From positions 1 through 58,071 of IMG/VR virus record IMGVR_UViG_3300034062_006549: a DNA stretch of 58,071 bases; one strand, 5' to 3'. Below the pieces are notes generated by a model. It searched no databases, had not been told where the DNA came from, and saw nothing but the letters and a program-made list of their open reading frames with translations. Each line of letters opens with the position of its first letter. Positions within the stretch are counted from its first letter, which is position 1. Both the position numbers and the translations under genes were made by a program. Shown one piece after another: positions 1 through 58,071 of this stretch. Source of the stretch: a virus (taxonomy: Duplodnaviria > Caudoviricetes).

Positions 1-125
1 CCTTGGTTTGTGAAATTTTCCAAAATATCCAACGTTGAGACGAAGGTGTATTTGTTAGACATTTTAGGGTCAGCAGAAGTTGTGAATACTGCAGGGGCGA
101 TTTTTTTGATTTCTTGGATTGTCAT
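1..125 (-). CDS. DUF932/DUF945-family protein, N-terminal part (runs off window)
   Basis: Manual translation MTIQEIKKIAPAVFTTSADPKMSNKYTFVSTLDILENFTNQG resembles the DUF932 N-terminus (P-x-x-F...S-x-x-Y-x-F-x-x-T); a Bacteroidota-type promoter lies directly upstream. Confidence 0.7.
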   Translation of the reverse strand, partial: MTIQEIKKIAPAVFTTSADPKMSNKYTFVSTLDILENFTNQ

Positions 126-160
126 ATCTTTAAGTTTTTAGTGGTGAGTAATTGATAAAT

Positions 161-192
161 CAAAGATACAACTAGATTTTCTTATTTCCAAA
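161..192 (-). promoter_or_regulatory. Bacteroidota housekeeping-type promoter (-33 TTTG, -7 TAnnTTTG)
   Basis: Minus strand reads TTTG (192-189), 20-nt spacer, TATCTTTG (168-161), about 35 nt upstream of the DUF932 ATG. Confidence 0.75.
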
Positions 193-193
193 T

Positions 194-478
194 CTAATTC
201 AAAGAAATTAATCCATATTTTGTTTTTTGAAAGACCCCATTGGTAAGTAGCACATTTATATCAGGTTTTCCTTTCTTAATCCCCACAACAATTTCAATTA
301 ATTGTTTTTGAGTTAAAACAATGTCCTCCCCATTATCAAAGTTCTTATAACATTGTTCTTCGACCTTTTTATAAAAAACTTCTTTGAGATCATTACCAAT
401 CAAATCAATTAATTCATTTGGATTATTCTCAAAGAAGTTTATAAAATTCTTAATGTATATTTCAACATCAACATTCAT
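194..478 (-). CDS. hypothetical protein
   Basis: 94-aa ORF with ATG start, in operon context. Confidence 0.75.
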   Translation of the reverse strand: MNVDVEIYIKNFINFFENNPNELIDLIGNDLKEVFYKKVEEQCYKNFDNGEDIVLTQKQLIEIVVGIKKGKPDINVLLTNGVFQKTKYGLISLN

Positions 479-488
479 AGTATATTAT

Positions 489-1862
489 TTAATTTATGTA
501 ATAAAATTGGTCACCTTGGTCTAACATTCTTTCCTTAAACTCTTCAGGAATTATAATGTTTGGATTTGTACCTTTCAAGTTAACAAAGGATAAAGATTCC
601 ATATTATTAATTGATTTTGGTAACTCTTTCAATTCTTTATTGGATGGTAAAGAAAGAATATTCAAATTTTGAAGGTTTCCAATACTCTCAGGTAATGTTT
701 TAACCATATTTTGTAATACTAATCCACTTAAGTCTTTAAATTGTCCGATACTTTCAGGAACATCTAAAGCAATTGTTTGATTTGATGTATTGTTAATGAT
801 TAAGTGTTCAATATCTTTTGGAAGATTTTCAAATAATTCAACAAAACCATATAGTGCCACATAATTACCCGCAGAACCACCAGGATAATTTATCTCAATT
901 TTTTTACCACCCTTAGTTGCCAAACCTTTAGCAAATTCAGATTTAAAGAAATCTTTTAACTCAGAACCTTTACCATTCAAAAATTCAACCAAATTAATTT
1001 GTCTATCATGTCTATCCATAAATTGACTTGATGGGAAATGGAATTGATATCTTTCTTCAGGTAATCCTGTTCTTTTACCTACCTTTCCACCATCATTCTG
1101 TGGGAATACAACGTACAAAGGACCATCTTTGATATATCTTTCAAACCAAGTCAAACCAGGTGCTGATGTACACCAATCAGATTCACCCTCTCTATAGTCT
1201 TTATACCCACCATAATATATTGCAGCATCTTTACTAGTTGCGTTGTTGCCCTCAACTTTTATTAAAACCCAATCTGAACCTTCATATATGATTTGGCCAC
1301 CAGCGTGTTTCAATCCTTCTCTAGTTTTCTTTGCTTGTTTTTTCTCTAGTTCTTTCTGTTTCTTTTCAGGTAACTTGAAATTAGCAAAGATATCTTTAAG
1401 TTGGACAGGTGTTAATTTGTTAATGTCTCTTTGTTCTTGTGGGAGATATTGTTTTACTTTTTCATAGAATTCAAGTTGTTCTCTCATCTTGAATAAGTCC
1501 TCTAAAAACAATTCTCTATATCTTTTTATAGTTTCTTTGAATTCCTTAGATTGTGGATCCATAGACTTCATTTCCTCAGTCATTGCGGGAGCAACAAAGT
1601 GTTTTAACATCCATTGTGTGAATTTACCAACTTTAACGTTATCCATATCCTCAATGGAAGCTCCATCAATATCAAAATTTTCAGGAGCTTTGCTATCAGG
1701 GTCAGCAAATATAATTTGTTTTAATATATCAAATGTCATTAACCCTTTAGCTTTAGGATTTTTTTCTAACGCTTTTTGTGATGGGGTTACCATTTTATCA
1801 TAAAGAACTTTGAATCTCGAATTTTCTACGATAAGTTTTTTAAGTACGGATGTAAATCTCAT
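489..1862 (-). CDS. leucine-rich-repeat protein with central WCT-motif (PcfJ-like) domain
   Basis: C-terminal LRRs (VPESIGQFKDLSGLVL, LPESIGNLQNLNILSL, LPKSINNMESLSFVNL); central WCTSAPG...RYQFHF...QFMD segment; TATTTAT upstream. Confidence 0.7.
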   Translation of the reverse strand: MRFTSVLKKLIVENSRFKVLYDKMVTPSQKALEKNPKAKGLMTFDILKQIIFADPDSKAPENFDIDGASIEDMDNVKVGKFTQWMLKHFVAPAMTEEMKSMDPQSKEFKETIKRYRELFLEDLFKMREQLEFYEKVKQYLPQEQRDINKLTPVQLKDIFANFKLPEKKQKELEKKQAKKTREGLKHAGGQIIYEGSDWVLIKVEGNNATSKDAAIYYGGYKDYREGESDWCTSAPGLTWFERYIKDGPLYVVFPQNDGGKVGKRTGLPEERYQFHFPSSQFMDRHDRQINLVEFLNGKGSELKDFFKSEFAKGLATKGGKKIEINYPGGSAGNYVALYGFVELFENLPKDIEHLIINNTSNQTIALDVPESIGQFKDLSGLVLQNMVKTLPESIGNLQNLNILSLPSNKELKELPKSINNMESLSFVNLKGTNPNIIIPEEFKERMLDQGDQFYYIN

Positions 1863-1877
1863 TATTTTTTTATTTTT

Positions 1878-1888
1878 ATAAATAAATA
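1878..1888 (-). promoter_or_regulatory. putative late promoter TATTTAT (two overlapping copies)
   Basis: Sense strand TATTTATTTAT, 15 nt before the ATG at 1862; the motif recurs before many structural genes. Confidence 0.55.
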
Positions 1889-1967
1889 TCTAATAATTAT
1901 GAAATTGTCTTATTAATTATAATATTGATTATAAACACAAAGATAGTATTTTTATTATTAAAAAACT

Positions 1968-2123
1968 ATGAAACAAGAAAAAGATTGCACAAGTTGTAAA
2001 AAAAAGGTCAAAACTATAAAACCATCACAAATGTTGATGATTGGTCTTTCTGTTTATATTTTTATAAGTGCATTGTATGGTACTTATAAATTAACATCAT
2101 ATCTAATATCTATGTTTTTTTAA
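1968..2123 (+). CDS. small CxxC membrane protein (51 aa, not in ORF track)
   Basis: Manual translation [51 protein letters not shown]; fills the intergenic gap; CTSC plus one hydrophobic helix. Confidence 0.6.
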
Positions 2124-3021
2124 ACTTAACAATTAAGTTAATAATTAAGTCTCCAACAATATTTTCAATCCTGAATCCCTTATTTTTAATTCTCAATGGT
2201 TTAGACGAATCAAATTCATTCGGAAACTTTACAGATAAAATTCCATCAGGATGAGGTACTTCAAAATTTTCCTTATTTAAATCTTCTTTAGTTAAAAAAC
2301 AATTATAAACTAAATCGGTCTCAATTTTGTCAAAGTTCTTTTCGGGTTTAACAATAATTCTAACAACTAGATTACCGAAACTACCATTACTGAAATCCCC
2401 TTTACCTTGCATTCTAAAGAATTGCCCATCACCAATTCCTTTTGGTAATTTTATTTTAATTGTCTCTGTAGTCGGCACAGCACCATTACCAAGACAATTA
2501 TTACATTTAGACTTAAATGTGAATCCTTGACCTCTACAATCATTACAAGGTTGTTTAAATATCTGTGTAAAAAATCCTGAACCCATAGTTACTGTTGTAT
2601 ATCCAACACCATTACATCTATGACAAGTTGATTTTTCACCACCTCTACCATCACATTTATTACAATTAGTAAATCTTTTATATGAAAAGGTTTTTTCTTG
2701 TCCAAAATACGATTCTAACGCACCAACTTCCAAATCAATTACTTTTTCAGGAACACTATTTCTTCTTTGGTTGAAAAAAGAGTTGTTGAATAGGTCTTCA
2801 AAAGTTGCACCTCCACCAAATGGGTTTTTTCTTTGTGTGTCATATTGTTGTCTTTTATTATTATCACTTAATATATCGTAAGCCTCAGATATTTTCTTAA
2901 ATTTTTCTTCATTCCCACCTTTATCTGGGTGATGTTCCATTGCTAACTTTCTATAACTTTTTTTAATCTCATCATTATTTGCTGTTTCTGGAACACCTAA
3001 AATTTCGTAATAATTTTCCAT
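2110..3021 (-). CDS. dnaJ: DnaJ chaperone
   Basis: J domain with HPD, four CxxCxGxG zinc-finger repeats, C-terminal substrate-binding domain. Confidence 0.95.
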
Positions 3022-3057
3022 TATTTATATTATGATTAATCAGTTTATTATTTATTT

Positions 3058-3696
3058 ATGAATTATCTAGTTGTCTTATTTAAAAATAAAGAAAAAAGGA
3101 AAATAATCAACAAGTTCAAAACTAAGAAAAAAGCTTTGGACTTCTACAACAAACTTGTTTCTGAGAGTAACGATGTCGTTTTCAATAAAAGTACCGAAAA
3201 TGGTTTTGAATGTTTTTTTGAATTAGCTTTATTAGAGAAAAAAGAAATGAATCAAGATAAAGTTTACATTAAAGATGAATTGGGAAGAACCATATTAGTC
3301 AAAACTGACTCAGAGGACTATAATATATTAAAAATTTCTAACTATAATATTGAGGAAGATTTTGTTGATTATTCTACAAAACAGAAAATTACAAGTTTGG
3401 GTTTAGAAAAAAAATACCTGAGTAAATCAGGTATAAAACTTGTATCTAAATTAAACAACAAGATTGTTGTTCAGAATGATGAAAAAATAAATTTATTTAC
3501 TTTCAAAAATTCAGACGATGCTGATAGGTTTATTACTAGTTTTGAGAAATACTATACCACCAAAAAGAAAGATTGTATATTCGTGAAAGATTACTCATTT
3601 CCACAAAGGAAATATATGTATGAATTACTTACAAACTATGGTTTCCCTAAATCTTATCTTCAGCGATATTCAACAACTCATCCCGTAAAAAAATAA
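3058..3696 (+). CDS. hypothetical protein
   Basis: 212-aa ORF divergent from dnaJ; TATTTAT at 3049-3055. Confidence 0.75.
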   Translation: MNYLVVLFKNKEKRKIINKFKTKKKALDFYNKLVSESNDVVFNKSTENGFECFFELALLEKKEMNQDKVYIKDELGRTILVKTDSEDYNILKISNYNIEEDFVDYSTKQKITSLGLEKKYLSKSGIKLVSKLNNKIVVQNDEKINLFTFKNSDDADRFITSFEKYYTTKKKDCIFVKDYSFPQRKYMYELLTNYGFPKSYLQRYSTTHPVKK

Positions 3697-3895
3697 ATTC
3701 AATACCTGAGATATCAATTTTAAATTGATTGGTATTTGAAAAATTATCAACTTGTGTCTTACTAAAATCGAAATCTTTTTGGTTTAAAGAGAATACAACA
3801 ACAGATCTGCTCTCAGGAAATATTTTTCCTATTTCATCTGATACTAATGCAAGTTTTTCAATCAACCCATTAATACTTTCTTTATTCGTTGCCAT
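3647..3895 (-). CDS. hypothetical protein
   Basis: 82-aa ORF in a tightly overlapping minus-strand run. Confidence 0.65.
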   Translation of the reverse strand: MATNKESINGLIEKLALVSDEIGKIFPESRSVVVFSLNQKDFDFSKTQVDNFSNTNQFKIDISGIEFIFLRDELLNIAEDKI

Positions 3896-4050
3896 ATTGT
3901 CAATTTTTTTGGTTTTGTGATTATATTTTCTTTTTTAGTTTTAAGGATTTCATTGATTAGTTTTTCTTTTTGGACTTTAACTTCCAAGCTATCCTTTTGT
4001 TTTTCTTTTTCTAACCAATCAAGTTGTTGTTCTAATTTGTTCTTCATCAT
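3862..4050 (-). CDS. hypothetical protein
   Basis: 62-aa coiled-coil-like ORF overlapping its neighbours. Confidence 0.6.
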   Translation of the reverse strand: MMKNKLEQQLDWLEKEKQKDSLEVKVQKEKLINEILKTKKENIITKPKKLTIWQRIKKVLMG

Positions 4051-4441
4051 CTTCTAATTGAATTTTTGTCGATTTTTCTACAATGTCAAATTGGAGACCT
4101 TTAAGTTTATCCAAATTTTGTTTTTCAAAAATTTGTTTAAGTTCCTCAACCTTACTTTCAAATAATCTATCTTTTTCTTCTCTTTCCAAATTATATTTAA
4201 TAATATTTTTGATGTTGATGTGTGCTTTTTGTACACCATCTTCAGTAATCTCGGTTACGTAAGAAAAAAGTCTTTCATTTTGTATTTGTGATGTTTGTTC
4301 CATAATTTTATCTTCTTCAACAAACTTCTTAGGTATTTTCCAAGTATTGGGGAAACTAACATCAAATGATAGATAATTTTTAAGTTTTCTTACCGATTGT
4401 AAGTATGGTAATAATGCTGAAAATTCTTGATATAAACTCAT
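4019..4441 (-). CDS. hypothetical protein
   Basis: 140-aa ORF; its start overlaps the upstream stop. Confidence 0.75.
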   Translation of the reverse strand: MSLYQEFSALLPYLQSVRKLKNYLSFDVSFPNTWKIPKKFVEEDKIMEQTSQIQNERLFSYVTEITEDGVQKAHINIKNIIKYNLEREEKDRLFESKVEELKQIFEKQNLDKLKGLQFDIVEKSTKIQLEDDEEQIRTTT

Positions 4442-4626
4442 AATTTTATAAAATATGTTAATGTATAGGCTAATGACATTCCTAAGAATATGAGTTCCCT
4501 ATTACTCATAACCATTGGTACTGGTGGATTAGATAATAGAGTACTCATAAACCTATGGATTACTCTGAGGATAATTAATATAGAAAAAATATTCAAAAAT
4601 AGAAATAAACTATCTATATTATACAT
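4438..4626 (-). CDS. small two-helix membrane protein
   Basis: Two hydrophobic segments in 62 aa; translationally coupled to neighbours. Confidence 0.65.
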   Translation of the reverse strand: MYNIDSLFLFLNIFSILIILRVIHRFMSTLLSNPPVPMVMSNRELIFLGMSLAYTLTYFIKL

Positions 4627-4801
4627 TTTCCTCCTTTTTTCTTTCTTCGAGAATTTCTGTTCTCAGTTTTTGCAATAAATTTTTTAAATCTTGTGCAATT
4701 TTTCTTGCTCTTGTTCCAGCACTATTGTTGCCTTTGAAAAATTTTGTTGTGTCTACTGATAGTTCTTCTGTCAGGGTTTTAATTTTTTCAATTGTTTCCA
4801 T
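4619..4801 (-). CDS. histone H1-like (Hc1-family) nucleoid protein, Bacteroidota type
   Basis: KGNNSAGTRARK...LR motif matches the GNKAAGTRARK signature of short Bacteroidota Hc1-like proteins. Confidence 0.8.
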   Translation of the reverse strand: METIEKIKTLTEELSVDTTKFFKGNNSAGTRARKIAQDLKNLLQKLRTEILEERKKEENV

Positions 4802-4871
4802 TTTATGTTTTTTTTTAATTACTTAAAAAGTAAATTTTTTTGGGTTTATGTAAATAAAAAACGTGTTTTTT

Positions 4872-5339
4872 TTAAATTTTAAGACTTCTATCTAACAACT
4901 TATATAGCACAACTATCATATCTAAATCAGATTTTGTAAATGGTTTTTTTATATCAAATAGTTCGTCAAAAAAATTTTTTACAGATTTTTTTATTTTTTC
5001 CTCTTTTTGGTTATAGAATATATCTTCAAAGAATATTTTAAAATAATCAAAATGTTCTCCTTTCAAATCAAAATATAAACCTTCTTTTTTAAAATTTTCG
5101 ATTGTTTTATTCCAACACCATTCAAAATGTTTTTTGTTATCTTCTTTTGTTAAAGTTATTTTTGTTTCAATGGAATTAGTGTTTTCACCCAAATATGTCA
5201 TTTTAATCAGTTCATATAATGATTGACTGAAATCTGAAAATAACTCCATCTTTTCAGGAATTATATTATTCATTTTCAACCAAACATCAACTTCGTCAGG
5301 TGGCACAGGTTTGGATATATAATTAAAAAAATTCTCCAT
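4872..5339 (-). CDS. hypothetical protein
   Basis: 155-aa ORF. Confidence 0.8.
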   Translation of the reverse strand: MENFFNYISKPVPPDEVDVWLKMNNIIPEKMELFSDFSQSLYELIKMTYLGENTNSIETKITLTKEDNKKHFEWCWNKTIENFKKEGLYFDLKGEHFDYFKIFFEDIFYNQKEEKIKKSVKNFFDELFDIKKPFTKSDLDMIVVLYKLLDRSLKI

Positions 5340-5362
5340 AAGAAATATAACTTATGGAGAAT
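5331..5362 (-). terminator. 12-bp hairpin with T-tract, overlapping the start codon at 5339
   Basis: ATTCTCCATAAG-8 nt-CTTATGGAGAAT perfect inverted repeat, followed by TTTTTT on the minus strand. Confidence 0.7.
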
Positions 5363-5386
5363 ATAATAATTAATAGTAAAATGTAA

Positions 5387-6910
5387 TTACTGAGTTTTTC
5401 TATTGTAACTGAATAATTGTTTCATTCTTGAGAACTCTTCATTTAAAACTTTAACATTTTTTTCTTCAGTAGATTCTAATTTTAGATTTAATCCTTTTCC
5501 TTTTTCTGTTCCAGTCTTTTCGTTGAAAACAGGTTGGGGTACTCTATTATAAGATTGGTCTTTTAACTTCTTTAAAGTATTCTTCTTTCTCATCTTGTTA
5601 AATCTCTTATTTGTTTCAGAATCTAAAGCATTACCACCAGGTGCATTACCTGTCTTAGAGTCACCATCAAATAATTTATCCATCCAATCTTCATTATAGT
5701 TAATAGCATCAGGAATAGGGAAATTTTGACCAGCAATTTCATAATTGAAATCTTCCAAATCATCAGTCATTTTGTACGCTTTCTTATCCATTTTTGCTAA
5801 CTCACCATTACCCTTAGGGAACATCTTTGGATTCATATCAAATTTACCTTTAGACCCATCCTTTAGGTAATCTTTCATCTTCTTTTCTAATGACTTGAAG
5901 TATTCTTTGTTTTCTTTACCTGAACCTTTGTGGGCTTTCTCATAAACTGTAAGTCCTTTTGGTTTACCTATTGTTTTAAGTCCTAAAGCCTTTTGTTCAA
6001 TAACCAAATTTTCAATCAAATCAACCATTTCATTTTCTGAAAGTCTGATAGTGTCACCCATTCTATCTTTGATATGGTATTCAAGACTCTCTTTTTTCAA
6101 ATCGTAATTTGATTTGTCCTTAAATTTTTTTCCACCTAATTTAAATGTTCCACCTTTTTTAGTCTGAGCTAATTTAGCAGTAAAAGCATTACCTTCTTCT
6201 ACTTCCTCTTCTTCAACATTATGTTTTGATTTTTTACTTTTACGTAAAAGTTTAAAATCTTCAGCATCAATTTTATTGTTTTTGTTTTTATCTAACTTTT
6301 TTTGTTTTCCTTTTAATTCTTCATTTAACATACTTTGATGAATTTCACATCTTTCTTCATCGAATTTATCACTATTTTCATCACAATAGTCATTCAAAAC
6401 GTCCTCATCGGTTATATCTTCCTCATAGTCATCTTCATAGTCATCAAACTCCTCAATATAGTCAAATGATTGTTTTTTTGGAAATTTTCCAGCAACATCA
6501 TAGATTCCTTCATATTTCTCACCACATTCCATACATTCACCTTCTCTCATCATTCCACCACATTCGCACATTTCTCCTTCATTGATTGGTTCAATATCGT
6601 CTTCACCCTCAATATATGGGTCTAAATCATCATCATCACCATATAATTCGTCATCTAAATCAATGTCACGAATAAAATCTTCTTCAGGTGTCAAAGAATC
6701 TCTATCAATATCTCTGAACATATCTTTGAAGTTTACTTTTTTATAATCTCTTGGGTCAAAGTCACGACTATCACCTCTTGTGAATTCATCATCACCATAA
6801 GCTTCTTCTAAATCTTTGATTCTATTCATTAATTTATCGGCCTTGGATTCCAAAGTTTCATTAATGGCTCTTCTTAATAAGTTTTTGTAGTATCTTTCTG
6901 AGTTTTTCAT
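5387..6910 (-). CDS. acidic/basic low-complexity protein, probably a head-internal protein
   Basis: Acidic tracts, CECGG...CMECG zinc ribbon, EF-hand/dockerin-like LDKNKNNKIDAEDF, many I/L/V-x-E sites; TATTTAT at 6925-6931. Confidence 0.6.
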   Translation of the reverse strand: MKNSERYYKNLLRRAINETLESKADKLMNRIKDLEEAYGDDEFTRGDSRDFDPRDYKKVNFKDMFRDIDRDSLTPEEDFIRDIDLDDELYGDDDDLDPYIEGEDDIEPINEGEMCECGGMMREGECMECGEKYEGIYDVAGKFPKKQSFDYIEEFDDYEDDYEEDITDEDVLNDYCDENSDKFDEERCEIHQSMLNEELKGKQKKLDKNKNNKIDAEDFKLLRKSKKSKHNVEEEEVEEGNAFTAKLAQTKKGGTFKLGGKKFKDKSNYDLKKESLEYHIKDRMGDTIRLSENEMVDLIENLVIEQKALGLKTIGKPKGLTVYEKAHKGSGKENKEYFKSLEKKMKDYLKDGSKGKFDMNPKMFPKGNGELAKMDKKAYKMTDDLEDFNYEIAGQNFPIPDAINYNEDWMDKLFDGDSKTGNAPGGNALDSETNKRFNKMRKKNTLKKLKDQSYNRVPQPVFNEKTGTEKGKGLNLKLESTEEKNVKVLNEEFSRMKQLFSYNRKTQ

Positions 6911-6931
6911 TTTTGTTTTTTAATATAAATA

Positions 6932-7783
6932 TTATCTTTTTCCTTTGTGTAAATTTTGGATAAGTAATTTTTTAATGTATTGTTCACTAATGTTATATTT
7001 TTCACTTAATTCTGATACAATTTTATCAAGTTTTTGTTCATTAGTTAAATTAAGTGCATTAATATCACCCTGATTACAATAAGGGAATGTTTTACATTCC
7101 TTTTTAACTTGAACGAATTGTCCACCAGGAATCTGAGTTTTAGATTTACCTCTCCAATGTTTCTTTTTTGTTGATTTAGCCCAAGCCGCAGGTGTAACAT
7201 AAGCTCCTGCAGAACCTGAACCAGTTGCTTCTTTAGTTTCAACTTTTTTGGGTGTTTCCTTGAAACTATCTTTCACAAATTTAGAATTGGGGTTGAACCC
7301 AACAGGTGCAAGAAATCCACCAGCTGAACCTGAACCAGTCGCTTCTTTAGTCTCTTTTTTCTTTTTACCTTGACAATGTGCTCTTTGACTAAACCCTTTG
7401 GGGTGAGTACAATCTACACTATCTTTATATTTTTGACTCCATTTTTCTTCAACTTCTTTTTTTGTCATTTTGATGGAATCTTTCGTAGTCTTTTTATTCT
7501 CTTTAGTTTCTGTTTTTTTCATAGAGAAAACTTTACCAATAGGTAAATTCATTTTCTTATTACCCACCAAATCTTTGATTTGTGATTTTTTTATTTTTCT
7601 TTTAATTATGGGTGTTTTATCCTCATCTACAGCACGTTTGAATTTATCTTTAGTGTCACTCATATCTGATAAAGATGATGAGTCGTAATCAGATGGGTTC
7701 ATTAAATTACTTACTTTTGAAAATTCAGACCCCATTGTAGTTGATAAGTTTTTACCAAATTGACTTTCTTTAATTTCTCTCAT
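6932..7783 (-). CDS. basic protein with internal repeats, probably a head-internal protein
   Basis: Two ETKEATGSGSAG repeats; KWSQKYKDSVDC..PKGFSQRAHC module; CKTFPYC module. Confidence 0.6.
   Translation of the reverse strand: MREIKESQFGKNLSTTMGSEFSKVSNLMNPSDYDSSSLSDMSDTKDKFKRAVDEDKTPIIKRKIKKSQIKDLVGNKKMNLPIGKVFSMKKTETKENKKTTKDSIKMTKKEVEEKWSQKYKDSVDCTHPKGFSQRAHCQGKKKKETKEATGSGSAGGFLAPVGFNPNSKFVKDSFKETPKKVETKEATGSGSAGAYVTPAAWAKSTKKKHWRGKSKTQIPGGQFVQVKKECKTFPYCNQGDINALNLTNEQKLDKIVSELSEKYNISEQYIKKLLIQNLHKGKR
7209..7354. repeat. imperfect 32-nt direct repeat (two copies, coding)
   Basis: gcagaacctgaaccagttgcttctttagtttc (7209-7240) and gctgaacctgaaccagtcgcttctttagtctc (7323-7354). Confidence 0.85.
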
Positions 7784-8435
7784 CTGATATTTTTGTTGTT
7801 TTACGATTACCTAAAATTTTAGCCCATTTTGATTTAAATTTTTCATAGTACCCTTTTAATTTTTGTACTACTTCCATAAAATCATCTGACATAGTTATCA
7901 TCTCACCTTTCATATAAACACCATTTTCTTCACCAACTAAGTACATAAAATCAACATTAAACTCAATAAGTTTACCCGACCATTCAACAGAATTTGGATA
8001 TACATTTAGTTGATTAAATTCAACTAAGTCGGAAACTTCATTTACGAATTCTTCCATAGTTTCTTGGAATGCTGTTTTCTCGTCACTAGTGAGTTTCAAT
8101 TCTTTTTGGTCTTTACCATGAAAAACTAATAACCCACCTGAAATTCTATATGTTTCTCTTTTATCTCTTTTACTTTTTTTATCCATTCCTTCATCCTCAA
8201 GCTCATCATCTTCAATTTCAGTTTCAACTGATTTTGCAACATTTATTTTTTTTGTTGGATTGGATGAAGTTAAGTCATATTGTTCATTAAGAATTCCATA
8301 TTGTTTTTTTATACTTTGAAATTCTAACAAGGAATCTTTAGTTGATAGCATACTTCTTGATGCCTCCAATAATTTTTTTATTTCATCGTGTTTGTTATAC
8401 ATTTTCAATTTTGTTTCTAAAAATTTCAAAATCAA
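7770..8435 (-). CDS. hypothetical protein (start probably ~8402, MYNKHD)
   Basis: ORF of about 210 aa coupled to the amidase-like gene. Confidence 0.75.
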   Translation of the reverse strand: MILKFLETKLKMYNKHDEIKKLLEASRSMLSTKDSLLEFQSIKKQYGILNEQYDLTSSNPTKKINVAKSVETEIEDDELEDEGMDKKSKRDKRETYRISGGLLVFHGKDQKELKLTSDEKTAFQETMEEFVNEVSDLVEFNQLNVYPNSVEWSGKLIEFNVDFMYLVGEENGVYMKGEMITMSDDFMEVVQKLKGYYEKFKSKWAKILGNRKTTKISDERN

Positions 8436-8991
8436 AGGCGGGACTTAAATCAGTAAAATTTGAATCAAAATTACTTCTCGTCACAATACCTTCAAATTTT
8501 TCAATACCATTTATTTTTGTGTTATGCTCAATTACTTCTTTTGACATTCGCATTTCTTTCACAATGTTCTTACAAAGTATAGATAAAGATTCTATTTGTA
8601 CTTCCTTGTATGGATCCCAAAAAAAATAATCACGCCATTTTCTTTCAAATGACTTACCTTTATAAATATCACCTATCCAATTAACGTATTGGTTTTCTAA
8701 TGGTTGTTTTTCTAACCATCCCAAATTTTCTAAACTTACAATTATTGAATTTCTATTTAAGTTTATTTCAGAAAAAAATTCTGTGTGTTCAATATTTTCC
8801 AATAATTGTAATACTTTACCTTCTTTTGTTATAATATAATTTGGAATTCTTTTATAAGTTCCATTATACCTATAACGTAAAGAAGCCAAATAATTCTCCA
8901 CATTTCTACTAGTGTGTGTAAGAATTATTTGACTCTTCTTTTTTTGTTTACCAAGAGGTTTAAAGTTACCATATTTGATTATGTCTATCAT
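8395..8991 (-). CDS. Amidase_2/PGRP-fold protein with degenerate active site
   Basis: IILTHT...NYIITKEGKVLQL...NRNSIIVSLEN...QIESL...GIVTRSN...TDLSP follows the AmpD/T7-lysozyme motif order. Confidence 0.75.
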   Translation of the reverse strand: MIDIIKYGNFKPLGKQKKKSQIILTHTSRNVENYLASLRYRYNGTYKRIPNYIITKEGKVLQLLENIEHTEFFSEINLNRNSIIVSLENLGWLEKQPLENQYVNWIGDIYKGKSFERKWRDYFFWDPYKEVQIESLSILCKNIVKEMRMSKEVIEHNTKINGIEKFEGIVTRSNFDSNFTDLSPAFDFEIFRNKIENV

Positions 8992-9809
8992 AGTCTGTCT
9001 ATGGATACGTTTGACTTGGTGTATGTCAGTTTTGTTGGACGAGTTGGTGTTACTTTTGGTTCTTCTTTAACTTCAATTAATTCAGGTTTGAATTCGTTAG
9101 AATCTGAATATGGTTGTACCTCTATTTCAACTTCCTCACTTTCAATTTCAGAATCTATTGTAGTTAGTTCCCCTATTATAGTTTCAACTTTTTCATCAAT
9201 AGGTGATTCTACAACTTCTTTTTTCTTTCTACCTTTTTTAACTTTTGGTTTTTCAACCTCTTCTTTTTCCAATATTGTTTCCAAATCCATCAATGAAACA
9301 ATTTCTAAATCTCTATCGTTTTGGAAATCATTATTAATTGGTTTTTCAGGTTCTTCATACTTAACAAAGAAGTGTAATGATGTTAAGGATATTACAGGTA
9401 ATAAACCACCACCTAATATTGCTAACCATCTTTTATGTGCAATTATATCTGTTGGTTCTGTCCCAAATATTTCAAAAATTGGGGACGTAAGTTCAACCCA
9501 TGATGTGAACAATTCTCCTGTTGGGTCAATCTCTTTGTATGAGTAGAATATATTTCCCACCATTTGAACAAATGTTACCAAACCGAACATAAACCACACA
9601 CCACCTTTAATTCTTTGTGTTGCGGCAATCAGTGCGGTTATAGCCCCAATCTCAATTGCTATTGAAAGGTAGATTGCCCAACTAATCGGATTTGTAATAT
9701 CATACCACGCAACAACGTGAGATATAGATATACCAGCCACCAAAAAGATGGGAACTAAAAACATAGAACGGATGGGATTATTTTTAATCCAAGTAAATAA
9801 GTTATTCAT
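8988..9809 (-). CDS. four-helix membrane protein with charged C-terminal tail (DUF2637-like)
   Basis: Four hydrophobic segments in the first ~150 aa, then an E/K-rich tail. Confidence 0.7.
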   Translation of the reverse strand: MNNLFTWIKNNPIRSMFLVPIFLVAGISISHVVAWYDITNPISWAIYLSIAIEIGAITALIAATQRIKGGVWFMFGLVTFVQMVGNIFYSYKEIDPTGELFTSWVELTSPIFEIFGTEPTDIIAHKRWLAILGGGLLPVISLTSLHFFVKYEEPEKPINNDFQNDRDLEIVSLMDLETILEKEEVEKPKVKKGRKKKEVVESPIDEKVETIIGELTTIDSEIESEEVEIEVQPYSDSNEFKPELIEVKEEPKVTPTRPTKLTYTKSNVSIDRL

Positions 9810-10260
9810 TATTTTGTTTTTTCATTTCAATATACATTATATAACCATCATTATCAATGTATCCATAATCAATTATATCCATATCAAACTCATCTGCTAT
9901 CCTTGGAAACCTTTCTTCAATTATTTTATTAATAACTTCCGATTTTTTTAATCCTTTATATTGTTCTTTCTTAAATGCAGCATCCCAACAACTCTTAACC
10001 CAACCTTCCCAAAACACAATTGAGTCATCTTTATTTTGAATATATACCTGGTCATCATACCCATCCCAATCATCTAATAACATATCATAATCAGGGTCTT
10101 CAGTATTATATTCAGGATTGTCTTCAACTTTTTTTAGGAAGTTATCAATCAACTCCATTCTGGTTAGGTCAGACATAAGACAACCCCTATATTTGGGGGT
10201 GTCTCTAAGTTCAAATCTATTTAATTCTTCTAATTGTCTTTCGGTGATTACTATTTTCAT
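9802..10260 (-). CDS. hypothetical protein with MKIVITERQL leader
   Basis: 152-aa ORF; leader type is common in large-phage proteins. Confidence 0.75.
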   Translation of the reverse strand: MKIVITERQLEELNRFELRDTPKYRGCLMSDLTRMELIDNFLKKVEDNPEYNTEDPDYDMLLDDWDGYDDQVYIQNKDDSIVFWEGWVKSCWDAAFKKEQYKGLKKSEVINKIIEERFPRIADEFDMDIIDYGYIDNDGYIMYIEMKKQNNE

Positions 10261-10538
10261 TTTTCAAGTTGCTGAAGTTCTTTGTCTATTTCAGCTTGTC
10301 TATTTACATCAAGGATTTTTCTGTCTGTTGACTGAATCATCCTTTTCTCAGATTTCAATCCTTCAACTTTGATTTCTTTCTGGAGGTGTTTAATTTCCAC
10401 TTTGATTGAATCTAATTGGTTTAAAAATTTCTTTTCTGATGCCCTTTTAGCAGCACTTGATGTACAAGTTTGTAGTACAATCAATAAAACTAAAATACCA
10501 AGTCCATACTTTTCAACAAATTCTAAAATTTTTTTCAT
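10257..10538 (-). CDS. putative lipoprotein/membrane-anchored coiled-coil protein (spanin-like)
   Basis: Hydrophobic helix ending LQTC, then a coiled coil; TATTTAT at 10552-10558. Confidence 0.55.
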   Translation of the reverse strand: MKKILEFVEKYGLGILVLLIVLQTCTSSAAKRASEKKFLNQLDSIKVEIKHLQKEIKVEGLKSEKRMIQSTDRKILDVNRQAEIDKELQQLEK

Positions 10539-10573
10539 ACTAGTTTTTTTTATAAATATTAATTAATGTTTTA

Positions 10574-11374
10574 TTACATCCACTCAAATAAATCACCTGA
10601 TAGATTTCTTAGTTTTCTAAGTGATTTTTCCTTTATCTGACGTACCCTCTCTTTAGTTAGATTGAAATCTCCACCAATATCTTCTAATGTTCTTGGAGAA
10701 CCCGATAACCCAAAGTAGTCCTCAACAATCACTCGTTCTCTTTCATCCAAACAAGTCAATAATCCCAATAGTTTCGTTTTAAGAATATCTTTAGTGTGAA
10801 AAGCTTCATCAGGCATATCCGCAGCATCATTCTTTAGAACATCAAATAAAGTATCACCTTCTTCATTGATATCCATATCCAAGTCAATCATAGATGGTAA
10901 GGTTGTAAATTTAGCATCTAATTCACCACCTTTAGAGTCAACTTCTTTTTTTGCACGTTGTAAATCTTGAACCACATTTACTGGGAGACGAATGGTTCTC
11001 GCATTATCATTTAAACTTTGGAGAATTGATTGTTTAACCCACCATACCGCATAAGATATAAATCTTAAGTCTTTGTTCCAATCAAAGTTTTTGATAGCTT
11101 TCATTAAACCAAAATTACCTTCAGCAATAAGGTCACCTAAATCTAATCCCTGATTTTGATATTGTTTTGCAACAGTTATTACAAATCTTAGATTACCCTC
11201 TAATAACTCTTTGTGGACTTTTTCAATGTCTTTTTGTGATAAAGTACCTGATTTCATCAAGACAGCTAATTCTTTCTCTCTCTCAGGTGTCATTACTTTT
11301 TTCTTTCTAATGTCTTTTAAGTAAGACTGAATTTCTTCTTGATTAATTGGAATACCAGAATTTTTCTCTTTCAT
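10574..11374 (-). CDS. RNA polymerase sigma-70 family factor, RpoD/Bacteroidota sigmaA-like
   Basis: NLRFVITVAKQYQNQGLDLGDLIAEGNFGL, FISYAVWWVKQSI, TLEDIG..FNLTKERVRQI; start placed at MKEKNSG. Confidence 0.95.
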   Translation of the reverse strand: MKEKNSGIPINQEEIQSYLKDIRKKKVMTPEREKELAVLMKSGTLSQKDIEKVHKELLEGNLRFVITVAKQYQNQGLDLGDLIAEGNFGLMKAIKNFDWNKDLRFISYAVWWVKQSILQSLNDNARTIRLPVNVVQDLQRAKKEVDSKGGELDAKFTTLPSMIDLDMDINEEGDTLFDVLKNDAADMPDEAFHTKDILKTKLLGLLTCLDERERVIVEDYFGLSGSPRTLEDIGGDFNLTKERVRQIKEKSLRKLRNLSGDLFEWM

Positions 11375-11375
11375 A

Positions 11376-11870
11376 TTAGTTTGAATATTGTTTAAGTAAA
11401 TTTTTTTCATCATTAGTTAATGAACTCATACCACTAACGTTTATTTTGTCCAAAAGTTCATCTAAAGTAGGAATTATTTTTTTGGGTTTATAATCTTTCA
11501 TTTCATCAATATTAGCAATCATTGAGTCTCTCAATTCCTCTTGTTCTTCTCTTGAGAATACTTCATTTTCCTTACAAATATTCGTGCCAAATAATAACTC
11601 TTCATACTCTTTTTCAAACCAATATGACATTTTGTCAGTTTTTATTGGTACTAAAATGTGTGTAATTGATAAATCACCCAAAATTGTGTCAAAGAAATTT
11701 TTTGTATCAGCAAAAGAATTTTTTGTTTCAAATGTTAAAATGGCCGATTGTTCACCAAAAAAATACTTAACACCTGTTTTGTTACAAATCAAACTAATTT
11801 CGTGAGCAACGGATTTTACAAATAACTCTTGTTCATTGTGGGCAATAAAAATCGTGAGTAAGTACTTCAT
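11376..11870 (-). CDS. hypothetical protein with C-terminal DUF6576-like motif
   Basis: C-terminal LDELLDKINVSGMSSLTNDEKNLL; start moved to MKYLL because the upstream region holds a promoter and terminator. Confidence 0.7.
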   Translation of the reverse strand: MKYLLTIFIAHNEQELFVKSVAHEISLICNKTGVKYFFGEQSAILTFETKNSFADTKNFFDTILGDLSITHILVPIKTDKMSYWFEKEYEELLFGTNICKENEVFSREEQEELRDSMIANIDEMKDYKPKKIIPTLDELLDKINVSGMSSLTNDEKNLLKQYSN

Positions 11871-11898
11871 ATTTTTTGTATTTTTTTTTTGATGTTCA

Positions 11899-11928
11899 CA
11901 AAGATATAAAAGATTTCTATAAAACAAA
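11899..11928 (-). promoter_or_regulatory. Bacteroidota-type promoter driving the sigma-factor operon
   Basis: TTTG (11928-11925), 18-nt spacer, TATCTTTG (11906-11899). Confidence 0.6.
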
Positions 11929-11959
11929 AATCCCACTCAAAATATTTTAGTGGGATTTT
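11927..11959 (-). terminator. intrinsic terminator
   Basis: AAAATCCCACT-11 nt-AGTGGGATTTT just after the stop of 11966..12541. Confidence 0.75.
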
Positions 11960-11965
11960 AAATTT

Positions 11966-12541
11966 TTAATTTGAACGACCTTTTCCGCGTTGATTTACAT
12001 ATTCACCAAATGCTGAAGTAATTTCAGATGGGAGGGCTCTTCGACTTTCTTGGTAATTCCATTCAGGATAACATCCTTCACGTTGAAGATATTGTTTTAA
12101 ACATAATTCTTCCATTTTTTTGGCACTAATTGCAACTTCATCTATTTCATTTTCAAAAAGACCTGGAACTTCTGTTTCTATTAAATCCTTGTAAATCATA
12201 AAAACTTCAACCTTATTACCTTTTTTGATTTCATCTCTAATAAACCAATTGATTGCGAATCTATTGATACCAGGGTCATCTTGTCCGGATTTTAAATAAC
12301 ATCCAACACAACTAGATATACCTGTTTTACAAGAAGATTGACCGATTTTGTAAATAATACCATTTACAACAAATATATAAACTAAAGCAACATACTTGTT
12401 TTTCAATTTTTTAGGGAAATTTTCATCGTAGATAAACCCTAATGCTATATCATAGAAAACATAATTATTTCCATTATATTTTTTAGAACCAAGAACAATT
12501 TCACCAACTCTTATTACTTTTTTTACTTCAGAGATATTCAT
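11966..12541 (-). CDS. GIY-YIG nuclease resembling type II restriction endonuclease Hpy188I
   Basis: LVYIFVVNGIIYKIGQS...Y..G...N..I...KVEVF...GLF...AKKMEELCL...P.WN.Q parallels the Hpy188I motif order as recalled. Confidence 0.65.
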   Translation of the reverse strand: MNISEVKKVIRVGEIVLGSKKYNGNNYVFYDIALGFIYDENFPKKLKNKYVALVYIFVVNGIIYKIGQSSCKTGISSCVGCYLKSGQDDPGINRFAINWFIRDEIKKGNKVEVFMIYKDLIETEVPGLFENEIDEVAISAKKMEELCLKQYLQREGCYPEWNYQESRRALPSEITSAFGEYVNQRGKGRSN

Positions 12542-12574
12542 AGTTTTTCAATTTTTTTGTAAGATAATAATTTT

Positions 12575-14947
12575 CTATTGTTTTACACTACTAATGTTAT
12601 TTTCTTTAGAAATTTTAACAATGTTGTCGGCCCAATTACTTACTAATGGATTGTGAGTAATAACGAATATCTTTTCAAAATAGTTTTTAATCTTAGTAAA
12701 AAATTCACCAACCATCTCCAAGTTTTCATTTGATATTTTACCAAATACTTCGTCAAATACTATTATATTTGGTTTTGGTAATGAACATATCTTACTTAAA
12801 ACAGCTCTTAACGCCAATGATGCTATAGTTCTTTCATAACCGGATCCTGATGACATCAATTTCTCAACTTGAGTATTGTTATCTATCATCACAAATTCAA
12901 CTTCATTCTTATCATTAATATTGATTTCCAACCTAAAATGAGAACTATCTTCCAATAATCTTTGTAACTCAGAGTTTAACATTGGAATCATTGTTTTCAT
13001 TATCATTTTGGATATACCATTCTTACCAAAGATTTCCAAATATACTTTATAGATTCTTTCTTTCTTAGATTCAACTTTAATTTTCTCAATCGTTTGAATA
13101 TTTTGTTCAATCTTATCCTTTAAACTTTGGATTTGATAATTATTTGAATCAAATATTCTTTGAACCGATGTTTTTTCTCTATCTAATTCATCTAATCTCA
13201 AGTTGGCTTTGATAAGTTGGGTTTCAATCTTGTTATTTGTGGATATTTTATCTTGTAACAAATTAAACTTTTCCAACTTATCTTCCAATCCTTTGATTTT
13301 CATCATATAACCCTCAATTGTAAGTTCATATTTTTCTTTGATAAGTTTGTTTTTCTCATACTCATCAAACTCTTTTTTTAATAGAACATACTTAGCTTCT
13401 CTGATTATTATATTATTCATTTCCCCCTCGAATTGGTTCTTTTGTATAATATAATTGTCAAGTTCTGCAATCTTAGATTGGGTTATTGAGGCCATCATTA
13501 ATTCAATACCACAATGTTCACACTTAATCCCACCATCAACTGAAGATTTTAAACTTTCAATAGATTTGATATTTTGTTCAAGTTGGACAATCTTTTTGTA
13601 GTAATGTTTGTGTTCATCTTTCAACCAATCGTGTTCTTGTTCTGAATAAAACTCTGTTGGTTCAACAACCTTGAGTTCTTTTAATTGTCTTTCAACACTT
13701 TGTTTTTGGGTTTTAATTCCGATGATTTCACTTTCAATACGTTCAGGAATAATATTGGAGATTTCAATATCAATATCCGTGTGTTTGGATTTTAATAATG
13801 TATCTCTATATTCTTGTCCTTTGATTATTCTGTTTTGAACATCAATAAGATTTGATTGCTGAATTGTATTATCATTTAGTAATTGTTCAATCTTGATATT
13901 ATATCCATCATTATCCGATTTCAACTTTTCACTAGAATATACATTAGATATCATTGATTTGGAAAATTCAGAATATATCTCTTTACATGTATCTTCTTTC
14001 TTCTTAATAAAGTCTAACCCCATAAATCTAGACAATACTTGTCCTCTTGCTGTAGGTTTGGAATCAATTAACTCCTCAAGATTTGTTGCAGTTGTTAAGA
14101 TTGTCATCAAGAAATCTTCTTTTGTCCCAATGGAAGATTTGATAAAACTCTCGGTCTCTCTTCTTTGTTCTCCTGTGAAGTTCTGTAATGAACCATCACT
14201 CAATTTCTTAAAGAAATCCAACTCAGTTTTTACATTCCAATCCCCATCTTTTTTCTTCTTTCTTTCAATGTTTCTAACAATAACATATTCATCCCCATCA
14301 ATAATAATTTCACCCTTTACGTGAACTTTATCTTTGTTGGAAAATCTGTTAAAGATTTCTTCAGCTTTTGATGTTTTGGTTGTTTCATTGAAAAATAAAA
14401 ACAATAATAAATCCACACTAAGAACTGTCTTACCACCGAAATTAGGTGGATTTGATTCCACCACCGAAATACCATTACATTTGTCAAAATCAATCTTTTG
14501 ATTTTCACCATAAGATAAGAAATTGGAAAATTCAATGTTTTTAATATACCATCGTTTGAATGGTGAAATTTCATTATCATTCAACAATAATCTATTGTCA
14601 ACAGCTTTGTCTAAACTCAATATATCATCAGTAAGATTTGTTATATTTTTATTGTCCAAATATGATTTTACCAATTCATATTGATAGTTTTTATCTAAGA
14701 TATTGAATGAGACATCAATTGTTTGTGTTGTGACATCTGAAGATTTGGTTTTGGTTATTACGTTAACATTTGCCGAGTTATACTTCTTTTGGAAATAATG
14801 TCTAACACTTTTAATTTTTTCTTGTGTAAAGTTTTCAGGATAGTCTTCCCATACAACTTGTATATATGGGTTATCAAACTTATTAAAATCAATATCTTTA
14901 ATCATAAAATTATAATTGAATTCAAGGGGTGGATTAAATAAATCCAT
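12575..14947 (-). CDS. Rad50/SbcC/gp46-like ATPase with N-terminal extension
   Basis: IEFSNFLSYG, Walker A NFGGKT, coiled coil with CEHC hook, GSGYE signature, Walker B IIVFDE, H-loop ITHN. Confidence 0.92.
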   Translation of the reverse strand: MDLFNPPLEFNYNFMIKDIDFNKFDNPYIQVVWEDYPENFTQEKIKSVRHYFQKKYNSANVNVITKTKSSDVTTQTIDVSFNILDKNYQYELVKSYLDNKNITNLTDDILSLDKAVDNRLLLNDNEISPFKRWYIKNIEFSNFLSYGENQKIDFDKCNGISVVESNPPNFGGKTVLSVDLLLFLFFNETTKTSKAEEIFNRFSNKDKVHVKGEIIIDGDEYVIVRNIERKKKKDGDWNVKTELDFFKKLSDGSLQNFTGEQRRETESFIKSSIGTKEDFLMTILTTATNLEELIDSKPTARGQVLSRFMGLDFIKKKEDTCKEIYSEFSKSMISNVYSSEKLKSDNDGYNIKIEQLLNDNTIQQSNLIDVQNRIIKGQEYRDTLLKSKHTDIDIEISNIIPERIESEIIGIKTQKQSVERQLKELKVVEPTEFYSEQEHDWLKDEHKHYYKKIVQLEQNIKSIESLKSSVDGGIKCEHCGIELMMASITQSKIAELDNYIIQKNQFEGEMNNIIIREAKYVLLKKEFDEYEKNKLIKEKYELTIEGYMMKIKGLEDKLEKFNLLQDKISTNNKIETQLIKANLRLDELDREKTSVQRIFDSNNYQIQSLKDKIEQNIQTIEKIKVESKKERIYKVYLEIFGKNGISKMIMKTMIPMLNSELQRLLEDSSHFRLEININDKNEVEFVMIDNNTQVEKLMSSGSGYERTIASLALRAVLSKICSLPKPNIIVFDEVFGKISNENLEMVGEFFTKIKNYFEKIFVITHNPLVSNWADNIVKISKENNISSVKQ

Positions 14948-14955
14948 AAGATTTG

Positions 14956-15246
14956 TTACTGGTTTTCTTCTGTTATTGGTGTTTCCAATTCACTTGGGTC
15001 AAAAACTGAGAAATTTAAATCTTGCCCACCTAATGTGACTTTCATTTCATTTTCCAATTGTTCTTTTTCTGTTAATTTGGATTGGTATTCTTTTAATTTT
15101 TGTTCCAACATTTGAGTGTATTGTTTTTGGAATCTTTTCTTTTCTTCAGCAATTTTTGCATTTCTTTTTGCAACTTTTTTGTTGTGTTCTTTTGTTTTCT
15201 TTCCCATTTTAATTATTAGTTGTTTTTTTATATGTTTTAAATCCAC
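14956..15246 (-). CDS. hypothetical basic protein (start probably MGKKTK)
   Basis: K-rich helical ORF. Confidence 0.65.
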   Translation of the reverse strand: MDLKHIKKQLIIKMGKKTKEHNKKVAKRNAKIAEEKKRFQKQYTQMLEQKLKEYQSKLTEKEQLENEMKVTLGGQDLNFSVFDPSELETPITEENQ

Positions 15247-15421
15247 AATAAGTTCTTAAATCCATCAAAACATCTTCAATGTTTTGATTTAAATTGTAAA
15301 ACTCATTGTAATTAACTGTTGTAATTTCAGTTCTCCCATCAGGTTTTTCACTTACTGAAACAATCTTATCAGGATTGATGAAAACTGAACTATTTTCTAA
15401 TTTAAACTCGATTAGTTTCAT
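15209..15421 (-). CDS. small FlbD-like protein
   Basis: VFINPDKIVSV...TEI pattern. Confidence 0.55.
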   Translation of the reverse strand: MKLIEFKLENSSVFINPDKIVSVSEKPDGRTEITTVNYNEFYNLNQNIEDVLMDLRTYCGFKTYKKTTNN

Positions 15422-15470
15422 TTTGTTTTTTTATTAAATATATTTTTTTAAAATTGGATTGTCAAATTAA

Positions 15471-15494
15471 AATCCCCCAATAATGTGGGGGATT
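15471..15494 (-). terminator. intrinsic terminator
   Basis: AATCCCCCA-6 nt-TGGGGGATT hairpin after the thioesterase stop. Confidence 0.7.
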
Positions 15495-15497
15495 AAA

Positions 15498-15971
15498 TTA
15501 TTTGTCTCGTTCATTTGGATCTAATAATCCCTTTCCATATTTTTTAATCCGTTCATCATATCTTATCTTTACTCGTTCTGAGATGGGTATTGGATACCCT
15601 TCTTCGTCAATTCTAACAAATTTAATATTGGTGGATACAACCACTTCTTGTCTGCCAGTATGGACATTGTGTTTTCTAACCTCAACATATAATGTTACTG
15701 AACTATTACCGAATTCATGAATAGTTCCATATATCTTAATAATATTGTTAACCTTTACTGGATTTTTAAATACTAGTTCATCAATCTTTATTGTTACCAT
15801 TCTTGGGGTGTCACATATCTGAGCAGCATATGCCGCAGCACATTGGTCAATTAACCCCAATAAAACACCACCAAAAATATTATCATGTGCACCAACATCG
15901 GAAGTTTTACAGATATACGTTGTAATTAATTCCATATTATTTCTGAGGTCTATTTTCTTCATAATATTCAA
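15498..15971 (-). CDS. acyl-CoA thioesterase (hotdog fold, YciA-like)
   Basis: NIFGGVLLGLIDQCAAAYA...MVT...FKNPV...GNSSVTLYVEV...FVRIDEEGYP. Confidence 0.88.
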   Translation of the reverse strand: MNIMKKIDLRNNMELITTYICKTSDVGAHDNIFGGVLLGLIDQCAAAYAAQICDTPRMVTIKIDELVFKNPVKVNNIIKIYGTIHEFGNSSVTLYVEVRKHNVHTGRQEVVVSTNIKFVRIDEEGYPIPISERVKIRYDERIKKYGKGLLDPNERDK

Positions 15972-16287
15972 CTATTGCGTTAATTCCCCATACAGCACCA
16001 GATGCCATTAATCCATCAAAAAACCAAGAATAAAAAATAGGTAACCCAAAAATGTGACTACAAGGTGACCATAATGTTAGTCCAATAAAAAATCCAATCC
16101 AGGTAGAGCAACACATCATACAAGATAAAATACCATCAATAAAGTGAAAGAGGTATTGAAATGGTGTCAATGGGTTACTCCCCAATCTTTTAAAAAAATT
16201 TCTAATCCCTTGGAATATACTTCCATAAACCATAATGTTTGTAAAACCATAAGCTAAAACAAACCAAGCTATTAAATGTGTAATCAT
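15937..16287 (-). CDS. membrane protein with CxxC (DUF1360-like)
   Basis: Three hydrophobic helices; ILSCMMCCSTWIG motif. Confidence 0.65.
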   Translation of the reverse strand: MITHLIAWFVLAYGFTNIMVYGSIFQGIRNFFKRLGSNPLTPFQYLFHFIDGILSCMMCCSTWIGFFIGLTLWSPCSHIFGLPIFYSWFFDGLMASGAVWGINAIVEYYEENRPQK

Positions 16288-16580
16288 AATATATTATTTT
16301 TGTTTTTTATTATACAAATTGATTCGTCCAACTTTTCACATATTTCCTTTAATTCATCAATACTGAAATGTTCAATATTAAACCATTCCCTTTCAATATT
16401 ATATTGTTTGAATCTGAAATGTAATGCTTTTTCTAGTTGTGTTGGGTATTTTGTTTCATAAATAAGAATAGGAATTAAATTTGGGGAATTCAATTCTTTT
16501 ATCCTTTTTTTTATATCTCTTTTTGTGAAACCTATCTTTATTTGATTTGCGTTGTCTTTGACAAAGTAAACAAAACCCAC
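16284..16580 (-). CDS. GIY-YIG (T5orf172-like) domain protein
   Basis: GFVYFV...IKIGFT...RIKEL...LEKALHFRF...REWF; GTG start. Confidence 0.85.
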   Translation of the reverse strand: MGFVYFVKDNANQIKIGFTKRDIKKRIKELNSPNLIPILIYETKYPTQLEKALHFRFKQYNIEREWFNIEHFSIDELKEICEKLDESICIIKNKNNIL

Positions 16581-16605
16581 TACTTTTTTATATTAAAATA
16601 GTGGG
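16576..16605 (-). terminator. hairpin/terminator overlapping the GIY-YIG start codon
   Basis: CCCACTA(C)TTTT...AAAATAGTGGG stem, followed by TTTTGTTT on the minus strand. Confidence 0.55.
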
Positions 16606-16617
16606 ATTATATAAAAG

Positions 16618-17205
16618 TTAAAGATTATGACTAATATTTGAACCTTTCATATATACAGCACCAGTATTTGATACCAGTTTTTCCAATTGTTCAATCTTAT
16701 TATTCAATTCGGATATTACCTTATCCTTATCCCCAATTTCCCTTCTTAATTTCATTAAAGTTTCTTGGAGCATTCCCATTTTTTCATTTGGTTTTTCAAC
16801 CTCCTTGATAACCTCAACTTCTTTAATTATTTCAACAATTTTTTCGATGATTTGAGTGTCACCTGAAATATAGATTGGAACTTCTTTGATAACTTCAACT
16901 ATCTTTTCAATCGGCACTTCTTTCTCAACGTACAAGGTTTTAATGACTTCCTTTTCAACCTCTTTAATAACCTCGACTGGGACCTCTCTAATCTTTTCTT
17001 TCTCCACATATTTAATAACCTCAATCGGAATTTCTTTATCAACATATTCTATAATTTTTTCTGTATTATCACCAATTAAACCATATTTTTTAATATCAAA
17101 TCCTTGTTTAAAACAATCTTGAATAAATTTATTTATATCCGTAATACCATTTAGCATACAGAAATCATAAATTTCTTTTTTATCTTTTATTTCTACTGAA
17201 TACAT
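16618..17205 (-). CDS. protein with articulin/alveolin-like VE(V/K)I(K/V)E repeats and coiled coil
   Basis: EVIKYVEKEKIREVPVEVIKEVEKEVIK...IEKIVEVIKEVP. Confidence 0.75.
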   Translation of the reverse strand: MYSVEIKDKKEIYDFCMLNGITDINKFIQDCFKQGFDIKKYGLIGDNTEKIIEYVDKEIPIEVIKYVEKEKIREVPVEVIKEVEKEVIKTLYVEKEVPIEKIVEVIKEVPIYISGDTQIIEKIVEIIKEVEVIKEVEKPNEKMGMLQETLMKLRREIGDKDKVISELNNKIEQLEKLVSNTGAVYMKGSNISHNL

Positions 17206-17414
17206 TATTTACCAAGATTATATCTATCACAAACATCTTGTAATTCCTTTGAACGAACTTCAGTTCCAAGATGCCATTTACCACATAACAAACAAGGATT
17301 ATCACTTATAGGGTTTCTATAAATCTTAGTTTTGTTATATTCATCATTGGCTTTCTGAGCCTCTTCTTTGGTTTCGAATCTAGTGGGTCTACCACAAACA
17401 ATATCTTCCATCAA
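17205..17414 (-). CDS. small zinc-binding hypothetical protein
   Basis: C...RFETKEEA...CLLCGKWHLG. Confidence 0.65.
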   Translation of the reverse strand: MMEDIVCGRPTRFETKEEAQKANDEYNKTKIYRNPISDNPCLLCGKWHLGTEVRSKELQDVCDRYNLGK

Positions 17415-18190
17415 ACATTAATAAGTTTTTCCTTTCCATTTATGATATCATCATACGAACTCATTTCAAATTTAAGAAAAGGCCTATGATTATTCAAATC
17501 AACAAATTTATATTCATTTTCAACAACATCATAAATACCAAATCCGTGTTTTTTAACAGTTTCACCATAGTTTTGTTGTATTGTCGATCCCACCATATAC
17601 GCTTTCTTACCACCAAGAATATCAAATATCTGTCTTTTGTGAATATCCCCACATAGAACGATATCACATCCTTCAAACTTACTAACCTCATATCCTATTT
17701 CAAACTTGTATCCAATGTCTGTATATAAACCAACAATAGGTCCGTGAAACAATCCAATCTTCAATCTGTCAGATTTCTCTATGATTGGTGGGATGTTATG
17801 TTCAAATAAGGAATAAACAACCCAATCAATGTTATCATCCTGATATACACCTCTATCCTTGTAATAAACAATATTGTTATTGTCCATTGATTGAATGATG
17901 GGGGTTAGTGTGTCTAATCTAGACAAATTATTTTCAAGCATATCGTGATTACCTACAATAATAATTGTTTTAGCAATCTTTGAACACTCATCCAATACCC
18001 ACCTTACCATTTCAATAAGTTCAGGACTGACTTGGTTTTTACTATGGACTAAATCTCCAGTGAATACCACTCTATCAGGTTGTGTCTCCTTGAATTGATT
18101 AAACATATCCGTGAGGATTGTTTTGTATAGGTCGTGGTCTTTTATTAATCTCAAATGTAAATCTGAGAAATGGACTAACTTTTTTATCAT
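17411..18190 (-). CDS. Mre11/SbcD/gp47-like nuclease (phosphoesterase domain only)
   Basis: Motifs DLH, GDLVH, GNHD, FHG, GDIH; GSTIQQNYGE; 259 aa. Confidence 0.92.
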   Translation of the reverse strand: MIKKLVHFSDLHLRLIKDHDLYKTILTDMFNQFKETQPDRVVFTGDLVHSKNQVSPELIEMVRWVLDECSKIAKTIIIVGNHDMLENNLSRLDTLTPIIQSMDNNNIVYYKDRGVYQDDNIDWVVYSLFEHNIPPIIEKSDRLKIGLFHGPIVGLYTDIGYKFEIGYEVSKFEGCDIVLCGDIHKRQIFDILGGKKAYMVGSTIQQNYGETVKKHGFGIYDVVENEYKFVDLNNHRPFLKFEMSSYDDIINGKEKLINV

Positions 18191-18192
18191 AT

Positions 18193-18417
18193 TTAAAATA
18201 ATTCGAATTGTTCATTAACGTGTCCACAATCATCACAACGATAAGTTGGGAATGGTACTAAGGTATCTTCAAAACTACCCGTTAACATTTTAGAAACTTT
18301 TTTGATAAGAACAACTTCTTTGAAATATTTTGAACCACACTCTTCGCAAGTGATAGTTGGTTGTTCTTTAAGGTCAATTTTTGGTAGGTTTTGTTCTGTA
18401 TTAATTAAGTTGTCCAT
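18193..18417 (-). CDS. zinc-ribbon protein
   Basis: CEECG...CDDCGHVN. Confidence 0.75.
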   Translation of the reverse strand: MDNLINTEQNLPKIDLKEQPTITCEECGSKYFKEVVLIKKVSKMLTGSFEDTLVPFPTYRCDDCGHVNEQFELF

Positions 18418-18418
18418 A

Positions 18419-18691
18419 TTATTCTACAATTATATTATAATCTTCATTATCAATTTTATCCCACTCAATATCTTGGTTATTTAATTCTTCCATTAAATTT
18501 TCATAAATGTCACCATCCATAGGTTTCATATCCCTTCCATTTTCTAAAATATATGATTGGATTTCATCTTCACTCATACCTGCCAATTCAGGATAATCTG
18601 AGATGTTTATAACCAATGGTTTTTTTCTAATGTAAGTTGTATAAGATTCAAAAACTGAAACTTCAACTGATTTTAATTCTTGATTTTCCAT
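18419..18691 (-). CDS. hypothetical acidic protein
   Basis: 90-aa ORF. Confidence 0.7.
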   Translation of the reverse strand: MENQELKSVEVSVFESYTTYIRKKPLVINISDYPELAGMSEDEIQSYILENGRDMKPMDGDIYENLMEELNNQDIEWDKIDNEDYNIIVE

Positions 18692-18693
18692 TT

Positions 18694-18873
18694 TTAATTG
18701 TTTTTTTTATAAATTAATTTAAACGTATCAGGTTCTATACCTATAATTTCCTTGTCTGACACAAATTTGACTCCATTGTATTCAAATACGTGTTTCTTTT
18801 GTAATCGTTTCATTACAAGTTTAAACTCATCAAAATAATCCTTTTCTTTTTCTTTCTTTAGCTCTAGTTCCAT
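18694..18873 (-). CDS. hypothetical protein (59 aa, not in ORF track)
   Basis: Manual translation MELELKKEKEKDYFDEFKLVMKRLQKKHVFEYNGVKFVSDKEIIGIEPDTFKLIYKKNN; fills the gap exactly. Confidence 0.6.
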   Translation of the reverse strand: MELELKKEKEKDYFDEFKLVMKRLQKKHVFEYNGVKFVSDKEIIGIEPDTFKLIYKKNN

Positions 18874-18876
18874 TTG

Positions 18877-19737
18877 TTAAAAAATTTTAAGATTCATTAC
18901 TTGATTAATAACCGACATTGGTATTCTAAATTCTTCGAATGTTCCATCGTCTTTCAACAATACTATAATTGCCCCAAAAAGTCCAATTTTTTCATATTTA
19001 CTTTTTTTCAACATTTTAAACAATAATCTTAAATATAGTGGAAGTTGAATATAATAGTGTCCTAAAGCATTATTTGGTAATTTATTGAAGGGATGTTTCA
19101 TTGGTTTTGTGAATTGATTGGACTCAAAGTTCTTACTTTTATTTGTTTTCCAGTCTGTACAAAAAATACCAATTTGATTTTTTTCTTTATTTTCAATCAA
19201 CCACATTTTATCTGGTTGTCCAACATAACTTAACTCATTATCACCCAATACCATTTCAGTATCAAGTAGAACAGCACCTCGTTCTTTCATTAATTCCAAA
19301 CATTTGATTCCACCACTTACCATTCTATCACTCTTTAATATTTGTTCAAAATCACAATCAAATATTGGTTGTCTAACATCCTTTTTTATGTCAAACATAT
19401 CTAATGATTTTTGCTCTAATAAGTAGTGAGTTCTACTACCTAGATTAGTTGAGTATGTTCCAGCATCAGACCATTCTTTTAATAATTTTTGTTGTTCTTC
19501 AACATCCCCCTTTGCTTTCTTTAATGCAATTTCCTCAGCGGGAAACTCATCATAATATTTTTTTATTATTTTAGATACAGATTTCCAATCATCTCTTAAT
19601 TCACCATTTACATCCATCATTGTGTATTGGTGTTTTTCTTCCTCAAAAGTTAATTGTAATTCTTGTTGTCTATTTCTTACAATTTCTAATATCTCATCTC
19701 TAACTTTATATAAATCTGTCATTTTATTTAATTTCAA
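18877..19737 (-). CDS. PD-(D/E)XK exonuclease (RecB/Cas4-like superfamily)
   Basis: GSRTH, TE, GQPD, DWKT, HYYIQLPLY. Confidence 0.88.
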   Translation of the reverse strand: MKLNKMTDLYKVRDEILEIVRNRQQELQLTFEEEKHQYTMMDVNGELRDDWKSVSKIIKKYYDEFPAEEIALKKAKGDVEEQQKLLKEWSDAGTYSTNLGSRTHYLLEQKSLDMFDIKKDVRQPIFDCDFEQILKSDRMVSGGIKCLELMKERGAVLLDTEMVLGDNELSYVGQPDKMWLIENKEKNQIGIFCTDWKTNKSKNFESNQFTKPMKHPFNKLPNNALGHYYIQLPLYLRLLFKMLKKSKYEKIGLFGAIIVLLKDDGTFEEFRIPMSVINQVMNLKIF

Positions 19738-20635
19738 TATAATAATTTTTTATGTCGCCCCTCAAGTCAGCAATATCTTTATCTAAAGGTAATTTAACAA
19801 TTTTAATTCTTCCATATAACTCACCACCATTTAATTCGTGGTATAAACTTACTGCATTATCATAAGCATCACCATCCAATGCAATTGTTATATTTCCTTT
19901 GGCCTTATCATATAAGGTGTTGAATAACAATGAACTCATATGTTTTCCTAACATTGGAATACTATTCGGAATAAAAATGGCATCAAATGCTCCTTCAACC
20001 AAGGTAATATCTTTTTCCCAATCAATCAAATTTTCAAAGAAGATAATTTTATCTTTTTCGGCTTCAGGATTTTTATATTTGGCTTTGGTATGTAAATCCC
20101 AACTTCTTGCAATATAATAATTTAATTCACCTTTTTTATTATATGATGGTATTACAATTCTACCTGAGTGACTTCCATTATCGCAAAAACCAATACCATA
20201 CCTTTCGATAATATCATCATTAATACCCCTATTCCTCAAATAGTTATATGCTTGTCTTCTTACAGGATAAACTGAAGAGACTTCATTAAATTTTTTAAAA
20301 TTTTCAGGTAACTTTAGTTTGTTATATTGTTTTTTTTCTTTTGGTTGGTTTTCTTCAGGGGCAATAACACAATATGTCTTATAATGGGATTTTTTTCCAT
20401 ATTTCTTTATCAACTTACCTAATGATCCGTGCATATCATTAGTATCACCGCAACTCCAGCATTTATACACGTGTTGAAAGTAGTTTACTTCCATATTACC
20501 TTTGTGTCTATCGTCATCACAAATTGGGCAATCCAAGGCAATTTGACCCTTAGATTCGTAGTGTTGTTTTTCCTTACCAAAGATATCTCTCAGTAAATCA
20601 ACTATTATTTCATTATCGTCTGACATATTATTCAC
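19724..20635 (-). CDS. DNA primase (zinc finger + TOPRIM)
   Basis: CPICD...CWSCG, YLRNRGI, YKNP, VEGAFDA, LDGDA. Confidence 0.92.
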   Translation of the reverse strand: MNNMSDDNEIIVDLLRDIFGKEKQHYESKGQIALDCPICDDDRHKGNMEVNYFQHVYKCWSCGDTNDMHGSLGKLIKKYGKKSHYKTYCVIAPEENQPKEKKQYNKLKLPENFKKFNEVSSVYPVRRQAYNYLRNRGINDDIIERYGIGFCDNGSHSGRIVIPSYNKKGELNYYIARSWDLHTKAKYKNPEAEKDKIIFFENLIDWEKDITLVEGAFDAIFIPNSIPMLGKHMSSLLFNTLYDKAKGNITIALDGDAYDNAVSLYHELNGGELYGRIKIVKLPLDKDIADLRGDIKNYYIEIK

Positions 20636-20654
20636 AAAGTTTTACTACCTAATA

Positions 20655-20661
20655 TATTTAT
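20655..20661 (+). promoter_or_regulatory. putative late promoter TATTTAT
   Basis: 18 nt upstream of the first gene of the plus-strand structural island. Confidence 0.55.
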
Positions 20662-20679
20662 TAAAAACAATTTTGTCAA

Positions 20680-20895
20680 ATGCCAACAACAATAACAATA
20701 AATGGAGTTTCAGGTGCAACACCTTTTGACATTTATCTTTGTGATGACCCTCTTACCACTTGTGTCTATGTTGATACAATTACTGGGGGTACTTATTCTT
20801 TTGATGTTCCATTAATTATGGATGGTCAACTTTCTTATAATCTTAAAGTAATTGATGACAATAATTGTGAAATAATCTCAAATCTAGTAGTTTAA
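20680..20895 (+). CDS. small single-module (SprB-repeat-like) structural protein
   Basis: SGATPFDIYLCD...CVYV...LKVIDDNNCE; paralog of 23011..23310. Confidence 0.65.
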   Translation: MPTTITINGVSGATPFDIYLCDDPLTTCVYVDTITGGTYSFDVPLIMDGQLSYNLKVIDDNNCEIISNLVV

Positions 20896-20898
20896 TAA

Positions 20899-22962
20899 AT
20901 GAGTTGTTTTTGTCCATCGGGTTATACCCCAACCATAGATTCAGATGATTGTATATATACAATAACTGCCGCAACAAGTGGTGGTACATATTTTTATACT
21001 GGTGTCGCTGCGGTTGATGTAAGTGTTTATTGTAAGTTTGGTGTTTTTTTCTATGAAGATATTACAAACTTATCATTTCCAATAACCACTTCAGGCACAA
21101 CCGGAACAACAACAACTGAAAATGGTACTTCATTATTTAGCACCCAATTTATGGTTGATAATAGTGGAAGAATTTTAAATATTCAAGCCGGTGGTAATGG
21201 TGCTCCATATGGACCAACATCAATACAAAATAGTTTATGGGGAACAGGAATTGGTACTAGTACTGGTAGATTAAATAACGCAGGTATTTGGGCAACATCA
21301 GTCGTTCCTGGTGACCCAATAGATGAATGGTTAGGATTTTCATATTGTTTAGATATAGTTTCTGGTGGAACTTATTTTATTGGTGTCGCTTCAGATAATC
21401 TTTTCAAATTAACATTAAACAATCAATTATTAGTTCAAAGTAATACAACAAATTTTGATTATAGTGCTCCTTTAGGTATGCCTGGTACATATATTGGGTT
21501 TAATAGTTGGAGTGTTTTCCCAATTACTCTAAGTTCAGGTCTTAACATAATCCAAATGGAATCCTTGAATTTAACAGGTAATCCTTTATCAAATTATGCG
21601 GCCTTTGCTGCGGAAATATATTCAGGTTCAGTTTCTACATTGAGTGGTTATACAAGTTATTCTCAATTAAGTGCTGATACTATTTTTACAACATTAGATT
21701 TTATTGGCCAAGATATTCCGTTATCATCAAGTGGCGCAACAACAAATACGGGTTATACTTGTCCTGATGGGTATTCATTATATACTTGTAGTGGAACACC
21801 ATATTGTATTTTTATAGATAAGGTAGGATTAATTAGTTTTTGTATAAGTGACACTGGATTAGGTTATGATGATAACTTTACACTTTCAGGGACTTATAAT
21901 TCAGAACCATATTGGAGTGGTAGTTCAACTAGTAGAGTTATCTATTTAACTTCAGGTGGGATGTGGTGTTTATCTGATACTTTGGGTGGAACTTGTCTTT
22001 TGGAAGGTGCTTACCCTTGTACTTCAACTTGTCCTGATTTGTGTGATACATATTTTAGTGAGGGAGTTTGTCCGACACCAACACCAACACCTACAATTAA
22101 TTGTTCAGTATTAGATTTTACCGCAATATTTGATTGCGAAGTAACACCAACACCATCTATTACCCCAACATCAACCACTACTCCAACACCTACCCCAACA
22201 CCAACACCAAGTGATCCTTGTGGTGGTAGAGCGGTAGATGTGACAATAACTGGATATACACCAACTCCAACACCTACAATTTCAGTGACACCAACAATGA
22301 CACCTGAAATAACAAGACCTTGTAATGTTAATGGAAATGTTACATTTAATATTATTGACGCTTACATAGAATGTCCAAGTAGTAAACAATTCCAAGATTG
22401 TGAGACTGGTAAAATGTATTATACTACTAAAAAGTTAATAGTTCCTTCAGGTGATGTTTTAGCCCCATTTATGGTTTTCAAAGCTGATGTAAATGGTGTA
22501 TCAAAATGTATTTCGTTTGTTGGTATCAATATGTTAATAATTGGTGTTGATGATATTGTTTTAGTTGATGGTGTTTTAGGATACTCAAACTTAGGTGAAT
22601 GTTCTTTATGTACACCAGATATTCCTCCAACACCAACTCCAACAATGACACCTACAATAAGTCTAACACCTTCGGTAACACCAACTATTTCAGCACCTAT
22701 GGGTTATTATGTTTATAGAAATTGTAATACTTTAGTTTATTTAATTCAAACATCTCCAGGTCCTTCTATAGTACCAGGTCAAACATTCTCAAATCCTTCA
22801 TCAGAATCATTTGGTGATTGTTGGTCGTTTGAATTCTATTCGGCAACTTATCCAACGTTATCACCTAAGGCAAGTTATACTTACTTATCAGGAAATAATT
22901 TTACAAATTTAGGTACAACAATTTATTCAGATTGTGTCTCTTGTAATGCAAGTTCAGGATAA
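20899..22962 (+). CDS. Cys-rich virion fibre/adhesin with PA14-like domain and (PT)n linkers
   Basis: GTYFIGVASDNLFKLTLN...PITLSSGLNIIQME; four Pro/Thr tracts; many Cys. Confidence 0.7.
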   Translation: MSCFCPSGYTPTIDSDDCIYTITAATSGGTYFYTGVAAVDVSVYCKFGVFFYEDITNLSFPITTSGTTGTTTTENGTSLFSTQFMVDNSGRILNIQAGGNGAPYGPTSIQNSLWGTGIGTSTGRLNNAGIWATSVVPGDPIDEWLGFSYCLDIVSGGTYFIGVASDNLFKLTLNNQLLVQSNTTNFDYSAPLGMPGTYIGFNSWSVFPITLSSGLNIIQMESLNLTGNPLSNYAAFAAEIYSGSVSTLSGYTSYSQLSADTIFTTLDFIGQDIPLSSSGATTNTGYTCPDGYSLYTCSGTPYCIFIDKVGLISFCISDTGLGYDDNFTLSGTYNSEPYWSGSSTSRVIYLTSGGMWCLSDTLGGTCLLEGAYPCTSTCPDLCDTYFSEGVCPTPTPTPTINCSVLDFTAIFDCEVTPTPSITPTSTTTPTPTPTPTPSDPCGGRAVDVTITGYTPTPTPTISVTPTMTPEITRPCNVNGNVTFNIIDAYIECPSSKQFQDCETGKMYYTTKKLIVPSGDVLAPFMVFKADVNGVSKCISFVGINMLIIGVDDIVLVDGVLGYSNLGECSLCTPDIPPTPTPTMTPTISLTPSVTPTISAPMGYYVYRNCNTLVYLIQTSPGPSIVPGQTFSNPSSESFGDCWSFEFYSATYPTLSPKASYTYLSGNNFTNLGTTIYSDCVSCNASSG

Positions 22963-23010
22963 TAAAAGATATGTAAATTTCTTTTGTTGTATTTATAGAA
23001 AAATTAAAGG

Positions 23011-23310
23011 ATGCGTACTTTAGAATTTACAAGTGTCACTGGGTTGAACCAACCTTATACTATATACGTTTGTAATGTATTTGGTGGGGATTGTGTATTA
23101 GTCGCATATTTTTCAACGAATGTACCTCCAAACAATTTATTTGTCTTACCACCAGTTTTTGATACAGCCCCAGCAATTGGGGTTAAAGTAATTACAAGTG
23201 ATGGGTGTGAAAGATTTAAGATTTTATATTGTAGTGAAGATATTAAAGAATTTATGGATTTAGATGATTTCTTTTTTATGGATGGAATTGGTTATTTCTT
23301 TATGTCTTAA
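23011..23310 (+). CDS. small single-module structural protein
   Basis: PYTIYVCN...CVLV...VKVITSDGCE; TATTTAT at 22990-22996. Confidence 0.65.
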   Translation: MRTLEFTSVTGLNQPYTIYVCNVFGGDCVLVAYFSTNVPPNNLFVLPPVFDTAPAIGVKVITSDGCERFKILYCSEDIKEFMDLDDFFFMDGIGYFFMS

Positions 23311-23331
23311 GTATTTATAAATAAAAATAGA

Positions 23332-23979
23332 ATGGCATTTCTTACTGATAGAACTTTAGCAACAGGTGTTACCCCAAATGATTTAATTCATATTGTTATT
23401 ACAGGTGACACTTCTCAAAATCCAGCTGGTTCATCATATAAAGCGACAATGGGTCAAGTAATTGACTTGATAAATCCAACTACTTTGACTGGAGGTACTT
23501 ATGATTCAGTCACAGGTTCAATTACTTTTTATGATGACACTGGTGGGAGTTTTATTGTTACTGGTTTAGTCACAGGATTTTCGGATACTTTTGTAACAGC
23601 TTTTACTTATAATAACGCGAATACATTTACAATAACTGAAAATGATGGGTCAACTTTTAGTGCTACTATAGATTCAATTACTGGTATTACATATTATGAA
23701 GCGACAACAGGTATTACTACTTCAGCAACAACTTTAGTATCGGGTTATAGTTATAATGGAATTAATTATTTGGGGAATGTGGACTTAACTTTATTTTCAC
23801 CAAACTCCTTAGATGGTTTAAAAATTATAGTCAAAGATGAAGGTGGAAATGCTGGTTCAAACAGAATACGAATAGCTCCATCAAGTGGAACAATAGATGG
23901 AAACTCTTACATTGATATGAACATAAACTATATGTCACTTACATTTGTGGCAAGAAATAATAATTGGTGGTTAATATAA
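23332..23979 (+). CDS. tail-fibre-like structural protein
   Basis: NDLIHIV...SSYKAT N-terminus; IIVKDEGGNAG...I..GTIDG...SLTF...WWLI fibre-type C-terminus; TATTTAT at 23312-23318. Confidence 0.65.
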   Translation: MAFLTDRTLATGVTPNDLIHIVITGDTSQNPAGSSYKATMGQVIDLINPTTLTGGTYDSVTGSITFYDDTGGSFIVTGLVTGFSDTFVTAFTYNNANTFTITENDGSTFSATIDSITGITYYEATTGITTSATTLVSGYSYNGINYLGNVDLTLFSPNSLDGLKIIVKDEGGNAGSNRIRIAPSSGTIDGNSYIDMNINYMSLTFVARNNNWWLI

Positions 23980-23980
23980 T

Positions 23981-25195
23981 ATGGCATACATTTTTAATAA
24001 TTCAGTAAAGTATTCGGATGGTCCTAACTTAGACGCTTTTGGTCGTTTAAGAACTGCCGCAGTACAAAATCTTTTGGATATCAAACATACATTTGATAAA
24101 AACCCACTTCAAATTAGTGAGGTTACGGCTGGTACTGCTACATCAATATTTGACCAACAATACGCAAGAGTGAGAATGTCAACCTCAGCTAACAATGACT
24201 TGGTTATTCGTAAGACTAAAACACATCCAATTTATCAACCAGGTAAAAGTCAATTATTTGAAGGTAGTTTTAGTAATTTTCAAATAGAACCTAATGTAAT
24301 TAAAAGAGTTGGGTGTTTTCAATCAACAACGGGTTCACCTTATAATTCGGTATTTGATGGTTACTTTTTGGAAAGTAATGGTGTTACTAGTGCAATAACA
24401 TTTAATATATTCTTAAGTGGTTCTTGTACTTTTAGTGCTGACTCAACAACTTGGAACTCAACCGAATTCGACCCAAATAATTTTGATTGGGCAGAAACAA
24501 ATCTAATGACAGTAGATTATCAATGGTTAGGTGTAGGTAGAGTGAGATTTGGTATGGTTTTATCAGGTCAAACATTCTATTTTTTAGATTATACCGCAGC
24601 AAACAATATACCAACTGTTTATATGTCCTCACCGAATCAACCAATTAGATACGAAATTAGACAAGTTGGTGTTGGTTCAGGTTATTTTGATATGATTTGT
24701 TCTCAAACTTCAACAGAAGGTGCCCTAAATGGTTTATATTCAACAGTTTCAATTCCTTACACCGCAACAACCACGATGGCTACCTCAGGTACAAAATATC
24801 CATATATTGGATATAGATTAAAAGAAAATTACATTGGTGTAACATCTCAGTTTGACACAATCAGTATCTTAAACACTTCAAACGATAATTACTTGTTGAC
24901 AATGGAATTCAATCCAACATTATCTTCAACACCAACTTGGACTGATATTCCAAATTCACCTTTTCAATATTCTTTAAGTGATGGAACTCCAACAATAACA
25001 ACACCAGGACACGTAATGACATCTCTAATTGGTGAGGCTGGTACATCTGCTTTAACAACCACCAAATTAGATGACAATCAAATAAGAGTTGGTTCAAATG
25101 TTAATGGTACTAGAGATGAAATGTGGTTATGTATAACACCATTAAGTAATAGTGCCACATTCATTGGTGCTGCTGATGTTTTATATTATTTATAA
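23981..25195 (+). CDS. beta-sandwich (lectin-like) structural protein
   Basis: DAFGRLRT...YQPGKSQ...DYQWLGVGRVRFG...PIRYEI; beta-strand-rich, S/T/G-rich. Confidence 0.6.
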   Translation: MAYIFNNSVKYSDGPNLDAFGRLRTAAVQNLLDIKHTFDKNPLQISEVTAGTATSIFDQQYARVRMSTSANNDLVIRKTKTHPIYQPGKSQLFEGSFSNFQIEPNVIKRVGCFQSTTGSPYNSVFDGYFLESNGVTSAITFNIFLSGSCTFSADSTTWNSTEFDPNNFDWAETNLMTVDYQWLGVGRVRFGMVLSGQTFYFLDYTAANNIPTVYMSSPNQPIRYEIRQVGVGSGYFDMICSQTSTEGALNGLYSTVSIPYTATTTMATSGTKYPYIGYRLKENYIGVTSQFDTISILNTSNDNYLLTMEFNPTLSSTPTWTDIPNSPFQYSLSDGTPTITTPGHVMTSLIGEAGTSALTTTKLDDNQIRVGSNVNGTRDEMWLCITPLSNSATFIGAADVLYYL

Positions 25196-25224
25196 AGTCA
25201 AATAATCCTCTATATTTTTTTAAT

Positions 25225-26202
25225 ATGGAGGATTTAATTTTTGTAACCGCACAACCTGACGTACCTTACTTCCATTGGCAAGTTAGAGTTTATGTCCACA
25301 ACTTTATTGAGATGGGGATTAACCCAAACCAAATACACGTAATATTTGGGATTATGAATCAACAAACAGACCCAAGTTATGATTCATTAAAATTAAAAGA
25401 ATTGGGGATTAATATCCATTATTATAAAGATGAAAGAAAATTCAAACATTATATACCTAGTATAAAACCTTTTTTAATCTACAAGTGGTTGGAAGAATAT
25501 CCTTCATATGGTAAACTAATATTCTTACATGATGCGGACATTGTTTTTAGAAAACTTCCTAACTTTGAAAGTTTAATAAAAGATGATATTAATTATTTAT
25601 CTGACACCATTGGTTATATTGGTTATAACTACATAATTGATTGTTGCAATCGTTATGAGAAAAGCCATCCAAATTGTTCAAAACAAAAACTTTTGGATAA
25701 TATGTGTGATGTTATTGGAATTGATAAAGAAGTTGTTAAATCAAATCAAAATAATTCTGGTGGTGGACAATATTTGATTAAAAATTCTGATTTCAAACTT
25801 TGGGAGAAAATATACATAAATTCTACCGAATTGTACGATAAGATATGGGATTATCACACCAAATATCCAATAAAACCAGGTGAAATTCAATCTTGGACTG
25901 CCGAAATGTGGTCATTACTTTGGAATTTATGGTATTATGGTTTTGAAACAAAAATTTCAGATGAATTAGATTTTTCTTGGGCTACTGATAGTATTGATGT
26001 TTATAATAATAAAAACATTCTCCATATGGCTGGTGTTACTGAGAATCTAAAAACAAAAAAATTCTTTAAGGGGGATTTTATTAATGTGAATCCATTAAAC
26101 AAACTAAAGGAAAATATTGGTTTTTTTGATTATATCGATAAAAATAGTTCAACGACCGAATATATAAAAATAATGAAAACTATTGTTGAAAATGGTTTCT
26201 AA
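25225..26202 (+). CDS. GT-A glycosyltransferase resembling peptidyl-serine galactosyltransferase/Hyp arabinosyltransferase (GT96/GT95)
   Basis: YFHWQ, SIKPFLIYKWL, IFLHDADIVF (DxD), GGQYLI, WTAEMW, ILH, in the same order as SERGT1 YFDWQ, INKP..V.HWL, ILDADM, WISEMY (recalled). Confidence 0.75.
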   Translation: MEDLIFVTAQPDVPYFHWQVRVYVHNFIEMGINPNQIHVIFGIMNQQTDPSYDSLKLKELGINIHYYKDERKFKHYIPSIKPFLIYKWLEEYPSYGKLIFLHDADIVFRKLPNFESLIKDDINYLSDTIGYIGYNYIIDCCNRYEKSHPNCSKQKLLDNMCDVIGIDKEVVKSNQNNSGGGQYLIKNSDFKLWEKIYINSTELYDKIWDYHTKYPIKPGEIQSWTAEMWSLLWNLWYYGFETKISDELDFSWATDSIDVYNNKNILHMAGVTENLKTKKFFKGDFINVNPLNKLKENIGFFDYIDKNSSTTEYIKIMKTIVENGF

Positions 26203-26228
26203 ATCTATTTATTAAAAAAATAATATAA

Positions 26229-28244
26229 ATGAGTTGTAATTGTATTCTACCATTTATGGTAAATGCTGCCGGTAATGGTTGTGAACAAATAACTATAACC
26301 TCAGCAACTATACCACCAATTTTAAGTACTGCAGTATTTCCAACCACAACAAGTGGTAGGTGGGGTACTATGGGTATTGTAGTATATGAAGATATTACCA
26401 ATTTACCAAAACCAATAATATTATCATCAGATATAAGTAATGGTGGTGTATCAACTAGATCAAACCAATCACTAAAAAAATGTACTTTTTTCAGACATAG
26501 TGGTAACCCTTTACAAGGATTCCAAACTAACATTTTAAGTTTACAAGTTGGTGGTCCTGGTTATGGATTTGCTCAAGATTTAATAAATCCTCCAACTTTT
26601 TATGGTCCTGCTATTGAACGGGGAGTTATTGATACTACAGCTGCTGGTTGTAATACGAGTTGTTATCCATCGTATGCACGTACTTGGGGAAATCAATATG
26701 GATGGAATTCAAGTGGTGCAATATGTGGTCCGACATGTAGAGCAGGAAGATTGGGTAAAGCAGGTATATGGGGATCGGGTTTAGGTTTAAACAATTGGGT
26801 TGGTTTTGTTAGTTGTATTACTTTAGCTTCTACTCAAACAATATACATTGGTATGGCCGCTGATGATGATTTTAGATTTTATTTAAATAGTCAATTATTG
26901 GTTGAGGGTGTTTCACCATCATCTATTGCAGGTTTAACCGCCTATGGATTGACCCAAGTTATAGGTGTTTCAACTTCCTTAAATTGGAACGTATTTCCAA
27001 TTACTCTACAAGCGGGTACTTACACATTTTCACTTGAAGCAAGAAATCTTGCTTCTGATGGTATATTAGGTGCCGAAATATATACTAATGTTAATGATGT
27101 TCAGGATTTCAGAACTATGACTGTTCAGGCAGGACCGAATTCTATTTCAAATTATTTAGCTTTTTCAACATTAAATAGAATTGGCCTACCATTTCAATCA
27201 GGCCAAATAACTTGTCCTAATGGATTCTTCCTAACTAATTGTGGTGGTGAAATAAGATGTCAAAGAATTACGACAACAGCTTGTGCTGCTCCACCACCAT
27301 CACCTTCACCAACGCCAACAATAACACCAACACCTACTAAGACACCAACAAGAACACCAACTCCAACACCCACTAAAACTATAACACCAACGCCTACTCA
27401 AACACCTGGTGCTTCGCCAACGCCTACACCATCCATAACACCAACGATAACACCAACAATTACACCAACGATTACACCAACGTCATCTGCAACTCCAACT
27501 CCAACACCGACACCAGTGTATGATTATTTGCAATTTGGTTATGTTCAGGCAAATGAATGTGATGTTATTACAATTTACCCTATGGGTGTAAGTTGTATTA
27601 CAACACCTGTTACAGGAAAACCAGGTAATTCAAATGGTATTATTGAGTTATCAATAACTGGGGGTACTTTACCATATACCATAACTATGACCGATTCAAA
27701 TGGTGTATCATCATTAGTTGGTCAAGTCGTTTATAATTTACCTGCAGGTACGTATAGTTTTGTTATTGTTGATTATTTCAGTGATTTTACTGCAACAACA
27801 ACTTGCACAATTGAAGCTCCAACTCTTCCACCAACTCCAACACCTACACCATCAAATGTACCTGTAACTTGTTTCTGTATGAAATTTAATATATGGACTT
27901 GTTCTAAGACAGCTTCGGATTCTGTTGTTCTTACAAGAACATTCTGTCAGACTATTGATGTATTTGGAGAACCTGCTTGGTTATCAAATACTGGAACTGA
28001 ATTAATATATTTTGATAGTACTGATAATAGATATGAAATGTCGGGTTCAACATCAAGTATTATAAATAGTACACCATTTTTAAGTACGGTAGGTATTCCT
28101 TGTAATAGTATATTTAATACTATTGCTCAACCAAATTCACCAACATTATTTGACGAAATAACCACACAAAGTAATTGGTCTTTAATAAATAATGTTGCAG
28201 GAAATAAATCTCTGAATTGTAAAATAAACTCAGGTAGTTGTTAA
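26229..28244 (+). CDS. Cys-rich virion fibre/adhesin with PA14-like domain, long (PT)n stalk and SprB-like repeat
   Basis: Paralog of 20899..22962 (YEDITNL, GRL..AGIW, W.GF..C, WxVFPITL, AEIY); [14 protein letters not shown]; TATTTAT at 26206-26212. Confidence 0.7.
27290..27520 (+). repeat. coding (ACN-CCN)n low-complexity repeat: Pro/Thr stalk
   Basis: Encodes [26 protein letters not shown]...; similar tracts near 22070-22310, 22620-22700 and 29570-29765. Confidence 0.9.
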
Positions 28245-28248
28245 TATT

Positions 28249-28974
28249 ATGCCTATATTCAATACTATAACTCTTAATCAAACAAATTGTTCTTGTGATG
28301 CAGGAATAACAATTAACACAAGTGGTGGAAATCCACCTTACTCATATTCAATTGATGGTGGTATATCCTTTAGAAATTCCCCAATATTTACAAATATGTG
28401 TTCGGGAAATTACGTTGTAATTGTAAAAGATGTGAGTGGAGAAACATCAAATAATTTTATAACAATCAATCCACCACAAGATAAGATTGCATATAATGTT
28501 TATTTATCAACTTCAGAAAAAATAACACAAGAATCAAATAATTTTGTTTCAAAACAATACATAACAACATTAAATTTCTTTCCAACATTACCTGATAATG
28601 TTTCAGTAACTTTTGATTTAATACATTCAAATATTCAAAAGTCAGGACCTAATGATTACTCATTCTCATCAACAACAACATCAGTTTTGGATATCAATAT
28701 GGTAACAACCTCAAATTCATATTCAGGTTCAACAACTGGTTTGACAAATAATTTGAATAGTGGTTGTCAGAGTGAAAATGTATATATAACAACATTTATG
28801 GAGGGTTGGAATTCATTAACGATGACGAATAGTGATTCATTTGTATTATCAACAACAACAAATCTATATAAAAACGAAACTATACTATGTTACATTGGTA
28901 CAAGTGATGAATATTTTTCAATTTCGAATTTAAGTATAAGTGGTTGTACTTGTTGTACAATTGTGACATCATAA
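28249..28974 (+). CDS. SprB-repeat structural protein
   Basis: C..AGITINTSGGNPPYSYSIDGG...FTNMCSGNYVVIVKD. Confidence 0.7.
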   Translation: MPIFNTITLNQTNCSCDAGITINTSGGNPPYSYSIDGGISFRNSPIFTNMCSGNYVVIVKDVSGETSNNFITINPPQDKIAYNVYLSTSEKITQESNNFVSKQYITTLNFFPTLPDNVSVTFDLIHSNIQKSGPNDYSFSSTTTSVLDINMVTTSNSYSGSTTGLTNNLNSGCQSENVYITTFMEGWNSLTMTNSDSFVLSTTTNLYKNETILCYIGTSDEYFSISNLSISGCTCCTIVTS

Positions 28975-29000
28975 AAAAACAAGACTATATATTTATAGGC

Positions 29001-32000
29001 ATGGGATATATTATAAAAAATACGGCAGGACTTATAAATACCAGGATGACAGATGCTGGTAGACAAAAATTATCACAAGGAAATTTTAACATTACTTATT
29101 TCCAAGTTGGTGATAGTGAAGTAACATATACAGCAATACCAAACTATAATCCAACAAACTTTTTTGTGTTAGAACCAAGTTTTAATGCCCAAAATACCTC
29201 AGGTGCTCCACAATCCAACAAACAAAATGTAAAATATCCTTTTTATGTTGATGGGGATAAAGGTAACACTTATGGTATTGCGAATATGAACTCAATAGTT
29301 AGTCCAATTTATAATACTGCAGCTGAAAGAGGTTTTTTCCAAGGTACAAGTATAAAAGGAACTAATGATTACAATTGGAGTGCTTTAACTAATAATTTGT
29401 ATGCTATAAATTCAAATTATGTAGTTCAAATGAACACCTTAACTGGTGGTACAACTATCGATATTATATTTGATAGTTGTAATCCATCTTCTGTTAGAAA
29501 TATTGCTGTTGGTGATTTGATTACAATATATTACGATGGTAATGGTCTTTATGATTGTAATTGTTCAAATTTTCCAACACCAACTCCTACGCCAACAATA
29601 AGTGTTACACCAACAAGTTCTCCATTAGTACCTGTTAGTCCAACACCAACTCCATCAACAACGAACACAAATCCTTGTGCTTCTCCAACACCTACACCAA
29701 CACCATCAGCAACTTTTTGTCCAACACCTACACCAAGTAATCCTTGTCCTCAACCACCACCACCTGATTGTGTTGTGAGTATGAGTAGTTGTTATCCTAT
29801 TTTGACATATAAAGTTGTTAATGTTTGTTTTAATACAATAACATTAGACAGAGTAACTCCTGATTATTCTTATTTGAGCGGTAATTGTTATGGTAGATTA
29901 ATTGTATATCCACCTAATATGACATCATTGTATGATAGTATTACACCATCTAATCATTGGAGTGATAGTGTTATAAATTTTGAGTCGGTTTGTTATACTG
30001 ACCAATTCAATGTTAATATTTGGAATATGAATATTCCTTGGTCTGAAAATCCAGCAGGATTAGACCCATCTACATATAAAGATTATACAACTTTTGGTTC
30101 AAGAAATTACTTGGGTTCAAAAGAATATTTTGGTTATGCTTCAAGTTCAGGACAAACTGATACCGATTCAACATATTATTTCAATTCATTTGATGAGAAA
30201 ATTGTAGTTAGCCCTGAAGACCAAAAAGCTATTGCAATAATTCATTATACAAATCAAACGATTGATTTATTCTATGGTGAAAAATTTGCATTGGAACCAT
30301 TTGATATCTCAGTTGATGACACCACAGGTCAAGCAAGAAACTTTAAATTACATATTCCTTGGATAATGTGGCATAAGAATCCTGAATGTTGTTATGGTCA
30401 AACATTTTGGGTTGATCCCCCAGGTTTTGATGGTTTAAATTTATTTCAAGTTCATTATTTGAAATCATCCAAAAATGGAGATATGAATGACCCTGGTATA
30501 AGATATTATCATCTTTGGGATACAAATCCAAATGAAAATGCAAGTGGTTTTGGGTTAAAAGCAAGTCAAAGTCAAGTTGCAATTGGTACACCAAATAGAG
30601 TTGGTAAGGTATTCCCAGATTCTCATTTGATTGTAATTGATGATGAAGAATTAATTGCTGCGTTATCTTATAAATCAAATAGAAACTGGACATTACCCGC
30701 ACCACAAGTTTCGTTAATAACACCAAATACTTGTGGTATTGATAATACTTCAACTATTGGGGTTTTGACTAGTTCAACTGAATATATGTATGTTACATAT
30801 AGATTATCAAATAGTACAATATTTACAGATTATCTTCATTGTAATTATTATAGCCCTATTCAAGGTCCTAATATTACTTGTACTCCATTAACTTCTCAAA
30901 ATGTTGCAATAAGATTTGGGGATGAATTTAGATGTTTAGGTTATCCTGAAACACCGATAGTACCATATGATACTTGTTATTTAACAGGTTTTACTATGTA
31001 TGTTGTTCAAGCCCCTGAGGTGTACATTGGAGCTTTCTTTGTGCCAACAGGTAATTTTTTAAATGGTCAACCAATTTTCTATAGTCCAATATTTTCACTT
31101 AATATATATTATGATGGTAGTCAATGGTTATTAAATCAAACAACTCAAATTGATGATTTAGTAATTTTTAATACACCATCACCTATTGGTGACTTTGATT
31201 TAGGAGACGCCTCAACAGGTTTTACTATTTGTGAATCAGGTTCACCGATATGTGTTGAGACTTGTTTCCAAAATGAGTCTTGTACTCAAGAAATTTTACC
31301 AAAATATTTAGTGTATGGTGATACGATTTATAATAATGGATTTTTTGGTACAATAGAGTATAGTGCCTCAACATCTGAATGGGTTGTTGTTTCATCTGAT
31401 ACTATTACAATCTTAGCCACATTAGCAGGTTTAACCGAAAATGATGTACCTTCATCAAGTAGTTGGACGATAATTGAACCAACTCTTACTGGTATTACAA
31501 CGACAGAAGGTTATTGTAGTATTGGTTGTCAATGTGTTAGTTATACGGGTGATAATGCTACTAATATATTAAAATATATGGATTGTAATGGGGTTATAAG
31601 TGATGAAATTCCATTATCAATTGGTGAAGTTTATAGTGCTTGTACATTAGAAATACTCGATTCATATTTTTTCAGTAATCCAATTGGTTCAACTAGTTTT
31701 TCCGCTTGTGCTGAAACTTGTCCAACAACTACAACAACAACAACTTGTCCTCCAGCTTGTGACTTAACTTCAAAATATTACGCAGACACATTTGAAATTA
31801 TTTGTCAGAAAGTAGGTCCTAATGAAAGACCAAATTCCAGTGAATGGAGAGTTATTGATTTTACTAATCAATTAAGTGCTTCAACCATTAATGGTTTTAT
31901 TACACCCGAATCATTATCTGCAACTACGTTTGTAATAACAAATGATGATTATGAAAATGCACCTAACTATAGTTTGAATTATTTAGGTTTACCTTCTGCT

Positions 32001-32282
32001 GGTTCAACTGGAACAAGTCTGAATTTTGGTGATGAATATTATTTCTATGGTAATTTAGAAACTGATATTCAAGCTACAATTTATGAAATGAGATATAAAG
32101 TAAATTTAGGTGCAACTGAATTCTTAGCATCATCTAATCCAACTTGGTCTTCAGGTATTCAACCACACGTTAGCGAAATAGGACTTTACGATTCTGATAA
32201 AAATCTTATGATTATATCAAAATTGCAATCACCATATCCAAGAACTGGTGTACAACAATTTTTAATAAAATTCGATTTTTAA
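29001..32282 (+). CDS. large tail-fibre attachment/baseplate protein (P2 gpH N-domain/DUF3751-like termini)
   Basis: N-terminal MTDAGRQKL...ITYFQVGD and C-terminal SEIGLYD...LMIISKLQSP; internal PT tract; start moved to ATG 29001 after TATTTAT (28990-28996). Confidence 0.7.
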   Translation: MGYIIKNTAGLINTRMTDAGRQKLSQGNFNITYFQVGDSEVTYTAIPNYNPTNFFVLEPSFNAQNTSGAPQSNKQNVKYPFYVDGDKGNTYGIANMNSIVSPIYNTAAERGFFQGTSIKGTNDYNWSALTNNLYAINSNYVVQMNTLTGGTTIDIIFDSCNPSSVRNIAVGDLITIYYDGNGLYDCNCSNFPTPTPTPTISVTPTSSPLVPVSPTPTPSTTNTNPCASPTPTPTPSATFCPTPTPSNPCPQPPPPDCVVSMSSCYPILTYKVVNVCFNTITLDRVTPDYSYLSGNCYGRLIVYPPNMTSLYDSITPSNHWSDSVINFESVCYTDQFNVNIWNMNIPWSENPAGLDPSTYKDYTTFGSRNYLGSKEYFGYASSSGQTDTDSTYYFNSFDEKIVVSPEDQKAIAIIHYTNQTIDLFYGEKFALEPFDISVDDTTGQARNFKLHIPWIMWHKNPECCYGQTFWVDPPGFDGLNLFQVHYLKSSKNGDMNDPGIRYYHLWDTNPNENASGFGLKASQSQVAIGTPNRVGKVFPDSHLIVIDDEELIAALSYKSNRNWTLPAPQVSLITPNTCGIDNTSTIGVLTSSTEYMYVTYRLSNSTIFTDYLHCNYYSPIQGPNITCTPLTSQNVAIRFGDEFRCLGYPETPIVPYDTCYLTGFTMYVVQAPEVYIGAFFVPTGNFLNGQPIFYSPIFSLNIYYDGSQWLLNQTTQIDDLVIFNTPSPIGDFDLGDASTGFTICESGSPICVETCFQNESCTQEILPKYLVYGDTIYNNGFFGTIEYSASTSEWVVVSSDTITILATLAGLTENDVPSSSSWTIIEPTLTGITTTEGYCSIGCQCVSYTGDNATNILKYMDCNGVISDEIPLSIGEVYSACTLEILDSYFFSNPIGSTSFSACAETCPTTTTTTTCPPACDLTSKYYADTFEIICQKVGPNERPNSSEWRVIDFTNQLSASTINGFITPESLSATTFVITNDDYENAPNYSLNYLGLPSAGSTGTSLNFGDEYYFYGNLETDIQATIYEMRYKVNLGATEFLASSNPTWSSGIQPHVSEIGLYDSDKNLMIISKLQSPYPRTGVQQFLIKFDF

Positions 32283-32288
32283 TCATAT

Positions 32289-32888
32289 ATGAAAAACGAC
32301 TTACAAGAAAGCCCGAAAATTTTAGGGTTAGATGTTTCAACTAAAACAATTGGTTGGGCATTATTTGATGTTAATAGTAAAGAACTATTAGAACTTACTC
32401 ATATTTCACCAATATCAAAAAATAAAACTCTAAATAAAATGGAGGATTTATTTTTGAAAACTGAAATTTTTAGGACTAAACTTGAAAAGTATGATGAATT
32501 AAATATTACTAAAGTTATTATAGAAGAACCACTACTTAATAGTAATAATGTTCATACAATACAAATTTTGATGCGATATAATACTTTAATTTCAAAAGAA
32601 GTTTATGATGTTTTGGGAATTGTACCTGAATACATTTCAACGTATAATTCAAGAAAAAATGCTTTCCCTTGGTTAGTAAAAGATAATGGGAAAGGAAAAT
32701 TTGTTCTGTTTGGGGGATTTCCAAAAGATTGTGATAAAAAACAAATTATTTGGGAACAAGTTGCAAAAAGAGAACCTCAAATAAATTGGACTTACACAAG
32801 GAATAACACACTAAAAAAAGAAAATTTTGATATGACTGATGCCTATTGTTGTGTATTAGGATATATGAAACAAGAAAACTTATGGTAA
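32289..32888 (+). CDS. RuvC-like Holliday junction resolvase
   Basis: ILGLDVSTKTIGWA, VIIEEP, K, DMTDAY. Confidence 0.88.
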   Translation: MKNDLQESPKILGLDVSTKTIGWALFDVNSKELLELTHISPISKNKTLNKMEDLFLKTEIFRTKLEKYDELNITKVIIEEPLLNSNNVHTIQILMRYNTLISKEVYDVLGIVPEYISTYNSRKNAFPWLVKDNGKGKFVLFGGFPKDCDKKQIIWEQVAKREPQINWTYTRNNTLKKENFDMTDAYCCVLGYMKQENLW

Positions 32889-32892
32889 AATT

Positions 32893-32920
32893 AAACCCCA
32901 CTTTTTAGGTGGGGTTTTTT
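32893..32920. terminator. bidirectional intrinsic terminator between convergent units
   Basis: AAACCCCAC-7 nt-GTGGGGTTTTTT. Confidence 0.85.
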
Positions 32921-32923
32921 CTT

Positions 32924-35900
32924 TTATGGTACGGCAATATCTCCAACAAATGTCCAAGTATAACTTGCAATTATATTAGACCTTGCTACGTCTGCTGTAC
33001 TACCTATCTGATATTGTAATCCATTAACACCAAGAATAACATTTGGTTGTAATGATGGTAATGAATTCCAACCAATAAGAAGATTTTCGTAATTAGTTTG
33101 ACTCATATTACATCCATCAAACATAAAACCACCACCTTGTAACGCAGATACATTCCAAGTACTTAAGTCTTGGTCAAAAGAAGTTGCATTATTGAACATT
33201 CCTGGAGCTGAGATAAGATTAATAACATTCCAATTGTTCAATGTTTGATTGAATGACGTTGCTCCATTAAACATATCATTTGAACTTGTCACATTTGATA
33301 CATTCCAACTATTTAATGGTTGATTAAAGGATGTTGCCCCTTGGAACATAGCACCAATTTGTGTATTATTTCCCATATCCCAATTACTAATATCTTGGTT
33401 GAATGTCGTTGCAAATATAAACATTCTTGTTGTATCTGTGACTGAAGAAGTGTTCCAATTATTTAATGGTTGATTATACAATGTACATCCTCTGAACATA
33501 CTATTGATAGTAGTTACGTTTTCCATATTCCAACTTTCAATATTATCATCAAATGAAGTAGCATCTCTAAAAGTTGCAAACATATTTGTTATAGTTGATG
33601 TGTCCCAATATTCAACATTATTGATTGTTGTTAATAATGAACACCCTCTGAAAGTATTTAATAAAGTGGTACAATTTGTTAAATCCAAAAAGTCAGTTAC
33701 ACCTGATAAATTCAAATTATAACATCCATAAAAATGACCACCAGTATTACCTAATTCCAAAATACCCCATTGTATAACATCGGTCATTTTTTCTTCATCC
33801 CCACTATTATTGAATGTCCAACCTGATAATTGACCATTAATTTGAATTACATATTTGTCATTTACACTATAGGTATGAGTTGTCAATGGATCATTCCAAG
33901 TATTAATTATATCAATATTTCCATCTCCCCAATCAACTTCAAAATCGTAAACTCCTCCAGATTCTAATGGAAGGGTAAAGTTACCAATTCCTGACACCCC
34001 AGCGAAATTTACATCAACTTCAAAAATAAATGGTACAACAACAGGACTTCCACATTCTTCACAACTAATATCATAATTTATTATCAGATTAACCGTTAGA
34101 TTTGCATCAATAATAAAAATTTCAGGATTACAAATTGTACTTACACTTATTGTGTTTGTGGCAGGATTTACAATAACACTTTCAATCTCAGTATATGATT
34201 CTAATACAGTTTTAAGTGTTTCATAAAAATATTCATCTGATGGAAAATCAGTAATACCTGAACTGATATAAATTCCTAATCCTTGTACATTTCCATTGAG
34301 ATTCGCTTCTAAATAAAATGATGCCAAATTTATAACACAATTGGTATCACCTGATGTTAAATCGTGAAAACCTTCAATTAACATTTGTTCAGGACCTCTT
34401 CGTATCAATGTTCCATCACTTGAAAGTTGATTCTCACAAAGTGTGAATAATTCAAATGAAGATATTTTATTATATCCCAATAATGTTGTAGTTCTACTTC
34501 TAACACATCCATTATCATCAGTTATTGATAAAGAATATGTTCCTGCTGTTAAACCACTTATTGTAGAACCAGTTTGACCACCAACGTTAGAACTCCAATT
34601 TAAAATAAATGGTGGCTCTCCTGCAGTTATAAATGCAGTAATTTCACCATCATTACCATTTTCTACATTTGTGGATGATAAATAAAAATCAATTGTATTT
34701 GATGGGTCTATTACAAATCCAACAGATTGTTGACATAAATTAGTATCTGTAACACTTGCCGTATAATTTCCTGATGGTAAATTTGTAAAAGTAAATGAAG
34801 TACCAGTAACCCCAAAGATAATACTTGAGTCTATTTCAAATTTATACGGTGGTGTTCCACCTGATGTAATCGTTAAGGTAACTGAACCGTTTGTATTATC
34901 ACAAGTAGTACCAGTTGTTGATGTTGATAATGTAAATAAACTTGTATTTGATATTGTAACTGATTGTGTGAAAACACAAGGTCCTCCATCAGATATTGTT
35001 AAAGTGTATGTTCCTGATGGTAGATTATTAAAACTATAACTTTTAATGGTACCAGGTGTTGTATCAGTAATTGTCTGAGTATTACCTGAAGAGTCTACTA
35101 ATGTATAGATAAAAGGACCACTACCACCTAAAAAGTTGAAATTAATTGTACCACTACTATTATTACAAGTTGAGTTAGTAGTCGATACTAATATTGTTGA
35201 AAATGAATTAGGTGTATTTAAAAATGTTGATCCGTTAACTGTACATAAACCAGCATCAGTAACCAATACCGAAAAAGCACCTGCTGCTAAACCTGTAAAA
35301 GTATGAGAAGTACTAAATGTAATTTCAACAGCACCATTTGAACCTGAATAATAATAAGGGGCTGTTCCACCAGTAACAATAATAGTTATCTCACCATCAG
35401 AGGCGAAACAAGTTGGGTTGACTGCGGTAAAGGTACCTATTCCAAAATCTTGAGCTGAAATAATATTTGTTCCCAAACTTTGTACACAACCCGAACCATC
35501 TGTAACATTTACACTATAAAATCCATCAGTCAAACCAGTAATAAATGATGTTGTTTCACCATTTGGTGACCAAGAATATGTATATGGTGGTGTACCTGTT
35601 AATCCTGTAATATATATAGCACCTGAATTAAAAGCACAAGCTGCGTTGTTAATAGTGTAAAAACCAAAATTTAATGTTGATGAACTTTTAATTATACAAC
35701 TTTCAGTTTTACCAGTACACCCTCCACCATCATCTGCTATAACATAATAAGTTCCTGCGGATAAATTAGTAAATGTAATACTATAATCTAATACAGAACC
35801 TGAAGTAACTAAACCACTATTAAGTTCGTATAAATAAAATTCATTTACATCATAATAGTTTGTTGTTGTTGCGGTAATACTTCCGTTTACTTGATTACAA

Positions 35901-36205
35901 GTAGTATTTTCAATGTCCGTTATAGATACACAAGTTCCCGAAGAAATATAAATACTAATAGGTTGAATTGTGTTAAATGGGACACAGCTATCGATTATTT
36001 CAAATTGATACGTACCTGCACTCAAACTATCAAGTGAGTAAGTTGTTGATGAACCTAAAGCGACCGCAGTTCCACCTGAAGGACTAACCCAATAAATTAA
36101 GTATGAGGGTGCTGAACCTGTGAATTGGAGTTCAAACGCCCCTGAACTGGTATTGGAACAATCACCAGTAATACTTATTGATTCTATATTTAAATAACAA
36201 GACAT
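32924..36205 (-). CDS. fibre/adhesin: tandem SprB-like repeats plus C-terminal DUF285/BspA-type repeats
   Basis: About 7 repeats of C...G.I.....GGTPPY...FTNL.AGTY.V.VTD..GC; VDWGDG; repeats of FNQPLNSWNVSNVT...MF. Confidence 0.82.
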   Translation of the reverse strand: MSCYLNIESISITGDCSNTSSGAFELQFTGSAPSYLIYWVSPSGGTAVALGSSTTYSLDSLSAGTYQFEIIDSCVPFNTIQPISIYISSGTCVSITDIENTTCNQVNGSITATTTNYYDVNEFYLYELNSGLVTSGSVLDYSITFTNLSAGTYYVIADDGGGCTGKTESCIIKSSSTLNFGFYTINNAACAFNSGAIYITGLTGTPPYTYSWSPNGETTSFITGLTDGFYSVNVTDGSGCVQSLGTNIISAQDFGIGTFTAVNPTCFASDGEITIIVTGGTAPYYYSGSNGAVEITFSTSHTFTGLAAGAFSVLVTDAGLCTVNGSTFLNTPNSFSTILVSTTNSTCNNSSGTINFNFLGGSGPFIYTLVDSSGNTQTITDTTPGTIKSYSFNNLPSGTYTLTISDGGPCVFTQSVTISNTSLFTLSTSTTGTTCDNTNGSVTLTITSGGTPPYKFEIDSSIIFGVTGTSFTFTNLPSGNYTASVTDTNLCQQSVGFVIDPSNTIDFYLSSTNVENGNDGEITAFITAGEPPFILNWSSNVGGQTGSTISGLTAGTYSLSITDDNGCVRSRTTTLLGYNKISSFELFTLCENQLSSDGTLIRRGPEQMLIEGFHDLTSGDTNCVINLASFYLEANLNGNVQGLGIYISSGITDFPSDEYFYETLKTVLESYTEIESVIVNPATNTISVSTICNPEIFIIDANLTVNLIINYDISCEECGSPVVVPFIFEVDVNFAGVSGIGNFTLPLESGGVYDFEVDWGDGNIDIINTWNDPLTTHTYSVNDKYVIQINGQLSGWTFNNSGDEEKMTDVIQWGILELGNTGGHFYGCYNLNLSGVTDFLDLTNCTTLLNTFRGCSLLTTINNVEYWDTSTITNMFATFRDATSFDDNIESWNMENVTTINSMFRGCTLYNQPLNNWNTSSVTDTTRMFIFATTFNQDISNWDMGNNTQIGAMFQGATSFNQPLNSWNVSNVTSSNDMFNGATSFNQTLNNWNVINLISAPGMFNNATSFDQDLSTWNVSALQGGGFMFDGCNMSQTNYENLLIGWNSLPSLQPNVILGVNGLQYQIGSTADVARSNIIASYTWTFVGDIAVP

Positions 36206-39200
36206 TAACTACAAAATATTTCAAAGTTTATCCCTATACTTATTTTAAAATCCAATCCACTATCATTTTCTTGACAAATTTGATTGAATACAATGATATT
36301 ATTATCGTCAGTCAAATAATAATCATATCCAAAGTAAATTAAACTATCTAAAGCATTTATTAGGGCTGTATCGTATTGAGATACATTTGGTGCATTATAT
36401 GGATTGAATGCGTATGTGTATCCATTAAAGAATGGGTAATTAACTAATGTGTTACCACTAACTTGTATATTTATATACCATTCAGTTACTAATCCATCTA
36501 AAATACAATCATTCAATTCATAACCATTACTTGTTAAGTAAGTACTCAATAAGTTACCCAATACCCCTTCTAATGATAAAATTTCAGGATTCTCCAACCA
36601 AGGATATTTTGGACAAGTTATTGATTGAATTGGACAATCGTAATTAAATATATTTGTATATGATTGACAAGGGCGACATAATGGTGGTACTCTACCTAAG
36701 AAAGTTTCTCCACCACCAGGTGCAATACCGCCTCCTTCATTACCTTTTATTAATTGACAACCTCTTTGTCTTCTCCAACTAAACTTTTGTCTATGGAAAA
36801 TTGAGTTTTCCATTTTAACACCAGTGTTCCAAATTGTACTTGCGGGTATCATTTGTTCTACCAATCTTACCCAATAATCCCCCATACCATTTACATACTG
36901 AATCATATTGTCATATGTAAAATTATTGTTTGGTAGATTTGCTATTGATTCTGATTGTAGATACTTCCAATATATTGATTCTAATGTAGGATAACCACCA
37001 GTTTTACCATTGTTGGCATACTGACGATTTCTTACATTAATCATATTCTTCCAAAATGTCTGAGCAAACTCAAAGAAAGTTTTTCTCTTTGGTTGTGGGT
37101 TAATAATTGTCCAATCAACACCCCCTCTATCGGGGTAAATTGAATTTGGGTTTGGATTACAATAAGTTGGTCGTATATAATTTAGTCCTTCATTTGGTAT
37201 TGGGTAATTAAGTTGTCTTGACATTGACCAAACATCATAAACCAAACCTTGTGCTGGATTTAAAAATAAATCAACATTTTTAACGTTCAAAACCAACTTA
37301 TCACTTTCAGTGAAATATCTTGCATTAAAATTACCATCTAAATTACTTCTAAGATTAACTTCTTCAGCAAACCAACTCTTATTATTGTCAATTTGTGGTG
37401 TTAATCTATAACCCAAAGTCATAAATGGAAAATCTCTAAATCTATTCAAATAAACTTGTCCATAAGTGTATGGAATTAAAGATGTTTGGAAATTTGGATT
37501 ATTTCCAAAGAATACACTTAAAGTTGGGTCAACTTCTTCAGGTGCTCTATGTTGTGGAGTTTGTTCAAACCAACCACTTCCTATTTGGAAGTAATAACTT
37601 TCATTATCTATTGGTGCTTGAGGGTATCCAAATTTATCCATCGGGAAATCATCCAATGTTACGTTAACATCTTTAATATTAGCAATTGTTGTGAAACCAG
37701 TATATGTTATATTCATAATGGTTCTCACCTCAGCGGTATCTAATATAGGTATTTGTTCAACATAAGTACCCCCTGATATTTGAGCATACTGAGTATCAAA
37801 TTCACTTAGATTAATTCTTTGGTCAGCAAGATATACATATTCATTGAATTCAACTAAAGCATCTGGTGCTCCAATCAATTTTAGTAGTATTTCAATAGAT
37901 TTTCTTGTACCTTTAGATTTGAAAAGATATGCTGAGTTTAAAATTAAATTTCTATAATATTGATAATTAAGTTCATCAGGTGTTTGTACAATCGCAGTGC
38001 CAGTATAATTAGGTTTACCTTGATTCTTTTGACCAAATACTGATGCCAAAAAATCATCATTTGTTATTGGACTAATATTTGTTGACCATCCGAGTGTTAA
38101 AGCCAAATTTTTAAGTAACTGAGATGGTATATCATTTCCAACATTATAGTTAACCGATGTCATAAATGACAAAGCGTTTATATATTTTTTTACTTCATCA
38201 AAACTTCTACCATAAAGTTGTAAAACTTTTTCAGCTTTTTGTCCTATTGTATCAAATTCTTTAAATGCACCAGTTGTTAAAAATCTTGAAACTAAATTTG
38301 ATTGGTATGAATCAAAATTCTCACTCACACCATTCAGAGTAACTAAATAATTCTTAAAACCTTGACTTACAATGTCTAAGTTCCAAGAACCATAAAGAGG
38401 CCAAGTTAATAAAACGTTACCAATTGAATATGTACCATCGTCATTTTCGGTAGGTACAGAAAAATTAGCAGTATATTTTGGTTTAACATTTCTATTTAAA
38501 AGGAAATTTTCAACTTGGTCTAAATTCTCATTAAAGACCTTATTAACTTCATAATCATTTGGTCTAATGATGAGATTATCATAAGTAAAACTTTGACCTG
38601 AAAATGGATTTCCTTCAGTATAAAGAATAAGTGTTCCACTTGATAAACTACTCGTTGGGACAATACCTGTTATACCATAACCCTCACCATTTATATAAAG
38701 TGAATAACTTGTAAATCCAGTTGTTAAATTTCTTAATTGAGAAACTTCAATTTCTCTTAATTGTAAATTTCTTGTAGCATTTGTTGTAAAATCAATATTG
38801 AATGGGTTTCTAATTCTTGTAACATCAAGGGAAAAAGTAGTCTCATCATTAATTTCACTATAACTTATATTAAATGCCGTTACATCACTAGTGTAGTTAA
38901 TACCAATTTTATTAGATTCAATTGCCGCAGGGAAATAACTAATTATCTTAGTTACCGCTGCAGACATTCTTTTAACCATTGAACCATACTGAACAAAGTT
39001 TGTAATCTCAGACAAATCATAATTAGGATAAACTTTGAAGTTTTTTTCAATAATTAACCTTGATTGGTTCACATCACTAACATTCAATGAATCCAAATTT
39101 ATTGGATTCGAAAATGTACCAGTGGTAAAATTTCTATTAACTTTTTCGTTAGCCGAAGTAGTAAATTCAAAATTACCTTGTGTCAAACCACCACCATTTA

Positions 39201-39279
39201 CTAATTGTAAACCAACTAGATTATCTGAGAAAGTACCAAAACCTGATGCTGTTTGTGGTGGACAAGTATATTTAGCCAT
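36205..39279 (-). CDS. baseplate wedge/tail protein (P2 gpI-like core)
   Basis: LLKNLALTLGW...YRNLILN..YLFKSKGTRKSIEILLKLIG. Confidence 0.7.
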   Translation of the reverse strand: MAKYTCPPQTASGFGTFSDNLVGLQLVNGGGLTQGNFEFTTSANEKVNRNFTTGTFSNPINLDSLNVSDVNQSRLIIEKNFKVYPNYDLSEITNFVQYGSMVKRMSAAVTKIISYFPAAIESNKIGINYTSDVTAFNISYSEINDETTFSLDVTRIRNPFNIDFTTNATRNLQLREIEVSQLRNLTTGFTSYSLYINGEGYGITGIVPTSSLSSGTLILYTEGNPFSGQSFTYDNLIIRPNDYEVNKVFNENLDQVENFLLNRNVKPKYTANFSVPTENDDGTYSIGNVLLTWPLYGSWNLDIVSQGFKNYLVTLNGVSENFDSYQSNLVSRFLTTGAFKEFDTIGQKAEKVLQLYGRSFDEVKKYINALSFMTSVNYNVGNDIPSQLLKNLALTLGWSTNISPITNDDFLASVFGQKNQGKPNYTGTAIVQTPDELNYQYYRNLILNSAYLFKSKGTRKSIEILLKLIGAPDALVEFNEYVYLADQRINLSEFDTQYAQISGGTYVEQIPILDTAEVRTIMNITYTGFTTIANIKDVNVTLDDFPMDKFGYPQAPIDNESYYFQIGSGWFEQTPQHRAPEEVDPTLSVFFGNNPNFQTSLIPYTYGQVYLNRFRDFPFMTLGYRLTPQIDNNKSWFAEEVNLRSNLDGNFNARYFTESDKLVLNVKNVDLFLNPAQGLVYDVWSMSRQLNYPIPNEGLNYIRPTYCNPNPNSIYPDRGGVDWTIINPQPKRKTFFEFAQTFWKNMINVRNRQYANNGKTGGYPTLESIYWKYLQSESIANLPNNNFTYDNMIQYVNGMGDYWVRLVEQMIPASTIWNTGVKMENSIFHRQKFSWRRQRGCQLIKGNEGGGIAPGGGETFLGRVPPLCRPCQSYTNIFNYDCPIQSITCPKYPWLENPEILSLEGVLGNLLSTYLTSNGYELNDCILDGLVTEWYINIQVSGNTLVNYPFFNGYTYAFNPYNAPNVSQYDTALINALDSLIYFGYDYYLTDDNNIIVFNQICQENDSGLDFKISIGINFEIFCS

Positions 39280-40187
39280 TATTGTGTTATGTTAGTAAAG
39301 TTTTTACTGAAATCGATGTTATTACCCCTATCTTGTCTAACTTCATAAAGAAGTTCATTAAATTGGTCTCTGATTTCGTATAAGTTATATTGTTTGTAAA
39401 TATTATTTGTTGTATCGTATAATGTGTAAATTCCATCCTCCATTGATTTGGATTGATTACCAAATAAACCAATAGCCAATGTTGAAAAGTCGTGTTCAGC
39501 AATTTCAATATCCAAAGTAATCGGATTGAAAAAGGTGTTTGTAATTATTATATTTTGATTTGGTTGACCAATAAATGGTGTGGCATTTGGTTTGTTAGAT
39601 GGTGATGATGAAGGTGATAATGTACAAAAAATTAAATTTGTATTATTATCAGTATATCTATATCTTACAGCCTTTTGTGATGTATTTGTAAGGTTAGTTA
39701 CAACTGGTTCACAGAAGAAGGATGATGTTATAATTCTAAAGAAATTTGGTATCTTTGAACCATCAGTATTCAAATATTCAACTCTAAAACCAACTAAACC
39801 CTGATTTGTAAATTTATTTCTATAGATTGATGGGACTGCGTTCAAGTCAATTATAATACCTTTTACATTTGGTAAAGCTGATAAAACACCACAATCCAAA
39901 ATAGTTGTTCTGATTTGTGCTGGTCTTATATATAAGGTATATATTCCGATTCTATTAAATTGTTGTGCAGGTAATGTTAGATTATATAACCCACCCAAGA
40001 TTTCAATATTTGCATTACCACCAGTACTACCATTATTAAAGTAAGGTCTAAGAATAGATGTTGCATCCAACTTAGTTAATGTAAAATTTTGTGTTTCATC
40101 CCTAGAAGGTGTATAATTTAAAATTATTTCTACATCTTCAGGTGATACATCCGCTGGTCTTATAGTACCATAACTTCCAATTGCCAT
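39279..40187 (-). CDS. putative baseplate/structural protein
   Basis: 302 aa within the structural module; TATTTAT at 40202-40208. Confidence 0.6.
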   Translation of the reverse strand: MAIGSYGTIRPADVSPEDVEIILNYTPSRDETQNFTLTKLDATSILRPYFNNGSTGGNANIEILGGLYNLTLPAQQFNRIGIYTLYIRPAQIRTTILDCGVLSALPNVKGIIIDLNAVPSIYRNKFTNQGLVGFRVEYLNTDGSKIPNFFRIITSSFFCEPVVTNLTNTSQKAVRYRYTDNNTNLIFCTLSPSSSPSNKPNATPFIGQPNQNIIITNTFFNPITLDIEIAEHDFSTLAIGLFGNQSKSMEDGIYTLYDTTNNIYKQYNLYEIRDQFNELLYEVRQDRGNNIDFSKNFTNITQ

Positions 40188-40214
40188 TTTATTCTTTTTT
40201 TATAAATATTTGTC

Positions 40215-41372
40215 TTATGTATTTGTAACTTCAAAAAAACCATATCCGTATTTAGTTAAATCACCCACGTTATCAACTTCACCCAATCTAATGATTCTTT
40301 CCAATGCCGAATTTTTCCCCCTTTCAACAAAGACCTCAGATTGGACTTCAGGTTCATCAACAACGTTAATTAAATATTCTTCTTTAATTAAAGGTTCGCA
40401 AACTACATCAATTGGTGTAACTCCCGAAACAATGAAAAGTGTTGTACCATCTTCATAATCATAGTAATCAATTCCATTTATTGTATATCCAGTTGCTAAA
40501 CCATCAGGTGTTGGTCCTTTATATATTCCAACAACTCCCGAACTACCAGTAACCACATATCCCAATTTAAACTTATTAACTCCGAACTGAGCCAAATCAT
40601 TCAAAGATGATTTAGTATAACCTGTAATTATTATATCACTTGTCAAATATGGATTAATTCCACTTTGGTAAATTTCACACGTTGAGTCTCCACTAAAAAT
40701 AAAGTCGTATGAAATTGGTGTGTCAGCCCAACTACCACCAAACGATTGAAAGAATACTTCACCATTCGGATTATCTATTGTAACACCAGTGAATGGTACA
40801 TATACTTTCTTTTGAATTATATTATACCCCCAAGGACTCATACCTGACATCGTAATTGTGTATTCCCCACTTGAAACATATGTATGAGTATATGGTGTTG
40901 ATGTGTATGGTGATACACCAGTTACGTTACCATCACCCCAACTTATTTGGTAATTTGAAAAACTAAGATATTTTTTAAATTCATTTTCTGAGGTGTTATA
41001 TAAAAATATTGTTTTAGCGGGTAGGACTGGATTTCCACTAAAAACAAAATTATTTAAAACATCCTTTTGTGAAATTAAACCATCAAATACTGAATAATAT
41101 CCAACATCAATTGCTGATTGTGTCAACATTATTGGTACACTCAAATCAGTCAATAAAGAACTACCATTTGTTCCACCTGACAAAATTTGTGTCATTGAGG
41201 AATAAGTGTAGGTTAAACCTGTAATCTTAGTTGTTGTGGTTGTTGTTGTTACATCACAACAAGGATCCGCACTGAATGGTTGTGAAAAAAAACCTCTAGT
41301 GTAATCAACTAAAAACTTTTTATTGTTAATTACCTCAGGTGATATTCTTATATGAAAAGTTCTATCTTGCAT
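40215..41372 (-). CDS. structural protein with PKD-like domain
   Basis: ISWGDG...THTYVSSGEYTIT. Confidence 0.65.
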   Translation of the reverse strand: MQDRTFHIRISPEVINNKKFLVDYTRGFFSQPFSADPCCDVTTTTTTTKITGLTYTYSSMTQILSGGTNGSSLLTDLSVPIMLTQSAIDVGYYSVFDGLISQKDVLNNFVFSGNPVLPAKTIFLYNTSENEFKKYLSFSNYQISWGDGNVTGVSPYTSTPYTHTYVSSGEYTITMSGMSPWGYNIIQKKVYVPFTGVTIDNPNGEVFFQSFGGSWADTPISYDFIFSGDSTCEIYQSGINPYLTSDIIITGYTKSSLNDLAQFGVNKFKLGYVVTGSSGVVGIYKGPTPDGLATGYTINGIDYYDYEDGTTLFIVSGVTPIDVVCEPLIKEEYLINVVDEPEVQSEVFVERGKNSALERIIRLGEVDNVGDLTKYGYGFFEVTNT

Positions 41373-42211
41373 TATTGAATCAATATTGGGTTTACATATT
41401 CATACCATTTTATTGGATTTGTTATAGTCCCTATTCTTTGATTGTTCAGACCATCAAATATTTTGAAGGTATAATTTGAAAAATCTAAAATTACCTTATT
41501 ATAAAAATAAGTTGACCCCGAAAAATTATATCTGTTTGGTGCTGGAAATATTGATTGTGGTCTATTCATCATTTTTACAAAAACACCTATTTTTGCATCA
41601 AAAAACTTTGCTGACATATAGAATGTGTCCAAGTCAATATATGACCTATCAGTTAACCAATAGATGAAGAATCCCTCTTTATCACCAATAAAATCCAACT
41701 TGTATTTTGGTTTTCTAATTAGAACTTGTCTTAATGATTGTGAAATTAATGCGGGTTCAAATTCACCTTGTTGTACAGGAATTATTATTGTAAAATATAT
41801 TGTTTGATTTTTATCATCATTAGAACTATAAAAATCTAATTTGAAGAAAGAATTCGTGAAAGGTTTACGATAAAAGTAAACTTCAGATGTTTCAAATCCT
41901 TCAGGTAAATATGAATTAACCCAATCAATACTATTCAAAGTACTTGCTGTTACATTCACTGGTTGACCACTATAAAAGTAAAATTCATAGTTTAATGATG
42001 TTCTTGTATCCGTTGGAGAATATTCACTATGTGAATATCTTGCAACTTCAAAGTCAACACCAATACCCAAAATTTCAGTCAAAACATCGGACTCCCATTT
42101 TTCAATATCGTCAGTTCTACCAACAAAATCCCAATTTATTTCAATTGGGATATTAATTGTTTTGTCTGAAACAGGTAATGTAAAATAAAAATTATTATTC
42201 ACAATTATCAA
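41372..42211 (-). CDS. putative baseplate/structural protein
   Basis: 279 aa, aromatic- and beta-rich, translationally coupled. Confidence 0.6.
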   Translation of the reverse strand: MIIVNNNFYFTLPVSDKTINIPIEINWDFVGRTDDIEKWESDVLTEILGIGVDFEVARYSHSEYSPTDTRTSLNYEFYFYSGQPVNVTASTLNSIDWVNSYLPEGFETSEVYFYRKPFTNSFFKLDFYSSNDDKNQTIYFTIIIPVQQGEFEPALISQSLRQVLIRKPKYKLDFIGDKEGFFIYWLTDRSYIDLDTFYMSAKFFDAKIGVFVKMMNRPQSIFPAPNRYNFSGSTYFYNKVILDFSNYTFKIFDGLNNQRIGTITNPIKWYEYVNPILIQ

Positions 42212-43970
42212 TTATTGGTTCTGCGATTATGGTCTGTATATTATAATTAGTACCCTCTGGTATTATTCTAAAAAAATAATTTTCGTGTGGATAATGAACA
42301 TTATTTAAAAATGGATAATCAACCCCCAAACCACTTGTGTCCACAAACCCATAAGGATATAAATCTCTCCAAATAAAAGAATTTTTAGTTGTTGAGAAAT
42401 AAGAATAACTTGGTATGTCATCCACAAATTTTGGGTCACCTTCTTCAATATAATCAGAAAATACTCTTGTCGTTAATTTCCAATGGGGTTTATAGTAATA
42501 TCCAAAAGGATTTGTATTTACCCCACCAATGTTGAAGTTATTTGGGTTATACTTGAATTTATGATGTATTTCAGAAATTACTCTTTCTTTTTGTTCGTAA
42601 TCATTCCATTCACAAAAATCACCATCAATTATATCACCCTCTTTTGGAGAATTAACATAATAAAAATTATAAGTTGTTCCATTTTGAGTTCTAGTATATG
42701 AACCAAGTGTGTTAAGTGGTGATGGACAATTTGATAAGTTTTGTGATGAAGACCACCAAATATTTGGTTGACCTTGATATAAAGGTAGATTGAAATCCCA
42801 TCCTTGTTTTAATCCAAAACCAGGTATTTGACTTGAACAAGTCCATCCGAAATATCCTTTCCATATTATGGAAAAAAATAATTCACTGATTGGTCTTTTT
42901 TGATTATCCAATAATGGTGATATTCTGAATTTTTTATCAAATGATAAATTATATGATGGATTACCTTCCAAAATAGATACACGAGCAATACCATTTGGGG
43001 TTAATCCACTACTTTCATACTTTCGTTTTTGTCCAAAAATACCTTGTTCAAAACCTGATTTTGTCAAAGTAGCATCTTCAGGGTTCGTTAATATTTTATT
43101 TCTCCTTATATAATATTTTGATTTGGTATCTGCCGAATTTGAATCTAAAATAACTCTTTTGAATGTACCAAATTGACCTTGATTGAAAGTGCTACCAGTG
43201 TAACCAACATCTATAAAATTAAAGATATATTCGTCACTACCATAGTTTTCATCACCTAAAGAGTAAACCTGAAATAGATTTGTACCATTGTATGTGAAAT
43301 TAGAACTTAACTCAACAAACTCACCAGCACTCAATCCGTGTCTCATTCCACATCTAAAACTTACCAAAGGTCTTCCATTAAACTTACTTCTTTTTGCGAT
43401 TACAAATGGAATACCAGTAGAAGCCGACCACAATATTGTTTGTCCTGAGATATCAATGTATTGTAAATTTTTATCTACATTATCATAAGCATATGACAAA
43501 AAGAAATTCCAATTGTATGATGTCGCACTTTTAGCGGTAAATAAAATATGTTCATTAGGTGGTTGAGTATAACCACTAACATTATAATCATTTCTAATAA
43601 AATCGAACTCGTGAAATTGAGGTAAACCAGTCCAAGAAATACTATTTGGATTGTTATTTGGACTACATTCTAATATCTTTGCTTCACGAGCATTCAAATA
43701 ATACATATTATTCTCAAATGGAATATAATTTGTTGCACCACTATATCCGTTTTGAAAAAGAATTGTAAATTTTGCGGTTGGTCTAAACTCGTCAGAACGT
43801 TGTCTTTCATCATCAAAAACTTGTTCTAATCCAACATTAAAACTTCTATCGTATTCTGTTAATTGTTTCTCATTTTGTACTAATGGAACTTGGAAAAACA
43901 AATTAGTATCTGAAGCGGATTTGAACCTCAACGAACCTAAAACTACTCTTATGTCATTTTGATTTCCCAT
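42195..43970 (-). CDS. putative baseplate/structural protein
   Basis: 591 aa; HGLSAGEFVEL beta motif; module context. Confidence 0.6.
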   Translation of the reverse strand: MGNQNDIRVVLGSLRFKSASDTNLFFQVPLVQNEKQLTEYDRSFNVGLEQVFDDERQRSDEFRPTAKFTILFQNGYSGATNYIPFENNMYYLNAREAKILECSPNNNPNSISWTGLPQFHEFDFIRNDYNVSGYTQPPNEHILFTAKSATSYNWNFFLSYAYDNVDKNLQYIDISGQTILWSASTGIPFVIAKRSKFNGRPLVSFRCGMRHGLSAGEFVELSSNFTYNGTNLFQVYSLGDENYGSDEYIFNFIDVGYTGSTFNQGQFGTFKRVILDSNSADTKSKYYIRRNKILTNPEDATLTKSGFEQGIFGQKRKYESSGLTPNGIARVSILEGNPSYNLSFDKKFRISPLLDNQKRPISELFFSIIWKGYFGWTCSSQIPGFGLKQGWDFNLPLYQGQPNIWWSSSQNLSNCPSPLNTLGSYTRTQNGTTYNFYYVNSPKEGDIIDGDFCEWNDYEQKERVISEIHHKFKYNPNNFNIGGVNTNPFGYYYKPHWKLTTRVFSDYIEEGDPKFVDDIPSYSYFSTTKNSFIWRDLYPYGFVDTSGLGVDYPFLNNVHYPHENYFFRIIPEGTNYNIQTIIAEPIIDNCE

Positions 43971-43973
43971 ATT

Positions 43974-46900
43974 TTATATTGCATTTGTATTTACCCATTT
44001 AGTGACAAATCTGTCCCAAGCACTTTTCCCTTTTTTAAGTCCAAAGTAAAAATAAAATGGTGCACCAACAGTAATAGCATTTTGTTTATCAGTATTTTGT
44101 TCTCTTGAACCAGGTAATGGATTATATTCAAAAGCTGATGATGATGTAGCACTAACTGAGTATATATATCCACGTCTATCTCTAAAATATGGACTACTAT
44201 TAGTTCTAAAATATCTTGAATTTATACTAACTCTATCGAGTGATTGATATTTGAAGTCAAAGAATTGATTTGAGGTAATTCCTTGTGTCCACCATTCATT
44301 TTTCTGAGAGCCAAAAATAGAGTCATAAATACCACCTTGTTGATTTTGTTTAATTTCCCATTGATAAACTGGTACTCTCTGTGAAAAGATTGGGAAATCA
44401 TTAAATGCACAATTAGATTGTGTTATAGTTGCTAAAGGGTTAATTATATCTCTCTTAGGTGAAATATAATCTCTAATTTGTGTGTCAGAAGAGAAGAAAA
44501 TACCAAATATTGCATCATTAGCATCACCACCATTAAAATAAATTGGGTCTTGAGAGTTTGGTATTTCCACGTATGTATCAGCATCAAACTCATCTACACC
44601 AAGTTCTGAATTAATTGATATCATTTGAGCATAGTCAGCATCAACAGTTACTCTTGGTCTACTGAAATATTCAAATATATTTGCACCATCACCACCTAAA
44701 ATTAAATTTATTAAAGAAGTATTTGCTAATCTTGTGATTATAAAAATATTTAATATGTCTGAAACATTTTTGAATGTAGATGATTGTAAATCATTAACAA
44801 CATAACCATCATACTCATCAGAATATACAATTTCTTGTATGTAATTACTTCTAGGTCCCAAATCCATAATTGTTGTTGGGAATAAAAGATTTCTATCGTT
44901 TTTAAACTTAAGTGAAGTTATTGGTCTTCCAACAAAATATTGTGACGTACCAGAATAGTATGGGCTACTTCGATAATAAAAATTATTTGTTGGTGTATCA
45001 AAATATATTGTTTCAGTACAGAATTCACTAAATGGTTGATTATTTTCATCAAAGAATCTGTTGTTTTTAAAACTAAAAGCATACAATGTACCATTAATCC
45101 AGTTGTTTGTAAAATGATGTGAAAACACATTTCTACAAGCACCAAATATTATATTTGTTCTTGATATCCATTCACCTAACAATGCCACATCTTTAGGTAT
45201 TGATAAGAATAACGTTGTTATTAATATATAACATCCGTTATCAAATACTGTTTGACCTAAATATTCTTTACAACTTCCATCTTGTACTTCAAACTCGCCA
45301 CCACCTGATGGTAATCTATTGAATTTGTAACAATCTAATGGTACAGAATCTTTACAAGAATTAATACTTTGAACTAATTGATTTGTAAAATTTTGTGGTG
45401 TATCATTATCTGATGCACCAGTACTATAAGATGCTATATTTATACCTTGATCTTCCATTTGGAAGATTCCTTCATCAGGAATCGTGTAAATACCTAAATA
45501 TAGGTTCTGTTGTAAAACAAAACTTCTTTTACAATTATCTTGTAAAACATCAGATGTTGGTAGTCTATCTGACCTCATTACTAATTTTCTCTGTGGTGCA
45601 CCTGTACCAAATGTAATAGTTGTACCACTAGGATATTTAAACGAGTAATAAGCCGAATTATAATTATATTGATAACCATCGTTTGGTCTTATTATACCAT
45701 CTCTAATTGATGGTAGAGATAAACTCAAACCCATAAATGAACCACCCTCCACAATTTCACATCTGTTAGAGGTTGTAGGATTTGCAAAATAACCTCTATT
45801 CATTGATGGTACACTACCATTAGCTCTACGATAATAGTTAGCACCAAAACTTTGATCAGGATTTGGACAAGGGAACAAATTATTTGGTGGGGTAGCTAAT
45901 GGATTACACGTTGAAAATTCGTATCCAAATTGATTTGTAATACTAATTCTTCTACCATATGTTGAATCAGTACTTGATTGATTAGTCATTGATAATGTAC
46001 AAAAACATCTTTCATCAATAGGTGTTGTAGGGGTAACTGAAGATATTGTTGGTTGTATTGTATTATTATCTAAATTCGAATAATACTGAATCAAGTTTGA
46101 TGTATATCCACTAAAATCAGTTGGTAAGTAATTAAATGTTGGATAAAATAATGGTGTATTAGAATAGGTACTATTGGTAGTTGGGGTAATACCTGAATGT
46201 TGAACATTTTTAAACCTCCCTTGTATAGGAATATTTAATTTATAATCACCATTTACAACACAACCTGATTGATTTTCATTATTATAACCAAATAATCGAC
46301 CTAATTCATATCTTACTGGTATTCTACTTGAATAAGGGTCAACACCACGAACCATAATAACCAATATATTGTCCTCATAGTTATCTAGAACAACCATTGG
46401 GTTTTTATAAAATTCTTGATATCTTCCCCAAGTTGTGTTCTCATCAGTTTCAATCCTTAATATCCTCATATTATTATTCAATATTCTTGAATATAATGAG
46501 TTTGGTAATTGATTACTACTTTTTGAGAAATATTCACTAATTGTTAGTCCAGTTATCACTTGAAAATATTCAATATCTGTTGGGAATTTGTGATAATTAG
46601 TATCTCCTGATTCAGGTAATGGAATGGAATAATTTATAGGTGGAAAAAAGTTACCTGTACCATCTAATTTTGCATAGCTTATTGATATTGATGTTGTATT
46701 AAGACCATTACCTGAAATTGCATTATTTCCATATATGTTTGTTGCTCCACTAAAACAATTTTTATCATTAGATGAAAGTGGATTAACAAATGTTATCATC
46801 TGGCCTGCAACTATATTTTGTGCGGATTCAGGTGTGCACATCATTACAACAACATTATCAAAATGACTTAATGAACTACTTGGTTGAAACGAAACTTTTA

Positions 46901-49115
46901 TTCTATTAACTCCCCCACCAGGATTATTAGGCGATGAATTGAAATATTTAGCTTTTGTATTAAAAAGATTTATTCGTTCAGGTAATGTGATATTTGATGT
47001 TAAAAATATTACATCTTCAATACCATTAGTACTTGGATTATTTTCAGTACCCTCAACAACTATTGGTGTTCTTGTATTACAATTAGATATTTTATTATTT
47101 GATGGATATACTAATGGAGCTCCCGCTAATATCGAAGTCATTTGTAATTCATCAGTATTACTTGATCCTGCAAAATATTGACCAGGACTTAATGGTGTTA
47201 AATTCATTCCTGATGGATTAGCTGATGGTAACGGAATCGGACTATTTTCAGTAGGATTTTGAGTTTCAGGTGTGTAATTTTCACTAACAGATTTACCATC
47301 CTCACAATCACAAAATTCACATTGGTCATATAACATTATAGGTAAATTAATACCTTTTATTTCAAGTTTAAGTAATTCAGTCCAAACCCATGTGATAAAA
47401 GCAGATAAAAGTAAAAATAAACCACCATTAATAAAAAATTGTACTGAACCTCCAGGGTTTGGAAATGGAGGTAATAATACAGAAACAGCTATTACAAATT
47501 GTTGTATAGCTAAAGCGAAAATATAAAGAGCAAACCCAAAAAGAAATATTTTTAATAAAAATAAAATGAATAATAATACGTGTAAAACATAAATTAGAGC
47601 ATATAAAATTGGTCTAAATATAAACATCACAAATGTGAATAATAAAAATATAATATCCCACTTAAATGAAGAATCATTAGTAGGAAATTTGTTGTTGTCA
47701 CTTTCACAACTTGGGTCTAAAATATTTTTAACTGAAATAAATCTATTAGGTAACGTACCTTTACCATATTGGTCAATCAATTGAGATACAGTATAAACTT
47801 TATTGAAAGCCATATTATAGAATGTATCCTCACAATCTATAGCAGCTTGTGGATCAGCATAATCATCCCAATCTAAACTGAACGCATATGATTTGGCTCT
47901 TTGTGATTGGGATATTATATTATTACCATTAGCATTCCATCCGTACTCTCTAACATTTGGTACTAAGAAGTATGCTCGTTTGATATTTTCAGATAAATTT
48001 GGTGATTGATTCCACTTAATTTTGAATCTATATTTACCCTTTGTTGGGATACCAATTGATGGGTCATCAGATATTATCCTTTCACCAAATTCATTTGTAG
48101 TTACATAATCTAAATTCATTGGTACATCAATCAACCAAGTCCCATTGTCATCAATAACTTGACCACCTTGTTCCAAGGCAAATACTTCTAGGATTGGTTT
48201 TCCTGTATTATCTAAACTTGTTGTTTGTCTAATTGCTAATATCTCACCAGGACCAGCAATCAAACTACAAAGTTCACCTTGTTTGAATTTAGGTTTACAA
48301 TTTTGTTTTAATGATAGGTCATCAACATTTGAAAATATTGACCCCATAAATATGGCCGTTGGTTGGATGGTAATATTGGCCTCACCAGTCAAATCAAAGT
48401 CAGTTCTTGTTATACCAATATTACATATCTCAGGTTGACCCCATAAAGGTTCAACATTAATGATTCTATTAATTGTAACGATTTGTGGTAATTCATTTAA
48501 ATTTGTTGATGATTTAAATTTAGTACCAGCAACTTGAGCATCAGTTGCCCTACCCATCCTAATAAGATCTTGTGGTGACAATGAAAATTCACCAATATCA
48601 GATAGGTCAATATCAATATGTAATGTCTGAGTCCCTCTTGGAACTCCAAAAATCATAAAGTCGCCACTCTCATTTGTTACTGCAGTATATCTAAAATATT
48701 TGTCAAAGACTTCAATGTAACTTGGGTTAGTTAAAATATCTTCTTTTTCAAAGAATGTACCAGTTGGGGAGTGGTTACTATAAGATTTTGTATAAGGTAA
48801 TAAGTTATATCTATAACCATCTTCATTTGTATCTGAAACAGATTTATAAGGGTATAAATCAGTTATGATTGGGTTATTTTCATCTTCATTTGACAATGGT
48901 ATGAAAATTGAAACTTTACAATTAGGTAAACCAAATCCTTGGTTAGCGGTAACTCTACCTATGACAACACCATAGTCGGAGCATTGTCTTGTATAAATTT
49001 GACTTTGTGTTATTTTAAGTGATAATACTTCTAAGAACTCAAAATCTTGGTCTAATAGTACTTTAATTGACTTATCTACACCTACTTGGGTTCTTAATCT
49101 ATAAGAATTTGACAT
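43974..49115 (-). CDS. very large baseplate-associated protein with internal membrane-like segment
   Basis: 1713 aa; N-terminal carboxypeptidase-regulatory-like GRV...V.IF...TNESGDFMIFGVPRG; about 95-aa hydrophobic block; TATTTAT at 49133-49139. Confidence 0.65.
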   Translation of the reverse strand: MSNSYRLRTQVGVDKSIKVLLDQDFEFLEVLSLKITQSQIYTRQCSDYGVVIGRVTANQGFGLPNCKVSIFIPLSNEDENNPIITDLYPYKSVSDTNEDGYRYNLLPYTKSYSNHSPTGTFFEKEDILTNPSYIEVFDKYFRYTAVTNESGDFMIFGVPRGTQTLHIDIDLSDIGEFSLSPQDLIRMGRATDAQVAGTKFKSSTNLNELPQIVTINRIINVEPLWGQPEICNIGITRTDFDLTGEANITIQPTAIFMGSIFSNVDDLSLKQNCKPKFKQGELCSLIAGPGEILAIRQTTSLDNTGKPILEVFALEQGGQVIDDNGTWLIDVPMNLDYVTTNEFGERIISDDPSIGIPTKGKYRFKIKWNQSPNLSENIKRAYFLVPNVREYGWNANGNNIISQSQRAKSYAFSLDWDDYADPQAAIDCEDTFYNMAFNKVYTVSQLIDQYGKGTLPNRFISVKNILDPSCESDNNKFPTNDSSFKWDIIFLLFTFVMFIFRPILYALIYVLHVLLFILFLLKIFLFGFALYIFALAIQQFVIAVSVLLPPFPNPGGSVQFFINGGLFLLLSAFITWVWTELLKLEIKGINLPIMLYDQCEFCDCEDGKSVSENYTPETQNPTENSPIPLPSANPSGMNLTPLSPGQYFAGSSNTDELQMTSILAGAPLVYPSNNKISNCNTRTPIVVEGTENNPSTNGIEDVIFLTSNITLPERINLFNTKAKYFNSSPNNPGGGVNRIKVSFQPSSSLSHFDNVVVMMCTPESAQNIVAGQMITFVNPLSSNDKNCFSGATNIYGNNAISGNGLNTTSISISYAKLDGTGNFFPPINYSIPLPESGDTNYHKFPTDIEYFQVITGLTISEYFSKSSNQLPNSLYSRILNNNMRILRIETDENTTWGRYQEFYKNPMVVLDNYEDNILVIMVRGVDPYSSRIPVRYELGRLFGYNNENQSGCVVNGDYKLNIPIQGRFKNVQHSGITPTTNSTYSNTPLFYPTFNYLPTDFSGYTSNLIQYYSNLDNNTIQPTISSVTPTTPIDERCFCTLSMTNQSSTDSTYGRRISITNQFGYEFSTCNPLATPPNNLFPCPNPDQSFGANYYRRANGSVPSMNRGYFANPTTSNRCEIVEGGSFMGLSLSLPSIRDGIIRPNDGYQYNYNSAYYSFKYPSGTTITFGTGAPQRKLVMRSDRLPTSDVLQDNCKRSFVLQQNLYLGIYTIPDEGIFQMEDQGINIASYSTGASDNDTPQNFTNQLVQSINSCKDSVPLDCYKFNRLPSGGGEFEVQDGSCKEYLGQTVFDNGCYILITTLFLSIPKDVALLGEWISRTNIIFGACRNVFSHHFTNNWINGTLYAFSFKNNRFFDENNQPFSEFCTETIYFDTPTNNFYYRSSPYYSGTSQYFVGRPITSLKFKNDRNLLFPTTIMDLGPRSNYIQEIVYSDEYDGYVVNDLQSSTFKNVSDILNIFIITRLANTSLINLILGGDGANIFEYFSRPRVTVDADYAQMISINSELGVDEFDADTYVEIPNSQDPIYFNGGDANDAIFGIFFSSDTQIRDYISPKRDIINPLATITQSNCAFNDFPIFSQRVPVYQWEIKQNQQGGIYDSIFGSQKNEWWTQGITSNQFFDFKYQSLDRVSINSRYFRTNSSPYFRDRRGYIYSVSATSSSAFEYNPLPGSREQNTDKQNAITVGAPFYFYFGLKKGKSAWDRFVTKWVNTNAI

Positions 49116-49190
49116 CTAATTTTACTTTTTTGATAAATAGTTTATAAACCATTTTCAAAATGATAAGTCAATTATTGTTAAAATAAATTA

Positions 49191-51029
49191 TCAAGAAAAA
49201 TTAACGGTCTTAAGATTCTTAACTCTGACATTAATATCCTTGTTAGAAAATCTAATTTGATACATTTGTGTTGGTTCGGCAAATATGGTATCATCAATTA
49301 ACTCAATTTGTCTTGTCGTGCTATCAATGTATCTTTGTGATGTCTGTGATGAGGAATACTGACCACCAACTCTATTAAATGCTTGGATTTCTGAGACTGA
49401 TATTACACCATTTTCTGATTGAATAATTCTTCTGATTTCAGACACGTTTACATTTTGTCCCATTTGTCTGTTTGCGGGGTCAAAATAAGTTGTAACAGAA
49501 TCAATAATCTTAGTAACAAAAACACCTTGGTTCTGACTATTATCTAATACAACATCAATGTTGATTGCCAAATCAACAACATTCGCAGATTCTATTGAGA
49601 TATAATCATTAATCATTCGATAGTTTGATAAATAATTTGCAATATTATTTTTTAAAGTATTTGATGTAATTTCAGTTAATTTACCTGAATCATCGTATGA
49701 AAGAATTTTTACTTTTATCTTATTATTTTCTTCAGTTATTGATACCTTTGCTGGTGCTCCAAACTGAGATGGCATTGTTCTTAGAATTGATTCATAGTCA
49801 TTGATAGTTACGGCTCTGTTCTGAGCTGAAAAGTTAAATGCTACCAAATTTCTTACTTCTTCAGTTGATGGGAATCCTGCACCACCGATTGCTGCAACAA
49901 CATTATTACAACTTAATGAATTAATTACACTTGTATTTACGGAATCAGAAGGACCATTAACAAAAAATGAAACAGTACCAACTTGATTTATAACTCCAAC
50001 ACCCAAATTTGACCCAAGACCACCACCAACTCTATATTGTACAAACAAAGTTGTATTTGCCTTTAAAGTACTTCCCAATGCTAAATTGTTTGAATATTTG
50101 TACAAATCTAACTTAAATCCATTTCTTGCGAATTCCGCAAGTTGTTCATCAGCGGATTGACTTCCACCACCAAATGTTAATTTCATAAATCCTTCAGCGG
50201 TATATTCACTAATGAATTTTGTACTTGTTGTAATATACCTACCAACTTTAATACCAGGTTGATCAGATACTTTGGTTGGGTCTTCAACAAATACCCTATC
50301 TTCAGCTAAAGCTTTTACTTCGTACCAACGATTATCTAATCCTTGAAATTCTTGTTCTGATGGAATGTTAGCATATTGAGTACCATCTTTTAAAAGGACA
50401 CTTGTAATGCCTAATACGTTTCGTTCAGGTAAAAAAAGTTCAAAAAATGGTTTTACATCATTTGGAGTTATAACTCTTTTGAAAACTTTAGTTAAACCAT
50501 TTACGACTGTTTCTCTTTTAACAATAGTATAATTTAATAACTTATTGTTGGCATCAAAGTTTGGAATTTTTAATCTATTTGGGTAACCTTCAGCACTTAA
50601 ACCTGATGCAAAATCAATGTCATAAACAGTTTCAAATATTTGTCCAGCACCATTTACTTGAGCACCTCTTCGTAAAATACCACAATATCTTAAATCTTCT
50701 CTATCACCAAATGCGGGAACTGTTATTGAGAAATCCACTAAACTGACTGATGGTCTAAGTCCTGGTATTTTTAAACCATACGTTCTTGCAATATTAAAAA
50801 TAGATGAACGTTGTTGGGCATATTGAAGGACTGTTTCTTGTACACTTCTATCTATATTGAATTGTAAGTTATCTGAAACAGCAGCATTTAAATCTAATAA
50901 AGCTGAGAATACAGAAGCATCATTAAAGTTTTCAATCAATTCAGGATAATAGGTTCTTGTAAAATTAATAAGTTCCGTTCTTATTGATTGAAAATCTCTG
51001 GTTGTATATGATATTTTTTTGTTTGCCAT
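49191..51029 (-). CDS. baseplate wedge subunit (T4 gp6/P2 gpJ-like)
   Basis: RDFQSIRTELI, YAQQRSSIFNIARTYG, FGGG, YRVGGG, QNRAVTINDY. Confidence 0.9.
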   Translation of the reverse strand: MANKKISYTTRDFQSIRTELINFTRTYYPELIENFNDASVFSALLDLNAAVSDNLQFNIDRSVQETVLQYAQQRSSIFNIARTYGLKIPGLRPSVSLVDFSITVPAFGDREDLRYCGILRRGAQVNGAGQIFETVYDIDFASGLSAEGYPNRLKIPNFDANNKLLNYTIVKRETVVNGLTKVFKRVITPNDVKPFFELFLPERNVLGITSVLLKDGTQYANIPSEQEFQGLDNRWYEVKALAEDRVFVEDPTKVSDQPGIKVGRYITTSTKFISEYTAEGFMKLTFGGGSQSADEQLAEFARNGFKLDLYKYSNNLALGSTLKANTTLFVQYRVGGGLGSNLGVGVINQVGTVSFFVNGPSDSVNTSVINSLSCNNVVAAIGGAGFPSTEEVRNLVAFNFSAQNRAVTINDYESILRTMPSQFGAPAKVSITEENNKIKVKILSYDDSGKLTEITSNTLKNNIANYLSNYRMINDYISIESANVVDLAINIDVVLDNSQNQGVFVTKIIDSVTTYFDPANRQMGQNVNVSEIRRIIQSENGVISVSEIQAFNRVGGQYSSSQTSQRYIDSTTRQIELIDDTIFAEPTQMYQIRFSNKDINVRVKNLKTVNFS

Positions 51030-51031
51030 AA

Positions 51032-51490
51032 TTAAATGTTAATTATAACGAAATCACTACTATTAAAAGCAGTATCAGTTATTGTGTAATCTATTTTTAT
51101 TTTTGCGGTATGTTCTTTCTCTGAAATACCAGGTACTCGATATTCTCTTTCATTATTCTCATTGATATATGTACCTTTATCTTCCTCACCCATAGAGGCT
51201 GGATTTATTGATATGTTATTAATAATGATACCTGGTAAATATTCAGATACAGAATCCCTTATTTCGGCTTCGATGTCAGAAAATGTAGGACCATCTAATG
51301 GTTCAAAAATATATTCGTATAATCTTGTACCAAAATCAGGAAGATAATATCTTGTTCCCTTTCTTGTTAACAACAAGTGTATCAAATTACTTCTAATTTC
51401 TTCATCTGATGTTTGTGATAAAGAAAGATAATCCCCTTGATAAGAATCTCTAAAAGGAAAATTTATACCATATGTTGTTCCATTAGCCAT
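51032..51490 (-). CDS. baseplate gp25/GPW-like protein
   Basis: GINFPF...IRSNLIHLLLTRKGTRYYLPDFGTRLYEYIFEP; start moved to MANGTT. Confidence 0.92.
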   Translation of the reverse strand: MANGTTYGINFPFRDSYQGDYLSLSQTSDEEIRSNLIHLLLTRKGTRYYLPDFGTRLYEYIFEPLDGPTFSDIEAEIRDSVSEYLPGIIINNISINPASMGEEDKGTYINENNEREYRVPGISEKEHTAKIKIDYTITDTAFNSSDFVIINI

Positions 51491-51539
51491 AAATATAAAT
51501 ATACATTTAATAATATTTCTATAAATACCATAAAACAAA

Positions 51540-51564
51540 AAATCACGACATTAAGTCGTGATTT
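51540..51564 (-). terminator. intrinsic terminator after nrdA
   Basis: AAATCACGAC-5 nt-GTCGTGATTT, followed by TTTGTTTT on the minus strand. Confidence 0.8.
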
Positions 51565-51569
51565 ATATT

Positions 51570-53987
51570 TTAAGCTGAACAACCAAAACATTCAAATGGT
51601 GAATCCGTTGGTTTGTTAGTTGTTGGCTCAACGTGTGGTAATGTAGGTGTTGTTCTTGGTTTATCCATTTTTGATATATCCATTGCCAAATGTTTTGCAC
51701 CAGTTGATATCGCTTTAGTTCTTACATAATAACAAAGAGTTTTCAATCCTTTTTGCCAAGCGTGGAAATGTGATGATGTAATCTTTGACAAAGTTGGGTT
51801 ACCCATATAAATGTTCATAGATTGTGATTGGTCAATAAAGGGACCTCTATCTGCTGCCATATCAATCAATTCCCTTTGTGATATTTCCCATATTGTTTTG
51901 TACTTCTTAATTAAGTGTTCAATACGTTTAACCTTTTGGTTGTATTTCTTATCTTCAGGATCTAAGTAGTTGTTAAAGTTAATATTTTGAATTGACCCTT
52001 CGTTATAAATTATTTCGTTTTTAAGGTCTTCTCCCCATATTCCAAGTTTCTCAAAATCACTTATTAGATACTTGTTAACAATCATAATTTCACCACCAAC
52101 AACTCTTCTATTAAAGATTGCGGAATGAGCTGGTTCAGTCATTTCATAACTTCCTGTTATCTTAGCAGAGCTTGCAACTGGCATCTGTGCAGTAAATAAT
52201 GAATTACAAACACCAAAGTTCATTACATTCTTTTTTAACGAATCCCAATCCCATCTACCTGATAATTCAGATTCTTTAAATCCCCACATATCAAATTGGA
52301 ATATTCCTTGTGACATTGGTGAACCATCAAAGTGGGCATATTTACTATAATCACCATCATATACCATCTTGTTACTTTCAACAATAGCCGCATAATAAAT
52401 TGTCTCAAAGATATCTTTGTTTAATTGTTTTGCTTCAGTAGATGTGAACTCATAATCCATAAGATAGAATACATCAGCTAAACCTTGTGTTCCAATAGCT
52501 ATTGCTCTTTGTTCTCTTCCACCCTTTTCACCTTTTGAAGTTGAATAATTGTTAATATCAATAACCTTATTTAGTGCTCTTACTACTTTTCTTGTTTCAT
52601 CAAACAATAATTCAAAATCAAATTCACCATCTTGTACAAAGTTTTTCAATACCATTGAAGATAGGGTACAGATTGCTGTAGTTTTTTCATCAGTAAATTG
52701 GTAAATCTCGTTACAAAGATTTGATTGTTTAATAACCCCGATGTTTTGGTGGTTAGTTTTATTATTAGCGTTATCTTTTGAACATAGATAAGGAACACCA
52801 GTTTCAATTTGAGATTCAATTACTTTTGTCCAAACATCTTGTGCTTTTACTTTTTTACCAATACCCATACTTACAGCTTGTTCATAAACACTTTCGTATT
52901 CATTACCAAAACATTCTTGTAATGGTTTTAGTCCCGCTTTCTTAATGTCATTTGGACAGAATAAATACCAATCTCCACCATCTTTCACGGCTCTCATAAA
53001 GTTATCAGGTATCCATAGAGCTGTGAATAAATCTCTTGCTCTTAATTCTTCAGCTCCAGTATTCTTTTTAATATCCAACAAATCAAAGATATCTTTGTGC
53101 CAAGGTTCAAGATATATTGCTGCAGAACCAGGTCTTCTACCTTGTTGGTTAAAGAATCTTAATGATTCATTTGCAATTTTAAGGTATTTCAATAACCCAC
53201 CAGCAAATCCACCTGAGGTGCTTAATCTACTCTCCTTACTTCTAATATTTGACATACATAGTCCAATACCTGCAGCATCAGCAGAATAAGTAGAGATGTC
53301 GTTCATTGTCGCTAACAAACCCTCTCTAGAGTCATCGTTGTTATAATGTAATACACAAGATGCCAATTGTGGAATCTTCGTACCCGCATTAATCATAATC
53401 GGTGTTGCAGGTGAGATAAGTTGATTTGATAACGACTTATAATATTCTACGGCTTCATCAAATGATTTAGTTACCCATAGAGCAACTCTCATATACATAT
53501 GTTGGGGTCTTTCAATGGTAACACCTTCTGGTGTTTTTAACAAATACATTTCAAATAATGAACGCCAAGCAAAGTAATCAAAGTTATAATCGTTCTCATG
53601 ATTTATAACTTCATCAATGTTTAAATCACCATAAGAATCAATCATATTGATTAATTCTTGATTAATAATACCAAGGTCGGCTAATGACTTCATTGTTTCA
53701 CAAAAACTTTCATTAGTTTCTTTGTGATATGAAGATATTGCAACAGAAGAAGCCAACCTCGAATAATCGTGGTGGCTACCAGTATATGATGCGGCAATCT
53801 CATAAATCAATTTATCCAATTGTTTTGTTGAAATCACACCCTCTGTTGGTACTGAAGTAATAACTTTAATAAAGATTTGATCTGAATTAACACTTAAGTT
53901 TTTACTTGCTTTTTTAATTCTATTTTGAATTTTTGTGGGGTTAAAGGCAACAACCTCCCCATTTCTTTTTTGAATTCTTAATGACAT
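51570..53987 (-). CDS. nrdA: ribonucleotide reductase class Ia alpha subunit
   Basis: ATP cone (KRNG), ERPQHMYMRVA, SNLCNEI, TLCYYVRT, C-terminal CFGC. Confidence 0.97.
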   Translation of the reverse strand: MSLRIQKRNGEVVAFNPTKIQNRIKKASKNLSVNSDQIFIKVITSVPTEGVISTKQLDKLIYEIAASYTGSHHDYSRLASSVAISSYHKETNESFCETMKSLADLGIINQELINMIDSYGDLNIDEVINHENDYNFDYFAWRSLFEMYLLKTPEGVTIERPQHMYMRVALWVTKSFDEAVEYYKSLSNQLISPATPIMINAGTKIPQLASCVLHYNNDDSREGLLATMNDISTYSADAAGIGLCMSNIRSKESRLSTSGGFAGGLLKYLKIANESLRFFNQQGRRPGSAAIYLEPWHKDIFDLLDIKKNTGAEELRARDLFTALWIPDNFMRAVKDGGDWYLFCPNDIKKAGLKPLQECFGNEYESVYEQAVSMGIGKKVKAQDVWTKVIESQIETGVPYLCSKDNANNKTNHQNIGVIKQSNLCNEIYQFTDEKTTAICTLSSMVLKNFVQDGEFDFELLFDETRKVVRALNKVIDINNYSTSKGEKGGREQRAIAIGTQGLADVFYLMDYEFTSTEAKQLNKDIFETIYYAAIVESNKMVYDGDYSKYAHFDGSPMSQGIFQFDMWGFKESELSGRWDWDSLKKNVMNFGVCNSLFTAQMPVASSAKITGSYEMTEPAHSAIFNRRVVGGEIMIVNKYLISDFEKLGIWGEDLKNEIIYNEGSIQNINFNNYLDPEDKKYNQKVKRIEHLIKKYKTIWEISQRELIDMAADRGPFIDQSQSMNIYMGNPTLSKITSSHFHAWQKGLKTLCYYVRTKAISTGAKHLAMDISKMDKPRTTPTLPHVEPTTNKPTDSPFECFGCSA

Positions 53988-53996
53988 AATTAATTT

Positions 53997-54947
53997 TTAA
54001 AAATCGTCTGTGAATGAAATAGTTTCGTTAAGTTTTGCTTTTTGATACTCCATAGTTCTTGATTCAAAGAAGTTACCTTTAGTTTCAATTGCAATTTGTT
54101 CCATAAATTTGAATGGTTGTTCTACATTGAATTGTTTACTACATCCAAACTTAACCAACAAACCATCAACAACAAACTCCAAATATTGTTTCATAAGGTT
54201 AGAGTTCATACCAATTAAAGACACCGGTAGTGACTCTGTGATAAACTCTTTCTCAATTTCCAAAGCTGAAAGTAATATTTCTTTAATTCTTTTTTCACTT
54301 GGTTTATTCTCAATATGATTATTCAACAAGTGAATTGCGAAATCACAATGTAGGTTTTCATCTTTAAAAATCAAGGAGTTTGCATTACAAAGTCCTTGCA
54401 TAATACCTCTAGATTTTAACCAAAAAATAGAACAGAAAGAACCTGAAAAGAAAATACCTTCAACCGCAGCAAATGCTACCAATCGTTCTTGGAATGATGC
54501 TTTCTCAATCCAATCTAACGCCCATTTAGCTTTTTTCTGAACCGCAGGTAATCTGTCAATAGCATTGAAGCACTCATCTTTTTCTTGTGGATTTGAGATG
54601 TAAGTATCAATTAGTAAAGAATACATTAAAGAGTGGATATTTTCCATCATTAATTGAAATCCGTAAAAGAATTTTGCTTCAGGATATTGTACTTCCCTAT
54701 AAAAGTTTTCAGCCAAGTTTTCATTTACAATTCCATCAGATGCCGCAAAGAATGACAATACGTTTTTAACGAAGTATTGTTCGTTCTCAGACAAGTTCTG
54801 CCAATCTCTGATGTCGTTGGTCAAATCAACTTCTTCTGCTGTCCAAAAGGCCGCTTGGTGTTGTTTATAGTATTCCCAAATATCGTGATATTGTATGGGG
54901 AAAATTACAAAACGATTTGGATTTTCTGTTAATATTTTTTCTGTCAT
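53997..54947 (-). CDS. nrdB: ribonucleotide reductase class Ia beta subunit
   Basis: [43 protein letters not shown]. Confidence 0.97.
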
Positions 54948-54949
54948 AA

Positions 54950-56329
54950 TTAATTGGTGTTTTCTCTTTGTTTTCTTTTTTCTAGTAAATCTTTAATTCT
55001 TTGTCTATTGTTTTCTTCTTTTTGTTCTTCGTGTCCTAAGAATGTAACTGAAGCCTCAGTATCAATTTCTAACATACTATTGTCAAACTTACAATTCTCG
55101 AAGATAATTCCATCATCACCAATCCTTGATTTTGTAATCGCAATTGTTGCCAACTTCATTTCCTTTTGTTGTAATGTTTTTGCAACTGAAATGATTACGT
55201 GTCCAACTTGAGCCTTCTTGATTGACCCACCCATTTGGTCTGTTGTTACAACTTCAGATGAAATTGAACTTCTATTACCTTGGGTTGCAGTCCAACCTAC
55301 CAAGTTTAACTCGTGACACATAGCTTCAAATGCTCTCATTACCGAACCCTCTGACTTCCATTCGTCACCCAAGTTTTTCTCAGGAACAACACAATCGATG
55401 TAATCTAATAAAATCATATCAATTTTACACCCATCAGCAATCTTTTTTCTTACAAGATTTTTAATTTGTGTCATTGTCATTGTATCAGATGGTAGTTTTT
55501 CAAGTATTAATTGATTGTCCATTTTTTGTTCAATCTCTTTTACTTTTATAATAACTTCATCCTTCTTATTAGACATATCATCAGGATGTATTTTTGTCCA
55601 CAAAGTAAAATGTTTTCTTTGAATTACTTTTGGATTATCCTCGAAAAATACTTGTAGAACATTATAACCTAAGTTAAATGCGTGATTTGATATTTTAGTA
55701 AGTAATGTTGATTTACCCACACCTGTTGGTGCTAAGATAACACCAATTTCTCCTTTTGCTAAACCACCTTTAAGTAATCTATCAATACCAGGAATACCCA
55801 TAGGAATTGGGTGTCTATAATCATCATTTAATACATCATCCAAGTTAGAAAAAACATTTAACATTCCATCTTCAACTAAACCTACTTGAAGGGCTTCACG
55901 TATCATTTCCTCAAGGGCATCATAGTTTTCAAATTCACCACCATCAATTACCTTTTGTGCTTTTGTAATTGCTTTTTGAAGTTCTTGTTGTTTACAAAAC
56001 TTCAATGCTTTTTCTTGTACAAATTCACCACCAGATATTGGTGCATCTTTTACCTTTTTGATTGTATCAATAACAACCTTGGCAATATTTTCTTGTTGAA
56101 ATTCTGATTTGGTGATTTGTTCTAATGTGTCAAAAGTGGGAACACTCTCCCACTTTTTATAGTACTCCTTAATCATTTGAATGATTAGTTTGAAGTATTT
56201 GTTTTCAAAATAAGTAGGTTCAATAACATCCAAAATTGACCTTGAAAAATTATTGTCTACCACAATTTGATTAAGTAGTTGTATCTGAAAACCACTTCCT
56301 AAATAATCAAAATTTTTATTAGATGACAT
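54950..56329 (-). CDS. replicative DNA helicase (DnaB/T4 gp41-like)
   Basis: [28 protein letters not shown]. Confidence 0.93.
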
Positions 56330-56356
56330 ACGTTTGAATTGTTGTATGAATAAATA

Positions 56357-56809
56357 TTACACTCTAGTACTAAGTCCCAAATAATCAAAAGAAAGATCTT
56401 TAGATGAAAAAAGACCACTCAAATCTTGTAAAATTGTTTTGATTGTTTGTCTAATGTCAACTGTGTATCTAATCTTCGGGGGGTAGATTTTAGCGTCAAA
56501 TCTTCTGTGACAAAGTAACTTTTCCCCTTGTTTTAAATAAATGTTAAAGTATTCAGGACCATCAACATATGATGTATTCAACAAAGATGGATTGTTTTGA
56601 ATATCATATTGATTCTCCAATAGATAAGAAACTGCCTTCATCTTAAGTTGATAATTTAATGATGCTATCATATCATCCATATACTCTTTGAAGTCCATAG
56701 AATTTCTTGCATCAGAATTGTACTCTCTTACATTGAAATATCTTTGAACGATTATATTATCATTCACCATCATTAAGAATTCCAATTTTGTAATGTCTTG
56801 TTCTCTCAT
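56357..56809 (-). CDS. hypothetical protein in replication cluster
   Basis: 150-aa ORF between the exonuclease and helicase. Confidence 0.8.
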   Translation of the reverse strand: MREQDITKLEFLMMVNDNIIVQRYFNVREYNSDARNSMDFKEYMDDMIASLNYQLKMKAVSYLLENQYDIQNNPSLLNTSYVDGPEYFNIYLKQGEKLLCHRRFDAKIYPPKIRYTVDIRQTIKTILQDLSGLFSSKDLSFDYLGLSTRV

Positions 56810-56816
56810 TGTTTTG

Positions 56817-57824
56817 TTACTTTTTTGTTTTAAAATTTTGTTTTTCTTTTCTTGTTAGTTTTAAAAATGGTTTTACAAAGTTTACCCAAGCGTCATCACC
56901 TTTAGGTAAGAATTTAAAGAATCCATCTTCCATCATCATTCTTATCAGGTTTCTATGTCCTCTACCATCAGGGTCTAAAGTTTCCTTATAATAAAGTTCA
57001 ACCATATTTTTACCTTCATCATCAATCAATGGCTCAGACAAATCTACAATCTTTTTATTAATTTCAAAAAATTCATCACCATAAATTCCTGTTTTGGTCT
57101 TACCTGTAAGAAGATTTTTTAAAGCGGTATTATTTTTATCTTCTTTTAAGAGTATTTCTGCTTTAGATAAAATATCAACAATTGTTTGTTCTTGTTCAAG
57201 TAATTCTGGAAATAATTTAAATAAAGTTTTATCACCCAAATAATAAATTCCATCAATATTATCAGATTTATCACCAGCCAATATCTTGTAAATCAAAATA
57301 TTGTTATGCGGAATCTCGTGTTCTTTAAGTTTAATTTTATCACCAAAACTATACAATTGTTTGGCTGATGGTGAATAAATGGATACATTTTTTGATATAA
57401 GTTGGGTTAAGTCTTTATCTGATGAAAAAATGGTAATCTTTTCGTCAGATGCTATCTGACAATAATACGCAATTAAATCATCAGCTTCATTATTTTCTAT
57501 GTTCACTTGGCGAATGAACATCTCTTCTAAGTATTGTTTAACCCTCTCCTTTTGATGGGTGAATGATTGAACTTTAAACTCATTTTGTTCTTGGATTCTG
57601 TTTTCTTTGTATTGGGGGTAAATTATTTTTCTTTTACTTGAATTCCCTTCACCATCCCAGAAAACAACTATTTTATCAAAATTGTATTCTTCAATGAATC
57701 TTCTAGTTGTATTTAGGAAATGCCATAAACCCCCAATATGATTACCATTATGGTAATAATCTTTCACACCATGATAGCCAATTTTAAGTAAATTGTTTCC
57801 ATCGATTAATAGTGTTTTAGTCAT
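56817..57824 (-). CDS. 5'-3' exonuclease/flap endonuclease (T4 RNase H, PolA N-domain-like)
   Basis: LLIDGNN, VFWDG, YKENR, EADDLIA, SSDKDLTQL, GDKSDNIDG. Confidence 0.95.
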   Translation of the reverse strand: MTKTLLIDGNNLLKIGYHGVKDYYHNGNHIGGLWHFLNTTRRFIEEYNFDKIVVFWDGEGNSSKRKIIYPQYKENRIQEQNEFKVQSFTHQKERVKQYLEEMFIRQVNIENNEADDLIAYYCQIASDEKITIFSSDKDLTQLISKNVSIYSPSAKQLYSFGDKIKLKEHEIPHNNILIYKILAGDKSDNIDGIYYLGDKTLFKLFPELLEQEQTIVDILSKAEILLKEDKNNTALKNLLTGKTKTGIYGDEFFEINKKIVDLSEPLIDDEGKNMVELYYKETLDPDGRGHRNLIRMMMEDGFFKFLPKGDDAWVNFVKPFLKLTRKEKQNFKTKK

Positions 57825-58071
57825 TTAAAATAAAGTTAATTGTGTGAACGATTTTTTTTCTGTTTTTTCTATCATATACTCATTCAAGAACTCCGTGAAA
57901 ATAGCTTCCATTACAGGAACACATATGGAGTTACCAGCTAAAGCTACGTGGTTCTTAGTTGTTAAACTTGTTGATAATAATTTATCAATATCTTCTTCTC
58001 TAACACCCATAAATCTATAGGCTTCTCTTCCTGTTATAGTTCTTATTCTTCCATCAACCATAATCTGTGGT
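57825..58071 (-). CDS. C5-cytosine DNA methyltransferase, C-terminal part
   Basis: Motifs IX/X: RTITGREAYRFMG...LAGNSICVPVMEAI; open to the window edge. Confidence 0.85.
   Translation of the reverse strand, partial: PQIMVDGRIRTITGREAYRFMGVREEDIDKLLSTSLTTKNHVALAGNSICVPVMEAIFTEFLNEYMIEKTEKKSFTQLTLF

Follow-up and report, generated by a model that had tools for sequence, protein, structure and literature searches.

The window analysed here, a stretch of 58,071 nucleotides from a virus of the Caudoviricetes that covers approximately 20% of the genome, contains a block of plus-strand genes in which a predicted glycosyltransferase lies among large proteins with Thr/Pro-rich (PT) tracts (Table 1). 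With a tract defined as a 12-residue segment holding at least ten P/T/S, at least three of them P and at least three T/S, exactly three ORFs of the whole 58 kb carry one when all ORFs of at least 60 aa are considered, and these are the three large genes around the transferase; they represent 3 of the 43 non-overlapping ORFs of at least 100 aa. The ORFs named in the original prediction (25225–26202, 20899–22962, 26229–28244 and 28944–32282, whose ATG at 29001 was the start it had adopted) were all recovered, as were the PT tracts that it had placed in the genes surrounding the transferase. The 687- and 671-aa proteins on either side were described as paralogues, and are so over approximately 300 residues at the N-terminus (28% identity, with E = 6e-22). 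The former has a weak PA14 match (E = 0.083), while the latter has 14 homologues, some with SprB or PEBP domains, and an N-domain model with a pLDDT of only 57.

The idea that these genes form a structural island is partly supported by the 404-aa protein, which tblastn places in 128 phage records, mostly as the ‘virion structural protein’ of T4-like cyanophages, and by baseplate wedge genes at 49191–51538; the description of the PT proteins as fibres, however, gained no support from searches of the phage collection, which gave no match, or from PHROGs, where none with an assigned function was found. The transferase is indeed the only enzyme-like gene of 20680–32282, a RuvC-like resolvase starting just outside, at 32289. 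Further downstream, ORF 32924–36205 belongs by its PHROG match to a family without known function that is common to one tract-bearing neighbour of a Bacillota homologue.

Table 1. Positions of genes, tracts and other features in and around the transferase block.
Feature	Position	Strand	Basis or remark
71-aa small protein, weakly Ig-like	20680..20895	+	First gene of plus-strand block; PF10342 E 0.001, under cut-off
687-aa multidomain protein, candidate acceptor	20899..22962	+	Three Thr/Pro tracts
Thr/Pro tracts of 687-aa protein (aa 415–441, 454–466, 575–588)	22141–22221, 22258–22296, 22621–22662		
215-aa protein, weakly tail-fibre-like	23332..23979	+	phrog_972 ‘tail fiber protein proximal subunit’, E 3.6e-4
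404-aa virion structural protein, tract-less	23981..25195	+	Immediately upstream of transferase; phrog_1645, E 8e-48
325-aa predicted GT-A fold DxD glycosyltransferase, phrog_4417	25225..26202	+	ORF list, profile match, AF2 model
DxD motif D103-A104-D105 inside HDAD	codons 25531..25539	+	Family conservation; downstream of β-strand 98–101 in model
671-aa multidomain protein, candidate acceptor	26229..28244	+	Begins 26 nt past transferase stop
Thr/Pro tracts of 671-aa protein (aa 353–430, 530–545)	27285–27518, 27816–27863		
241-aa protein, sub-threshold SprB repeat	28249..28974	+	PF13573 E 5.6e-5, under curated cut-off
Large protein, candidate acceptor	29001..32282	+	ORF 28944–32282; 1112 aa from TTG at 28944; first ATG 29001
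Thr/Pro tract of 1112-aa protein (aa 211–258)	29574–29717		
TCPTTTTTTTCPPA in 1112-aa protein (aa 925–938)	31716–31757		
Strongest terminator-like hairpin	32893..32917	+	11-pair stem then T run; closes plus-strand block 20680–32888

Fold and enzyme relationships of the transferase

The product of 25225–26202 matches the phrog_4417 profile over its full length (E = 2.7e-71; residues 6–320 on profile positions 3–291 of 293). The motifs YFHWQ, SIKPFLIYKWL, HDAD, GGGQY and WTAEMW, the series listed in the original prediction, are all present in its translation and, rather than being chance strings, coincide with the most conserved positions of the family. Across an alignment of 58 sequences W18, Y76, D105 and G180 are invariant, while Y15, Q19, D103, G179, Q182, Q222, W224 and W229 are kept in at least 90%; H267 is also conserved, alongside D103 and D105. 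The AF2 model (mean pLDDT 97.5) is a single Rossmann-like α/β/α domain resembling solved GT-A enzymes, in which the family-conserved H102-D103-A104-D105 follows the central strand 98–101. Foldseek with this model retrieved 202 PDB chains at E ≤ 0.001, and the matches listed are all nucleotide-sugar transferases (the UGGT catalytic domain, WbbM, glycogenin, XXYLT1, GTA/GTB). By its confidently modelled fold the protein is a predicted GT-A, DxD glycosyltransferase, which supports the DxD transferase of the original prediction. The best PDB matches are retaining GT-A enzymes of families GT24, GT8 and GT6 (E = 5.5e-7 to 3e-5), several of which act on proteins or glycoproteins; they have the GT-A fold and DxD motif in common with the phage protein but are distant from it (TM 0.37–0.48, 8–14% identity), and a sequence-level search of PDB chains returned no match.

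Among named families, plant and algal hydroxyproline O-arabinosyltransferase (HPAT; CAZy GT95, PF23452) lies closest when predicted structures and language-model features are compared. In the ESM Atlas, where predicted model is compared with predicted model, the transferase aligns with a Streptophyta cluster at TM 0.73 (277 residues aligned) and with a Chlorophyta ShK-HPAT cluster at TM 0.72 (289 residues), both clusters being 99% PF23452, and the HPAT set supplies 17 of the 30 nearest named clusters. The Pfam HPAT model (gathering threshold 23.9 bits), on the other hand, does not match the transferase at E ≤ 1 or the window record even at E ≤ 10; in the family it reaches 1 of 58 members, at E = 0.09 only, and none of three homologue-bearing genomes. 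The GT95 likeness put forward at the outset accordingly holds at the level of fold and model features but not at that of the Pfam model, and the relation is one of resemblance, not membership. HPAT O-glycosylates side-chain hydroxyls in Pro-rich peptides, with hydroxyproline as its acceptor, and is held by a type II membrane anchor. The phage transferase differs in beginning, with MEDLIFVTAQP, directly at β-strand 1 (residues 5–11 of the model), and so has neither a hydrophobic segment nor a membrane anchor at its N-terminus. As a scan of 41 window ORFs revealed no prolyl hydroxylase, Thr is a likelier acceptor than Hyp; UDP-L-arabinofuranose is an unlikely donor in bacteria. SERGT1 (GT96), the peptidyl-serine α-galactosyltransferase that O-glycosylates Ser in extensin-type peptides, is alike in concept, and the original prediction claimed that its motifs follow in the same order; plant-like long homologues are absent from the 17 longer matches to the transferase.

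The family is large, with 860 representatives at 50% clustering (E ≤ 0.001), and tblastn finds the transferase in 77 phage records at E ≤ 1e-5. True members of phrog_4417, among them Lactococcus bIL285 Orf45, Enterococcus phiFL1A gp51 and Lactobacillus LP65 Orf49, are 33–36% identical to the window transferase over at least 90% of its length (tblastn), with BFVD models at TM 0.70–0.88; all are annotated as hypothetical, and neither PHROGs nor the phage records examined give them a function. Radical-SAM plus SPASM fusions account for 10 of the 17 longer homologues. Ten long homologues were scanned with Pfam: three carry PF11397 (GlcNAc transferase), one of these also PF10250 (O-FucT), another match is to GT6 (one homologue), and six are without any Pfam family. 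A LanC-like gene occurs in 22 of 80 bacterial-genome loci, in 21 of them just downstream of a transferase–GT7C fusion. The radical-SAM/SPASM fusions and the LanC-like neighbours suggest that peptides may serve as substrates.

Association of the transferase with Thr-rich tracts

Co-occurrence of transferase homologues with tract genes, a prediction of the original reading, proved strongly positive across distant phages. In the lineage of the window phage itself, an ORF with a PT tract lies in the flanks of 76 of 80 related loci, the other four having a downstream flank of just 0–4.7 kb, and tract genes fall off with distance from the transferase, from 80/174 within 1 kb to 77/143 at 1–3 kb, 62/227 at 3–6 kb and 13/334 at 6–10 kb. 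Around distant homologues (30–38% identity; 80 loci in bacterial genomes) they make up 40/442 genes within 3 kb vs 2/573 beyond. A tract gene within 3 kb is absent from 36/40 Bacteroidota loci, from 5/6 Actinomycetota loci and from several small contigs, while it is present in 22/23 Bacillota loci, being the immediately upstream gene in 17. Of ten tract-bearing Bacillota neighbours scanned, nine match phage PHROG families: four are major head proteins, four are major tail or tail-tube proteins and one falls in a family of unknown function. The gene immediately upstream in Bacillota prophages encodes a major protein of the head or the tail that ends in a poly-Thr tail at its C-terminus. It is to these tails that the transferase is most strongly linked, and not to the extensin-like Pro-rich stalks originally envisaged. 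Tracts near a transferase homologue were seen in all five named phages examined (phiFL1A, bIL285, vipetofem, Bacchae and MA9V-3). Pro is often present in the tracts of distant relatives (KPTTTTT, APTTTTTT, EAPTTTT), and in some contigs of Proteobacteria and Bacteroidota (L157, L158, L095, L100) the transferase gene is immediately preceded by one for a large multi-tract protein.

In two capsid lineages tail and transferase come and go together without a discordant case. Among the 50 Lactococcus-type loci evaluated, five have a long tail and the transferase, 43 have neither and none has the tail without the transferase, the remaining two combining no tail with a transferase remnant of 42–50 aa; under a looser tail rule nine loci were scored as ‘tail without transferase’, the transferase-less relatives there keeping short T4-5 ends. 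The Enterococcus-type lineage (75 evaluated) comprises 71 loci with both (69 full-length and two partial matches), four with neither and none discordant; the 69 full-length positives represent just 22 distinct capsid sequences, and since the loci within each set are closely related these counts overstate the number of independent events. The tail of the major tail protein is likewise absent from transferase-less relatives. Co-variation was measured on near-pure C-terminal poly-Thr tails of head and tail-tube proteins, whereas the tracts of the window phage are internal (TP)n linkers; in this phage what is observed is the linkage of tracts and transferase, co-variation coming from its relatives.

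Proposed function and alternative explanations

On the strength of the fold, the order of the genes, a DxD motif that is conserved and a genetic coupling to Thr-rich tracts across the family, we favour as probable the reading that 25225–26202 encodes a virion-protein O-glycosyltransferase acting on such tracts. Because its relatives in many unrelated phages adjoin head or tail proteins with poly-Thr tails, the enzyme probably sugar-coats the virus particle. It would be a soluble, metal-dependent GT-A transferase, produced late in infection along with the virion genes, that uses a nucleotide sugar in the host cytoplasm to O-glycosylate the hydroxyls of Thr, and perhaps Ser, in unstructured Thr/Pro-rich tracts of virion proteins. 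In the window phage the (TP)n linkers of the PT proteins, which may be fibres, are the putative acceptors. The particle would then bear linkers glycosylated in a mucin-like manner, with stiffening, protease resistance, shielding or adhesion as possible pay-offs.

It is unlikely that the enzyme glycosylates virion proteins at another site while the (TP)n tracts serve simply as flexible linkers; linkers of this type, which often carry no sugar, are widespread in multidomain proteins of bacteria. The target might then be, for instance, the 404-aa virion protein encoded upstream, the TTTTTTT run that the 1112-aa protein has at aa 925–938, or some head or tail protein beyond the window, and other transferases or targets may lie elsewhere, given the fraction of the genome that the window covers. 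Such a reading would suit the tract-less protein directly upstream, the restriction of the co-variation to poly-Thr runs as opposed to alternating TP and the mere 30–38% identity between the window transferase and its tail-linked homologues, but sits poorly with the tight clustering of tract genes at the transferase in its own lineage, with the frequent Pro in the tracts of distant relatives and with the multi-tract proteins found directly upstream in other phyla.

A non-protein acceptor (phage DNA bases, a host envelope glycan or teichoic acid, or a small molecule), with the placement among virion genes incidental, seems rather improbable. Within structural operons expressed late, in unrelated phages, the gene directly follows those for major head or tail proteins, it is present or absent together with poly-Thr tails, its partners elsewhere are of peptide-modifying types, and the 41 window ORFs scanned include no genes for hydroxymethyl-pyrimidine or sugar-nucleotide functions; all this outweighs, in our judgement, the tract-less surroundings of most Bacteroidota chromosomal homologues, the presence of polysaccharide enzymes such as WbbM among the best PDB matches, and the fact that phage glycosyltransferases are best known for modifying DNA and host glycans, as PMC12619734 also states. 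Least credible, and very improbable, is a catalytically inactive structural or assembly component that has retained a transferase-like fold. The gene always lies within structural modules and the phiFL2B record labels its homologue ‘major tail protein’, but phiFL1A contradicts that label, its major tail protein being encoded one gene earlier; moreover, sequences just 29–40% identical keep the DxD and a series of polar and aromatic residues with little or no variation, and homologues are fused to other enzymes.

Relation to known virion glycosylation

The proposed O-glycosylation of Thr-rich tracts is a variation on phage virion glycosylation as already known. According to PMC12619734 and PMC12363180, mycobacteriophage transferases (Che8 gp110, Corndog gp38, Myrna) act on the capsid and tail-tube subunits of their own phage, which they glycosylate at the C-termini; in these and the other sources drawn on, experimental proof of virion glycosylation is confined to some actinobacteriophages, in which it alters antibody recognition. 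Here too the transferase gene lies in a structural module, between the phrog_1645 gene and a PT protein gene, the tracts of Bacillota relatives are C-terminal tails of major head or tail proteins, and these extensions co-vary with the transferase (0 discordant of 50 and of 75). The systems differ in their hosts, those of phrog_4417-type phages being Bacillota, Bacteroidota and others, and in the acceptor signature, here poly-Thr or (TP)n and in the window phage carried by internal linkers of large proteins. Sequence searches gave no sign of kinship with the mycobacteriophage transferases, Mycobacterium phages being absent from the 77 tblastn records.

A wider proposal, to which we give slightly less than an even chance, is that the HPAT-like family forms a widespread, portable module of Thr-rich tag plus transferase for self O-glycosylation of heads, tails and adhesin-like proteins in phages of Bacillota, Bacteroidota and Proteobacteria (including model phages such as Lactococcus bIL285 and the Enterococcus phiFL1A and VPE25-type phages), that its catalytic domain has been reused in bacterial peptide natural-product clusters, as the radical SAM/SPASM fusions and LanC-like neighbours would indicate, and that it has ancestry in common with those enzymes of plants and algae that glycosylate extensin-type peptides. 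If the family does the same job, glycosylated virions would be common in phages that infect lactic acid bacteria, enterococci, staphylococci and freshwater or Bacteroidota hosts. This would matter for phage therapy, by way of immune recognition and the stability of the particle, for the biology of dairy phages, and for the question of how long adhesin-like appendages are built by large aquatic phages. The analysis gives a large phage family annotated as ‘hypothetical’ its first functional lead and ties it both to the GT95 enzymes of plants and to the glycosylation of peptide natural products, and, as cultivable phages carry the module, the glycosylation idea is directly testable.

Gene neighbourhood of the transferase

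The window, with a GC content of ~30% and an estimated ~20% of a genome, carries on the minus strand, from position 1 to 20.6 kb, genes mostly of replication and repair, including a primase, two exonucleases and SbcCD, with an amidase also encoded there. The plus-strand block holding the transferase is closed by the region's strongest terminator-like hairpin; large minus-strand genes follow, with baseplate wedge subunits at 49191-51538 and, beyond these, a ribonucleotide reductase and a DnaB-like helicase. The 71-aa and 99-aa ORFs of the block resemble each other in their N-terminal halves, have a weak Ig-like match and each precede a larger gene. Among the replication genes on the minus strand, one 283-aa ORF resembles the T4 Gp23 major capsid family weakly and below threshold, over residues 57-141 only (E 1.5e-4).

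Coordinates of the features discussed, in the window unless another locus is named
Feature	Position	Strand	Remark
Leucine-rich-repeat protein	489-1862	-	below threshold
DnaJ homologue	2110-3021	-	full: J, Zn-finger and C-terminal domains
283-aa ORF	6932-7783	-	weak Gp23-like match
Sigma-70 family factor	10574-11413	-	
Plus-strand block	20680-32888	+	
Gene 1, 71-aa ORF	20680-20895	+	
Gene 2, 687-aa PT protein	20899-22962	+	
Gene 3, 99-aa ORF	23011-23310	+	
Gene 4, 215-aa protein		+	weak tail-fibre match
Gene 5, 404-aa protein		+	phrog_1645 'virion structural protein', E 8e-48
Hairpin, 13 pairs (one G-U)	25204-25234		spans transferase start codon (25225)
Gene 6, 325-aa transferase	25225-26202	+	
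Gene 7, 671-aa PT protein	26229-28244	+	
Gene 8, 241-aa protein		+	SprB repeat below threshold
Gene 9, large PT protein	29001 (or 28944)-32282	+	
Gene 10, RuvC-like resolvase		+	
Terminator-like hairpin	32893-32917		closes the block
1093-aa ORF	32924-36205	-	DUF285 repeats (E 1.2e-55) and SprB repeats, without tract
Transferase-GT7C-like fusion, Bacteroidota locus L103	10001-12940		
Transferase-GT7C-like fusion, Bacteroidota locus L115	10001-12717		
Transferase remnant, Lactococcus-type locus L180	5865-6067		in gap 3' of capsid gene
Transferase remnant, Lactococcus-type locus L184	7496-7699		in gap 3' of capsid gene

Pro/Thr (PT) tracts, counted in ORFs of at least 60 aa wherever 12 consecutive residues include 10 or more P/T/S, with P and T/S each present at least 3 times, occur in exactly three ORFs of the 58 kb, the same three genes named in the original prediction, out of 43 non-overlapping ORFs of at least 100 aa. 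The 687-aa and 671-aa PT proteins are indeed paralogues, with a common N-terminal domain of ~300 residues (28% identity, E 6e-22). Their description as fibres is unconfirmed: the PT proteins have no annotated relatives, the 671-aa protein and the large one (1112 aa from 28944) find no match in the phage collection, and the AlphaFold2 model of the shared domain, taken from the 671-aa protein, reaches a pLDDT of only 57, too poor for a structure search.

Fold and family of the transferase

All of the motifs on which the glycosyltransferase proposal was built are found in the 325-aa protein and fall on alignment positions that are invariant or almost so among 58 family sequences: Y15, W18, Q19, Y76, D103, D105, G179, G180, Q182, Q222, W224, M228 and W229. 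The protein matches phrog_4417 (function not assigned) over its full length (E 2.7e-71), a family that comprises 1375 proteins at E <= 0.001 in a word-indexed search and 860 cluster representatives at the same threshold, 333 of them at E <= 1e-30, in an exhaustive one. No Pfam family matches the transferase, nor five named-phage homologues apart from one stray Eaf7 match at E 0.017; across the 58 alignment members Pfam gives scattered matches, each confined to a single member. Against solved structures neither the single protein nor the 58-sequence profile has a meaningful sequence match.

The AlphaFold2 model built with the family alignment (mean pLDDT 97.5, pTM 0.94) is grouped by Foldseek with nucleotide-sugar transferases of the GT-A fold, its best matches in the PDB being the UGGT catalytic domain (GT24), WbbM, glycogenin and XXYLT1 (GT8) and the blood-group transferases (GT6), with E values of 5.5e-7 to ~3e-5 and TM-scores of only 0.37-0.48. 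Among viral models the best matches are family members (TM 0.88, and 0.70 for Orf49 of Lactobacillus phage LP65), followed by giant-virus GT8-like proteins. In the predicted structure HDAD comes directly after β-strand 98-101, the canonical position of a DxD motif.

The likeness to GT95 that had been proposed holds for predicted shape and is not matched by the Pfam sequence model. In the ESM Atlas structure search the transferase matches a Streptophyta HPAT (hydroxyproline O-arabinosyltransferase) cluster at TM 0.73 and a Chlorophyta ShK-HPAT cluster at TM 0.72, both well above every PDB match, and when named clusters are ranked by language-model features, 17 of the nearest 30 fall in a set where 10% of members carry the HPAT family PF23452, with DUF7164 accounting for six more. 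By modelled shape HPAT is thus the closest named family; membership is not borne out by sequence, since the Pfam HPAT model matches neither the window protein nor 57 of the 58 alignment members. The model is also without a match in the window record, three homologue-holding genomes and 301 Bacteroidota genomes, which carries little weight because the control genomes likewise gave none.

Weak TALE-repeat matches in the PDB (E 0.0061-0.057; residues 153-184, nt 25681-25776) are limited to one helix-loop segment and were dismissed as chance. Transferase residues 145-200 are also matched, in 29 stretches, by P0145, a database protein of 5690 aa; we judge the resemblance to reflect chance or a common helix-loop motif.

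Threonine-rich tracts beside the transferase and its homologues

The co-occurrence of the transferase with tract genes, suggested earlier as a test, is seen both in the window's own lineage and among distant homologues. In 80 related viral contigs (56-70% identity, 10-kb flanks) a PT-tract ORF lies in the flanks of 76, the four loci without one having a downstream flank of only 0-4.7 kb. The share of tract-bearing genes drops with distance from the transferase, from 80/174 within 1 kb and 77/143 at 1-3 kb to 62/227 at 3-6 kb and 13/334 at 6-10 kb, and in 49 of 74 loci the gene next downstream is tract-bearing. Because all these loci belong to a single lineage whose gene order is conserved, the pattern alone speaks for linkage and not for function. 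Many of these loci have a PT-tract ORF on the minus strand 4.2-6.5 kb downstream of the transferase, which from its position we guess to be the counterpart of the tract-less 1093-aa window ORF. A Thr-tract protein adjoining the transferase in another locus (L095) matches PHROGs 17273, 22899 and 3649, as does that ORF.

Searching named phages with tblastn returned 77 records, mostly Gram-positive siphoviruses and Lactobacillus myoviruses, all below 60% identity (32.6-36.3% among the 40 matches listed). The homologue lies immediately 3' of the major tail protein gene in phiFL1A, of the major head protein gene in bIL285 and of a 115-aa 'major tail protein' gene in Bacchae, while in vipetofem one small reverse-strand ORF separates it from the major head protein gene upstream. 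All five phage records examined have Thr-rich tracts in nearby virion genes: poly-Thr tails end both gp45 (a capsid-position protein) and gp50 (the major tail protein) of phiFL1A, T9-T10 runs end the major tail proteins of bIL285 and vipetofem, three small T-rich proteins surround the homologue in Bacchae, and long T/S runs occur in two genes upstream of it in Chryseobacterium phage MA9V-3.

Locus searches with single distant homologues gave two loci for P0260 and none for P0204; scanning prokaryotic genomes, one for each species, provided 80 further loci at 30-38% identity and one at 61%. Here, with a tract taken as 12 consecutive residues that include 10 or more S/T/P and at least 4 T, tract genes number 40 of 442 within 3 kb of the homologue versus 2 of 573 farther out. 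In Bacillota all but one of 23 loci (22 of 23) place a tract gene within 3 kb, and in 17 of the 23 it is the immediate upstream neighbour on the same strand, with the tract usually at the extreme C-terminus. Ten tract-bearing neighbours compared with PHROGs comprise four major head proteins (phrog_840, phrog_10), three major tail or tail tube proteins (phrog_88, phrog_6686), one Ig-like 'major tail protein', one 842-aa Bacteroidota protein sharing PHROGs with the 1093-aa window ORF, and one without a family. Proteobacterial and some Bacteroidota contigs (L100, L157, L158) present a large upstream protein with 5-8 Thr-rich linkers, the architecture closest to that of the window.

Relatives of two poly-Thr-tailed capsid proteins were scored for the capsid tail, by the 12-aa tract rule, and for a transferase homologue. 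No evaluated locus in either set has the tail without the enzyme, although the loci within each set are close relatives.

Capsid tail and transferase homologue in relatives of two poly-Thr-tailed capsid proteins (numbers of loci)
	Lactococcus-type	Enterococcus-type
Fetched	80	80
Capsid gene cut by contig end	1	2
Dropped (transferase not seen, <5 kb downstream)	29	3
Evaluated	50	75
Long tail, full transferase	5	69 (22 distinct capsid sequences)
Tail, partial transferase match	0	2 (one at contig end, one 39 aa)
No tail, no transferase	43	4
No tail, 42-50-aa transferase remnant	2	0
Tail, no transferase	0	0

The two remnants, each behind a capsid gene without a poly-Thr tail, suggest that enzyme and tails were lost together, and the major tail protein also has no tail in transferase-less relatives. 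The 12-aa rule replaces a looser 'T-tail' rule, by which nine transferase-less capsids with short T4-5 ends (KTTTSTAV type) were scored as tailed. Short KTTTSTAV or KTTTTTAG ends are seen in transferase-less Lactococcus-type capsids of L169, L174, L176-L178, L181, L182, L188, L189 and L192; they could be vestiges of tails or targets of another enzyme.

Acceptor of the family and proposed mechanism

Some family members have no tract linkage: no tract gene lies within 3 kb in 36 of 40 Bacteroidota and 5 of 6 Actinomycetota loci. On Bacteroidota chromosomes (Chitinophaga, Mucilaginibacter, Pedobacter and related genera) the transferase domain and a second, GT7C-like one form a single protein by fusion, as in L103, L115 and 20 further Bacteroidota loci. 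By tblastn the fusion is present in 22 of 80 loci and a LanC-like gene also in 22 of 80, in 21 of these immediately downstream of the transferase; in both fusion loci scanned with Pfam the LanC-like gene is the next one, and in L103 a radical SAM gene lies upstream of the fusion. Such loci look like peptide natural-product clusters. Of 17 homologues longer than 650 aa, ten (P0271-P0280, 658-739 aa) are fused to radical SAM and SPASM domains, in what looks like a peptide-maturase/glycosyltransferase fusion of which we found no published account; others carry GT1, GT2, GT6 or PF04488 domains. Among ten other long homologues, three have PF11397 (one of them also O-FucT) and one has GT6. Peptides are the substrates of radical SAM/SPASM and LanC-type enzymes, so we infer that these contexts are in keeping with a family acceptor that is a peptide or a protein.

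We consider it probable that the window's enzyme O-glycosylates Thr within virion-protein segments rich in Thr or in Thr and Pro. That the family as a whole has a protein or peptide acceptor can be held with somewhat greater assurance, and the (TP)n linkers as acceptors in the window's phage with somewhat less. On this reading the transferase, a soluble enzyme of GT-A fold that carries a DxD motif, is co-transcribed with the virion genes. Gaps of 29 and 26 nt separate it from its neighbours, and the block has just one strong terminator-like hairpin, at the block's end. The enzyme would draw on a nucleotide sugar of the cytoplasm and modify Thr in unstructured segments of this kind before or during particle assembly. 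Only one transferase is seen in the window, an estimated ~20% of the genome, so the glycan may be short unless partners are encoded elsewhere.

Self-glycosylation of the C-termini of capsid and tail-tube proteins is known in some mycobacteriophages (Freeman et al., 2023, as cited in passages of PMC12619734, PMC12363180 and PMC13313380). The present family differs in having no sequence relation to the genes of those phages at the sensitivity of tblastn, in occurring in other host phyla and in its distinct acceptor signature. In the literature covered, which leaves out most subscription journals, we found neither the transferase family nor poly-Thr tails of phage head and tail proteins described. 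The family-wide tract pattern is strong, unannotated and directly testable in cultivable phages.

The hairpin across the transferase start codon has an MFE of -14.9 kcal/mol (42-nt segment) and is kept in the closest relative, L006, through change on both arms. It is not lineage-wide: among 61 distinct sequences the ATG is fully paired in 22, and the mean MFE at the transferase start is -4.4 versus -2.6 for shuffles. In the window it may lower translation of the transferase relative to the structural genes.

Follow-up and report, generated by a model that had tools for sequence, protein, structure and literature searches.

An order-specific Ser/Thr motif is enriched in unrelated outer virion proteins of a large phage, independently of the neighbouring glycosyltransferase

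Results

The outer virion proteins of a large phage of Flavobacteria-type hosts carry the tetrapeptide [ST]-[GA]-x-[ST] far more often than their composition predicts. The enrichment is order-specific, convergent in non-homologous proteins, confined to positionally conserved sites and independent of the glycosyltransferase gene that lies among them. In its longer, five-residue form the element reads [VILFYW]-[ST]-[GA]-x-T, with the tetrapeptide as its core. We put at about even the chance that it is a conserved strand or turn element which the outer virion proteins of this lineage reuse although they are unrelated to one another. The window, which is the whole 58,071-nucleotide stretch analysed, is a metagenomic contig rated 20% complete with the capsid and tube genes off-contig. 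Bacteroidota is the presumed host phylum.

Motif enrichment in the outer virion proteins

Motif sites were counted in the 16 ORFs of positions 20680-49115 (9212 aa), with the other 42 ORFs (9735 aa) as a contrast set. The RuvC-like ORF at 32289-32888 was moved out of the former set and counted in the latter. The 16 ORFs hold 106 sites compared to 43.4-45.8 expected (z 9.1-10.1) from composition-preserving shuffles of whole proteins or of local segments of 30, 15 or 10 residues, and compared to 54.3 expected (z 8.1) from dipeptide-preserving shuffles. The excess proposed in a preliminary description of this DNA was thus borne out, and every tetrapeptide listed there was found in the sequences. 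The ORFs are given below, with per-protein expectations from 1000 whole-protein shuffles.

20680..20895, + strand: 71-aa ORF; 2 sites vs 0.18 expected; weak Ig-like (Kre9_KNH) match
20899..22962, + strand: 687-aa ORF; 12 sites vs 6.0, z 2.6; N-terminal part homologous to the 671-aa ORF
22144-22230, + strand: T/P-rich linker in the 687-aa ORF
23332..23979, + strand: 215-aa ORF; 10 sites vs 2.2, z 5.6, the highest density; weak tail-fibre PHROG match
23981..25195, + strand: 404-aa virion structural protein (phrog_1645), directly upstream of the transferase; 7 sites vs 2.5, z 3.1
26229..28244, + strand: 671-aa ORF, directly downstream of the transferase; 3 sites vs 5.7, unenriched; SprB 18.8 bits, sub-threshold
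28249..28974, + strand: 241-aa ORF; 4 sites; SprB 23.1 bits, sub-threshold
28944..32282, + strand: 1112-aa ORF; 12 sites vs 4.8, z 3.5
32924..36205, - strand: 1093-aa SprB-repeat and DUF285 protein; 20 sites vs 9.2, z 3.9; SprB 69.7 bits, DUF285 186.8 bits
36205..39279, - strand: 1024-aa ORF; 5 sites vs 2.3, z 1.8, weak; family 4.7 vs 2.7
40215..41372, - strand: 385-aa outer baseplate-module ORF; 10 sites vs 1.8, z 6.4
41372..42211, - strand: 279-aa ORF; 2 sites
42195..43970, - strand: 591-aa ORF; 9 sites vs 1.3, z 6.9; family mean about 4.2 vs about 1.4
43974..49115, - strand: 1713-aa ORF; 10 sites vs 4.6, z 2.5, weak; family ratio 1.35
49191..51029, - strand: gp6-like inner wedge (Baseplate_J), for contrast; 1 site vs 1.8; family 0.1 vs 1.5

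A 302-aa ORF is unenriched (0 sites vs 0.8 expected). The inner wedge is motif-poor, as previously described, and the contrast set as a whole holds 6 motifs vs 11-12 expected (z -1.5 to -2.1). The rarity noted earlier by eye in the replication enzymes and the wedge therefore stands as a low count, but it mostly reflects composition.

The outer virion ORFs of these phages are almost without family annotation. Their description as otherwise unrelated is mostly correct; the exceptions are the match between the 687-aa and 671-aa proteins, the common SprB repeats and a 46-residue match between the 1093-aa and 385-aa proteins. Profile-profile comparison of the carrier families added two marginal matching segments and detected no module common to them. 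Only the 1093-aa ORF passed the SprB (PF13573) gathering cut-off of 28 bits; the 671-aa and 241-aa ORFs fell below it, and the other motif-rich ORFs were unmatched.

The motif proteins are S/T-rich (17-30% S+T), and in the 1093-aa and 671-aa proteins four or five of the motif sites lie within SprB-type GG[ST]xPY segments, matching the SprB repeat core of hydrophobic-[ST]-G-G-T followed by P-Y. On these grounds the excess could be suspected to stem from S/T/G-rich composition, from local low complexity, from SprB repeats or from repetition at the DNA level; the preliminary description had allowed for a contribution of composition and of the SprB consensus. However, the enrichment persisted in the 10-residue local and the dipeptide-preserving shuffles and after removal of the three SprB-bearing proteins (79 sites vs 29.4, z 10.3), and SprB-rich adhesins of a Bacteroidota genome were enriched only 1.06-1.11x. 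Ten reorderings of the same residue classes gave observed/expected ratios of only 1.0-1.43, and 101 of the 106 sites have distinct 12-base sequences with codon use near background. An artefact of this kind is refuted by the shuffles, the rearrangements, the SprB removal and the distinct DNA of each site, and we consider it scarcely credible.

A five-residue element at conserved positions

The sharper pentapeptide [VILFYW]-[ST]-[GA]-x-T occurs at 56 sites in the 16 ORFs, compared to 11 expected (z 14), or 11.3 under dipeptide-preserving shuffles. At position -1, V/I/L are enriched 5.2x and F/Y/W 3.75x; at +1, G is enriched 2.6x and A 1.95x, with N at 1.1x and D at 0.95x; at +3, Thr is enriched 3.5x, with Ser at 1.0x and Asn at 0.93x. 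Ser and Thr interchange freely at position 0 across homologues (for example S44/T39, S46/T39 and T68/S31). Outside positions -1 to +4, no flank pattern common to the sites was found.

Alignment of homologues revealed motif sites at fixed positions. All 83 homologues of the 385-aa protein lie above expectation, with a mean of 11.7 motifs vs 2.4. Highly conserved sites include the following.

40614..40628, - strand: ITGYT in the 385-aa ORF; motif in 100% of 83 homologues (I/V, T/S, G100, Y/F, T95)
41169..41183, - strand: LSGGT in the 385-aa ORF; motif in 95% of homologues
43518..43532, - strand: KSATS in the 591-aa ORF; motif in 97% of 86 homologues (S96, A98, T82/S16, then Y100)

Columns occupied in at least 50% of sequences account for 9.1 of 11.7 motifs per sequence in the 385-aa family (shuffle expectation 2.4), 2.4 of 4.3 in the 591-aa family (1.3), 3.1 of 4.7 in the 1024-aa family (2.7) and 9.0 of 19.0 in the 1093-aa family (7.9). 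Columns occupied in <20% hold 0.5-4.8 sites, at or below chance. The excess is thus confined to positionally conserved sites and the sporadic sites are at chance, which argues against site turnover. Conservation at the fixed sites extends to x and the flanks (Y100 at residue 296, D100 at 229, Y/F at 252 and G100 at several). Spacings of 19-26 residues occur about twice as often as expected (16 vs 8.6, z 2.7). Regular spacing is found in one protein only, the 385-aa protein, in which five sites at residues 227-316 are spaced 23, 25, 19 and 22 residues apart, each preceded by two or three hydrophobic residues.

The enrichment is also present in uncultured relatives of the phage; IMG/VR yielded 547 stretches of related DNA. 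The non-virion proteins of a complete relative hold 74 motifs vs 82.9 expected, so the motif is not avoided there. The outer baseplate and fibre proteins of T4 showed no enrichment (32 vs 36.3), nor did 24 large S/T-rich surface ORFs of one Bacteroidota genome (tetrapeptide 308 vs 278, pentapeptide 42 vs 39.6). A marine cyanophage fibre showed a weak echo of the motif (36 vs 22.7).

Enrichment is independent of the neighbouring transferase

The motif had been proposed as a glycosylation site of a neighbouring transferase. Such an enzyme does exist in the window.

25225..26202, + strand: 325-aa GT-A-fold glycosyltransferase (phrog_4417; PHROG match 2.7e-71); 0 motif sites
25522..25542, + strand: FLHDADI element, transferase DxD; H102, D103 and D105 invariant in 15/15 aligned sequences

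Judged from its structure model (pLDDT 89.6, pTM 0.89), this ORF is a glycosyltransferase of the GT-A fold, which has a single Rossmann-like domain, and its DxD is invariant. FLHDADI, which follows a hydrophobic strand, is the predicted DxD metal/nucleotide-sugar-binding motif. Foldseek returned 255 PDB matches at E <= 0.001, and every one of the 48 listed is either a glycosyltransferase or a GT8-family protein. Among those listed are GT8/GT24-type enzymes, namely the UGGT catalytic domain, XXYLT1, glycogenin and LgtC (E 5e-7 to 5e-5), which share the fold at probability 1.0 but differ in sequence (identity 7-14%) and superpose at TM 0.36-0.48. The Atlas model resembles HPAT-type peptidyl O-arabinosyltransferase clusters at TM 0.72-0.73. 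Unlike these enzymes, the ORF matched no Pfam family at E <= 0.01 and no NCBIfam family at E <= 0.1; phrog_4417, whose function is not annotated, was its only family match.

A role of this enzyme in modifying the motif would fit the position of its gene, which sits in the structural block on the same strand as its neighbours, 30 and 27 bases away. It would also fit the protein-acting enzymes (UGGT, glycogenin and XXYLT1) among its nearest listed solved relatives and its similarity to peptidyl O-glycosyltransferases. However, three relatives without a transferase homologue, rated 100% (G001), 89% (G002) and 71% (G003) complete, are as enriched as two relatives that have one: 2.2-2.5x vs 2.3-3.0x for the tetrapeptide, and 5.3-7.7x vs 6.1-7.7x for the pentapeptide. 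G001 lacks the 404-aa ORF as well as the transferase. Conversely, Lactococcus phage 1706 and Chryseobacterium phage MA9V-3 carry a homologue and their motif is unenriched (2/2 tested), and within the window the next ORF downstream of the transferase is below expectation. The enrichment therefore does not co-vary with the transferase across these phages, and we regard the motif as very improbable as a sequon of this enzyme. The gene instead adjoins ORFs with threonine runs in all eight phages opened.

Threonine runs beside the transferase

In each of these eight homologue-carrying phages, virion-type ORFs within ~2 kb of the transferase gene contain runs of at least five Thr. Thr runs in the window include the following.

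31725..31745, + strand: run of 7 Thr in the 1112-aa ORF
41229..41249, - strand: run of 7 Thr near the N-terminus of the 385-aa ORF

The orthologue of the 1112-aa ORF has three Thr runs in the transferase-positive relative G004 and none in the transferase-negative G001. At the position of the 385-aa run, three transferase-positive relatives have T5-T6 and G001 has no run. The runs are internal in the window and C-terminal on capsid and tail proteins of Firmicutes phages. phrog_4417 occurs in 77 phage records; its homologue directly follows a major tail or tail-tube gene in phiFL1B and phiCTP1, a 'major structural protein' gene in phage 1706 and an ORF annotated 'major tail protein' in iLp84. 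The pattern of these genes makes it more likely that the neighbouring transferase acts on Thr runs of virion proteins, by O-glycosylation, than on the motif.

Poly-Thr tails beside phrog_4417 were found in phages of Enterococcus, Lactococcus, Lactobacillus, Clostridium, Staphylococcus and Chryseobacterium. The available text of PMC12363180 and PMC12619734 describes phage-encoded enzymes that glycosylate mycobacteriophage capsid and tail-tube proteins, with the known glycans at the C-termini of these subunits. Within the literature covered, virion glycosylation was demonstrated for mycobacteriophages only. As in Che8, Corndog and Myrna, whose virion proteins are O-glycosylated by a phage-encoded transferase, the window has a transferase in its structural block; unlike their C-terminal glycans, the window motif is internal, conserved in position and transferase-independent. 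The poly-Thr tails are nearer to the mycobacteriophage system than the motif is. The pairing offers a candidate enzyme and substrate and suggests that virion glycosylation is much more widespread than in mycobacteriophages, a side result that may outweigh the motif in importance. A literature search for a link between phrog_4417 and poly-Thr returned nothing relevant; supplements and subscription articles lay outside its scope, and an earlier description is possible.

Possible roles of the motif

Under the strand or turn reading, the carriers would be β-rich outer baseplate-module and fibre-type proteins, with sheath and capsid carrying the motif more weakly. The hydrophobic residue at -1 would sit in or end a β-strand, followed by the hydroxyl residue and by an obligatory small Gly/Ala from which the turn-formers Asn and Asp are excluded; the β-branched Thr at +3 would then restart the strand, a pattern suited to tight packing of stacked or repeated β-units. 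The hydrophobic -1 and the small +1 residues suggest a packed strand over an exposed loop. AlphaFold2 modelled the 385-aa protein with an overall pLDDT of 38 (Atlas model pTM 0.27), and in its sole moderately confident part, residues 110-195 (pLDDT 56-83), a predicted strand has the site at 176-179 at its end. Against a structural role, a generic β-preference should recur elsewhere, yet T4 and the Bacteroidota surface ORFs are unenriched, and the flanks outside -1 to +4 share no pattern. Since profile-profile comparison detected no module common to the carrier families, one and the same pentapeptide would have arisen by convergence in unrelated folds, an unusual course for an element with a structural role alone. 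If the role is structural, the pentapeptide would provide a compact signature by which fibre-type and outer baseplate-module proteins could be recognised across a large group of uncultured aquatic phages.

The free S/T interchange at position 0 is also compatible with an acceptor hydroxyl. General O-glycosylation in Bacteroidota works outside the cytoplasm on the sequon D-(S/T)-(A/I/L/V/M/T), and virions assemble inside the cytoplasm. That sequon is, like the window motif, a short Ser/Thr pattern from the presumed host phylum; unlike the motif, it is unenriched here (33 vs 34 in the virion block, 26 vs 22 elsewhere). Of the earlier proposal of selection for a glycosylation site, the real, order-specific and convergent excess stands and the link to the neighbouring transferase does not. 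We consider it unlikely that the motif is a sequon for O-glycosylation, or other Ser/Thr modification, by a host enzyme or a phage transferase other than phrog_4417. Its lineage-specific convergence in unrelated virion proteins and the Thr preference at +3 would fit such a sequon, as would the GT2-like and GT1/4-like genes of relatives G001 and G004. According to the available text of PMC12619734, putative glycosyltransferases make up four of the core orthologous groups in large aquatic phages of Flavobacteriia, and the mycobacteriophage enzymes (PMC12363180, PMC12619734) provide a precedent. However, the enrichment does not follow the sole transferase in the window, the rest of the proteome shows no avoidance, a packed strand is favoured over an exposed loop, and the precedent glycans are C-terminal rather than internal (PMC12619734, available text). 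A sequon would also be expected to leave x and the flanks free and its sites turning over, but x and the flanks are conserved and the excess lies in conserved columns. The more specific case, in which the pentapeptide is a lineage-specific acceptor of another phage transferase on outer baseplate and fibre strands, beside a phrog_4417 system on poly-Thr, is likewise unlikely; if true, the virion would have two classes of programmed glycosylation sites.

Alternatively, the motif may form a flat Thr-rich surface that binds host polysaccharide or ordered water, with selection on surface chemistry and not on folding alone; this we judge distinctly unlikely. In the available text of PMC5334608, T-A/G-X-T/N is a regular motif on the β-helix face of the ice-binding protein FfIBP of Flavobacterium frigoris. 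The two share the order hydroxyl-small-any-Thr on β-structure, and FfIBP is a protein of the presumed host phylum. The window motif differs from it in lacking Asn enrichment at the last position and in being preceded by a hydrophobic residue. Its carriers are phage virion proteins, of which one is regularly spaced, and Pfam detected neither DUF3494 nor another ice-binding family in the 20 ORFs from 20680 to 53987. Consistent with a surface role, the motif is limited to the proteins that face the host, those of the outer baseplate module and of fibre type, is nearly absent from the inner wedge and is specific to an aquatic-phage lineage, with its weak echo in the fibre of a marine cyanophage.

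A short motif is enriched in the virion proteins

We counted the tetrapeptide [ST][GA]x[ST] in 58 non-nested ORFs of the window, named here by their length. The virion block comprised 16 ORFs of 20680-49115 (9212 aa), with one RuvC-like ORF left out, and the remaining 42 ORFs (9735 aa) formed the contrast set. The ORFs discussed by position are as follows.

20899-22962, 687-aa ORF
23981-26202, 404-aa gene (phrog_1645) followed by the transferase gene
25225-26202, + strand, transferase
26229-28244, 671-aa ORF
32289-32888, RuvC-like ORF left out of the virion block
32924-36205, - strand, 1093-aa protein

In the virion block 106 sites were observed, compared to 43.4-45.8 expected from whole-protein and 30-, 15- and 10-residue shuffles (z 9.1-10.1). 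Dipeptide-preserving shuffles raised the expectation to 54.3 (z 8.1), with a maximum of 74 among 300 shuffles. Ten alternative orders of the same residue classes gave ratios of just 1.0-1.43 in the same block. The pairwise components were weak ([ST]G 1.23, G.[ST] 1.18, [ST]..[ST] 0.97), and the signal is therefore a three-way effect. Enrichment was strong in the 385-, 591-, 215-, 1093-, 1112- and 404-aa ORFs and weak in the 1024- and 1713-aa ORFs; per-ORF counts revealed none in the 671-, 302- and 99-aa ORFs or in the transferase. The contrast set held 6 sites compared to 11-12 expected.

The motif was sharpened by varying single positions in turn, counting from the S/T as 0. At position 0 enrichment was limited to S (2.9x) and T (2.0x), and at +1 to G (2.6x) and A (1.95x), with none for N (1.1x) or D (0.95x). 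At +3, T was enriched 3.5x and S was at chance (1.0x). Position -1 favoured V/I/L (5.2x) and F/Y/W (3.75x), with all other residues at 1.27. The resulting pentapeptide, [VILFYW][ST][GA]xT, occurred at 56 sites compared to 11.3 expected (z 13.9), and no common sequence context was found among the motif sites outside -1 to +4. The recurrence of the tetrapeptide in virion proteins, noted from the sequence in the preliminary description, was confirmed and proved both stronger and more specific than first reported.

Composition, shared domains and DNA-level causes do not account for the motif

The preliminary description had allowed that S/T/G-rich composition or the SprB consensus might contribute to the signal. 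Neither was borne out as its source: the enrichment survived the local and dipeptide shuffles, and after removal of the three SprB-bearing proteins 79 sites remained compared to 29.4 expected. A DNA-level cause was also rejected. Of the 106 sites, 101 had distinct 12-mers and codon use was close to background, and the cause therefore lies at the protein level. Position 0 did show a codon-pair preference, with T preceding a GGN or GCN codon: ACT encoded 62% of Thr (background 34%) and AGT 42% of Ser (background 31%). A hidden shared domain was rejected at the sensitivity of hhalign, as pairing all 8 families produced two segments at 63-65% probability and otherwise values below 1%. BLASTP among the virion ORFs detected the 687/671-aa pair, SprB repeats, one short PKD-like match and nothing else.

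A generic property of T4-type fibres was likewise rejected, since 12 T4 outer baseplate, fibre and Hoc proteins had 32 sites compared to 36.3 expected. The adhesin control was a single Bacteroidota genome (one locus from a contig scan with an SprB region) with 69 SprB repeat matches. Its 24 large S/T-rich ORFs (31,140 aa) had 308 tetrapeptides compared to 278.4 expected and 42 pentapeptides compared to 39.6; its other 82 ORFs had 53 tetrapeptides compared to 57.1. A weak tendency was seen in a marine T4-like cyanophage, whose tail fibre had 36 tetrapeptides (22.7 expected) and 8 pentapeptides (3.7 expected). The Bacteroidota O-glycosylation sequon and N-x-S/T were tried as alternative signals and neither was enriched. 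Avoidance of the motif in non-virion proteins was rejected as well: ORFs with S+T below 16% in G001, a large uncultured relative, had 74 sites compared to 82.9 expected (z -1.0), and the bacterial control had 44 compared to 46.8.

The motif is conserved in uncultured relatives

The window is an entire assembly of 58,071 bases, a virus contig of ~30% G+C rated 20% complete. It codes for gp25-like and gp6-like baseplate wedge proteins, ribonucleotide reductase, DnaJ, a sigma factor and replication genes. Its nearest named relatives are Tenacibaculum and Cellulophaga phages, with matches confined to the reductase genes, and for the 591- and 385-aa proteins neither a match nor a family was found in cultured phages. 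Related stretches number 547 in IMG/VR, at ~50-60% identity, and some of them come from contigs 190-322 kb long. PMC12619734 describes "moraphages", large freshwater phages with predicted Flavobacteriia hosts, which encode homologues of DnaJ/DnaK and whose core groups include four of putative glycosyltransferases. The contig may be a member or neighbour of this group of large aquatic phages.

ORFs of at least 80 aa from 126 loci of relatives were assigned to window proteins at a coverage of at least 60%, and identical sequences were removed. The motif exceeded expectation in five virion families and was nearly absent from the wedge and reductase families.

Motifs per homologue in families of window proteins; homologues are non-independent observations
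Family; observed; expected
385-aa (83/83 homologues exceed expectation); 11.7; 2.4
591-aa; 4.2; 1.4
1093-aa; 18.9; 7.8
1024-aa; 4.7; 2.7
1713-aa; 7.7; 5.7
gp6-like wedge; 0.1; 1.5
Reductase large subunit; 0.0; 1.6

The sites are positionally fixed: columns occupied in 50% or more of the sequences account for 9.1 of 11.7 motifs in the 385-aa family, and in all four aligned families the conserved sites about equalled the excess over chance. At conserved sites the G and the +3 Thr were most invariant and S and T exchanged freely at position 0, while x and the flanking residues were often conserved too.

The motif is independent of the neighbouring transferase

Pfam and NCBIfam give no family name for the ORF at 25225-26202, which belongs to phrog_4417, a PHROG annotated as of unknown function. 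Its ESM Atlas model (pTM 0.92) is structurally similar both to HPAT-type peptidyl O-glycosyltransferases (TM 0.72-0.73) and, with a TM of 0.90 by query, to a galactosyltransferase-like cluster from Bacteroidota. A model built from 15 sequences (pLDDT 89.6) matched the UGGT catalytic domain, XXYLT1, glycogenin, LgtC, LARGE1 and ABO transferases (E 5e-7 to 5e-5), with TM to these solved structures of just 0.36-0.48. The sequence F-L-H-D-A-D-I contains an invariant DxD. Because of the Atlas likeness, the matches of our own model and the DxD, we conclude that the ORF encodes a GT-A-fold glycosyltransferase.

We compared five large relatives. A transferase homologue was absent from G001 (322 kb, rated 100% complete), G002 (89%) and G003 (71%) and present in G004 and G005. 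In the outer baseplate module, the tetrapeptide ratios were 2.19, 2.15 and 2.53 in the genomes without the transferase and 2.25 and 2.99 in those with it; the pentapeptide ratios were 7.5, 5.3 and 7.7 compared to 6.1 and 7.7. The motif therefore does not co-vary with the transferase across relatives. G001 keeps synteny with the window, minus the transferase and the preceding 404-aa gene. Phages 1706 and MA9V-3, both with a transferase homologue, showed no enrichment of the tetrapeptide. The proposal that the motif is the glycosylation sequon of the neighbouring transferase thus held in one part only: the transferase is real, as its fold matches and DxD indicate, but the motif is independent of it. 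Glycosylation as such may still apply because G001 and G004 carry other transferase genes, and we consider it unlikely that the motif is the sequon of another enzyme.

Across the whole G001 proteome, the motif was concentrated in large S/T-rich ORFs, with a mild excess in the sheath-like (11 compared to 6.2) and capsid-like (5 compared to 2.9) proteins. Three G001 ORFs of 2463, 1856 and 688 aa (70077-77468, 204225-209795 and 246242-248308; loci L141, L148 and L150) had 152, 95 and 42 tetrapeptides compared to 83, 52 and 18 expected and few pentapeptides; they look like repetitive, S/T/G-rich proteins of a different kind.

The 404-aa and transferase genes sit side by side in the window and also in G004, and the complete, otherwise syntenic G001 lacks them both. 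In gene content they act as a two-gene cassette. In cyanophages, homologues of the 404-aa protein exist without a window-type transferase.

The pentapeptide may be a local structural element

A hydrophobic residue at -1, a small residue that is not a turn-former at +1 and a beta-branched Thr at +3 would give a local beta-structural element. We put at about even the chance that the pentapeptide is a conserved element of this kind in beta-rich outer virion proteins. These residue preferences argue for it, as do the fixed positions with a conserved x and the spacing of ~22 residues between sites in the 385-aa protein, spacings of 19-26 residues numbering 16 compared to 8.6 expected. So does its resemblance to T-A/G-X-T/N, given in PMC5334608 as the face motif of a Flavobacterium ice-binding beta-helix. 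Against a structural role, neither T4 fibres nor bacterial adhesins show the pattern, and its occurrence in unrelated families is odd for a purely structural feature. An AlphaFold2 model of the 385-aa protein from 30 sequences had a pLDDT of 38 and the Atlas model a pTM of 0.27; the protein's profile gave 0 matches to PDB sequences at E <= 1. That the motif forms a functional Thr-rich binding surface is improbable, somewhat more so than a sequon of another enzyme, and its role may also lie outside the readings considered so far.

Poly-Thr tracts accompany phrog_4417 transferases

Homologues of the transferase were found in 77 phage records, mostly with Firmicutes hosts and one from Chryseobacterium. 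In phiFL1B and phiCTP1 the gene is immediately preceded by that for the major tail or tail-tube protein; it comes after a "major structural protein" gene in phage 1706 and after an ORF annotated "major tail protein" in iLp84. In 8/8 phages examined (loci L129-L135 and L182), an ORF containing 5 or more consecutive Thr lay at most ~2 kb from the transferase gene. The runs near phrog_4417 genes are 5-12 Thr long and in most cases form the C-terminal part of capsid or tail proteins. Such ORFs made up 16/116 in those loci, compared to 0/76 in T4, 1/118 in the Bacteroidota genome and 0/36 in the cyanophage.

In the window, T7 runs occur in the 1112- and 385-aa ORFs, whose G001 orthologues are without runs, and in G004 two ORFs among the first after the transferase gene carry Thr runs. 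Within the lineage, Thr-run ORFs numbered 11/266 in transferase-positive loci and 0/39 in loci of transferase-negative genomes, a sample too small for significance; over whole genomes there were 4/202 in G004, the two just named among them, and 3/361 in G001. Within the lineage, the association of poly-Thr with the transferase is suggestive, and the numbers are small. Judged from sequence and gene order, the poly-Thr tracts are more likely than the tetrapeptide to be the acceptor of the phrog_4417 transferase. Mycobacteriophages are reported to carry C-terminal glycans on capsid and tail-tube subunits (PMC12619734 and PMC12363180), which the C-terminal Thr runs beside phrog_4417 genes parallel. 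The literature searched, with supplements and many journals outside its scope, yielded no earlier description of this pairing. Together, phrog_4417 and the Thr-run proteins probably constitute a virion O-glycosylation system outside mycobacteriophages, and the pairing of these transferases with poly-Thr tracts on virion proteins is the most useful new lead.

Other proteins of the window

The 687- and 671-aa ORFs share homologous N-terminal ~300 residues (28% identity, E 2e-20) and differ in their C-terminal parts, as would be expected of two alternative fibre or receptor-binding proteins. The motif is enriched in the 687-aa ORF only. The 1093-aa protein combines SprB repeats, a Y_Y_Y-like Ig domain and DUF285 (leucine-rich, BspA-like) repeats, so that a phage fibre-type protein has an architecture like that of host adhesins. 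The nearest cellular relative detected is encoded in a metagenome-assembled genome of Bacteroidota (34% identity; L155). The DnaJ is full, with DnaJ, DnaJ_C and CXXCXGXG domains, and the domain tally of the early or replication genes (1-20635) includes a histone H1-like Hc1 protein and a sigma-70-type factor, together with a 4HBT thioesterase and a protein with an Amidase_2 domain.
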